DNA of 32,000 nucleotides, from positions 2,520,001 through 2,552,000 of the forward strand of contig NZ_CP034549.1 of assembly GCF_003966335.1 (NCBI RefSeq), in the 5' to 3' direction. Positions 1 to 32,000 of this stretch are shown one piece after another. Numbering within the stretch: the stretch's first letter is position 1; every line of letters starts with the position of its first letter. The stretch comes from Nonlabens ponticola. GTDB taxonomy: Bacteria; Bacteroidota; Bacteroidia; Flavobacteriales; Flavobacteriaceae. The notes beneath the pieces were generated by a model. It saw only the letters and a list, made by a program, of their open reading frames with translations, did no database searches and was not told the origin of the DNA. The translations under genes were made by a program, and so were the position numbers.

Positions 1-112
1 TTCTTAAGATCTTGCACGAAAGTGATGAACACACATTATAATATTTCTTAGCTTACAAGGTCATAATCATACTTCTCAAATTTTGCTCTGTCCTAGTTTC
101 GACTAGTTCAAA

Positions 113-338
113 AACATTTTGAATACGAAAGTTAAATGAAACAGTCGTCGAACTTCAGTAATTTTACAACTCGTTTTAGATAATATTGGTTCTTGAAACG
201 ATTAAGAGAAAATGGAATTTAAAGCGACCTCGATAAATATCGCTTTTTTACTTTCTGAAATTATCCGCATATAGCATAACGTTTGGAATTGAATCATGTA
301 AATTATCTGTTTGATTTGACTTTCGTATTCAAAGTATT
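113..338. repeat. Imperfect inverted-repeat pair (113-144 vs 307-338) bounding a ~226-bp AT-rich non-coding segment. Could be a MITE-like element or a long stem-loop.
   Basis: Pairing by hand gives a 15-bp perfect core (118-132 TTTGAATACGAAAGT vs 319-333 ACTTTCGTATTCAAA). It extends to 28 of 32 complementary positions, with mismatches at 115, 117, 133 and 138. No ORF of 60 aa or more lies in the region. Confidence 0.5.
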
Positions 339-420
339 GGGTTATTTCCGAGCATTTCTTAGCTACTTCCGATTAAATTAAAATTTGACAGTACTATTGT
401 TAAGCTAGAGATTCAGATAT

Positions 421-1815
421 TTAATAAGAAACTTTACTAGGTTTTACACCCCACGGAACAGGTTGTAGTCCATGTTTCAATGTTGCGCCTTTTGTAGTGC
501 GATTATAGTATTCGCCATGGTATTCTAGGATATTAAGTAAGGCCAATTCTATGTACCATATGCACAGTTCTAATATCTCATATTTTGTACTCATGTCAAT
601 TTTATTCAACTTCATTCTTTTTTCGATTTGAGAATGAACTATCATATTACGAACTTCGGTTATCACATCCGGACCGTCTAATGCGCGTTTTTGTTCTGAG
701 ACATAAGAATTCAAACATTTTAATCCAAGAGGTACCTCTGTTTCAATACCTAGGTTTTTGACGATAAGTCTAATTTTGTTTGATGCTGAAATGGAGGATG
801 CATCTCTTCCTGATAGTAATCCTTTTTTCTCTACTATCCACCAATTATAAATTAGTTCTAAAGCAGTTTGAGCCATAATGATAGAACTTTCAGTAAAGCC
901 AACATTGTTATTAGCATTCAAGTACCAATGTATTGCCGTGAAAAGAAAATCTTCGTCATGTGGGTCGGACGCGACTTTCTTATAGTTTTTCCACAATTGA
1001 TCTATTGAAAGGTAAATTCTACTAGGACACCAGGTTTGCGGTAAACTAAACGGTTCTATGAGATAGCTTGTGTAATCCGTCCATAAAGGCTCGTCTTTGT
1101 TCAGACCTTGCGCCATGAATCCAGAAATACGTCTACCATTTATAAAAGAAAGGAAATTGTTTACCAGCCTGAAAATGCTTTGAGATTCACTTAAATTTAG
1201 TGGCTCCTTATGGCAGGTCAATTTACCTGATGCCAATATATCAAAACCTCCCAGATTTTCTAATCCTTTTAGTTTTTTATCGTAATCATATACAGAATCG
1301 ATAATGAACTTGTAATTCTCATCCCCAAATGTTAATCTTGATTTTGATGTTCTATTCTCAATAACTCCTATTTTTTTTTGGACTGGATAACCATACAGCC
1401 GCCGTAAGTTAGGTATCGAAAAAACTATCTCATTTACTTTTACCGATGGGTCGCCAGTATATGTCTCGAAGGCAAAAACACCCTCAAATGTTATACTACC
1501 AAAATTGTCAAAATTGACTAGAGTGAGAAATGCCTTGCCTGCAAGATTATCATTAATGACCACCTCAAAGTATTCAAGTTTCCTGAAAATCTCAAAACTG
1601 AATTTATTCAGAAGCTCCGGTTTACCCAAAAATCTTACACCAACCAATGGTAGCCAGTGAAATGAAAATTTACCAAGGCAGGAAATTGAAACATTGTCTG
1701 AAACTATTTCAAATCTTCCATCATGAATAATAATACTAGCATTAGTCGTGGGAAGGGTAATGTGTTCTATAATTGTTGGGTATCTGCTATCCGGATCCGT
1801 AATATCTGAGGTCAA
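421..1815 (-). CDS. Hypothetical protein with a C-terminal HEPN-type Rx4H motif. ApeA-like candidate RNase or abortive-infection protein.
   Basis: 464-codon ORF. R-N-M-I-V-H is encoded at 634-651 within the C-terminal third. The size and the layout (N-terminal domain plus C-terminal HEPN) fit my recollection of the ApeA family. The only canonical start after the in-frame TGA (1849-1851) is TTG at 1815, with no early ATG. Sampled lines are AT-rich (roughly 25-35% GC). Confidence 0.5.
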   Translation of the reverse strand: MTSDITDPDSRYPTIIEHITLPTTNASIIIHDGRFEIVSDNVSISCLGKFSFHWLPLVGVRFLGKPELLNKFSFEIFRKLEYFEVVINDNLAGKAFLTLVNFDNFGSITFEGVFAFETYTGDPSVKVNEIVFSIPNLRRLYGYPVQKKIGVIENRTSKSRLTFGDENYKFIIDSVYDYDKKLKGLENLGGFDILASGKLTCHKEPLNLSESQSIFRLVNNFLSFINGRRISGFMAQGLNKDEPLWTDYTSYLIEPFSLPQTWCPSRIYLSIDQLWKNYKKVASDPHDEDFLFTAIHWYLNANNNVGFTESSIIMAQTALELIYNWWIVEKKGLLSGRDASSISASNKIRLIVKNLGIETEVPLGLKCLNSYVSEQKRALDGPDVITEVRNMIVHSQIEKRMKLNKIDMSTKYEILELCIWYIELALLNILEYHGEYYNRTTKGATLKHGLQPVPWGVKPSKVSY

Positions 1816-1984
1816 AATATTATTATATCTGTTTATTGAAAAATTGCATCATTTAAAAGTATCGATCTACAACTGCATACTTGTTGGGACAATGCTTTAT
1901 TTGTAATACTTTTTTATAGCAATTCTCCATCCATTCGTTTAATGCATCCTTTGCAGACAAATAAATCATCTCAGTAAATTTCTA

Positions 1985-3949
1985 TTACCACTTCATTTTC
2001 TGCAACCTAACTGCATTTAAAATAGCAAGCAAGGCAACACCTACGTCTGCAAAAACGGCTTCCCACATTGTAGCAAGTCCACCGGCTCCTAAAATGAGAA
2101 CTATAATTTTTACGCCAAAGGCTAGAACAATATTTTGCCAAACAATACTTCTGGTAGAACGTCCTATTTTTATGGAGCGCGCAATTTTTGATGGTTGGTC
2201 ATTTTGAATGATAACATCTGCGGTCTCAATAGCGACGTCACTTCCTAAACCACCCATTGCCATTCCTACATCACTTGTTGCCAAAACTGGTGCATCGTTG
2301 ATACCATCGCCTATAAAAGCGACTGTTGTATCTGGTTGTGCTTTGAGTTTTTCTACTTCGTTAAGTTTATCTTCTGGCAACAAACCACCTTTTGCCCAAT
2401 CAATACCTAATTCTTTGGCTACTTGTTGGGTAATGGAATCTTTATCGCCCGACAACATTATGATTTTAGAAATACCAGCCTCGCGAATTTGCTTAATCGC
2501 CTGATGGGCATCTTCCTTGAGCTCATCTGCAATGGTTACGTAACCTGCAAATTTGCCGTCTATTCCTACCATCACTATGGATTCAACAATAGTATCAGTT
2601 TCGGAAGGGACATCAATGCTGTTTGAAGTCATTAATGCTTTGTTTCCTACCAGCACGGTTTTTCCGTTTACGGTTCCTTTCAGTCCTTTTCCTGCGATTT
2701 CAGTCACGTCGGTTGCATCATAGTCGGCACCTTCGGCTTTGTATTCCATTATGGCTTTGGCGATGGGATGTGTAGATTGCTCTTCCATTGCCATTAGGTA
2801 TTTCATAAAGTCCGCTTTCGCGAAAGCGGAATCATTTACAACTTCCTTAATTTTAAATACTCCTTTAGTAACCGTACCAGTTTTATCCATTACCACGGTA
2901 TTTACTTTAGTCATTGCATCCAAAAATGATGCGCCTTTAAACAGGATTCCGTTGCGAGATGCAGCACCCAATCCACCAAAATATCCTAGCGGAATGGATA
3001 TTACCAAAGCACAAGGACAAGAGATAACTAGAAAGATTAAAGCTCGATATAGCCAGTCTCTGAACACATAATCATCTACAACGAAATACGGTAAAAAGGT
3101 CAGACCTATGGCTAAGAAAACTACAATAGGCGTGTAAACACGAGCAAATTTTCTAATAAACAACTCGGTTTTAGATTTACGAGCGGTGGCATTCTGCACC
3201 ATATCTAGAATACGTGCGATAGAGCTGTCCTTGAACTCCTTAGTAGTTTCTACCTCAATAACTCCATCAAGATTGATACTTCCTGCAAATACAGATGCTC
3301 CTTTCTGGACGGTATCCGGTTTACTTTCTCCGGTAAGAGCAGCGGTATTGAAAGAACCTTTATCTGAAAGTAATATTCCATCAAGAGGCACTTTTTCTCC
3401 TACGCGTACTTGAATTTTTTCGCCTATCTCAACCGTCTCAGGATTAACCGAAATGAAGTCGCCATTTCGATATACTAACGCCTCATTAGGTCGCACATCT
3501 AATAAAGCCTTGATATTTCCTTTTGCTCGGTTAACCGCTGCTTGTTGAAATAATTCGCCCACGGCATAAAACAACATTACAGCTACACCTTCTGGGTATT
3601 CTCCTATGGCAAATGCGCCCAAAGTTGCAATGGACATTAAAAAGAACTCCGTAAAGAAATCTCCATTCTTAATACTGTTCCAACCTTCTTTTATTACAGG
3701 GAAGCCAACAGGGATATAAGCTACGGTGTACCATACGATTCTTACCCATCCTTTAAAGAAGGGAAAAGTGTCAAAATAATCAACTGCAATACCTATTATA
3801 AGCATAACAAAACTGAAAATTGCAGGTAAATATGTTTTCAAATTAGACACTTCGTCTGGACTGCTGTGATTGTGACCGTCATCGTGACTGTGCGCGCCTT
3901 TATGTTCTTTTGGGTCTATGTCGCGTAAATTTATTTTTTTCTTTTTCAT
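1985..3949 (-). CDS. Heavy-metal P1B-2-type ATPase (Zn/Cd/Pb-type) with a His-rich N-terminus
   Basis: Motifs present: CPCALVISIP (the TM6 CPC motif), DKTGTVT (phosphorylation site), GDGINDAP, a TM7 N...K pattern (WQNIVLAFGVK) and a TM8 D-x-G pattern (FADVGVA). N-terminus reads HKGAHSHDDGHNHSS. ATG at 3949. Confidence 0.93.
   Translation of the reverse strand: MKKKKINLRDIDPKEHKGAHSHDDGHNHSSPDEVSNLKTYLPAIFSFVMLIIGIAVDYFDTFPFFKGWVRIVWYTVAYIPVGFPVIKEGWNSIKNGDFFTEFFLMSIATLGAFAIGEYPEGVAVMLFYAVGELFQQAAVNRAKGNIKALLDVRPNEALVYRNGDFISVNPETVEIGEKIQVRVGEKVPLDGILLSDKGSFNTAALTGESKPDTVQKGASVFAGSINLDGVIEVETTKEFKDSSIARILDMVQNATARKSKTELFIRKFARVYTPIVVFLAIGLTFLPYFVVDDYVFRDWLYRALIFLVISCPCALVISIPLGYFGGLGAASRNGILFKGASFLDAMTKVNTVVMDKTGTVTKGVFKIKEVVNDSAFAKADFMKYLMAMEEQSTHPIAKAIMEYKAEGADYDATDVTEIAGKGLKGTVNGKTVLVGNKALMTSNSIDVPSETDTIVESIVMVGIDGKFAGYVTIADELKEDAHQAIKQIREAGISKIIMLSGDKDSITQQVAKELGIDWAKGGLLPEDKLNEVEKLKAQPDTTVAFIGDGINDAPVLATSDVGMAMGGLGSDVAIETADVIIQNDQPSKIARSIKIGRSTRSIVWQNIVLAFGVKIIVLILGAGGLATMWEAVFADVGVALLAILNAVRLQKMKW
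2811..2830. repeat. Iterated palindrome copy 1 (20-bp perfect: TCCGCTTTCGCGAAAGCGGA)
   Basis: Read directly. It is its own reverse complement and lies inside the ATPase CDS, encoding S-A-F-A-K-A-D. Confidence 0.97.
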
Positions 3950-4306
3950 CTATTTTGATATCCAAATTTTTGCTTGTTCTTTATCTTTTAAATCGAAGTA
4001 TTTTACTTCCGAGCTTGTGAAGAAATCGGTTGCTTTTGCTGCCCATTCTTGCCATTTTTTATTTCCAACGAATGCTAATTTGCCGTAATCCTTGATATGG
4101 GCTACATCAGTCTTGATGTCTTCCCAAAATCCTTTAATAGTATAACCTTCAAAATCTTCCATTTCAAAATAAAAGTCCACTTTGCGACCTTTGTCGATGA
4201 TTCGATGTATTTGTTTGTGAATGGTCTTTAAATTTTCTTCGTTCAATTTGCCTGAGAGCCTTGCTGCAATCAAGTTCTCTTTATTCGTATCTATAGACTG
4301 TATCAT
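3950..4306 (-). CDS. STAS/SpoIIAA-like (DUF3478-type) small protein
   Basis: 118 aa. The pattern ...DFEGYTIKGFWEDIK...DYGKLAFVGNKKWQEW...VKYF...A..W matches the SpoIIAA-like family as I recall it. Its stop codon abuts the ATPase start, with no gap. Confidence 0.65.
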   Translation of the reverse strand: MIQSIDTNKENLIAARLSGKLNEENLKTIHKQIHRIIDKGRKVDFYFEMEDFEGYTIKGFWEDIKTDVAHIKDYGKLAFVGNKKWQEWAAKATDFFTSSEVKYFDLKDKEQAKIWISK

Positions 4307-4346
4307 AACTTCTTATTTTTAAGTGTTCAAAGTACAAGTTTAAACC

Positions 4347-4363
4347 GTGCAACGGAAGTGCAA
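4347..4363 (-). promoter_or_regulatory. Direct repeat TTGCAC-N5-TTGCAC (minus-strand reading); candidate operator overlapping a -33 region
   Basis: The plus strand reads GTGCAAcggaaGTGCAA. The site lies in the 57-nt gap between the Fur-like stop and the STAS start. It is 12 nt upstream of a near-consensus -7 box (minus strand TACTTTG, 4328-4334). The same motif occurs at 11557-11573. Confidence 0.45.
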
Positions 4364-4780
4364 TTATCGTCCACTACATTTTTCGCATATTCCTTTAAGT
4401 ACCAAGTTGGCATCTTCGGCCACGTACCCATCAGGCAAATTGATATGTGGTATTTTATGCTCTGTCAGACATACGGTCTCATCGCAATTATGGCAATGAA
4501 AATGCAAGTGTAAATCTTGTTCTAATTCGCAATTACATCCAGGTTCACATAAAGCATACTTGGTAATGCCTGTGCCGTCTTCTATGTAATGTACGATTCC
4601 TTTTTCTTCAAAAGTTTTTATGGTTCTGTAAAGCGTTGTGCGTTCCGCTTTCGCGAAAGCGGACTCAATATCCGTTAGTGCTACCGCAACTTCCTTTTCA
4701 GCCAAATATTTATAAATCAAAATGCGCATCGCTGTAGGACGCACTTGATGATTCTCTAATGTTTTTTCTATTTCGGTCAT
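4364..4780 (-). CDS. Fur-family (Zur-like) metalloregulator
   Basis: The winged-helix segment RPTAMRILIYKYL...TTLYRTIKTFEEKGIV is followed by a Cys/His-rich C-terminus (HFHCHNCDETVCL ... GICEKC). Start is taken at ATG 4780, because the longer ORF to 4948 overlaps the upstream CDF gene. Confidence 0.85.
   Translation of the reverse strand: MTEIEKTLENHQVRPTAMRILIYKYLAEKEVAVALTDIESAFAKAERTTLYRTIKTFEEKGIVHYIEDGTGITKYALCEPGCNCELEQDLHLHFHCHNCDETVCLTEHKIPHINLPDGYVAEDANLVLKGICEKCSGR
4644..4663. repeat. Iterated palindrome copy 2 (20-bp perfect, identical to copy 1)
   Basis: Read directly. It lies inside the Fur-like CDS, encoding E-S-A-F-A-K-A-E. Confidence 0.97.
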
Positions 4781-4782
4781 TG

Positions 4783-5415
4783 TTATTTCAGATTGCTTTT
4801 GATTTTTTTTGCCTTCGATAAAGCTTCCCATCCTTCTTTTGCTGCGTATGGAACAATCAGCAGCGCAGCAATTGGGTCTGCCCACCACCAGCCTAACCAA
4901 TTCACAAGTAGTAATCCTAATAAAACTACTACCGTTTGATAAAGGCAAATAAATGTATCCTTTGCATCAGCTTTTAGAGCTGGACTGTCCAATCTGTTAC
5001 CATATTTCCTTTTGTAATAAATCAAAATGGGATTTACGATTAAGGATATTACTAATATCACAACCCCAATAGTTGACCAAGATGCGGTTTCTTGACTTAT
5101 TAATTTAGATATGGAATCATAGGATATAAAGGCACAGATGAGCGCAAAAGAGATTGCAATGACATAAAGCGTTATCATTTTTCGCGTTTCTACACGTTTC
5201 TCATCTATTCCTTTGATTTCGCCGTGCAACCGCCAGCCCAATGTTCCAGCACTTATTACCTCGATGGTGCTGTCAAGTCCCCAGCCAATTAAGGCAGAGC
5301 TGTTTGATGTAAATCCTGCGATAAGCGATACGACCACTTCAATGATGTCATAGATGACGTTCCATATCTGTAGGGTTCTGGCTTCTTTTAAATTTCTCTT
5401 CCTCGTTTTTTTCAT
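4783..5415 (-). CDS. Short cation-diffusion-facilitator-like transporter (membrane domain only)
   Basis: 210 aa with about 5-6 hydrophobic helices. CDF-like elements: IEVVVSLIAGFTSNSSALIGWGLDS and DAKDTFICLY ... WWADPIAALLI. It sits in the czc-like operon. Confidence 0.65.
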   Translation of the reverse strand: MKKTRKRNLKEARTLQIWNVIYDIIEVVVSLIAGFTSNSSALIGWGLDSTIEVISAGTLGWRLHGEIKGIDEKRVETRKMITLYVIAISFALICAFISYDSISKLISQETASWSTIGVVILVISLIVNPILIYYKRKYGNRLDSPALKADAKDTFICLYQTVVVLLGLLLVNWLGWWWADPIAALLIVPYAAKEGWEALSKAKKIKSNLK

Positions 5416-5420
5416 ATCTC

Positions 5421-6647
5421 CTAATGTGAGTGTTCTGTATCGCCTTTGTTCATTTCTGCCATAAGGTAATAGGAATTATTAAATGCAAAACGTGTTTTTG
5501 GACTTGGGGTTTCAAAAAAACGTATCGCTATCCAGTCACCATCTTTTTCGCCAGTCATAACTTCTATGGGTGTAAAACTCCACGCATCGCCTTCCCTTTG
5601 CGCTGTAAATACATACGTCTTTCCAGCTTCTGTAACTACGGCACTTTCTGGTAGTGCTATAGTCTGCTGGTTGTCAACTTCAATTTTACCTTTTATATAC
5701 ATTCCAGGTATAAGACCGCCTTCTTTGTTCTCAATTTCAGCGTGAACGTGCACTGCTTTGGGATCTTGTTCGAAGGTCTGGCTGACTGAATAAATTTCGG
5801 CTTCCAGTTCTTTTCCTGGACGCGATTGAATACTAAAGCGCACTTTTTGTCCTTTCTTTACTTTATCTACATCTTTTTCAAAAACCATTAAATCTGCGTG
5901 TACGTGGTCTGTGTCTACTATTTCCATCAGATTGGTCTGTGGCTCTACATACTGCCCAGTTTTTATAAATACCTTTTCTACAACACCTGCAATGGGACTG
6001 CGTAATGCCACACGCTGGTAAATCGTACCATTGCGCACGCCACTTGCATTGATGTTGTACTGTCGCAATTGCGCTTCAAGGCCTTTTACCATTGCCGTAG
6101 ATGCCTGATAGTCTGCGGTGGCCTTTTGATAATTCATACCAGATGCCACGCCAGCTTCATAAAGTCTTTTTTGACGTTCGTATTCTTGTTTTAAAAAAAG
6201 ACTGTTGCTGTATGCATTTAGGTAATCACTCTGTATCTGTATAATACTGGGATGTGAGAGGTATGCTACCGCTTGATTTTTTTTAACCTCGTCGCCTTCA
6301 ATTACTTCTATGGAAGCCACATTTGCTCCCGCAAGCGTGGTAATATTAGCTTCGTTTTGTGGTGGCACTTCAAGCGTTCCGTTTGCTTCTACGTAACCGC
6401 TCATATTGCGCTGCGCAAGAGTGTCAATTTCCATTTGTAAGGCTACAAACTGTTCTTGCGTAAGCATTACTTCTTTAGCCTCGCCTTCGGTATGGTTTTC
6501 TTCATCAGTTTCACCTTCAGAATGGTTTTTTTCTGTTTCAGAATGGGTGGCTTCATCGTGGCCATCTTCAGTTTTTGAGTCGCCACAACTGGTCAATAAT
6601 AATGCTAGTAGCATCGTTTTAACAGGTATATATTTTATCGTTTTCAT
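5421..6647 (-). CDS. RND efflux periplasmic adaptor (CzcB/HlyD-type) lipoprotein with a His/Glu-rich N-terminal tract
   Basis: Lipobox LLLTSCGD. The tract DGHDEATHSETEKNHSEGETDEENHTEGE follows, then coiled-coil and barrel-sandwich-like sequence (SPIAGVV..V....G..V). Start is taken at ATG 6647, 4 nt after the upstream stop; the ORF-track start at 6677 would overlap. Confidence 0.85.
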   Translation of the reverse strand: MKTIKYIPVKTMLLALLLTSCGDSKTEDGHDEATHSETEKNHSEGETDEENHTEGEAKEVMLTQEQFVALQMEIDTLAQRNMSGYVEANGTLEVPPQNEANITTLAGANVASIEVIEGDEVKKNQAVAYLSHPSIIQIQSDYLNAYSNSLFLKQEYERQKRLYEAGVASGMNYQKATADYQASTAMVKGLEAQLRQYNINASGVRNGTIYQRVALRSPIAGVVEKVFIKTGQYVEPQTNLMEIVDTDHVHADLMVFEKDVDKVKKGQKVRFSIQSRPGKELEAEIYSVSQTFEQDPKAVHVHAEIENKEGGLIPGMYIKGKIEVDNQQTIALPESAVVTEAGKTYVFTAQREGDAWSFTPIEVMTGEKDGDWIAIRFFETPSPKTRFAFNNSYYLMAEMNKGDTEHSH

Positions 6648-6651
6648 CTTT

Positions 6652-9600
6652 TTAGTTTTGGAAATATTGTAGTTCAAACAAGGCTTTTAAATAATTATCG
6701 AGTGCATCTAGCGCATCCATTTCAGTCTGGATGGCATCCCTGATGATTTGTGTGAATGCCGCATAGTCCAGCGCTCCTTCTTTATATGCCAGCAACGCAC
6801 CCTTTCGCTGGTCTATGGCAAGCGGCAGCGCTTCGGTTTTATAGAAAAACCAAGTGTCCCGCCATCGCACATAATTTTGCATCGCTTGTGTATATTGAGA
6901 TTGTAACTCACGCTGTTTATAGGCTGCATCGGTTTCTGCAATCTGTGTATCCAGTTTTGCAGCTTTTGCGCGGCTGCGGTCTGGGCCAGAAAACAGCGGA
7001 ACGGTAATACCCACTTGATAGGTGTAGAAACCGCTATCGCCATTTACTCGTTGCAGACCACCTTGCAGATTGAACTTGGGCAATAGATTTACCCTTGCTG
7101 CATCATAGCTTGCCTGTGCTTCGTCTATACGCTTTCGCGAAAGCGATAATTCGGGATGATCATTCAATATTTCAACTGTCTCTGAAATCGAAATTTCATC
7201 AGCTTCCAATTCATCAGTAACGGTGTACATCGTATCTGGTGTCAACCATAGGTTGAGTTTTTGAAGAGCGATCAAATAGTCTGTTTCTGCCTGTTGAAAT
7301 TTATTATTGACCCGCAAAGCTTGATTGCGCGCAGCATCATATTCCAGCCTTGAAATGGCTTCCACTTCATAATTGAGTTCTACAGATTGTGCAAACTGAT
7401 TGTAAATACTGTCCAATTCTCGGTACAAGAGGAACTTCTTTTTTGCCTGAAAACCTTCTGACCAGGCTTTTTTAACTTCCCGTTCTACCAGGATTTTAGA
7501 AAGGTCAAATGCCGTTTGTGCCAACTCGATCCGTTGTTGTTGTAAACGTTCCTTGGCACCTATTCCCAGTAGATCAATATTCTGCTGTCCGATGCCTATC
7601 AAGGTATAAATGCCCTGACCATTGGCTACTTCCTCACCACCAGTAAATACCTGTGTATTTCCGAAATCATAAGCATTGCCTGTGAGTGCATTCTGTCTTT
7701 CAATTTCGAGTTGGCTCGTTTTAAGTACAGGGTAATTCTCTTTGGCAATTTCAACCGCTCGTGATAGTGTGATGGGTATGATACTGTCCTGAACAATACT
7801 ATCCTGCAAAGGTGCTTGTGATTGTTTCGCTTTTTCTTCGACTGCTCTCTGGGCAGATGCCCAAGAGGTACCACCTAACATAAAACCAAGTATCAAAATT
7901 GTAGTCAACGCTTGCGTATTAAACGAACCAATCTTTTTCTGGTCTTTGCGCTCGCGTCTCTTTTCTATAAACGTATAGAGCACGGGAAGAACGACCAACG
8001 TGAGTAGCGTCGCTGTAAGCATACCACCGATAACCACTGTAGCTAGTGGTTGCTGCACCTCTGCACCAGCAGATGTGGAAAACGCCATAGGTAAAAAGCC
8101 AAAGATATCTGTAGTAGCCGTGAGCATAATGGGACGAATACGTTCTTTAGTCCCTTTAAATATTCTATCCTTTATACTTACGACACCTTCTTCTTTTAAA
8201 GAATTGAATCGGTTAATAAGTACCAGCCCGTTGAGAACTGCGACACCGAATAGCACAATAAATCCTACACCCGCCGAAATACTAAAAGGCATATCTCTCA
8301 ACCATAAGGCAAACACACCACCGATGGCCGCCAAGGGTATCGCGATGTAAATCATTAAAGATTGTGAAAAGGATTTTAGAGCAAAGTACAGCAGTATGAA
8401 TATTAAAAACAGAGCGATAGGCACAACGATTATCAAACGATCCTTTGCACTTTGCAGATTCTCAAATTCGCCACCATAGGTAATATAATAGCCCGATGGC
8501 AGATCCAGTTCTTCATCTAATCTTTTCTGAATGTCTTTTACTACAGATTCCACATCCCTTCCTCGAGCATTTACACCTACATAGGTTCTTCTATACGTAT
8601 TATCACGTGAGATTTGCATAGGTCCAGGCACGTATTCAATCTCGGCTATTTCGATAATGGGCACCTGATTTCCATCCTTAAGATCGATATACATATTGCG
8701 CAGGTCATCAATACTTTTTCTATGGCTTTCATCAAATCGTACCACGAGGTCAAATCGTTTCTCGCCCTCAAAAATGACACCAGCCGTACCACCTGCAAAT
8801 GCAGTACTTATGTAATCATTGACTTTTTGAATATCCAGTCCATATTGCGCCATTTTATCTCGCCTAAATTTTACGGTCATCTGTGGTAATCCAGCTGTAC
8901 GTTCTGCACTCACATCGCCAGCACCAGGAACAGTCTGTATAATAGCTGCCATTTCCTGAACCTTTTTTGACAATACCTCTAAATCTTCGCCATAAAGCTT
9001 TACCGCAATGTCTTCTCTCACACCTTCTAAAAGCTCGTTAAACCGCAGCTCTACAGGTTGAGTAAATACTAAATTCACACCCACGAGTTCTTCATTCAAT
9101 TTATCTCTAATGGCATCTATCAAACCTTCTTTAGTAGAGGCGGTTGTCCAGTCATCCATATCCTTATTAAGGATGATGTACATATCTGCAATGTCCATAG
9201 GCATAGGATCTGTAGGAATATCTGCTACACCTATACGCGCTGTGACTGTTTTAATTTCAGGGAAATTATCTAATAGAATGTTTTCTATTTTTTTGGAAAC
9301 TTCAATGGATTCTGACAGCGAACTTCCTGGTCTTATGAGGGCCTGCATTGCTAAATCTCCTTCATCGAGCTGCGGCACAAATTCTCCACCCATATTAGAA
9401 AAGATAAAACCTGCGATGACAAGTAAAACTGCCGCGGCTGATAGAACGATTAGTTTTAGCTTTAGTGCTCCCTCTAACAATGGCATATATGCACTATGAA
9501 CAGCACCTATTATTTTATCACTTAATTTTTCGAGCCAGCACTCAAACCTACTGAACCAGTTTTTGGTGTTTTGTACTGGTTTCATAAAAAGCGCAGACAT

Positions 9601-11097
9601 CATAGGCACATAAGTAAGACAAAGAATAATGGCACCTATCATTGCAAACCCAAAAGTGTATGCCATAGGTTTGAACATTTTACCTTCTACACCTGTAAGA
9701 AAAAGTATGGGTGTAAAAACGATGAGAATGATGATTTGTCCAAAAAAAGCAGAACCCATCATTGTGCTTCCCGCTTCATAGGCTACTTTATCCATTAGGT
9801 CTTGATTGAATTTTAACTTGCCAGACCTAATTCGTTTTTGGATCTCATACACCGTTCCTTCTATAATAATCACTGCACCATCTATGATGATTCCAAAATC
9901 AATAGCTCCCAAACTCATTAAGTTTGCCCATACATTAAACTGCTTCATCAGGATAAAGGCAAAAAGTAAAGACAGTGGTATGGTCGTGGCTGTTATGATT
10001 CCGCCTCTTAAACTACCCAGCAATAAAACAAGGGCAAAAATCACAATCAAGGCACCTTCTAGTAAATTGGTTTTAACCGTATCTGTAGTTCGCGCAATTA
10101 GCTCGCTACGATCAATTATTGGGACAATGCTAAGTCCTTCTGGCAGGGATTTTTCAATTTCTGCCATACGATTCTTCACATTTTGAATGACTGCATTAGG
10201 ATTAGAACCCTTGAGCATCATTATAATACCACCAACAGCTTCCTTACCGTCCTGTGTAAATGCGCCATAACGCACTTGATTCCCAAAATGGACACGCGTT
10301 GCCACATCTCCAATAGTTATAGGAATATTACCTTCATTAGTAATCGAGATATTCTTAATGTCCTCCAAAGAGCGAATTAGACCTTCGCCTCTTATGAAAT
10401 TTGACATTTTATTTTTTTCTATATAGGCGCCACCAGTATTGACATTGTTCATAGCAAGAGACTCATAAACTTGTGAAATGCTGATGCCCATACTGTTTAA
10501 CTTTTCTGGATCTAGAGCAACCTCGTATTGTTTAATACTACCGCCATAAGAGTTAACTTCTACCACACCTTCCAGCAAAGTAAGTTGTCTTTTGATAACC
10601 CAATCCTGCACGGTGCGCAGTTCCATAGGCGAATACTTGGTTTCAAAACCTTCTTCTGGTTTTATGGTGTATTCATAAATTTGACCTAAACCTGTGGAAA
10701 TAGGACCCATAGACGGACTCCCAAATTTTTCAGGAATGGATTCGCCCAATTCATTAAGTTTTTCCCCTACCAGCTGTCGAGGAAGATAAGTCTCCATATC
10801 GTCTTCAAAAACGATGGTTACTACAGAGAGTCCAAAACGTGAGATAGATCGTATTTCGGTAACGCCTGGCAAATTACCCATAGATAATTCTACTGGATAG
10901 GTTACAAACTGCTCGATATCTTCCGTTCCCAGATTCGGCGATTGTGTGAGGACCTGTACCTGGTTATTGGTAATATCTGGCACGGATCCAAGATTTACTG
11001 TTGCCATCGACCAGATACCGACTCCTATAAGAGTTAAGGTAAAAAAGCCAATAATAAATTTATTATTGATTGAAAAATCAATGATTTTATTAATCAT
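6652..11097 (-). CDS. czcA: CzcA-family heavy-metal RND pump fused in frame to a TolC/CzcC-like outer-membrane-factor domain
   Basis: 1481-aa uninterrupted ORF. The first ~1040 aa are typical CzcA/CusA (12-TM layout; GAIDFGIIIDGAVIIIE; ATVVIGGMLTATLLTLVVLPVLY). Next comes RERKDQKK plus a hydrophobic stretch ending WASA-Q. The remaining ~430 aa are coiled-coil-rich TolC-like sequence. Confidence 0.9.
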   Translation of the reverse strand: MINKIIDFSINNKFIIGFFTLTLIGVGIWSMATVNLGSVPDITNNQVQVLTQSPNLGTEDIEQFVTYPVELSMGNLPGVTEIRSISRFGLSVVTIVFEDDMETYLPRQLVGEKLNELGESIPEKFGSPSMGPISTGLGQIYEYTIKPEEGFETKYSPMELRTVQDWVIKRQLTLLEGVVEVNSYGGSIKQYEVALDPEKLNSMGISISQVYESLAMNNVNTGGAYIEKNKMSNFIRGEGLIRSLEDIKNISITNEGNIPITIGDVATRVHFGNQVRYGAFTQDGKEAVGGIIMMLKGSNPNAVIQNVKNRMAEIEKSLPEGLSIVPIIDRSELIARTTDTVKTNLLEGALIVIFALVLLLGSLRGGIITATTIPLSLLFAFILMKQFNVWANLMSLGAIDFGIIIDGAVIIIEGTVYEIQKRIRSGKLKFNQDLMDKVAYEAGSTMMGSAFFGQIIILIVFTPILFLTGVEGKMFKPMAYTFGFAMIGAIILCLTYVPMMSALFMKPVQNTKNWFSRFECWLEKLSDKIIGAVHSAYMPLLEGALKLKLIVLSAAAVLLVIAGFIFSNMGGEFVPQLDEGDLAMQALIRPGSSLSESIEVSKKIENILLDNFPEIKTVTARIGVADIPTDPMPMDIADMYIILNKDMDDWTTASTKEGLIDAIRDKLNEELVGVNLVFTQPVELRFNELLEGVREDIAVKLYGEDLEVLSKKVQEMAAIIQTVPGAGDVSAERTAGLPQMTVKFRRDKMAQYGLDIQKVNDYISTAFAGGTAGVIFEGEKRFDLVVRFDESHRKSIDDLRNMYIDLKDGNQVPIIEIAEIEYVPGPMQISRDNTYRRTYVGVNARGRDVESVVKDIQKRLDEELDLPSGYYITYGGEFENLQSAKDRLIIVVPIALFLIFILLYFALKSFSQSLMIYIAIPLAAIGGVFALWLRDMPFSISAGVGFIVLFGVAVLNGLVLINRFNSLKEEGVVSIKDRIFKGTKERIRPIMLTATTDIFGFLPMAFSTSAGAEVQQPLATVVIGGMLTATLLTLVVLPVLYTFIEKRRERKDQKKIGSFNTQALTTILILGFMLGGTSWASAQRAVEEKAKQSQAPLQDSIVQDSIIPITLSRAVEIAKENYPVLKTSQLEIERQNALTGNAYDFGNTQVFTGGEEVANGQGIYTLIGIGQQNIDLLGIGAKERLQQQRIELAQTAFDLSKILVEREVKKAWSEGFQAKKKFLLYRELDSIYNQFAQSVELNYEVEAISRLEYDAARNQALRVNNKFQQAETDYLIALQKLNLWLTPDTMYTVTDELEADEISISETVEILNDHPELSLSRKRIDEAQASYDAARVNLLPKFNLQGGLQRVNGDSGFYTYQVGITVPLFSGPDRSRAKAAKLDTQIAETDAAYKQRELQSQYTQAMQNYVRWRDTWFFYKTEALPLAIDQRKGALLAYKEGALDYAAFTQIIRDAIQTEMDALDALDNYLKALFELQYFQN
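7130..7145. repeat. Iterated palindrome copy 3 (16-bp perfect CGCTTTCGCGAAAGCG)
   Basis: Read directly. It lies inside the TolC-like part of the fusion, encoding L-S-R-K-R (third reading frame of the palindrome). Confidence 0.97.
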
Positions 11098-11134
11098 TTA
11101 ATTGTGTTATTAATTCAGTTAATATATGGGTGTA

Positions 11135-11150
11135 CGCTTTCGCAAAAGCG
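11135..11150. repeat. Iterated palindrome, degenerate copy (CGCTTTCGCaAAAGCG, one mismatch at 11144)
   Basis: Read directly. This is the only copy in non-coding DNA, in the 118-nt gap between the small Cys-rich gene and czcA. Confidence 0.85.
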
Positions 11151-11185
11151 AAAACAAATAATATCTCCCGAAGGGAAACATCACG

Positions 11186-11205
11186 ACAGGATATAGCTAT
11201 CCTGT
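11186..11205 (-). other. Hairpin (8-bp stem ACAGGATA/TATCCTGT, 4-nt loop) in the intercistronic leader of czcA
   Basis: Read directly. There is no downstream U-tract on the minus strand, so it is not a canonical terminator. A small TCCC/GGGA hairpin (11166-11176) and the degenerate palindrome lie in the same spacer. Confidence 0.35.
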
Positions 11206-11215
11206 AAAAACTGAG

Positions 11216-11533
11216 TTATGCCCGTGGTGGTTGTAATAGGGAAAGGGAAATATCCTTGCCTATACTGTCAAAATAAACCGTAGAAAGTTTATAGTCTGCT
11301 GGATGGTAAAGGTCTAATACATTTAATCCAAAATCTAACGTGTGAACGTGACAGCAATGACAATGACAAAAAGGAGAACACATATCAAGTAGATTGTGGT
11401 AGTAATCACCAGTGTCGCTTTGTGAAAATTCTATTTGCGTGCTATCCTCAAAAGAGTCAACATTTGCATCACTGCAAGGCGCAAAATTAAGCGCGAGCAG
11501 ATAGAATGAGAATATGACCGTAATAATTTTCAC
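11216..11533 (-). CDS. Small secreted Cys/His-rich protein (CSPFCHCHCCH motif; resembles what I recall as the Bacteroidota DUF6660 family)
   Basis: 105 aa with an N-terminal signal-like segment MKIITVIFSFYLLALNFAPCSD and the motif MCSPFCHCHCCHVH. GTG start at 11533. It is the first gene of the czc-like operon. Confidence 0.55.
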   Translation of the reverse strand: MKIITVIFSFYLLALNFAPCSDANVDSFEDSTQIEFSQSDTGDYYHNLLDMCSPFCHCHCCHVHTLDFGLNVLDLYHPADYKLSTVYFDSIGKDISLSLLQPPRA

Positions 11534-11537
11534 AAAA

Positions 11538-11545
11538 CAAAGATA
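11538..11545 (-). promoter_or_regulatory. Candidate Bacteroidota -7 box TATCTTTG (TAnnTTTG)
   Basis: Exact match to TAnnTTTG on the minus strand, only 4 nt upstream of the GTG start and 11 nt downstream of the TTGCAC repeat. This implies a very short or absent leader. Confidence 0.3.
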
Positions 11546-11556
11546 CCCTAATTCTA

Positions 11557-11573
11557 GTGCAACTGGTGTGCAA
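11557..11573 (-). promoter_or_regulatory. Direct repeat TTGCAC-N5-TTGCAC (minus-strand reading); candidate operator overlapping a -33 region
   Basis: The plus strand reads GTGCAActggtGTGCAA. The site lies in the 54-nt gap upstream of the czc-like operon. Half-sites and spacing are identical to 4347-4363. Confidence 0.45.
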
Positions 11574-11587
11574 AGGTTTTATTCAAA

Positions 11588-13192
11588 TTATTTACGAATA
11601 AATTTAGATGGCTCTGAAAAATCTTTTACTATATCTAGAATCTGATTTATAGGTTCTGGGACACTATCGATATTTATACGTTGGGCAATGGTTCGTGCAA
11701 AGAGTACTTTATTATAAGTCGCTTTTTTCTTTTGATATAAAATTCTACTGATATTTGACAGGAAGTCGTTATTACGGTCAAAATCTGTAATCAAAATCTT
11801 AGGTTCCTCTGGATATAAATAGTTTAAAATTTCCACAGAATACTTAATATCAAATAAGTCTTCAAATGTTCCATTTTCTATAAAGATCATTCTATATTTA
11901 TTCTGTTCATTCTGTATGACGCGATTAATATCATCTCTTTCTTTAGTTGCATCGGAATCTAAAAAGCACACCATTTTTCGTTTAGGGTATTTGCTTCGGA
12001 AATTAAAAAAGTCTTCTTTCAATTTTTGCTTTGACTTTGAATTATAGACTTGTATCTCATTATGTGATAATACGAACCGTTTTCTGAAAGCTAATATTGG
12101 AATAGCAACCTCTTCGCTTTCCCCTTCAACTAAAATGATAACTTTTGGATTATTAACAATATTGAGGTTTGGTAAAAAGTTTCCAAATCTATCTGCCATT
12201 GATTTTTTAAAATCTTCAAAAAACTCTTTAAAGTAAACTAAACCTATTTTTTCAGCTATGGCTGTATTTTCTAGTAACAGCTTATATTGAAGTAATTCTT
12301 CTGGCAAAATAATAGTTTGTTTTTCACCACAACAAGGACAAATCATATCATCTTCAAGCTCATCTTTTCTGGAATGCGCTTTTACTCTGATATTTTTAAA
12401 CTCTTCTGCAAATTGTTTAAGTTCAGGATTCGCAGAAAACCCTTTCAAACCGTATTTTTTAAATACTTCGTGATCTATTTGGAAATACGAGTAGTGAAGA
12501 GCTTCACTCATACCTATTTTGGGCATTTCCACTTCTGCAATGGTTGTGAACCCTACACCTAATTCTTTATGCTCTTTATTTATTTTTTCAACATAACGTC
12601 TATAAAAAAGAGTTAATTCCTGTAATGGTGGAAAATTCATTAATCTAAAAAGTAGCTCTAATTTTTCTTTGTTAGTTGACGGTAGCGTAGATTGACTCAA
12701 TCTTTTTTCTAAGTGGCCATCGAGATTCATATTTTTTAAGCCTAAATCTTCAACAACCTTAGAAAAATTATGTTCTATGTCATTATCATCAAGTTTAGCA
12801 AGATCCATATGGTACTTTAATTCAACGTCCTCAAAATGCTCTTTTGTAAGTTTACAGATTGTTAGAGTATATGGTGTTGCTTCTATAATCCAATTGAATT
12901 CATAATCAATTCCTGGCAAGTACTTTTCATAAAGAATCTCAAGAGTTGGTTTCCAAATATTCTTAAATATGAAAAACTTGTCTAAAGCCACTAAAACTTC
13001 ATCTGCATTTTGATTTTCCTCTTCACCACCTTTATTAACATTAACGAGTAATCTAATGACATTGTTTAAAATTGTATCGTGTCCAAAGACAGCAATTCTA
13101 TTTAAAGAACCTTTGATGATTCCCATATAACCACCTTCTACGATTTTTCTCCAATCGTTATCTCTATTCTCAGTTTCAACTTCTTTACCCAT
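11588..13192 (-). CDS. Hypothetical protein with a C-terminal OLD-type TOPRIM nuclease-like domain and no recognisable ATPase
   Basis: The TOPRIM Glu motif VIILVEGESEE is at about 12106-12145, and the DxD motif CFLDSDATKE is at about 11945-11975. The ~340-aa N-terminal region has no Walker A motif. There is a single CPCCGEK motif. Start is ATG 13192 (or GTG 13195), overlapping the upstream stop as TGATG. The gene is markedly AT-rich. Confidence 0.6.
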   Translation of the reverse strand: MGKEVETENRDNDWRKIVEGGYMGIIKGSLNRIAVFGHDTILNNVIRLLVNVNKGGEEENQNADEVLVALDKFFIFKNIWKPTLEILYEKYLPGIDYEFNWIIEATPYTLTICKLTKEHFEDVELKYHMDLAKLDDNDIEHNFSKVVEDLGLKNMNLDGHLEKRLSQSTLPSTNKEKLELLFRLMNFPPLQELTLFYRRYVEKINKEHKELGVGFTTIAEVEMPKIGMSEALHYSYFQIDHEVFKKYGLKGFSANPELKQFAEEFKNIRVKAHSRKDELEDDMICPCCGEKQTIILPEELLQYKLLLENTAIAEKIGLVYFKEFFEDFKKSMADRFGNFLPNLNIVNNPKVIILVEGESEEVAIPILAFRKRFVLSHNEIQVYNSKSKQKLKEDFFNFRSKYPKRKMVCFLDSDATKERDDINRVIQNEQNKYRMIFIENGTFEDLFDIKYSVEILNYLYPEEPKILITDFDRNNDFLSNISRILYQKKKATYNKVLFARTIAQRINIDSVPEPINQILDIVKDFSEPSKFIRK

Positions 13193-14934
13193 CACTTTAT
13201 CTCATCTATTGTGCTCCCGCAAGTTAACATTTGCTCACCATAGTATGGATTTTTGATATCCTTCTCGACACTTAGCCAGACCGCGCCTTTATTATTATTT
13301 GCCATCGGGCATTTCTGAACATATAGTATCTCTTCGGTTGCATTTATATTCATCGCGATGGGCACCATATTTTCATTTAATATCACAAAATGGTCACGTT
13401 GATTATCCAGATTATCGTTCGCTGCAATGGCATCTAGCATTTCAATACTTTTCTTGATATGTGATTGTTCCATACTACCGAGACTTTTAATATCTGCGGA
13501 TTTTAAAGATGTTGATGTCGCTTTCGCGAAAGCAGAAACCTGATTTGCATCGCTCGCTACCAAAGCATCTTTCATCTGCAAATAAGGCTTAAGCGCTTTC
13601 TTAAATTCACTTTGAAAATTTTCTGTAAATTCCATTTTCATTTGAGACATAGGCATCTCAGATGCCTCTTCCTTTCCCTGATTCATCATAGATTTTTTGC
13701 CTTGTAGCTGGGCTGCTGCGTCTACTGTAAAAGTTCCGTTTGTCACAATCTCGTCGCCAGTTTGTAGGCCCTCTGTTACAGCATAATTTTCACCATTACG
13801 ATTTCCAATGGTTACTTCACGCATTTCAAAAACGGGTTCGTTGGGACTGGTTTTTATATAGACCAATGAGCGTTCGCCAGTCCACATTACGGCACTTGCA
13901 GGAACTGTTATCACTTCGTTAGTCATCATCATTTCCCCTTCGAGTTTTCCCGTTACAAACATTCCTGGTTTAAAGAGGTTGTCTGTATTTTTTAGTGTTG
14001 CTCTAACGGTAACCGTTCGCGTGGCATTGTTAAGTATGGGGTCAATAAACGAAACCGTAGCACCAAATTCTTTATTGGCATAAGCATTGGTTACTACTTT
14101 TATTTTCTGACCTACTTTTAAATCTGAAATTTGATTTTCATAGGCATCAAATTCTGCCCAAACTGAATTTAAATTGCTTACTTTTAAAATGGGCTGACCT
14201 TGTTTTACATAGTCGCCTTCACGTGCCATCACTTCTGAAACCGTTCCTGAAACGGTGGCATAAATGGGGAAATTATCTCGCACTTTTCCTGAAGTTTCAA
14301 TCGCATTAATTTGGCCTTCTGAAAGTTTCCATAATTTCAATTTGTTGCGCACTGCCTTGTATAGTTCAGGCTGCGATTCTTTTAATGAAGCTGTTGTGAG
14401 CAATTCTTGCTGTGCAGCGACCAAATTTGGTGCATAAATGGTGGCCAGTAATTGACCACGATTTACTTTTTGGCCTTCATAATTAACATTCAAACGCTCG
14501 ATACGCCCATCAAAATGGCTTGCTTGTACAGCATTGTTTTCTTCGTTGGTGGCGATTTTGCCAGAAAGCGTAATCATTCCATCATCTTCTGACATACTGC
14601 TATTACCTACAATAGTAGTTTGAATGTTTGCCAGTGCCATTGCATTTTCTGTCATTTTAATTTCATTAACTGCAAGACCATCTGCACCAGATTCAGCAGG
14701 TATCAAGTCCATTCCACATATAGGGCAGTCGCCTGGTTCGGGCTGCATAATCTGTGGGTGCATTGAGCAGGTCCACATTTGGTTTGGCGACTCGCCAGAA
14801 TGGTCGTGGGTATCTGACATTTCAGAAACGTCCTTGTTTGCCTTGGCATCACTACCTGAACTACCAAAAATGAGCCATCCACCTAGTAGTCCCACGATTA
14901 GTGCAAGTGCTATATATAAAATGTTCTTGTTCAT
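13192..14934 (-). CDS. CusB-like RND periplasmic adaptor with an N-terminal HMBD metal-binding module and a C-terminal DUF3347 domain
   Basis: WTCSMHPQIMQPEPGDCPICGMDLIP is at about 14700-14780. An adaptor core follows (ATVSGTVSEV...GDYVKQGQPI). The C-terminus KCPMANNNKGAVWLSVEKDIKNPYYGEQMLTCG parallels the standalone DUF3347 gene at 20275-20865. Confidence 0.85.
   Translation of the reverse strand: MNKNILYIALALIVGLLGGWLIFGSSGSDAKANKDVSEMSDTHDHSGESPNQMWTCSMHPQIMQPEPGDCPICGMDLIPAESGADGLAVNEIKMTENAMALANIQTTIVGNSSMSEDDGMITLSGKIATNEENNAVQASHFDGRIERLNVNYEGQKVNRGQLLATIYAPNLVAAQQELLTTASLKESQPELYKAVRNKLKLWKLSEGQINAIETSGKVRDNFPIYATVSGTVSEVMAREGDYVKQGQPILKVSNLNSVWAEFDAYENQISDLKVGQKIKVVTNAYANKEFGATVSFIDPILNNATRTVTVRATLKNTDNLFKPGMFVTGKLEGEMMMTNEVITVPASAVMWTGERSLVYIKTSPNEPVFEMREVTIGNRNGENYAVTEGLQTGDEIVTNGTFTVDAAAQLQGKKSMMNQGKEEASEMPMSQMKMEFTENFQSEFKKALKPYLQMKDALVASDANQVSAFAKATSTSLKSADIKSLGSMEQSHIKKSIEMLDAIAANDNLDNQRDHFVILNENMVPIAMNINATEEILYVQKCPMANNNKGAVWLSVEKDIKNPYYGEQMLTCGSTIDEIK
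13520..13533. repeat. Iterated palindrome copy 4 (14-bp perfect core GCTTTCGCGAAAGC)
   Basis: Read directly. It lies inside the CusB-like CDS, encoding S-A-F-A-K-A-T. Confidence 0.95.
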
Positions 14935-14938
14935 ACTA

Positions 14939-15430
14939 TTATTTCTCGTTTTGTAAACGTTCGATCATCGCATTCATTTCTTCAATCTCTTTTCGTTGTG
15001 CTTTGATAATTTCCTCTGCAAGTTTTTTTACTTCTGGATCTTTGATGTCTGCACGCTCGCTTGTTAAAATTGCTATGGAATGATGAGGAATCATTGCTTT
15101 CATCCAGAGTACATCGCCTACGGTAGATTTTTGGTCACGTACCAGCCCCAAAGCACCTACAAATAGAACGATACTTCCCAGAACAATGGCGATATTCTTC
15201 TTTTTATTTTGATACATTCCACGCATTGATGCAAACATTATAATGGCCATTGCCGCAATCCCTAAACAGACCATATAAAAGCGAGTTAGACTGAACCATA
15301 CGTGGTCCCACTCATAAGTGTTTAGGTACATCGTGATGTACATAGCCACGAAGGACGCTGCGAGCATTCCCACAAATTTTGTGTAATTGCCTTTTTTCAT
15401 TTCATTGTGATTGTTTTCTTTTGACTTCAT
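14939..15430 (-). CDS. DUF305-family membrane-anchored protein
   Basis: Contains MIPHHSIAILTSE and LAEEIIKAQRKEIEEMNAMI, as in DUF305. Three hydrophobic segments lie at the N-terminus. Confidence 0.7.
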   Translation of the reverse strand: MKSKENNHNEMKKGNYTKFVGMLAASFVAMYITMYLNTYEWDHVWFSLTRFYMVCLGIAAMAIIMFASMRGMYQNKKKNIAIVLGSIVLFVGALGLVRDQKSTVGDVLWMKAMIPHHSIAILTSERADIKDPEVKKLAEEIIKAQRKEIEEMNAMIERLQNEK

Positions 15431-15450
15431 CTGTTTTGGTTTTTTAGTTA

Positions 15451-17973
15451 TTAATCAATTGATTTTGTTCTGAGTCTAAGTGCGTTTGCTATTACAGAAA
15501 CCGAACTAAAACTCATAGCCAGTGCTGCAATCATAGGCGATAATAGAATTCCGAAAAATGGAAATAATACTCCTGCCGCAATCGGTACACCCAGCGTGTT
15601 GTATATCATAGCAAAAAATAGATTTTGCTTGATGTTCCGCATTACTTTGTGGCTTAGGTTTCTTGCTTTTACGATACCGTGCAAATCGCCCTTTACCAAG
15701 GTTATCATCGCACTTTCAATAGCCACATCTGTTCCTGTACCCATTGCGATACCCACATCACTTTTAGCCAGAGCAGGTGCGTCGTTTATACCATCGCCTG
15801 CCATCGCTACTACTTTACCTTGCTCTTGTAGTTTCTTTACCTCGTCCAGTTTGTTTTCAGGTAACATTCCTGCTTTGAAGTCGGCGAGATTGAGTTCGCT
15901 CGCCACAGCTTGGGCGGTGTCGTGATTATCTCCTGTGAGCATTATTACTTCAATGCCTTTGTCCTGTAATTCTTTGATTGCCTTAGCACTCGTTTCTTTT
16001 ATTTTATCGCCTATGACCACGTAGCCTGAAACTTCGCCATCAATGGATAAGTAGGAAACCGTTTTTCCCTGTTTCTGAAAGGATTGTGCTTCGGTTTCCA
16101 TTTCAGGTGATAGCTTGGCATTTGCATTCTCCATCATTTTGGCATTTCCCAAATCGAGCTTCTTGCCATCAACTGTTCCTTCTACGCCTTTTCCGGTTAC
16201 TGCGCTAAAGTTTTCGGTTTTTGATATTTCGACCTTCTGCTCCTTTCCATATTTCACGGTGGCTTCGGCAAGTGGATGCTCGCTGGAACTGTTTAGGGAT
16301 GCGATAAGATGTAGAATTTCGCTTTCGCGAAAGCGAGATTCATCAAACGACCCAATTTTCTCAACCGTTGGTTTCCCTTCCGTAATGGTTCCTGTTTTAT
16401 CAACGATAAGGGTGTCCACTTTGTCCATTTTCTCTAAGGCTTCGGCATTCTTAATTAGGACACCATTTTGGGCACCTTTACCAACACCTACCATAACGGA
16501 CATCGGTGTTGCCAATCCCAATGCACAAGGACAGGCTATAATCAATACGGCAATGGCATTTACAAGAGCAAATACATAAGCTGGTTCTGGTCCCCAAATC
16601 GCCCAGACAATGAAAGTGATGACCGCAATGATAACCACGACAGGTACGAAATAGCCTGAAACCGTATCTGCCAATTTCTGAATAGGGGCACGACTGCGAC
16701 TGGCATCGTTTACCATATGTATGATTTGGGAAAGCAAGGTGTCGCTACCTACTTTTTCGGCCTCCATCAAAAAAGATTGATTCCCGTTAATGGTACCGCT
16801 ACTTACCTTATCATCAACAGATTTGTTAACTGGGATAGGCTCTCCCGAAATCATTGATTCATCCACCGTAGTTTCTCCTTCGGTAATTTTGCCATCCACA
16901 GGAATCTTATCTCCTGGCTTTACTCGTAGGATATCTCCTTTTTCAATCTGGTCGATGGAAACTTCTTCTTCGTTTCCATCCACTACGCGTACTGCTTTGT
17001 TAGGTGCAAGCTTTAATAATTCTTTCACTGCTGAATTGGTTTTACTATGTGCACGGGCTTCTAAAACTTGACCCATCAATACCAGCGTTAGAATAACAGT
17101 AGCGGCTTCAAAATACACGTGAACCGCACCGGATTCTGTTTTAAATTGTTCCGGAAAAAAGTCTGGAAACAACATCCCAAAAACACTAAAGAGCCAAGCC
17201 ACGCCCGCACCTATACCGATTAGTGTGAACATATTTAGATTCCACGTTTTAATACTTCGATAAGCACGTTCAAAGAACATCCAAGTGGCATAGAACACCA
17301 CAGGAATCGACAAGCCAAATTGAATCCAGTTCCACCATTTCTGTTCCATTACATCGTATAGCGGATTGTTTGGAATCATCTCACTCATAGCGATTAGGAA
17401 AATAGGAAGCGTAAAGGCTACTGCTATCCAGAATTTCTTAATCAGCTTATTATATGTTTTTTCTTCGGCAGATAAATCAGGTTCCATCGGCACTAAATCC
17501 ATTCCGCAAATAGGACAGCTTCCCGGTTCGTCCTTTACGATTTCAGGATGCATTGGGCAGGTCCACTGTTCAGTAGTAGTTGTAGCTGACAAATTTTGCT
17601 CTTCGACCAAATCCATTCCACAAACAGGACAATCGCCTGGTTTGTCATAGGTTTTATCGCCCTCGCAGTGCATTGGGCAATAAAACGTTCCCGTTCCCTT
17701 GCCTTCTGGTTTCGCTTTTTTCGGTTTTGCTGAAGCGGAATCATCATCGTGATAATGTTCGCCTGATTTGTGGATGCTATACGAACCACCATCTTGCTTT
17801 AGAGCTTTTTGAAATGTTTCGATAGAAATATGAGATTCCATTTCGATGGTCGCCTCTTCTTTCTCTAAATTAACCGAAGCGTTAGTCACACCTTCCACTT
17901 TAGAAAGTGTTTGCTCAACGTGATTGCGACAACCGTTGCAGGTCATTCCTTGTATGTGGTATGTGTGTTTCAT
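15451..17973 (-). CDS. copA: Copper-translocating P1B-1 ATPase with one HMA domain and two HMBD modules
   Basis: Motifs present: GMTCNGC, FYCPMH...CPVCGMDLV, WTCPMHPE...CPICGMDLV, CPCALGLATP, DKTGTIT, GDGINDAP, YNTLGVP and MSFSS. Start is taken at ATG 17973, because the ORF-track start at 18027 overlaps the permease. Confidence 0.95.
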   Translation of the reverse strand: MKHTYHIQGMTCNGCRNHVEQTLSKVEGVTNASVNLEKEEATIEMESHISIETFQKALKQDGGSYSIHKSGEHYHDDDSASAKPKKAKPEGKGTGTFYCPMHCEGDKTYDKPGDCPVCGMDLVEEQNLSATTTTEQWTCPMHPEIVKDEPGSCPICGMDLVPMEPDLSAEEKTYNKLIKKFWIAVAFTLPIFLIAMSEMIPNNPLYDVMEQKWWNWIQFGLSIPVVFYATWMFFERAYRSIKTWNLNMFTLIGIGAGVAWLFSVFGMLFPDFFPEQFKTESGAVHVYFEAATVILTLVLMGQVLEARAHSKTNSAVKELLKLAPNKAVRVVDGNEEEVSIDQIEKGDILRVKPGDKIPVDGKITEGETTVDESMISGEPIPVNKSVDDKVSSGTINGNQSFLMEAEKVGSDTLLSQIIHMVNDASRSRAPIQKLADTVSGYFVPVVVIIAVITFIVWAIWGPEPAYVFALVNAIAVLIIACPCALGLATPMSVMVGVGKGAQNGVLIKNAEALEKMDKVDTLIVDKTGTITEGKPTVEKIGSFDESRFRESEILHLIASLNSSSEHPLAEATVKYGKEQKVEISKTENFSAVTGKGVEGTVDGKKLDLGNAKMMENANAKLSPEMETEAQSFQKQGKTVSYLSIDGEVSGYVVIGDKIKETSAKAIKELQDKGIEVIMLTGDNHDTAQAVASELNLADFKAGMLPENKLDEVKKLQEQGKVVAMAGDGINDAPALAKSDVGIAMGTGTDVAIESAMITLVKGDLHGIVKARNLSHKVMRNIKQNLFFAMIYNTLGVPIAAGVLFPFFGILLSPMIAALAMSFSSVSVIANALRLRTKSID
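16319..16336. repeat. Iterated palindrome copy 5 (18-bp perfect TCGCTTTCGCGAAAGCGA)
   Basis: Read directly. It lies inside copA, encoding S-R-F-R-E-S-E (second reading frame of the palindrome). Confidence 0.97.
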
Positions 17974-17975
17974 TT

Positions 17976-19211
17976 TTATCGAATTATGAATTTTATAATC
18001 AAACCTCCTGCAAGCCATACATAACAAATGAATGCTGCATATTTCAAAATCTTTTCAAGCAAGGGGCTTTTGGGCGCCATCTCGCTCATAGAATGCTCAA
18101 CGTCTTTTCGCTTGAAGAACCCCAGATAGATTAAGTAACCCGATATGGCCAAGAAGGCTATATTCAAAAAGAAAGTGTAGTTTATTTTGAAATGGTCCTT
18201 ATCTTGAATATTGACTTGCGAAGGGTCTGGCATTAAATCAAGAAAATTAAAACCATAATGAAGTATTAATGATGCCGATATAAGAGCCGTAAAGAGTAAG
18301 AACAAAATGAAAAGTGACATTTTCCAGCCATAATATTTGGCATTTATACGTAATACGGGAAACACAACTAAATCACTGAAAATAAATGCCATTACGCCAG
18401 CAAAACTTACACCCTTGCCGAAGAGTAAGGCGGCCAGCGGAATATTGCCCATACTTCCTATAAAAGTTAAAAATGCTGCGATAGGCCCCACTATGATATG
18501 TTCAAGAATTTCTAAGAAGGTAAATTCATTAGTACCCTTGCCGCTATTGATGAATAAGGTTTCAAAGAATGCATCTGGGACGAATGCCGCCGTAATCCCT
18601 GCAATGGTGAATCCAACAGTTACGTCCTTCCAAACCATTGACCATTCCATTTTGTATTTTCTAGCAACTTTAGCCCAGTTTGTTTCTTTTTTTATCTCTG
18701 ATTTCCAATCGTCATCTTGACCTTTGCTCTCGTCATTTTCGTTGCCATCATCTTTGAGATTCTTGCGTGCCTTTTCTATTAATTTTTTAGGATTTATTAT
18801 TCGAATCAGTAACCAACTGACCAATATCAACAGAATACCACCTAAGTATTCGCCTACTACAAATTGCCAGCCCAAAAAGATTGAAATAAGAATGCCCAAT
18901 TCGATAACCAAGTTGGTGGAAGCCAATAGAAATGCAATCGATGAGACGAAACTGGCACCTTTCTTAAAGATTGATTTCGTACCAGCTAGCGCCGAGAAGC
19001 TGCAAGAACTACTGATAAAACCAAAGAAGGTACCCAGCAATATGCTCTTGCCTTCATTCTTACCCATTGCTTCTTGCATTTTTTGCCTAGTTACAAAAAC
19101 TTGAATCATACTGCTGATTATATAACCAACTACAAAAGCCCATAGAGCTGTCCAGAAAAATCCTACTGAGGTAAAGGCTGCTTCTGCCCAGGATTTTAAA
19201 AAATCATTCAT
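17976..19211 (-). CDS. Predicted permease (COG0701/ArsP-like two-module membrane protein)
   Basis: 411 aa with multiple TM helices in two halves, separated by an acidic loop (DDGNENDESKGQDDDW). Family assignment is from memory of similar permeases in metal clusters. Confidence 0.6.
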   Translation of the reverse strand: MNDFLKSWAEAAFTSVGFFWTALWAFVVGYIISSMIQVFVTRQKMQEAMGKNEGKSILLGTFFGFISSSCSFSALAGTKSIFKKGASFVSSIAFLLASTNLVIELGILISIFLGWQFVVGEYLGGILLILVSWLLIRIINPKKLIEKARKNLKDDGNENDESKGQDDDWKSEIKKETNWAKVARKYKMEWSMVWKDVTVGFTIAGITAAFVPDAFFETLFINSGKGTNEFTFLEILEHIIVGPIAAFLTFIGSMGNIPLAALLFGKGVSFAGVMAFIFSDLVVFPVLRINAKYYGWKMSLFILFLLFTALISASLILHYGFNFLDLMPDPSQVNIQDKDHFKINYTFFLNIAFLAISGYLIYLGFFKRKDVEHSMSEMAPKSPLLEKILKYAAFICYVWLAGGLIIKFIIR

Positions 19212-19791
19212 ATTTTTCTATTTTAATATTATTGATGTTAGCGATACCGAAAACCAAGACAAAAAACCGTAAAGCCACTTGCAGCATCACCAAGGTTTTG
19301 GCCACCATTGATACCGGAACGATATCCCCATATCCAACCGAGGAAAATGTAATTGTACTCAGGTACAAATACTCAAAGAGTATTTCTGATGTTGAGCTAA
19401 CGAGACCAGAACTATTCTTGAAATTCGTTTCATCATAAATGTGAAGGGCTGCATAGTCAGTTGCAAAGGACAAGAGTATCAATCCAATCAGTAAAGCAAA
19501 TAGTACGAGAATATGGCTCATTAAATGACTCTGCGCTATAATCTTCATCAACTGGTTAAACGAAAGCTTTACAATGAAATAGATTTTGACGATTGACAGA
19601 GCTAAAATCACATACTCAGACCAGCTATTATCTAACCTAGAAAAGAGCACAATATTTATCAGACCAGCTGCTATTACTACTGAAATAGTAAGCCAAGCTT
19701 TTCCGAAAAGTTGTTTGTAAAACGAATCTATCTTTTCCAATTTCTTTAATGCTTTTAATTTGTGCCTGACAAGGGAAGAGTTACTAACCAA
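19204..19791 (-). CDS. Two-TM/pore-loop ion channel protein with a K+-channel selectivity-filter-like motif
   Basis: TITFSSVGYGDIVP is flanked by hydrophobic helices. The only start for the full ORF is TTG at 19791. It overlaps the permease start by 8 nt. Confidence 0.65.
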   Translation of the reverse strand: MVSNSSLVRHKLKALKKLEKIDSFYKQLFGKAWLTISVVIAAGLINIVLFSRLDNSWSEYVILALSIVKIYFIVKLSFNQLMKIIAQSHLMSHILVLFALLIGLILLSFATDYAALHIYDETNFKNSSGLVSSTSEILFEYLYLSTITFSSVGYGDIVPVSMVAKTLVMLQVALRFFVLVFGIANINNIKIEKYE

Positions 19792-19821
19792 CCATCATAT
19801 TTCCCTTCCCATATCAGGACT

Positions 19822-20274
19822 TTATAAATCATCTTTTAATCGTTGTATATATTTTACCAATTTCGATTTCGCCATCGTGTCTAGTTTAGCATTTTGATGT
19901 ACTATTATATAGCTATTCATAGGCATTTCTCCACTTTCTACTTGTTTAATAATAGACCGTAACTTACTTCTCTTTCTCCTATCAGAATAATTACTCCACT
20001 CATTAAAATTCAGTTCTGCTTTTCCTTTTTTAATATGGTTTTCTAAAAACCAAGCTGCTGGCTGAATTTTACTATACCAAGGATAAGTAGTGTTATTACT
20101 GTGACAATCATAGCAGGACACCTTGAGTTGATTCTCAATATCTAACGGTACTTTATTAACCATCATAAAATCAGTTTCAAGTGTCGTATAGCTTTCATTT
20201 TCATCCACCGGAAAAAATTGAATAACGATTAACGCAATAAGCGCTACCCAAGCTATGATTTTTAGAAATTTCAT
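19822..20274 (-). CDS. Heme-binding (Haem_bd-type, CxxCH) domain protein
   Basis: CYDCHSNNTTYPWYSKIQPAAWFLENHIKKGKAELNFNEW, plus an N-terminal membrane anchor. Confidence 0.75.
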   Translation of the reverse strand: MKFLKIIAWVALIALIVIQFFPVDENESYTTLETDFMMVNKVPLDIENQLKVSCYDCHSNNTTYPWYSKIQPAAWFLENHIKKGKAELNFNEWSNYSDRRKRSKLRSIIKQVESGEMPMNSYIIVHQNAKLDTMAKSKLVKYIQRLKDDL

Positions 20275-20865
20275 TTAGTTTATTTCTCTCTGTACTTTAC
20301 CACATCTCAACATTGAACTACCGTAATACGGATTTAAAACATTTTCTTCTTTGCTCAACCAAGCTGTACCACCATCATACATAGGGCAATATTGCTCGTA
20401 CAGTTTTGTTGCTGTTCCTGTTATTGCTACCATATCTGTAATGTCTTTACTTAAAACTTTGAAATGCTCGCGTTGATGTTTGATGTCGCTTTCCGAAATG
20501 TGCTCTGCGTGTTCTGTTGCATCTTCGATTATGTCATTTAATTCTGATTTTTCATTGTCCGAATAGTTGGATGCATCAAATGCTTTTAGGGATTGAGCCA
20601 TTGTATTCCCCAATTCCTTTGCTTTACCATTGTCATCGTTTACAAGCGCATCTTTTAAGTTGAAATAATCATTCAGGATTGCTGCTGCTTTTGCATCCTT
20701 ATTGTCACTCATTGCCATATCGTCCTTGTCATTGATAGATTCTTGGTGCATCTCATTACTCATCGGCGCAGCAGCCTCTTCTTTGTTTCCGTCTTTACAG
20801 GAAACTGTTAAAATCATTGTGGCAGCCAGTGCCATTTTACCTATTGTTCTTTTTACTGTTTTCAT
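20275..20865 (-). CDS. DUF3347-domain lipoprotein
   Basis: Lipobox LTVSCKD. The C-terminus YCPMYDGGTAWLSKEENVLNPYYGSSMLRCGKV is paralogous to the C-terminus of the CusB-like protein. Confidence 0.7.
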   Translation of the reverse strand: MKTVKRTIGKMALAATMILTVSCKDGNKEEAAAPMSNEMHQESINDKDDMAMSDNKDAKAAAILNDYFNLKDALVNDDNGKAKELGNTMAQSLKAFDASNYSDNEKSELNDIIEDATEHAEHISESDIKHQREHFKVLSKDITDMVAITGTATKLYEQYCPMYDGGTAWLSKEENVLNPYYGSSMLRCGKVQREIN

Positions 20866-20897
20866 TTTGTATTGTATTTAGGTTAATAATTATTTTT

Positions 20898-23255
20898 TTA
20901 AAATCTAAATGATAGTCCACCACCTGCGCCAAAACGATTATCATAGCTTCCCATTATTGAAAAGTCTCGACTTAACACATATTCAAGTCCTACTTGCCAA
21001 GTAGTTTCTTCTTCAAAGTTGGTTCCTTCCTCAAAATCCGTAATCCAACCAAAATCCATCTGATATTCATATTCTCCGTAAAGGGCAATATGTCTGGTAA
21101 TCATAGTTGAAGTTGCAAATGATATCGTAGGTCTTAATTTGTTATCTATTCTTAAATCCGAATCGATAAGCATAGGCAACAAGTACCGTATTCCAACAAC
21201 ACCTGTTGTAGAAATCTCATCTAGACTGTCTTCCATTTCATTTTCTACATTTATTCCACCAAACACTCGGAAATAACTGTTAAGCCAACGCTCATAAGTA
21301 AACTCAGCTTCAATATTTTCATTCCATCCATATTCTCCACGTAGAGTAAATTGATTGCGAATGTTCGTAGCGGTATAATATAGTTCGGTAAGATGACTAG
21401 CTCCAGTCACCTCTCCCCAGGTCCATAAATGATTTGCTTCAGTAGTAAGGGTGGATAGTGGATGATTTTTTAATCTTTCATCTCGAGGCGTATCATAACT
21501 AAATACCCTACCCATACCGCTATTAATGTGATACAGAACGTGACAATGAAAAAACCAATCGCCATACTCGACGGCATCAAACTCTATGACCACTTTTTGC
21601 ATAGGTGCAACGTTAACAGTATGTTTAAAAGGCGAGTATTCTCCATTTTCATTGAGAACTCTAAAAAAATGACCGTGTAAGTGCATAGGATGGTGCATCA
21701 TCGTTAGGTTATTGAGCGTTATACGAACTACTTCGCCCTTTTCAATTTTAATCTTGTCAGTTTCAGAAAGTGGTACACCATTAATAGACCATACGTAGCG
21801 ATTCATATTTCCTGTTAGATTAAATAGCATTTCCTTTACAGGCTTATCACTTTTAAATTGAGTAGGTTGTTTTGCTTTGAGATAGTTATAATTAAACTCT
21901 GGATTGCTACCAGTCTTCATATTGCTACCTATTACCTTTTCCTGCGGCACCATGTAGCCCATTTTCATTCCGCCCATTTTGTCGCCACCATCCATCTTCA
22001 TCTTGTCGTCCATTGCCATACTATCTTTTTTCATATCCATAGCACCGTGATCCATCTTCATTTCATCTTTTTTCATAGACTGCATTCTATCCATCTTCAT
22101 TGCGTACTTTTTCATAATCGCAATAGAGTCATTACGAGACGGATTAAACTTGGCTGCTGGCGCTCCCATTTTCATATCCATTTCCATCATTTTTTGCATC
22201 ATTTTAATAAGGCCTGGCTTTGGAACTTCAGGTGCAGCAATAATATTTCCTGTTCCTAACAAAGCAGATGCTTTTCCAGAACCATCTTGTGACGTAGCAA
22301 GAATTTCAAGTTTGCCGCTATCTGGAATCGTCACTATAAAATCATAAGTTTCTGCAACACCTAAGAGTGTTTTGTTCATTTTAATTGGAACGACATCTAT
22401 ACCATCTGATGCGACTAGTAATGGGTCTTCTCCTGCAAACGTGAGCCAGAAGTAACTAGCAGCTGCCGCATTTACAAATCGTACTCTAACCTTTTCTCCA
22501 GGATTAAATTCAGGATAATCATTTGTAGGTTGACCATTGATTAAAAAATTGTCGTAGTAATTATCTAGAATAGCCATATCTGGCATTCTGTTCCACATCA
22601 TTTTTAGTTTAGCACCAGTTGCTCCACGAGCAATTACTTTATCCCAACTTTGGATTTGATTTTTTTTGATTAAGTACCATTCATTACCTCTTTTTAGATT
22701 ACGCAATTGTGTTTTAGGGTTTTCATCCATCCAGTCTGAGAGTACCAGAACAAGATCTTTGTCATATTCTAAATCTGTTTGTTTTGGATTAATTTGAATG
22801 CTTCCGTAAACGCCACGTTGTTCTTGTAAACCTGTGTGAGAGTGATACCAGTATGTTCCGGATTGTTTAAGAGCAAACTTATATTGAAAGGTCTCGCCTG
22901 GTTGTATAGGTGGCGTAGTAAGGTAAGGCACACCATCATAATAATTAGGCAGAATAAGGCCGTGCCAGTGTACCGATGTTTCAACATCCATTTGATTCGT
23001 CACATTAATAATGGCAAATTCACCTTCATTAAATTCTAAATTAGGACCTGGAATACCACCGTTTATTACCATTGCCTTCACGTCTTTACCCGTAATATTT
23101 ACAGTTTTATAATCTATAGTTAAATTGTAGATACGTTCTGGCCAGTTGTCTATGTTTTCCTCACTATTGTTAGCCACAAAAGAATAATTTGATGTTTGAG
23201 CCACTGCCATAATTGACATAAAGAGCGCTGTAATTAATATGATTTTTCCTTTCAT
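20898..23255 (-). CDS. Multicopper oxidase (CopA/PcoA-like) with a Met-rich tract, fused to a C-terminal CopB/PcoB-like beta-barrel domain
   Basis: MCO copper-ligand motifs: HWHGLILP, WYHSHTG, HPMHLHGHFF and HCHVLYHINSGM. The Met-rich region is at about 21950-22205 (MDMKMG...MKMDHGAMDMKKDSMAMDDKMKMDGG). The last ~190 aa have alternating beta-strand-like sequence ending in ...GGLSFRF. Confidence 0.88.
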   Translation of the reverse strand: MKGKIILITALFMSIMAVAQTSNYSFVANNSEENIDNWPERIYNLTIDYKTVNITGKDVKAMVINGGIPGPNLEFNEGEFAIINVTNQMDVETSVHWHGLILPNYYDGVPYLTTPPIQPGETFQYKFALKQSGTYWYHSHTGLQEQRGVYGSIQINPKQTDLEYDKDLVLVLSDWMDENPKTQLRNLKRGNEWYLIKKNQIQSWDKVIARGATGAKLKMMWNRMPDMAILDNYYDNFLINGQPTNDYPEFNPGEKVRVRFVNAAAASYFWLTFAGEDPLLVASDGIDVVPIKMNKTLLGVAETYDFIVTIPDSGKLEILATSQDGSGKASALLGTGNIIAAPEVPKPGLIKMMQKMMEMDMKMGAPAAKFNPSRNDSIAIMKKYAMKMDRMQSMKKDEMKMDHGAMDMKKDSMAMDDKMKMDGGDKMGGMKMGYMVPQEKVIGSNMKTGSNPEFNYNYLKAKQPTQFKSDKPVKEMLFNLTGNMNRYVWSINGVPLSETDKIKIEKGEVVRITLNNLTMMHHPMHLHGHFFRVLNENGEYSPFKHTVNVAPMQKVVIEFDAVEYGDWFFHCHVLYHINSGMGRVFSYDTPRDERLKNHPLSTLTTEANHLWTWGEVTGASHLTELYYTATNIRNQFTLRGEYGWNENIEAEFTYERWLNSYFRVFGGINVENEMEDSLDEISTTGVVGIRYLLPMLIDSDLRIDNKLRPTISFATSTMITRHIALYGEYEYQMDFGWITDFEEGTNFEEETTWQVGLEYVLSRDFSIMGSYDNRFGAGGGLSFRF

Positions 23256-23332
23256 AGTTTTCTTAACTTTTTTAATTCGTAAAGTTAGAAATGTTAAAAT
23301 CGTTTGATTTACGATATTTTGGATGATGTTTA

Positions 23333-23893
23333 TTAAATTTTGTCTAATGATTTCCTAAAATTCTTGTTCATATTTTTATACTCAGTTAAACTTTTTCCAG
23401 TATGTTTTTTGAACTGTGCACTCAGATTTCCAACGCTCGAATATCCTATGAGCTGGCTTATCTCTGTAAAATTGTATTGATTGGATTGAATTAGTTCCTT
23501 CACTTTTTCAATCTTAAGATTGATGAAATACTGTTCAATGGTTTTTCCAGTGGTATAAGAAAACACTTTTGATATTTTACTGTAATCAGTATTAAGAATA
23601 TCTGATAGATATTTTGAAAATACCTTGTTATCCTTAATAGGTAAGTCGTTCAATAGTTCTATGAGTTTATGCTTTATGTTTTCAGTTAAAATATCTTCCT
23701 GAGAAACTATAATTTCAAAATCATTTTGTTCTAGAACCTCATTTATAATTTTTAAATCCTTATTACCATTCTCTCGATAAGACATTTTACCTAGTTCAAC
23801 ATTTAGTATGTCGATACCATTTTCTTGCAACTCCGTGCGAACAACTTTTACGCAACGGCTACAGACCATATTTTTTATATATAAATTTTTCAT
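23333..23893 (-). CDS. AraC-family transcriptional regulator with an N-terminal HMA-like (MxCxxC) domain
   Basis: N-terminus IKNMVCSRCVKVV. C-terminal AraC HTH (EQYFINLKIEKVKELI...FTEISQLIGYSSVGNLSAQFKKHTGKSLTEYK). Confidence 0.8.
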   Translation of the reverse strand: MKNLYIKNMVCSRCVKVVRTELQENGIDILNVELGKMSYRENGNKDLKIINEVLEQNDFEIIVSQEDILTENIKHKLIELLNDLPIKDNKVFSKYLSDILNTDYSKISKVFSYTTGKTIEQYFINLKIEKVKELIQSNQYNFTEISQLIGYSSVGNLSAQFKKHTGKSLTEYKNMNKNFRKSLDKI

Positions 23894-23894
23894 T

Positions 23895-25112
23895 TTAGTT
23901 AGTCAAATAATTAATGATGGCTTGTTGAGTTAAATACGTCCGAACCGATTCTATCTGATTCATCTGAAATCTTAATTGCAGTTCCTGTATATCGAGCACA
24001 TCGTTAAAATCTATCGTTCCCGTTTCATAATTCTTGATTAGAATTTGCTCGGCATCTTTGGCCTGCTTTAAATTCTTACTCTGAGTATTAAATTTAATTC
24101 GGGCCTGATTGCGTTGGGATATCGCTTTCGCGAAAGCGGATTCCAAAACATTCAATCGTTGCTCTTTTTGAGTTTCGATTTCCTGTTGGCGTAGCTCATT
24201 TTGCCTTGAAATGGACTTGTACCTATTGTTAAAAATGGGAATGGAAACCGAAACCATAGGCATCAATACATCTTTTCCATTGTCTATAGGGTTCATATCG
24301 GTACGCTCGCTTACCGGTAGATAATCCACACCAAAGCCAACCATAGGTAGGCTCTCGCGTTGATTGAGCAATTCTGATTGTGCTACGGATTCGTACAATT
24401 TATCGTACTTGAGCAGTTCAGGATTGAGCGATAGTGCGTCTGTTCCGTATATGGGGTCATCCTCTGGAATTTCCATTATTGCAACTATTTCAACCGTGCT
24501 ATTTTCATCCCGATTTAGAAGATTATTGAAGGTTGTTTGTTCTGCGCCAAATTCCTCTTCCAATACCTCTCTTTGCTGCTGTAATTCATTTTGACGAATC
24601 TGTAATCGCAATACATCTACGGCAGATGCCTTGCCCACTTCTACCGAAGTCAGTGCAAGACGCTCATAAGTTTTTAATAGTTGGATGTTCTCGTCGAGTA
24701 CCTTTTGCTTTGCTCTTGTTTCATACAACCTGTAATAGGATTGCGCTACTGATAGCGCCAATTTTCGTTTGGCGATTGTGATTTCCACGTATTCAGCTTC
24801 GGCCATTGAAGTCGCATAATTTTCACGTGCGGTAACGGTACCAAACCAGGGCAACATCTGTTTTACGCCTATCCGTGCTCGTTGTGCGCCCACCCTTGTT
24901 TCTGGCTCACTTACAAAATAGCCTGCGCTTACTTCAGTATTGGGTAACCAGTTTGCTTCATTGACCTTTTCTTCGGCAATATTGTAGCGCAATTCAAAAG
25001 CCTGAATCTCTGGATTATTATTTTCTGCTTCATCAATATAGGATTGTAATTGTTGCGCTTTCGCGAAAGCGGAAATAAACAAAAGACAGATTATGATTTT
25101 TATATTTTTCAT
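23895..25112 (-). CDS. TolC-family outer-membrane efflux protein
   Basis: 405 aa with a signal peptide and two repeated coiled-coil/beta halves typical of outer-membrane factors. Its start overlaps the cusA stop (ATGA). Confidence 0.85.
   Translation of the reverse strand: MKNIKIIICLLFISAFAKAQQLQSYIDEAENNNPEIQAFELRYNIAEEKVNEANWLPNTEVSAGYFVSEPETRVGAQRARIGVKQMLPWFGTVTARENYATSMAEAEYVEITIAKRKLALSVAQSYYRLYETRAKQKVLDENIQLLKTYERLALTSVEVGKASAVDVLRLQIRQNELQQQREVLEEEFGAEQTTFNNLLNRDENSTVEIVAIMEIPEDDPIYGTDALSLNPELLKYDKLYESVAQSELLNQRESLPMVGFGVDYLPVSERTDMNPIDNGKDVLMPMVSVSIPIFNNRYKSISRQNELRQQEIETQKEQRLNVLESAFAKAISQRNQARIKFNTQSKNLKQAKDAEQILIKNYETGTIDFNDVLDIQELQLRFQMNQIESVRTYLTQQAIINYLTN
24123..24138. repeat. 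Iterated palindrome copy 6 (16-bp perfect)
   Basis: Read directly. It lies inside the TolC CDS, encoding S-A-F-A-K-A-I. Confidence 0.97.
25056..25071. repeat. Iterated palindrome copy 7 (16-bp perfect)
   Basis: Read directly. It lies in the TolC signal-peptide and cleavage region, encoding S-A-F-A-K-A-Q. Confidence 0.97.
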
Positions 25113-28100
25113 TTGTTTGCTCTTTTAAGTTGGTATTCTTTTTTCCAGCTATATAGAACTGGTAAAAGGAAATAAGATGTGACGTCGATTATCATTCCGC
25201 CAAAAATGGGGATGGCCATCGGTATCATAATGTCGCTTCCTTTTCCTGTAGATGTGAGTACTGGCAACAATGCCAAAACTGTGGTCACGGTGGTCATCAA
25301 GCAAGGACGTATTCTTTTTCCTGCGGCTTCTAATGTGGCGAGACGTATGCCTTTTTTACTGTCTGGCTCGTTGCTTTTAAATGATTGGTCTAAATAGGTT
25401 GCCATTACCACACCATCATCAGTCGCAATACCGAAAAGGGCAATAAAACCGACCCACACGGCCACACTTAAATTGATGGTTTTCATATTGAACAAGTCCC
25501 GTAGGTTCTCGCCAAAAAAGCTGAAATTGAAAAACCAATCTTGACCGTATAACCAAATCATTATAAAGCCACCTGCAAAGGCTACGGCGATTGCTGTAAA
25601 AACCATAAGCGACGTAGAAACCGACTTGAACTGGAAATACAAAATCAAGAAAATGACCAGCAAACAAAGTGGCACAACCACCGATAACGTTTTTTCTGCC
25701 CGTAATTGATTTTCGTACGTTCCTGTAAATCGGTAACTGATGCCTTGTGGCACGACCAAATCGCCATTATCGATTTTCTGTTGAATGAGTGCTTGTGCAT
25801 TTTCCACCACATCGACTTCGGCAAAGTCATCAAGCTTATCAAACAGCACGTAGCCAATCAAGAAGGTGTCTTCACTTTTAATGACCTGTGGACCTTGCTC
25901 ATATCGTATATCTACCAATTCGCCCAAAGGCACCGGACTTCCAGTTGATACAGGAACATAGATACTTTTTAAGTCTTCTGGATTTGCACGCAATTCCCGT
26001 GGATAGCGTACACGCACACCATAGCGCTCACGGCCTTCTACGGTTTGGGTAAGTGGCATACCGCCCACAGCAACCTGAAGCACTTCCTGAACATACATAA
26101 TAGAGATTCCGTAGCGTGCCAGCTGGTCTCGTTTAATATCAATCAGCAAATAAGGTTTACCCACAATTCGGTCTGCAAAAACGGCTTGTTCTTTTACACC
26201 TTCGGCTTGCTTTAAAATATCTTCCAATTGCAGTCCAAAGTTTTCTATGGTTTTTAAATCTGGCCCTTTCACTTTTATTCCCATAGGTGCACGCATTCCT
26301 GTTTGTAGCATCACGAGTCGCGTCTCGATGGGTTGTAGCTTGGGCGCAGAAGTCACGCCTGGGAATTTGGTCACTTTTACGATTTCATTCCAGATATCAT
26401 CGGGACTGCTTATTTCTGGTCGCCAGTTTCGATAATATTCCCCATCGTTATCTTTAATCAAATCATTTCGTGTTGCACTTGTTTTGAGTTGTGACGCTTC
26501 ATAATTTGCATCATCATCGATTTCATTATTGGGGTTAATAATGAACTTGTCATTTTTCAGAACAAATAGACCATCATCGTTCACACGGTAGCGTTGTCTC
26601 TCGCCATTCTCATTTCGCATATATTCAGACTTATACTGAATGACATTTTCATACATCGAGAGTGGTGCAGGGTCGAGGGCAGATTCTGTCCTTCCTGCTT
26701 TTCCCACAACAGTTTCAATTTCAGGGATGCTTGCCACGGCCATATCCAGCTGTTGCAAGACACGCTTGTTCTCTTCGACACCAGCGTGTGGTAAGGATGT
26801 AGGCATTAATAAGAATGAACCTTCATTAAGTGCTGGCATAAATTCCTTCCCTGTGTTACGCATTATGACCACACCTAAAATCAGCACCGTGGTTGGAACA
26901 ATTAAAAACAGGTATCGGTTTTGCAGTGCCCAGCGTAAAATGCTGTCATAGTATCTTCGGAAAACTGTAAACACACCAAGCAGTCCAAAGCAGATAATCG
27001 CTACAAAAATCAAATTCATTAGAATGCTGCGGTCAAAGCCAAGTGGTCGCCAGTATTCGGCTAACAGCACGACGATAGCAATACAGGAAATGATGATATT
27101 TACTACATTTTGATTGATGTTGAGCCTGTAGCCAGCAATGGTATGGTTGTATTCCTTTTTCGCTTTAAGCGAAAAGAATAAACCACTACATCCAAAAGCT
27201 ATCAAAATCAACCCAAGCCAGTAACCAAATACAAGTGCAGTGATGCCGAGTGCGATTAAAAGACCATTCAAAAGCAGTTTAGATCGCTGGCGAACGTTTG
27301 TTTTTCTGAAAAGGAAAGCGGCAAATGGCGGTATTAAAAACAGCGCGATTACAAGCGATGCAGAAAGTGCCATTGTCTTTGTAAAAGCCAATGGTCTGAA
27401 GAGTTTCCCTTCGGCACCTATCATCGTAAACACAGGTAGGAAACTGATAATCGTCGTGAGCACAGCGGTTAAAATTGCCCCAGAGACTTCCGCAGTAGCG
27501 TTGTAGATGATTTCGTTTGTAGTGTATTCTATTCCGCTTTCGCGAAAGCGTAATTTTTTATCTTCCAGATGCCGAATCATATTTTCGGCGAGTATGACGC
27601 CCACGTCCACCATTGTACCGATAGCAATGGCAATTCCTGACAAGGCAACAATGTTAGCATCTACATTAAAGAGCTTCATTGTTATGAAAACCATTAAAAC
27701 GGCAACAGGCAACAAGCCAGAAATTAAAATGGATGCACGTAGGTTAAACACCATTACAATGATGACCAAAATAGTTATCAGGATTTCAAGTGTAAGGGCT
27801 TCATTGAGCGTGTGAAGTGTTTCCTGAATAAGTTGCGTGCGGTCGTAAAAGGGAACGATAGTTACTTGTGAAGTACGACCATCTGCCAAGGTTTTTGTGG
27901 GTAGTCCGGATGATAATTCGGCTATTTGATCTTTTACATTATTGATGACTTCCAATGGGTTAGCACCGTAACGGGCTACCACGACACCGCCTACCACTTC
28001 GGCACCTTCTTTATCCAAAATACCACGTCGCGTTTGTGGTCCCAGATGAACATTTGCAATGTCTTTGATTCGTATAGAAGTAAAATTTTCAGAAGCGACC

Positions 28101-28894
28101 ACCGCGTTTTCAATGTCTGCGACTGATTTCACATACCCCAAGCCACGAACCAGGTATTCGGCTTGATTAATTTCCAACGTCTGTGCACCGATGTCTTGAT
28201 TGCTTTCCTTAACCGCTTTTACAATTTCACTTAAGCCGATGTTGTACTGCCGCATTTTTTCAGGGTCAACATCCACTTGGTATTCTTGAACATACCCACC
28301 AATGGATGCCACTTCGGAAACACCGCTTGCCGAAGACAAACCATATTTTACGTAGTAATCCTGTATGCTTCGTAATTCCTGTAGATCCCAACCGCCAGTT
28401 ACGTTGCCATCTTTATCACGACCTTCCAGCGTGTACCAAAAAATTTGACCTAATCCCGTAGCATCCGGACCCAATGCAGGGTTTACACCATCGGGCAATA
28501 AGTTTGCGGGAAGGGAATTGAGTTTTTCGAGAATACGGCTACGTGACCAATAGAATTCTACATCTTCTTCAAAAATGATATAGATACTTGAAAAACCGAA
28601 CATTGAAGAGCTTCGGATGGTCTTGACCCCAGGAATTCCCAACAATGAAGTTGTAAGTGGATAGGTAATCTGGTCTTCGATATCCTGCGGTGAACGCCCT
28701 TGCCACTTTGTGAAAACGATTTGCTGGTTTTCGCCAATATCTGGTATGGCATCCACTGCTACAGGATCAGTCGGTAAAATACCTGTTTCCCAATTGAAGG
28801 GTGCGTTGACAATGCCCCAACCTACAAATAGGGCAAGAAAAAGAACAGCAACAAGTTTATTTTCTATGAGAAATTTAATCGCCTTATTAAGCAT
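25109..28894 (-). CDS. cusA: CusA/CzcA-family heavy-metal RND pump, enlarged (1261 aa)
   Basis: Typical CusA-family sequence throughout. There is an extra ~110-aa hydrophobic block (about 26955-27285) between canonical TM6 and TM7, and a ~65-aa hydrophilic insertion in the second periplasmic loop. Confidence 0.93.
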   Translation of the reverse strand: MLNKAIKFLIENKLVAVLFLALFVGWGIVNAPFNWETGILPTDPVAVDAIPDIGENQQIVFTKWQGRSPQDIEDQITYPLTTSLLGIPGVKTIRSSSMFGFSSIYIIFEEDVEFYWSRSRILEKLNSLPANLLPDGVNPALGPDATGLGQIFWYTLEGRDKDGNVTGGWDLQELRSIQDYYVKYGLSSASGVSEVASIGGYVQEYQVDVDPEKMRQYNIGLSEIVKAVKESNQDIGAQTLEINQAEYLVRGLGYVKSVADIENAVVASENFTSIRIKDIANVHLGPQTRRGILDKEGAEVVGGVVVARYGANPLEVINNVKDQIAELSSGLPTKTLADGRTSQVTIVPFYDRTQLIQETLHTLNEALTLEILITILVIIVMVFNLRASILISGLLPVAVLMVFITMKLFNVDANIVALSGIAIAIGTMVDVGVILAENMIRHLEDKKLRFRESGIEYTTNEIIYNATAEVSGAILTAVLTTIISFLPVFTMIGAEGKLFRPLAFTKTMALSASLVIALFLIPPFAAFLFRKTNVRQRSKLLLNGLLIALGITALVFGYWLGLILIAFGCSGLFFSLKAKKEYNHTIAGYRLNINQNVVNIIISCIAIVVLLAEYWRPLGFDRSILMNLIFVAIICFGLLGVFTVFRRYYDSILRWALQNRYLFLIVPTTVLILGVVIMRNTGKEFMPALNEGSFLLMPTSLPHAGVEENKRVLQQLDMAVASIPEIETVVGKAGRTESALDPAPLSMYENVIQYKSEYMRNENGERQRYRVNDDGLFVLKNDKFIINPNNEIDDDANYEASQLKTSATRNDLIKDNDGEYYRNWRPEISSPDDIWNEIVKVTKFPGVTSAPKLQPIETRLVMLQTGMRAPMGIKVKGPDLKTIENFGLQLEDILKQAEGVKEQAVFADRIVGKPYLLIDIKRDQLARYGISIMYVQEVLQVAVGGMPLTQTVEGRERYGVRVRYPRELRANPEDLKSIYVPVSTGSPVPLGELVDIRYEQGPQVIKSEDTFLIGYVLFDKLDDFAEVDVVENAQALIQQKIDNGDLVVPQGISYRFTGTYENQLRAEKTLSVVVPLCLLVIFLILYFQFKSVSTSLMVFTAIAVAFAGGFIMIWLYGQDWFFNFSFFGENLRDLFNMKTINLSVAVWVGFIALFGIATDDGVVMATYLDQSFKSNEPDSKKGIRLATLEAAGKRIRPCLMTTVTTVLALLPVLTSTGKGSDIMIPMAIPIFGGMIIDVTSYFLLPVLYSWKKEYQLKRANK
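27535..27550. repeat. Iterated palindrome copy 8 (16-bp perfect)
   Basis: Read directly. It lies inside cusA, encoding L-R-F-R-E-S-G. Confidence 0.97.
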
Positions 28895-28997
28895 ACGATA
28901 TGATTATTAAACAGTTATAGAAATATGCTTTTGTTTGCTCTCAGTAAAGATGAGAACCAACAAAATTTGCCCAAAACGAATGTATCGCTGGGCTTTT

Positions 28998-29022
28998 CCA
29001 GTTGCAATTAGATTGCTACTGG
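28998..29022. promoter_or_regulatory. Imperfect palindrome CCAGTTGCAAT-tag-ATTGCtACTGG in the gap between the HYC_CC_PP-like gene and cusA
   Basis: 10 of 11 arm positions are complementary. It contains TTGCAA-N5-TTGCTA, a degenerate form of the TTGCAC-N5-TTGCAC repeat. No U-tract follows it on the minus strand. Confidence 0.3.
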
Positions 29023-29036
29023 TACTGTTTAATAAA

Positions 29037-29456
29037 TCAAATTAAGAATGTCTGGTGCAATACCTGTAAATCCTGCCTTATAAAAGGTGGCTGGTGATTT
29101 GCAAAGGAAACTTCTGTGGATTGAGTTCCTTGAAATAAATTGATGTATGTGTAAGTAAATGAGGCGACAAATATTTGTTGCTCGTAAGAAAGTTGGGTGA
29201 AATTTTGTTTGAGGTCATCTTGGCCTTCGATGATAATTTGTTGATCTGAGCAACAAGATTTCTCAGACAGCATTGGATTCTCACAACTTTTAGCTGGTTG
29301 GGCATTCTCCATTCCGCAGGTTTTTAACTGCTGCACAAATGAATAATCAACAAGTGTCTCTCCGCAAAAATGCATTTCAACAGCAAACGACATCGTAGTC
29401 ATAAGGACTACGGCTGCCATAAAAAGCGCCATTGATTTGTTGAAGAGTGATTTCAT
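29037..29456 (-). CDS. Small secreted Cys-rich protein resembling the HYC_CC_PP family
   Basis: Signal-like MKSLFNKSMALFMAAVVLMTTMSFA. Motifs in the expected order: MHFCGE (H-aromatic-C), KSCCSDQ (CC) and HQPPF (PP). Start is taken at ATG 29456, because the ORF-track start at 29465 is TTG. Confidence 0.6.
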   Translation of the reverse strand: MKSLFNKSMALFMAAVVLMTTMSFAVEMHFCGETLVDYSFVQQLKTCGMENAQPAKSCENPMLSEKSCCSDQQIIIEGQDDLKQNFTQLSYEQQIFVASFTYTYINLFQGTQSTEVSFANHQPPFIRQDLQVLHQTFLI

Positions 29457-29462
29457 TTGATA

Positions 29463-29470
29463 CAAAAATA
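29463..29470 (-). promoter_or_regulatory. Candidate Bacteroidota -7 box TATTTTTG (TAnnTTTG)
   Basis: Exact TAnnTTTG match on the minus strand, 6 nt upstream of ATG 29456. The geometry matches the box at 11538-11545. Confidence 0.3.
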
Positions 29471-29784
29471 CAGAAAATTCATTTGGATAATTACCGTATG
29501 AAGTATTTTACACTCTTAGCTACTTCATTATATGCAACTCCAAAGCGTTAAGAATAGCCGGCAACGTCAGACCTATGTTTGCAGAAACGGCTTCCAAAAT
29601 TAGTAGCTATAACACCAGCCCTAAAAACGAAAAAAACCTACCGATGAGGACATCATTAACGAACTGGTAAAAATGGGTCGCACAGAAAATATTGGTCGAT
29701 CTACCTTTCGTGATCTAGGTGTGAAAGTGGCGCTAGGTTGGGAAACAATTATCGGTAAATATCGTGTGACCAGGACGAGTGTGT

Positions 29785-30516
29785 TTAGGTATCGGTATGA
29801 GATTGAAAGGATATAGGTTTGTGTGGATCTTTTGGTATTGAGATGGACTGTTTAGTTTGTTTTAAAACCTGATGAATCATTAATATTCCAAACATCCATA
29901 TAAGACCAGTTTGAAGCTCTTGATAGCCGATAAGATCTTCAATCTGGTTTTCTTCAGTTAGGTCTATATGTGTTATGAGTTTCTTAATCTTTTTAGGACT
30001 AATCAAGTTGGGCTGATAGCCTTCTTTTCCCAAAGCCATTTTAAACTCTTCGGCGGTTCGTTCATAATTCTTGTTGTGAAGTACTTCCGAGAGCATTTCT
30101 TTTTTCGCTGCTTGCATTCGGCCCCATTTTCCTTCTCCTTGCCAGTACTCTAAAATTTTATAGGTTTCTAAAAGTGTGAAACTTCTACGTCCCACCAAAT
30201 CATTTTCAATGAAGTATGTAGAGAAGCGTTCATTGAAAGTAGTACGCGAATGAAGTCCGGTAATCTGGTAGAGCATTTTTTTAGGAATACGCTCTGGAAA
30301 TAAGGGTTGGAAACCAGCAATTATTTGCTCGTTTTTAATTTCTTCGGAAGGAGTTTCCCATAAGTCAATAATCGAACTATAATGAGAAATGTAGATCATA
30401 AAACGCCTGAACGATTTAAAATTATAGCTTATCAAACAAGCTGCAATAAACCACCAAGGTACGCTACCATTGTACCTTTCGTGAAATCTATCTATTTTAA
30501 AATCTTCTTCTGTCAT
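29785..30516 (-). CDS. Hypothetical protein (possible HTH segment plus one C-terminal hydrophobic helix)
   Basis: 243-aa ORF with ATG at 30516. The segment KKMLYQITGLHSRTTFNERF looks HTH-like, and LIWMFGILMIHQVL is hydrophobic. I recognise no family. AT-rich. Confidence 0.5.
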   Translation of the reverse strand: MTEEDFKIDRFHERYNGSVPWWFIAACLISYNFKSFRRFMIYISHYSSIIDLWETPSEEIKNEQIIAGFQPLFPERIPKKMLYQITGLHSRTTFNERFSTYFIENDLVGRRSFTLLETYKILEYWQGEGKWGRMQAAKKEMLSEVLHNKNYERTAEEFKMALGKEGYQPNLISPKKIKKLITHIDLTEENQIEDLIGYQELQTGLIWMFGILMIHQVLKQTKQSISIPKDPHKPISFQSHTDT

Positions 30517-30525
30517 AGTTAATAT

Positions 30526-30556
30526 ATGGTCGCAATCTATTACAGATTGCGACCAT
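30526..30556 (-). terminator. Perfect 13-bp-stem hairpin (ATGGTCGCAATCT / AGATTGCGACCAT, 5-nt loop)
   Basis: Read directly. It lies 7 nt after the stop of the 43-codon ORF and 9 nt before the start of the 243-aa gene. It is followed on the minus strand by ATATATTAA, which is only weakly U-rich, so it could be a terminator, an attenuator or an operator. Confidence 0.4.
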
Positions 30557-30563
30557 TACATTT

Positions 30564-30695
30564 TTACTTCTTTCCTTTAGAACCAGAATTTCCAGAGTTA
30601 CCTGAACTTGTTCGAGGTGGATTGTTTCCTCTACCTTTTCCGGATGCGTTTCCTGTTTTACTTGGTCCATTTACTGGTGTGTTTGACTTTGCCAT
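30564..30695 (-). CDS. Possible 43-aa Gly/Ser/Asn/Lys-rich basic micro-protein
   Basis: Hand translation: MAKSNTPVNGPSKTGNASGKGRGNNPPRTSSGNSGNSGSKGKK, then stop. It is co-directional with all neighbours and followed by the hairpin. The sequence is low-complexity, so coding status is uncertain. Confidence 0.25.
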   Translation of the reverse strand: MAKSNTPVNGPSKTGNASGKGRGNNPPRTSSGNSGNSGSKGKK

Positions 30696-30776
30696 AATTT
30701 TGGGTTTTTATATTAATAATGGCTCAAATATATATTGGGTCTTTTGAGTGTATTGTAAACTTTGGACGATAGGGTT

Positions 30777-31937
30777 TTATGCTATTTCCTTTAAAAAATA
30801 ATCTCTCAAAATTTCCTTAAATTTTGGAGAGTTTATACCATTCGCTTTCTCCAATATTTTCTGTTTATTAAAATATTCGATACCATACTTTTTCGTTTTG
30901 ACCTTAGCGTTTGCAAGTTTTTTTTCGGCGGCTTCTGTAAAACCACCAGTACTCCAGATCTCAAACGTGAGTGATTTTTCTGGATAAACATTCATAGCCC
31001 ATTTTCTTATAATCACAATTTTATTAGAAATATAGTCCTCGATATAATCTATATCAACTGGGTAATTATAGCCTTTACATTCAACGATTTTTACTTCATT
31101 TTCAAAAACTGCCAATACATCTATTTCCTTTGATTGGTTGGTTTCTTGTAATGTCACTCTTTTGCTTATATCTAAATTACGGCAATACTTACTATAGTAA
31201 TATCCAACAGCAAGTTCAAAAAGATCTCCTCTTAAATTGTTGGTTTTTCCATCTACTAGTTTGGTCAATTTCTCCATCAAATTGATGTATTGTTCTGGAT
31301 CTTTTTTTAGAATAGCTCCAGCATTAGTTACTATATTGATTAGAGATTTTAATAATTCACTATATTCATTTCCAAACAGTTCCCTTATGGAAGCTATCAG
31401 CACACCATTACTTTTTAGCTTATTAAGAGCCTTGGTCTTTATACCATCAACAATTATCACAGGAAAAAGATCTAGAACTGGATTTGAAGCTTTTATAGCT
31501 GCTATTTTTCTTAGAAAGAAACTAACCGTTTCTTCATTGGTATCATTACCTAACAAAATGTCTGCAATTAAAAAGCCTGGGTTTTTGACATTACCCTTGT
31601 ATCTGGTTAGTCCATCAATATATGTTGGTGCCGAAAATGCAAATTGAAAACCACCAACAACATTATTATTTTTACCCTTTTTAAAGGATGTCAAGCCTAT
31701 GTTTTTACTCCATATTTCAAATCTCTGTAAAACAATAGCTTTAGAAAGTTCAATTGCTTTTATATGACTTAAATTAGGATTATGTTTTCCACCAAGCAGC
31801 GCATTTAAGCCTAAAGTTTCGTCATCATATTTTCTAACAAAATCATTTTTCAAGAGAAGCTCAATAAGAGTGTCAAATTTCATATGACCATCAATGCGAC
31901 TTATTGGACTTATAGAATAATTTGCTAATTCCTTCAT
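30777..31937 (-). CDS. Hypothetical protein with a C-terminal Mrr/NERD-like PD-(D/E)xK nuclease motif
   Basis: GDLFELAVGYYYSK ... EIDVLAVFENEVKIVECKG (about 31070-31130) fits the D...E-x-K restriction-endonuclease-fold signature. The ~230-aa N-terminal region is unrecognised. AT-rich. Confidence 0.6.
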   Translation of the reverse strand: MKELANYSISPISRIDGHMKFDTLIELLLKNDFVRKYDDETLGLNALLGGKHNPNLSHIKAIELSKAIVLQRFEIWSKNIGLTSFKKGKNNNVVGGFQFAFSAPTYIDGLTRYKGNVKNPGFLIADILLGNDTNEETVSFFLRKIAAIKASNPVLDLFPVIIVDGIKTKALNKLKSNGVLIASIRELFGNEYSELLKSLINIVTNAGAILKKDPEQYINLMEKLTKLVDGKTNNLRGDLFELAVGYYYSKYCRNLDISKRVTLQETNQSKEIDVLAVFENEVKIVECKGYNYPVDIDYIEDYISNKIVIIRKWAMNVYPEKSLTFEIWSTGGFTEAAEKKLANAKVKTKKYGIEYFNKQKILEKANGINSPKFKEILRDYFLKEIA

Positions 31938-32000
31938 ATTTACAAGCCCGTGATGAAATTTTATCGCCGTGATTATAGCACCTATTCTTTTAGCATCAGA

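Follow-up and report, generated by a model that had tools for sequence, protein, structure and literature searches.

The cyanobacterial palindrome HIP1 (GCGATCGC) has, as Robinson et al. reportedly described in 1997, spread by substitution. Its over-representation, conservation and selection are reported, with its function left unresolved, in PMC5861425, and bioRxiv 10.1101/2024.09.10.611283 and 10.64898/2026.06.24.733823 propose that it acts like Chi or in uptake. Haemophilus USS and Neisseria DUS are lineage-specific, asymmetric words of 9-12 bp that occur about once per kb. They accumulate by point mutation and molecular drive, the flanks of Haemophilus USS are compositionally biased, and both uptake bias and competence have been demonstrated. 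Chi (5-8 nt) is asymmetric, co-oriented with replication and only few-fold over-represented; in the RecBCD and AddAB systems the G/T-rich single strand onto which RecA is loaded has Chi at its 3' end, and we know of no local flank footprint around Chi. The accumulation of uptake motifs to high density is described in PMC7965970. REPs (REP/BIME) are extragenic, imperfect palindromes of 20-40 nt; they are linked to a RAYT gene and frequently form inverted clusters. Rickettsia palindromic elements (RPE) insert 100-150 bp into genes and so lengthen the encoded proteins. The parS, Noc-binding (NBS) and SlmA-binding (SBS) sites, dyads of 12-16 bp that are perfect or nearly so, are present in tens per genome.

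The DNA analysed here is a stretch of 32,000 nucleotides from Nonlabens ponticola (the window), part of a horizontally transferred, mobile heavy-metal resistance island. Exact copies of the 14-mer GCTTTCGCGAAAGC start at 2814, 4647, 7131, 13520, 16321, 24124, 25057 and 27536, and a one-mismatch copy, GCTTTCGCAAAAGC, at 11136; with their flank units, the nine occupy 2795..27568. The starts given in a preliminary description (2811, 4644, 7130 and so on) are those of the longer perfect palindromes, not of the 14-mer cores. Its count of eight exact copies and one near-miss was reproduced in the window, its claim that this exceeds chance is borne out by 100 dinucleotide-preserving shuffles of the window, none of which contained an exact GCTTTCGCGAAAGC match, and its placement of the exact copies within seven genes holds by Pfam. 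This word is the only over-repeated family of 10- to 14-mers in the window.

All seven genes are on the minus strand and were assigned by Pfam; the ATPase also aligns with ZntA 4umv without gaps. The 20-bp palindrome TCCGCTTTCGCGAAAGCGGA at 2811..2830 (core 2814-2827) is read D-SAFAKA-D in the Zn/Cd P-type ATPase gene (1985-3949), and the Fur-family gene (4364-4780) carries another of 20 bp at 4644..4663 (core 4647-4660), read E-SAFAKA-E. A 16-bp palindrome at 7130..7145 (core 7131-7144) is read S-LSRKR in the OEP part of a gene for an RND pump fused to an OEP domain (RND-OEP fusion, 6652-11097); the one-mismatch copy (11136..11149), a CpG transition, is intergenic, 39 nt upstream of the start codon of this fusion. 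The shortest palindrome, of 14 bp (13520..13533), lies in the CusB-like gene (13192-14934) and is read V-SAFAKA-T, and one of 18 bp (16319..16336, core 16321-16334) is read S-RFRES-E in the CopA-like ATPase gene (15451-18027). Two 16-bp copies reside in the OEP/TolC gene (23895-25112), at 24123..24138 (core 24124-24137), read E-SAFAKA-I, and at 25056..25071 (core 25057-25070), where codons 15-20 are read I-SAFAKA-QQ. The last, also of 16 bp (27535..27550, core 27536-27549), is read L-RFRES-G in the CusA-like RND gene (25109-28894). Exactly as had been claimed, three reading frames are used, with five copies giving SAFAKA, two RFRES and one LSRKR. Of 148 copies sampled, 79% are inside ORFs and 21% outside long ORFs, and the AFAKA reading relies on minor codons (GCG, 14% of Ala codons; TTC, 26% of Phe codons). 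Since all frames are used, non-ORF copies exist and the codons are minor ones, the signal is at the level of DNA, which upholds the earlier proposal that selection or spread acts on nucleic acid and not on a peptide.

The unit is larger than the 14-mer. Seventy per cent of the 14-mers have the C..G extension, so that the repeated object is the 16-bp palindrome CGCTTTCGCGAAAGCG with a weaker extension, TTnC...GnAA, whereas TCGCGA outside the word is counted at expectation. What is novel is the setting of this palindrome within a dyad-symmetric composition footprint of roughly 52 bp, i.e., the core and about 19 nt on either side (2795-2846 and 4628-4679, for example). Across about 300 flanks of the clade, the 5' flank on each strand is C-poor and G/T-rich out to -19, with T enriched at -10 to -13 and G at -15 to -18, and the 3' flank is poor in G but rich in A and C. 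The skew is present in every frame, at non-coding sites and in phage copies, and absent where the word occurs by chance in other genomes. No hidden motif was found in the clade flank set, and flank partners fold no better in their real than in permuted combinations (p = 0.96). In the few data available, palindrome-free alleles already carry part of the bias. Because the positional T/G detail fits a footprint and a mutational gradient equally, the skew could reflect a binding preference instead of DNA processing; were it mutational in origin, the flanks would have to be single-stranded often.

A scan of the sequence collection (at least 120 stretches with the word) found it in Dokdonia and Nonlabens chromosomes and in those of related Flavobacteriaceae MAGs. 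Among the matches listed, 89 of 120 stretches come from low-GC Flavobacteriaceae, where an 8-kb tile holds 1-3 copies, complete Dokdonia genomes have the word at many chromosomal positions, and dozens of independent isolate and MAG assemblies contain it. Four partly syntenic Dokdonia loci of 20.5 kb each were retrieved by way of a NadR-like protein itself chosen for carrying one copy. With that central site excluded, their 82 kb contain 19 exact copies (about 1 per 4.3 kb), against roughly 2e-4 expected in the same length and a first-order Markov expectation of 0.0017 per 669 kb. The preliminary description had named a frequency near expectation as the finding that would overturn it; in the collection and in the Dokdonia loci the observed frequency is far above expectation. 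Ordinary host genes carry the word (those for FtsK, LolA, a photolyase-related protein, a GT2 glycosyltransferase and a metallo-beta-lactamase-fold protein), and a phage contig with portal, protease and capsid genes has three copies in 12 kb, a host-like density. In L125, L126 and L127, three loci carrying orthologues of the island genes, no copy occurs in the sequence beyond the island (about 10 kb per locus). The palindrome CGCTTTCGCGAAAGCG is a clade-specific, genome-wide, hyper-abundant word of the Dokdonia-Nonlabens group of marine flavobacteria, at about 1 per 4 kb, and no earlier description of it was found in the literature searched. Neither this spread, nor the 16-bp unit with its symmetric footprint, nor the window's place on a transferred island had been recognised in the preliminary description.

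Comparison of orthologous sites indicates that the copies were made in place by base substitution, never by insertion. The copy in the Zn/Cd ATPase is gapless against ZntA 4umv, and homologues (120 were compared) have SAFAEA, STFAEA or SSFTEA at the same length; orthologues of the Fur-family site (L067, L122, L121) differ by substitutions only, and neither the orthologous DNA nor the NadR-like gene shows an indel, in line with what had been suggested from the Fur-like protein. The copy at 7131 is exact in L067 and L124-L127, and the one-mismatch site at 11136 is exact at the orthologous place in L125, L126 and L127. At 13520 the 14-mer is exact in L124-L127 and has one mismatch in Olleya (L123); L125-L127 have C where the window has T before the core on the coding strand, and so show the 16-bp form. 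The copy at 16321 is missing at the orthologous positions of L121 and L110, both with a gap of 2-3 nt beside the site. That at 24124 is exact in L110 and substituted away in L071 and L121, that at 25057 is exact in L110 and L071 at 70-78% nucleotide identity, and that at 27536 has a two-mismatch version in Zobellia (L121). In directed orthologous comparisons (66-73% nucleotide identity) the word was exact in 8 of 9 cases, against 133 of 8913 control 14-mers (1.5%), and the tiles hold 58 further exact and 13 one-mismatch copies, a tally that excludes the one copy per tile that led to sampling. Exactness is kept far beyond the conservation of neighbouring sequence. Conservation alone fits drive and ordinary selection alike and cannot tell them apart.

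The island behaves differently in other hosts, in a contrast of one locus per genus. In Nonlabens- or Dokdonia-type loci it has 3-5 exact copies, in Olleya two exact and three CpG-transition copies, and in Zobellia and Aquimarina latercula no exact copy. CpG transitions, the commonest single change in the word, account for 3 of 3 Olleya near-misses and, among the 13 of the native tiles, for 4 (or 5, counting a flanking CpG); one further such copy is in L249 and one in the window. The near-miss copies of Zobellia may be either decayed copies or proto-sites that were never completed.

The word is the same kind of object as HIP1, and the likeness to HIP1 and uptake sequences drawn in the preliminary description points to the right neighbourhood. 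Like HIP1 and the alternative HIPs, it is a perfect palindrome, hyper-abundant genome-wide within one lineage, found in every reading frame of coding DNA as well as in non-coding DNA, arising by substitution and conserved at orthologous sites well above background. It differs in specifying 16 bp, twice the 8 of HIP1, in its density (HIP1 can exceed one per gene), in occurring in Bacteroidota and not Cyanobacteria, in having no known cognate methyltransferase, and in its strand-asymmetric footprint, none being described for HIP1 in the accessible sources. USS and DUS share the lineage-specific over-representation, mostly in coding DNA where the encoded peptide is tolerated, but not the perfect palindrome. 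With Chi the word shares a spacing of one per few kb, intragenic positions and origin by substitution, and the G/T-rich strand of Chi has the orientation of the flank skew. The resemblance to REP/BIME lies in short palindromic repeats, by our estimate in hundreds of copies per genome, although the word is mostly within ORFs and perfect, and no RAYT was seen. RPEs are likewise palindromic and in frame within protein-coding genes, but the word adds no residues. A TTTC...GAAA core is common to the word, parS and NBS, and intragenic positions are tolerated by NBS and SBS; nevertheless, the earlier comparison with parS-type sites fails on sequence, half-site spacing (TTTC-GC-GAAA as opposed to TTTC-ACGT-GAAA in parS) and copy number, estimated at several hundred.

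We give about even chances to a HIP1-like signal that a dimeric host factor reads as duplex and that host-specific drive or selection keeps exact. A homodimeric, sequence-specific host factor would read the word as duplex DNA, as suggested by its perfect dyad symmetry, the high information of 16 bp and the defined footprint, and also by a weak hairpin and flanks without co-varying pairing. This factor, or a linked repair or recombination step, would favour the exact word, so that near-miss alleles would be converted back or lost; copies leaving the clade on the mobile island appear to decay, mostly via CpG transitions. More speculatively, both flanks may be handled strand-specifically from the centre outwards. 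The orientation of the skew is that expected for 3'-ended single strands ending at the palindrome, which would point to a recombination, repair or DNA-uptake signal, and a Chi-like or USS-like signal of this kind is, speculatively, the likeliest function. We know of no natural competence in Nonlabens or Dokdonia; within the Flavobacteriales, PMC7965970 gives it as demonstrated only in Riemerella. No partner protein, methyltransferase or nuclease emerged when 1.4 Mb of low-GC DNA was scanned for motifs in a crude way.

An unlikely alternative is that the word is a functionless by-product of methylation-linked, very-short-patch-like biased repair, the ratchet that Elhai proposed for HIP1 (PMC4390886), in which TCGCGA or CGCG is marked by a methyltransferase and near-misses are corrected towards the methylated word by a mismatch-specific nickase, the word building up and persisting as a result. 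One-mismatch copies are indeed rarer than exact and two-mismatch copies, CpG transitions are the commonest change, copies build up in resident phage DNA and on the mobile island, and flanks of roughly 20 nt match a Pol I repair patch in length. However, 16 specified bp far exceed the site of any methyltransferase or Vsr enzyme known, TCGCGA outside the word is at expectation and so gives no sign of a ratchet directed at 6 bp, the scan yielded no methyltransferase, and the skew polarity would be wrong for G:T-type errors made by a polymerase in a 3' patch. We consider it rather doubtful that the copies are sites of a chromosome-organising protein (Noc-, SlmA- or MatP-like, or a domain-boundary factor) under ordinary selection with neither drive nor DNA processing, the flanks being an extended contact or bending preference. 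A bound protein would suit the 16-bp dyad and its footprint, and intragenic positions are tolerated by Noc and SlmA sites, but these number roughly 50-70 in model bacteria, several-fold fewer than the several hundred per genome implied here. At such numbers per-site selection would be weak against coding constraints, and phage structural genes have copies at host-like density. Strong orthologous conservation remains in its favour, the argument also made for HIP1 (PMC5861425).

Recognition as a single-stranded DNA or RNA hairpin, whether REP-like with a RAYT/HUH enzyme or as an mRNA structure element, seems improbable to a high degree. The word would then be palindromic because the identical hairpin is needed on whichever strand is read; palindrome and flank pattern are self-complementary by construction, so symmetry alone is compatible with such reading. 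The hairpin with a CGCG loop noted earlier does exist, with a 6-8 bp stem, but the 16-mer is weak (-4.3 kcal/mol as DNA) and unexceptional against shuffles (z = -0.9), is not always the minimum-energy fold in context, gains no pairing from the flanks and has no Rfam match, and REPs are extragenic and imperfect where 79% of these copies are in ORFs. Many identical copies within unrelated genes could also suggest an in-frame miniature mobile element (RPE or MITE), peptide selection, or an assembly or vector artefact, all of which we regard as scarcely credible and already contradicted: no compared palindrome changes length (the gaps at 16321 are of 2-3 nt, not a 16-bp insert), copies are read in three frames or are non-coding, their codons are minor ones, and dozens of independent assemblies contain the word. 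A terminator was also considered and is ruled out by the A-rich 3' flank. As a minor observation, the place and sequence of the copy at 25056 would fit the A-x-A↓Q cleavage region of a signal peptide.

The palindromic 14-mer GCTTTCGCGAAAGC occurs in eight exact copies in the window, at 2814, 4647, 7131, 13520, 16321, 24124, 25057 and 27536, and a copy with one mismatch lies in an intergenic position at 11136. None of 100 dinucleotide-preserving shuffles of the window contained the exact word, and an unbiased k-mer count recovered it as the sole over-repeated family of 10- to 14-mers. From reading of the flanks, the perfect palindromes around these copies span 14-20 bp. The minus strand holds every large ORF of the window, and by Pfam and PDB alignment the genes carrying the word encode a Zn/Cd P-type ATPase, a Fur-family protein, an RND pump fused to an outer-membrane-factor domain, a CusB-like protein, a CopA-like ATPase, an OEP/TolC protein (two copies) and a CusA-like pump; the Fur protein of the window, searched against the PDB, gave no match. 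Five copies are read as SAFAKA, two as RFRES and one as LSRKR. The copy counts, palindrome starts and lengths, host genes and use of three frames reported in a preliminary description of this DNA are all borne out, and the finding is real, non-random and no artefact.

A scan of a collection with one genome per species (GTDB) matched the word in at least 120 stretches. Low-GC Flavobacteriaceae, nearly all Dokdonia, Nonlabens or unnamed relatives, make up 89 among the 120 matches listed, with one to three words per 8-kb tile. These matches lie far apart on complete chromosomes (at 0.88, 1.38, 2.15 and 2.82 Mb in Dokdonia sp. R86516), and the tile genes with the word are ordinary chromosomal ones (FtsK, LolA, photolyase-related, GT2 glycosyltransferase and metallo-beta-lactamase-fold protein). 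The remaining 31 among the matches listed come mostly from unrelated phyla, in tiles of at least 45% GC, and 29 of them are single copies; a few are Flavobacteriaceae MAGs of 45-47% GC in which the word has an outer C and G.

Density was estimated without motif ascertainment in four 20.5-kb Dokdonia loci retrieved via a NadR-like protein, the central site being excluded. Over their 82 kb these loci contain 19 exact copies (one per 4.3 kb), where ~2e-4 are expected; the first-order Markov expectation of the word is 0.0017 copies in 669 kb. The eight copies in 32 kb of the window are typical of the clade, and a rough extrapolation from these partly syntenic loci gives several hundred copies per 3-Mb genome. 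The outcome that the preliminary description named as refuting it, a frequency close to expectation with copies only in the window, is not what is seen: the frequency is far from expectation and the matches are spread over chromosomes. As a separate feature of composition, certain palindromic hexamers are strongly depleted in 669 kb of low-GC Flavobacteriaceae tiles (a subset of the scan tiles L001-L120) taken together with the window: GTCGAC, TTCGAA and GCATGC have observed/expected ratios of 0.17, 0.19 and 0.26, GGGCCC and CCCGGG are also low (0.30-0.34), and CpG is only mildly depleted (0.83). The scarce hexamers look like avoidance of restriction sites in the clade sampled.

Comparison with orthologues indicates how the copies were made. 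Orthologous DNA differs by substitutions only at every palindrome compared, the sole nearby exception being a gap of 2-3 nt next to site 16321 in two other versions of the same gene island (L121, from Zobellia, and L110). The alignment of the ATPase with ZntA is gapless across the word site, and 120 ATPase homologues present the variants SAFAKA, SAFAEA, STFAEA, SSFTEA and ITFEEA there, with length unchanged in 119; homologue P0113 has an 8-residue insertion, and a few ITFEEA-type homologues lack one residue just upstream of the site. Immediately after the Walker A motif of the NadR-like gene the word is read as LSRK, where outgroups have TLSEQLA or TLSRQLA at equal length. With no indel at any palindrome, origin by substitution rather than insertion, as suggested at the outset, is upheld. 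At the ATPase site the palindromic allele differs by 5 amino-acid changes in 12 residues between 98%-identical proteins; a local mutation burst was considered and rejected, since the difference falls in a 130-codon mosaic recombination block. A jump of several substitutions at once may have occurred at position 14476 of the unbiased locus L246, where 7 of 14 bases differ from the orthologue, though in a peptide segment that is variable among relatives anyway.

The signal resides in DNA and not in a peptide; the preliminary description had argued from the frames in the window for DNA or RNA rather than a peptide. Among 148 sampled copies 31 lie outside long ORFs, and the 117 inside are read as AFAKA (62), FRES (28) and LSRK (27). 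The AFAKA reading relies on minor codons (GCG 14%, TTC 26%); it is therefore something other than the peptide that is preserved. Glutamine follows 13 of the 62 AFAKA-frame copies, which in our reading fits the A-x-A|Q signal-peptidase context of Bacteroidetes and suggests that copies settle where the peptide is tolerated.

C and G flank the word in 81% of copies, which makes the 16-mer CGCTTTCGCGAAAGCG the unit; further out, -3 and -4 prefer T and their mirror positions prefer A, and only 10% of copies extend to CC...GG. Outside the full word TCGCGA occurs at expectation (73 observed vs 61 expected), so that the signal is the long word and not the embedded 6-mer. The core is surrounded by a footprint in base composition that is mirror-symmetric and bounded at ~52 bp: C falls to 3-10% in the 5' flank of each strand, out to -19, against a baseline of 19%, T and G are raised (G+T 0.59-0.69 vs 0.51), and the bias has faded by about -30. 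The shift is seen at the three codon positions, in the three frames and in non-coding and phage copies; at third codon positions it amounts to -0.10 for C, +0.09 for T, -0.06 for A and +0.07 for G and resembles transitions. One-mismatch copies have the same flank bias as exact ones, and it is lacking at four-mismatch words and at chance copies in other genomes. As to whether the bias is older than the palindrome, alleles without it, at few sites, have 5.9 C/G per 38 nt of flank vs 5.1 in those with it, the baseline being ~7.1.

A signal-peptide or coding artefact does not explain the footprint, which is the same in three frames, at non-coding sites and whether or not a Q follows the word, and the flanks contain no hidden motif or promoter-like words beyond T(A/C)C at -3 to -1. 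An extended hairpin through the flanks was rejected as well, their complementarity equalling the composition expectation and the folding energy being -11.61 kcal/mol for real vs -11.66 for permuted flank partners (p = 0.96). The stem-loop proposed earlier for the core does form, but it is weak (-4.3 kcal/mol for the 16-mer as DNA, z = -0.9) and gains no pairing from the flanks; an Rfam search matched no family.

From end to end (1-32000) the window is an island for resistance to heavy metals (Zn/Cd/Cu), and its proteins share more than 90% identity among many genera of Flavobacteriaceae, in the island versions L121-L127, L067, L071 and L110. The ATPase is 100% identical to that of Nonlabens ponticola and exceeds 90% identity in Dokdonia, Aquimarina, Olleya, Zobellia, Maribacter and further genera. 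In Zobellia laminariae the island borders on conjugative-transposon genes of the TraM and DUF4138 types, and island alleles are mosaics of identical and ~20%-divergent blocks. Together these features mark the window as a horizontally shared island, and the mosaics point to frequent homologous recombination among variants of the island.

Conservation of the word greatly exceeds that of its surroundings. Between Dokdonia loci, in alignment blocks with 66-73% nucleotide identity, it was exact in 8 of 9 directed comparisons, vs 133 of 8913 control 14-mers (1.5%), and window copies stay exact in loci that are just 70-84% identical. Leaving out the one copy behind the sampling of each tile, further copies in the tiles comprise 58 exact, 13 one-mismatch and 14 two-mismatch words. 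Two-mismatch relatives also outnumber one-mismatch ones, 9 vs 3, in the unbiased loci L246 and L248; they include L246:5259, 6804 and 8770 and L248:7290, 11327, 12283, 15852 and 17939, and many retain the inner TTTCGCGAAA with one perfect outer half (e.g., xxxTTTCGCGAAAGCG). The lower number of one-mismatch copies in these loci may reflect a short lifetime of such copies.

Upkeep of the word appears to depend on the host, a contrast drawn from one locus per genus. Exact copies in the island number 3-5 in loci of Nonlabens or Dokdonia type; there are two exact copies and three with a single CpG transition in Olleya, and none in Zobellia and Aquimarina latercula, where only one-to-five-mismatch versions occur, which are either decayed copies or never-completed proto-sites. 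In the island-bearing loci L125-L127 the word is absent from the ~10 kb outside the island in each, a further reason to take the extrapolated number of copies per genome as rough. The CpG-transition decay is only a hint toward a cognate methyltransferase. Three copies lie within the 12 kb of a viral contig (L216:1-12060) that encodes portal, prohead protease and capsid proteins, and the protease gene contains one of the three. IMG/VR contigs with the word include L216:1-12060, L180:1-11283, L149, L163, L205, L213, L241 and L244, and some have 2-3 copies with the C..G extension and a flank bias like that of chromosomal copies.

The word is a HIP-type element, that is, a lineage-specific, genome-wide palindrome that is made by substitution, is conserved and acts at the DNA level. 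It shares with HIP1 the abundance (a perfect palindrome in excess by orders of magnitude throughout the genomes of one lineage), the occurrence in coding DNA in all frames and in non-coding DNA, the origin by substitution, and site conservation between genomes above background, and the resemblance to HIP1 noticed earlier holds for each of these features. HIP1 proper is GCGATCGC in a cyanobacterial host; here both word and phylum differ, and the element is thus HIP-like and not HIP1. It is twice as long as HIP1, and its flank footprint has no counterpart in the available parts of the HIP1 literature. Work on HIP1 has taken a similar direction: papers state that its conservation implies selection (PMC5861425), propose a methylation-linked repair model (PMC4390886), report transformation enhancement and a Chi-like effect (bioRxiv 10.1101/2024.09.10.611283) and correlate it with DNA-uptake machinery (bioRxiv 10.64898/2026.06.24.733823). 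A regular-expression scan for methyltransferases in 1.4 Mb of low-GC DNA gave one NPPY-motif match only, which we take to be HemK/PrmC-like.

Other repeat classes agree less well. REP elements of the REP/RAYT type are extragenic and imperfect with a conserved head, whereas 79% of the present copies lie in long ORFs and the palindrome is perfect. Rickettsia-type palindromic insertions and MITEs lengthen the host gene, and no indels accompany the palindromes here. The likeness to parS raised in the preliminary description, otherwise largely right in its interpretation, fails: ParB-parS sites are tGTTNCACGTGAAACa-like and present in few copies near the origin, whereas the word differs in sequence and half-site spacing and has eight copies in 32 kb and a genome-wide distribution. 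Chi is short and asymmetric with an orientation bias, and at the sequence level a 16-bp palindrome does not correspond to it. With uptake sequences (USS/DUS) the word has in common that it is lineage-specific, over-represented and accumulates in situ, and judged by its evolutionary pattern the uptake idea would fit; in Flavobacteriales natural competence with own-DNA preference is documented for Riemerella only (PMC7965970). The searchable literature, outside which most subscription journals lie, holds no description of the 14-mer or of such a repeat in Dokdonia/Nonlabens, and within the limits of that search this is the first HIP-like element that we can document outside cyanobacteria.

We give about even chances to a HIP-like element that is read by a dimeric factor and kept exact by a host-specific force. 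The perfect dyad, the 16 informative bp and the bounded ~52-bp footprint point to a homodimeric host factor that would recognise the word as duplex, and the weak hairpin without flank pairing points likewise to duplex reading, away from RNA or single-stranded DNA structure. A host-specific force would maintain the exact word; its conservation and the scarcity of one-mismatch copies fit conversion-type drive or selection alike. The flank skew has a polarity, the 5' side of each strand being G/T-rich and C-poor. From reasoning on established DNA-repair knowledge, three models would give it: a central break with 5'-to-3' resection, leaving 3'-ended single strands that end at the dyad; retention, as at Chi, of the strand that lies 5' of the signal; or a bound complex that leaves one strand of each flank exposed. 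By the same kind of reasoning, the opposite polarity would be expected from a 3' repair patch with polymerase errors of the G:T type, and the position-specific flank detail is equally compatible with a plain binding preference.

Within the statement of a HIP-like element and dimeric factor, a role in recombination or uptake is a tentative reading that we regard as less likely than not. In a bolder version, which we consider unlikely, the palindrome would be recognised by a dimeric machine dedicated to DNA processing and would act in both directions as a 'self' signal for recombination, like Chi or an uptake sequence. Such a machine would open or cut DNA at the dyad and yield 3'-ended G/T-rich single strands on both sides, and biased gene conversion or preferential recombination would favour the transmission of alleles with the exact word. 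If this were true, the ~52-bp strand-asymmetric footprint would be the first sequence-level trace of HIP-type handling, and the word an independent system for the 30-year-old HIP1 question.

Work on hyper-abundant palindromes has dealt almost exclusively with cyanobacteria, and HIP1 has stayed unexplained for three decades. The present word is an independent case in another phylum, with a much longer and hence unambiguous sequence, clear host specificity and a strand-asymmetric footprint, and its copies on a mobile island and in phages are gained or lost according to host; together these properties make the HIP problem tractable. The word is also a near-perfect barcode for DNA long resident in the Dokdonia-Nonlabens clade, which could indicate the donor lineage of the heavy-metal island now in Aquimarina, Olleya and Zobellia and help to assign marine phages to Dokdonia- or Nonlabens-type hosts.

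Several ORFs of the island deserve mention. The RND-OEP fusion is a single 1481-aa ORF (6652-11097, minus strand) with a full RND (AcrB/CzcA-type) and a C-terminal outer-membrane-factor (OEP/TolC) domain, and it is kept in L123 (Olleya) and in L125-L127. A 535-aa ORF (11588-13195, minus strand) lies in a 32% GC stretch, within a low-GC patch at ~11.2-13.2 kb that has no palindrome copy; other island versions have no ORF called in this interval, and in them the CusB-like and RND genes are separated by a DUF6660 gene alone. Its sole Pfam match, below threshold, is to an OLD-like TOPRIM domain, PADLOC and NCBIfam gave no match, and the ORF is possibly a nuclease or defence gene that was inserted here. 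Minus-strand ORFs of 464 aa (421-1815), 243 aa (29785-30516) and 386 aa (30777-31937) had no match in NCBIfam, nor did the first of them in Pfam or PADLOC. The ORF at 29037-29465, beside the 243-aa one, encodes a HYC_CC_PP family protein.

Follow-up and report, generated by a model that had tools for sequence, protein, structure and literature searches.

Within the window, the 32,000-nt stretch of Nonlabens ponticola DNA analysed here, a gene for an ATPase-less OLD-type TOPRIM protein (11588..13192, reverse strand) lies between a copper module encoding CopA, a DUF305 protein and a CusB-like protein and a Zn/Cd/Co module encoding DUF6660, CzcA-OEP, CzcB, CDF and Fur, the position given in the original prediction. 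Its upstream neighbour is the CusB-like membrane-fusion protein (13192..14934, reverse strand; HMBD, HlyD_D23 and DUF3347 in Pfam), originally the final gene of the copper operon, and downstream follows the first gene of the czc operon, encoding a small Cys/His-rich DUF6660 protein (11216..11533, reverse strand; Pfam, 98.6 bits). The open reading frame is as claimed, 11588..13195 on the reverse strand, and yields 535 aa if translation begins at a GTG, or 534 aa if it begins at the ATG at 13192 (534 codons plus the TAA stop at 11588-11590). The predicted overlap of its start with the CusB-like stop is present as well: at the left junction (13190..13195, reverse strand) the string GTGATG, in the context AAG TGA TG GGT, lays the CusB-like TGA (13194-13192) over the ATG (13192-13190). 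This ATG, which opens the protein with MGKE, is the start kept in relatives, where it appears as TAATG at locus L016; at L020 and L021 the start context is TAAGTATG, with a gap of 2 nt. The AT-richness reported for the gene is confirmed by a GC content of 0.305 against 0.396 in the 8-kb flanks and a genome mean of 0.407, and the gene is free of the iterated palindromes, since TTGCAC-N5-TTGCAC occurs at two intergenic sites only (4347-4363 and 11557-11573). All eight statements of the original prediction on the sequence were borne out.

Residues ~346-534 are predicted, on the structural model, to form a complete OLD-type catalytic region made of a TOPRIM and a helical domain. The TOPRIM alpha/beta core (residues 346-440; 11873..12157, reverse strand), delineated by PF20469, Foldseek and hhalign, holds both signatures noted from the translation, VIILVEGESEE at residues 351-361 and FLDSDA at 410-415, and it carries E356 and E360 (VEGESEE), N384 and K388 (NSKSKQKL), and D412, D414 and E418 (LDSDAxKE). 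The helical domain (residues 441-534; 11591..11872, reverse strand), defined by invariant columns and a fold match that spans ~205 columns, contains G-T442-F-E444-D and K495. Over 69 homologues E356, G357, E360, D412 and D414 are invariant, and in the family alignment E444 and K495 are invariant and T442 is conserved. The catalytic set of BpOLD comprises E400, E404, D455, D457, T506, E508 and K562 (PMC6755086), and E356, E360, D412, D414, T442, E444 and K495 match it in order and spacing; T442-x-E444 would correspond to the metal-B residues T506/E508, and K495 to K562, by this order and spacing rather than by structural superposition. Judged from spacing, the seven positions used for two-metal cleavage in class 2 OLD proteins thus appear to be invariant or nearly so in this family.

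The assignment of the TOPRIM domain to the OLD type, also part of the original prediction, agrees with the full-length AlphaFold2 model (pLDDT 89, pTM 0.76), whose top Foldseek matches are the C-terminal regions of class 2 OLD proteins (6NJW/6NJV/6NJX and 6NK8; probability 1.00, target TM 0.64-0.68, ~205 columns). Because the window protein scores 21.2 bits against PF20469 (OLD-like_TOPRIM), just below the 23.2-bit gathering cut-off, the assignment rests on this fold match and on relatives above the cut-off: 15 of the 80 full-length homologues carry such a match, distant relatives score 25-58 bits, and the distant phmmer matches over residues ~310-525 are PF20469 proteins, one of them an AAA_15+TOPRIM protein. 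In the hhalign comparison with the genome's own GajA-like protein the VEGxSEE motif alone was aligned (probability 57.6), which is too weak by itself. Searches of PDB sequences with the whole-family profile and with the C-terminal 199 aa returned nothing relevant, a search of NCBIfam nothing meaningful, and Pfam no match of the window protein to DUF4435 at E<=1; PADLOC-DB 2.0.0 gave no significant model match, the best being mad4 (E 0.016, 14 bits). No match to the protein was found in the phage genome collection and no significant one in the BFVD viral fold search, PHROGs gave a weak primase-like match only, and the viral matches are all of this weak primase-like kind.

The N-terminal ~345 aa were described as unrecognised, and they are without a match in Pfam, NCBIfam, PADLOC, PHROGs, PDB sequences and PDB folds; a profile search with this region recovers the same family alone. 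Fold prediction, proposed as a check, gives a confident model for the 345-aa region by itself (pLDDT 85, pTM 0.82), with a best PDB fold match at E 0.48 and probability 0.08. Residues 1-275 (12368..13192, reverse strand) form an all-helical domain in the AlphaFold2 models (pLDDT 89 and 85), in which Y88, P93, E104, C113, FRLMNFPPL (182-190) and H241 are conserved. They are followed by an ICPCCG beta-hairpin and three linker helices (residues 276-345; 12158..12367, reverse strand), marked out by conservation and the model strands at 280-284 and 291-295. In the hairpin C285, C287, C288 and G289 are near-invariant, and together with C113 and H241 the CPCC motif could form a putative zinc knuckle; the similarity of the hairpin region to zinc-ribbon proteins in the PDB sequence search is weak. 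The reported absence of an ATPase also holds, as there is no Pfam ATPase match and residues 1-275 are modelled with confidence as helices throughout, and a Walker-A-like string occurs in 3 of 69 members only, at the extreme C-terminus.

This is a rare family of AT-rich genes that move horizontally. It was found at 25 loci in 185,579 species genomes, in Bacteroidota, Campylobacterota, Pseudomonadota and Bacillota, and among 1.84 billion proteins it has 37 representatives at E<1e-30. Two apparent fusions were left out as probable artefacts of gene calling or assembly, namely P0029, a 912-aa protein with a TOPRIM match alone, and P0066, in which half of the protein described here follows on from the C-terminus of a type I R subunit on a short metagenome contig. 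The foreign origin proposed for the window gene is supported across the family, since the gene is AT-rich relative to its flanks at 25 of 26 loci (GC difference up to -0.27) and its distribution is patchy across phyla. Moreover, the Sulfuricurvum copy is nested among those of Bacteroidota in the tree, and two Hymenobacter plasmids carry the family, with copies near rep/par, Fic, IS3 and integrase genes.

How the gene came to lie in the metal island can be traced by comparison with relatives, whose empty sites consist of the CusB-like stop, ~50 nt, and then DUF6660 and CzcA, in support of the suggested capture into a metal-efflux unit. The window copy is, as the alignment of filled and empty sites shows, a ~1.6-kb bare-ORF insertion reaching from the CusB-like stop to the czc promoter/operator. 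At the right junction (11575..11590, reverse strand) the insert ends with the TAA and ~9-12 nt (TTTGAATAA), and the conserved flank AAACCTTTGCA resumes at ~11579, past the insert end. The regulatory spacer of the DUF6660-czcA operon (11534..11579, reverse strand), which contains TTGCAC-N5-TTGCAC (11557-11573) and TATCTTTG, is conserved in empty and filled sites alike; it is pre-existing and lies outside the insert. The left junction leaves no room for a promoter of the insert's own, and the TOPRIM gene is presumably driven by read-through from the copper operon via the CusB-like gene, to which it may be translationally coupled; a sigma-70 promoter and terminator scan, with a tool that does not cover Bacteroidota promoters, returned counts at shuffle level. 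Among 29 close relatives of the island, the TOPRIM gene is missing and the CusB-like/DUF6660 junction uninterrupted in 28. The gene is also missing from the same-genus genome and from nearly all sampled genomes of the bacterial family, 190 of 301 of which have the CusB-like gene.

The island copies form one clade (support 97/94), sister to an ICE-borne copy from Mariniflexile (100/100); the gene thus entered this island on a single occasion, and its source was an ICE-type lineage. The copy is common to Aquimarina, Nonlabens and related islands, occupies the same slot in at least three genera, and has an intact reading frame in 7 of 7 island copies; all catalytic residues are kept. Its dN/dS against island relatives is 0.09-0.26 in both domains, even at dS ~1.2; the window copy is maintained by purifying selection. 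In Hymenobacter (L078) the family has independently entered a homologous metal island for a second time. The window's own island is a ~70-kb block linked to a tRNA-Ser, containing integrases and a resolvase, and it adjoins a defence island in which Gabija, MmeI, GmrSD and type III-like RM genes occur together with integrases and a tRNA-Ser. A CTnDOT-type ICE was also looked for in this genome, but neither TraJ nor homologues of the ICE genes of loci L001 and L004 were found in it.

The surroundings of homologues, a survey of which had been proposed, comprise defence islands, CTnDOT-like ICEs and plasmids, and the orphan status of the gene is upheld by neighbour clustering over 26 loci, in which neither a partner gene nor an ATPase is conserved. 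The association with defence islands was judged from about 20 loci, and family tallies cover the +/-3 neighbours at 18 loci. At one locus the order is SIR2-HerA, type I-like R subunit, methylase, AlwI, TOPRIM gene and DUF4365; at another, a Pycsar pair, the TOPRIM gene and a 1691-aa Eco57I-like protein; TIR-SIR2 adjoins the gene in Pseudomonas and AbiEii does so at one locus. This guilt by association in homologues is in line with the idea of a defence candidate. Copies from Mariniflexile, Sphingobacterium, Pedobacter and Chitinophagales lie by SSB, DUF932, DUF6876, PRTRC/ThiF, T4CP or Tra genes, and ArdC-type anti-restriction domains occur among the neighbours of several ICE copies; such surroundings would suit a role in anti-defence or in service of the element no less than one in defence. 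The Yersinia ruckeri copy is near T3SS and two-component genes, a setting that is not obviously defensive. Downstream of the Mariniflexile copy lies a 382-aa gene without a Pfam match or a counterpart at other loci.

We infer, with moderate confidence, that the protein acts in defence or in conflict between mobile elements, as a stand-alone, single-gene OLD-lineage nuclease whose ATPase has given way to the helical N-terminal region with its CPCC hairpin. The N-terminal domain would keep the nuclease inactive and sense an invader cue, which may be a protein or a nucleic acid; in OLD, Gabija and PARIS this regulation falls to the ATPase. Once activated, the TOPRIM site may nick or degrade DNA, or cut tRNA by analogy with PARIS AriB, and this would abort infection or invasion. 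In this genome the gene would be expressed as the final cistron of the copper operon, and its level should rise with copper.

One may argue that the nuclease instead serves the mobile elements that carry it, in anti-defence, entry exclusion, competitor elimination or addiction/maintenance, as an accessory function of an ICE or plasmid located close to the region that enters early, the metal-island copy being leftover cargo. The company of SSB, DUF932, DUF6876, PRTRC/ThiF, T4CP, Tra or ArdC-type genes at ICE copies, that of rep/par, Fic, IS3 and integrase genes at plasmid copies, and the ICE copy that is sister to the island clade all fit this view, but several copies lie amid bona fide chromosomal defence systems, where the nearest 8-10 kb contain no genes for conjugation, and the window gene is under purifying selection in a genome without CTnDOT tra genes. 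In addition, the known OLD-type TOPRIM proteins whose phenotype has been examined act as effectors of defence (PMC10568477). We regard service to the element as unlikely. Metal islands are common cargo of ICEs and plasmids. This would explain their co-occurrence with the gene and counts against its co-option by the island as a copper-induced, metal-dependent and possibly metal-sensing nuclease whose task would be to process nucleic acids damaged by metal or to control the island. Co-option would account for a gene fused to the end of a copper operon without a promoter of its own, for a slot kept in at least three genera, where dN/dS resembles that of the CusB-like gene, for the independent insertion in Hymenobacter and for the conservation of C113, H241, C285, C287 and C288. 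However, the island works without the TOPRIM gene in 28 of 29 close relatives, and the majority of the family has no metal genes around it. These members conserve the Cys/His set as well, which makes it a structural feature of the family rather than an adaptation to the island; this minority reading is improbable.

A housekeeping role as an RNA-processing TOPRIM enzyme similar to RNase M5 is suggested by the name that JGI gives to one homologue, '5S rRNA maturation endonuclease (ribonuclease M5)', and by the active-site layout, which RNase M5 has in common with OLD (PMC6755086). A gene present in 25 of ~185,000 species genomes and lacking from a same-genus genome has a distribution close to refuting such a role, it is AT-rich and on mobile elements, and its best fold match is OLD, not RNase M5, which makes this explanation scarcely tenable. 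That the gene is a functionless passenger, the decaying remnant of an old insertion, is also very unlikely: its lack of a promoter, atypical composition and dispensability in relatives would suit a remnant, but the intact frames of all seven island copies and the retained catalytic residues speak against decay, and the selection analysis contradicts it, even at dS ~1.2.

The defence or conflict nuclease that we favour would add to a recurrent theme, as OLD-type nucleases are found again and again as effectors of bacterial immunity, in P2 Old, Gabija, retron Eco8, PARIS and MADS. To our knowledge, an ABC ATPase governs the nuclease in every described OLD class. If true, a full catalytic region with an unrelated domain in place of the ATPase would represent a second way to gate an OLD nuclease. 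The family would also be a small candidate system of one gene, present for the most part in Bacteroidota, in which defence is less explored. [quoted passage not shown] Moreover, the base-precise empty and filled sites show cleanly how, in nature, an existing operon can gain a bare ORF at its end, and the insertion site predicts copper-dependent expression of the nuclease. If the protein proves inactive or non-defensive, it would be an accessory gene on mobile elements with an undefined role.

Among known systems, class 2 OLD and Gabija GajA (BpOLD 6NK8, XccOLD 6NJW) are closest, with the same C-terminal TOPRIM and helical region as best fold match and, judged from spacing, the same pattern of E, E+4, DxD, T-x-E and Lys, at 13-19% identity over the catalytic region; they have an ABC ATPase and a dimerisation insert, whereas the window family has neither and begins with an unrelated helical domain. 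Gabija also has an adjacent UvrD/GajB helicase, while here the neighbours are CusB-like and DUF6660 genes and no helicase partner occurs in 26 loci; a true Gabija pair is separate, ~19 kb away in the same genome. Class 1 OLD (P2 Old and Thermus scotoductus OLD, 6P74) is likewise a single gene with an OLD TOPRIM and no fixed partner, but it carries its ATPase in cis, and the fold match to 6P74 is weak (E 0.29). PARIS AriB (class 4 OLD), MADS MAD4 and AbiLii are OLD-related TOPRIM nucleases whose polypeptides are likewise ATPase-free, which indicates that a TOPRIM effector without its own ATPase can work in defence. In contrast to the window family, they need an ATPase from an adjacent gene (AriA, MAD3 and AbiLi), of which no counterpart is conserved here, and they are ~300 aa or smaller (AriB ~35 kDa) without the N-terminal domain of the 534-aa window protein. 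In the retron Eco2 RT-TOPRIM fusion (PMC12916289), the TOPRIM nuclease is likewise regulated in cis by a non-ATPase domain, but that domain is a reverse transcriptase with msDNA rather than a helical domain whose fold has no known match; no reverse transcriptase is among the top families listed for the +/-3 neighbours or in the per-locus tables. With RNase M5/DnaG-type TOPRIM proteins the core and the two-metal layout are common, while distribution, size and the helical domain differ. Measured against OLD classes 1-5, the family has the TOPRIM Glu, Gly and DxD but not the ATPase in cis or, as in class 4, adjacent. We tentatively consider that it might represent a sixth, ATPase-independent branch of OLD-type immunity, a doubtful but possible single-gene system in which a new helical fold with a Cys/His and possibly zinc-binding site is the sensor and gate, spread by ICEs and plasmids and, in islands of Flavobacteriaceae, wired to a copper operon and induced by metal stress.

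The TOPRIM gene occupies 11588..13195 on the minus strand and encodes 535 aa with a GTG start and 534 aa with the ATG that forms the next codon at 13192. Its start is superimposed on the TGA stop of the upstream CusB-like membrane-fusion protein gene (13192..14934, minus strand; HMBD, HlyD_D23 and DUF3347 domains), as ...AAG TGA TG GGT.... Since the ATG (MGKE...) is kept in relatives (TAATG at locus L016, TAAGTATG at loci L020/L021) but the GTG is not, the real product is the 534-aa protein, in which the motifs VIILVEGESEE and FLDSDA are both found. The neighbouring genes share a single strand throughout, with a copper module upstream (CusA, OEP, AraC, multicopper oxidase, DUF3347, Haem_bd, ArsP-type permease, CopA, DUF305, CusB-like) and a Zn/Cd/Co module downstream (DUF6660, CzcA-OEP fusion, CzcB, CDF, Fur, SpoIIAA-like, P-type ATPase). 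At 0.305, the GC content of the gene is below that of the 8-kb flanks (0.396) and of the genome (0.407), and the TTGCAC-N5-TTGCAC repeat is absent from the gene and confined to two intergenic spacers (within 11534-11579, and at 4347-4363). Thus, the reading frame, TGATG overlap, TOPRIM motifs, AT-richness, lack of iterated palindromes and position between copper and zinc modules described in the original prediction all hold in full.

Profile scans gave little: Pfam OLD-like_TOPRIM matches residues 352-393 at 21.2 bits, below the 23.2-bit cut-off, PADLOC returns mad4 at E 0.016, and NCBIfam and PHROGs yield no useful match. An AlphaFold2 model built from 69 family members is confident (pLDDT 89, pTM 0.76) and places helices in residues 1-275, a beta-hairpin with a near-invariant ICPCCG in 280-295, three helices in 298-344, an alpha/beta TOPRIM core in 351-437 and a helical tail in 443-526. 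In a Foldseek search against the PDB with this model, the sole significant matches are the C-terminal catalytic regions of class 2 OLD proteins from Xanthomonas (6NJW/6NJV/6NJX) and Burkholderia (6NK8), at probability 1.00 and target TM 0.64-0.68 over about 205 columns. The predicted structure therefore shows an OLD-type catalytic region, in agreement with the TOPRIM assignment. Moreover, the family-conserved E356, E360, D412, D414, T442-x-E444 and K495 follow the order, and nearly the spacing, of the class 2 catalytic set E400, E404, D455, D457, T506, E508 and K562 (PMC6755086), and are probably its counterparts. The proposed lack of a Walker A/ABC ATPase segment extends to the whole family, in which a Walker-A-like string occurs in just three of the 69 members, at the extreme C-terminus only.

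Homologues are full-length (517-539 aa), with a precomputed PF20469 match in 15 of 80. An exhaustive phmmer search of 1.84 billion representatives found just 37 at E<1e-30; remoter matches cover residues ~310-525 only and are PF20469 proteins with other N-termini, one of them a classical AAA_15+TOPRIM protein, while N-terminal-only matches are short fragments. When residues 1-345 were modelled separately from 23 locus-derived sequences (pLDDT 85, pTM 0.82), the best match in a PDB fold search had E 0.48, probability 0.08 and TM <=0.17. A profile search with this domain recovered members of the same family only and never found it joined to another C-terminus. The N-terminal region, rightly called unrecognised by the original prediction, is thus predicted to be a novel fold with no solved relative in the PDB. 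Its conserved C113, H241, C285, C287 and C288 could form a Zn site.

How the gene came to lie in the metal island can be read from empty sites. Of 301 genomes sampled from the same family, the Flavobacteriaceae, 190 have the CusB-like gene. Among the 29 best-matching CusB-like loci, the TOPRIM gene occurs in the window's genome alone, and many of these loci run from the CusB-like stop over ~50 nt into DUF6660 and CzcA. At one such empty site (L049), ATCAAATAA directly abuts AAACCTTTGCAATCCAGTTGCA, followed by ...TATCTTTG...GTG; the window has identical flanks, with the TOPRIM ORF and ~9-12 nt inserted between ATCAAATAA and AAACCTTTGCAATCCAGTTGCA. Repeats, an IS and upstream sequence are all absent from the insert, so any promoter for the gene must be in the copper operon, and no terminator-like hairpin was found between the three junction genes (scan counts at shuffle level). 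Expression would then come through read-through from the copper operon. Downstream of the insert, the putative czc operator/promoter (TTGCAC-N5-TTGCAC plus TAnnTTTG) is undamaged; this element 5' of DUF6660, which probably controls the czc operon, is kept as TTGCAn-N5-6-TTGCA, then TAnnTTTG, at empty and filled sites in several genera.

Three Aquimarina genomes, Nonlabens and two Flavobacteriaceae MAGs share this filled site. The seven island copies form one clade (97/94) whose sister is an ICE-borne Mariniflexile copy (100/100), and their divergence parallels that of the adjoining CusB-like gene. The dN/dS of the TOPRIM gene is 0.09-0.26 in both domains, against 0.09-0.13 for the CusB-like gene, which indicates that it is maintained; pseudogenisation in relatives, which the original prediction had named as evidence that would count against it, did not show. 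Hence, the window copy is a precise bare-ORF insertion, captured once and under purifying selection. A Hymenobacter MAG copy (L078:4287-5840; 50% identity, GC 0.47 against 0.645 in its flanks) sits in another, homologous metal island (DUF305, MerA-like, CDF, P-ATPase, Fur, CzcB, CzcA-OEP), with its orientation reversed and its position different. In the tree it clusters with Hymenobacter copies from non-metal contexts, and it is an insertion independent of that in the window clade.

The island itself is a mosaic: when 6652-13195 is compared with loci L017/L020, CusB-like, TOPRIM and DUF6660 share 89-95% identity with Aquimarina, whereas CzcA-OEP shares 63% with Aquimarina and 91% with Nonlabens, which points to a recombination breakpoint that separates DUF6660 from czcA. 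A single 1481-aa ORF (6652-11097) joins the RND pump (ACR_tran) to the outer-membrane factor (OEP), a fusion also kept in islands of Aquimarina, Nonlabens and Hymenobacter. ORFs at the island edges (421-1815, 29037-29465, 29785-30516 and 30777-32000, the last running past the window end to a full length of 486 aa) have no Pfam match at E<=1e-4 to 1e-2.

The family as a whole is rare, mobile and AT-rich. A pattern and tblastn scan of 185,579 genomes, one per species, found 25 loci, in Bacteroidota (several Flavobacteriaceae, Chryseobacterium, Bacteroidales, Hymenobacter, Cyclobacteriaceae, Pedobacter, Roseivirgaceae, Chitinophagales), Campylobacterota (Sulfuricurvum, nested among Bacteroidota in the tree), Pseudomonadota (Ideonella, one MAG) and Bacillota (Cohnella, Desulfosporosinus); a protein collection adds Pseudomonas and Yersinia ruckeri. 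Two Hymenobacter plasmids carry copies, and phage records have none. At 25 of 26 loci the gene is AT-richer than its flanks, with a difference of 0.27 in Ideonella and of 0.15-0.21 in other hosts of high GC. This scatter over phyla and the AT-richness bear out the suspected foreign origin.

The neighbourhoods of homologues, whose survey the original prediction had proposed, have a consistent theme though no conserved neighbour. The gene follows IS66 and TIR-SIR2 in Pseudomonas viridiflava. On a Bacteroidales metagenome contig it lies between SIR2-HerA, a type I-like R subunit, a methylase and AlwI on one side and DUF4365, two integrases and an MmeI-type enzyme on the other, and in Roseivirgaceae it has a C5 methylase and a Pycsar cyclase with PycTM on one side and a 1691-aa Eco57I-like protein on the other. 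It is also found with SSB/DUF932 before it and pEK499_p136 and AbiEii after it (Chitinophagales), between a PRTRC/ThiF cluster and TraQ-TraO-TraM-TraJ (Sphingobacterium), and between ISL3 and a 382-aa ORF, SSB, DUF6876 and T4CP (Mariniflexile); the Yersinia ruckeri neighbourhood is uninformative. Within three genes on either side at 18 diverse loci, the leading families belong to defence (SIR2, AbiEii/AbiEi, AbiH, Eco57I-type, AlwI, C5 methylase, HerA, PDC-S11, NsnB, RmrA) and mobility (integrase, SSB, TraM/TraN, ArdC, ISL3). The 382-aa Mariniflexile gene (L022:11674-12819), which directly follows the ICE-borne copy, is without a Pfam match, and no other family member has a counterpart of it alongside. 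In P0066, an 821-aa protein on a 5.4-kb metagenome contig, about half of the TOPRIM protein (70% identity across 49% of its length) is joined to the C-terminal portion of an R subunit of type I restriction (SWI2_SNF2, T1R_D3-like). Either two gene calls were merged here, or the gene truly lies next to a type I RM system.

Because of these neighbourhoods and the known roles of OLD-type nucleases, we somewhat favour a role in defence or inter-element conflict, in which the N-domain would act as a sensor or gate and the target would be DNA, or possibly tRNA. The mobility families and the ICE-borne sister copy would also suit a nuclease that serves the mobile element, which we regard as unlikely. 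A metal-linked role might be read from the two independent metal-island insertions, but with most family members in non-metal contexts it seems improbable. Small remainders go to a housekeeping gene, for which the family is rare, and to a gene without function, against which its maintenance speaks.

A role in defence or conflict can also be viewed against the surrounding genome, where a low-GC block with defence genes and integrases lies directly past the window's high end. It includes a canonical Gabija-like pair (L071:2261-6086, genome C1:2552258-2556086), a 605-aa AAA_15/AAA_21 and OLD-like_TOPRIM protein (57.9 bits) and, directly after it, a UvrD-helicase protein of 672 aa; a classical class 2 OLD system thus lies ~19 kb away from the ATPase-less one in this genome. 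Further stretches (GC 0.31-0.36; L071:8177-11374, L071:15674-18545, L072:2380-17259) hold a 1066-aa MmeI/Eco57I-type enzyme, two tyrosine integrases, an SNF2 helicase, DUF4391, GmrSD, an N6_N4 methylase, ResIII+RE_endonuc, a 580-aa SMC_N-like protein and a resolvase, and end at an MFS sugar transporter. The metal and defence islands look like one acquired region of ~70 kb, and a tRNA-Ser(tga) ~1.7 kb before the window start (L073:18197-18282, genome C1:2518197-2518282) may plausibly have served the entire block as its integration site. The genome has no CTnDOT tra genes.

In each of the published OLD classes 1-5 an ABC ATPase is present, either within the same protein or, in PARIS, encoded by the gene next to it (PMC10568477; PMC12796447). 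In contrast, this family has none in cis or next door; unlike Gabija, it has no adjacent helicase, and neither a reverse transcriptase nor a conserved partner gene of any kind was seen among its neighbours. The TOPRIM gene thus stands without an ATPase and without a partner. Lacking the ATPase by which OLD proteins are defined, its product would, according to the structural model, correspond to the catalytic half of an OLD nuclease.
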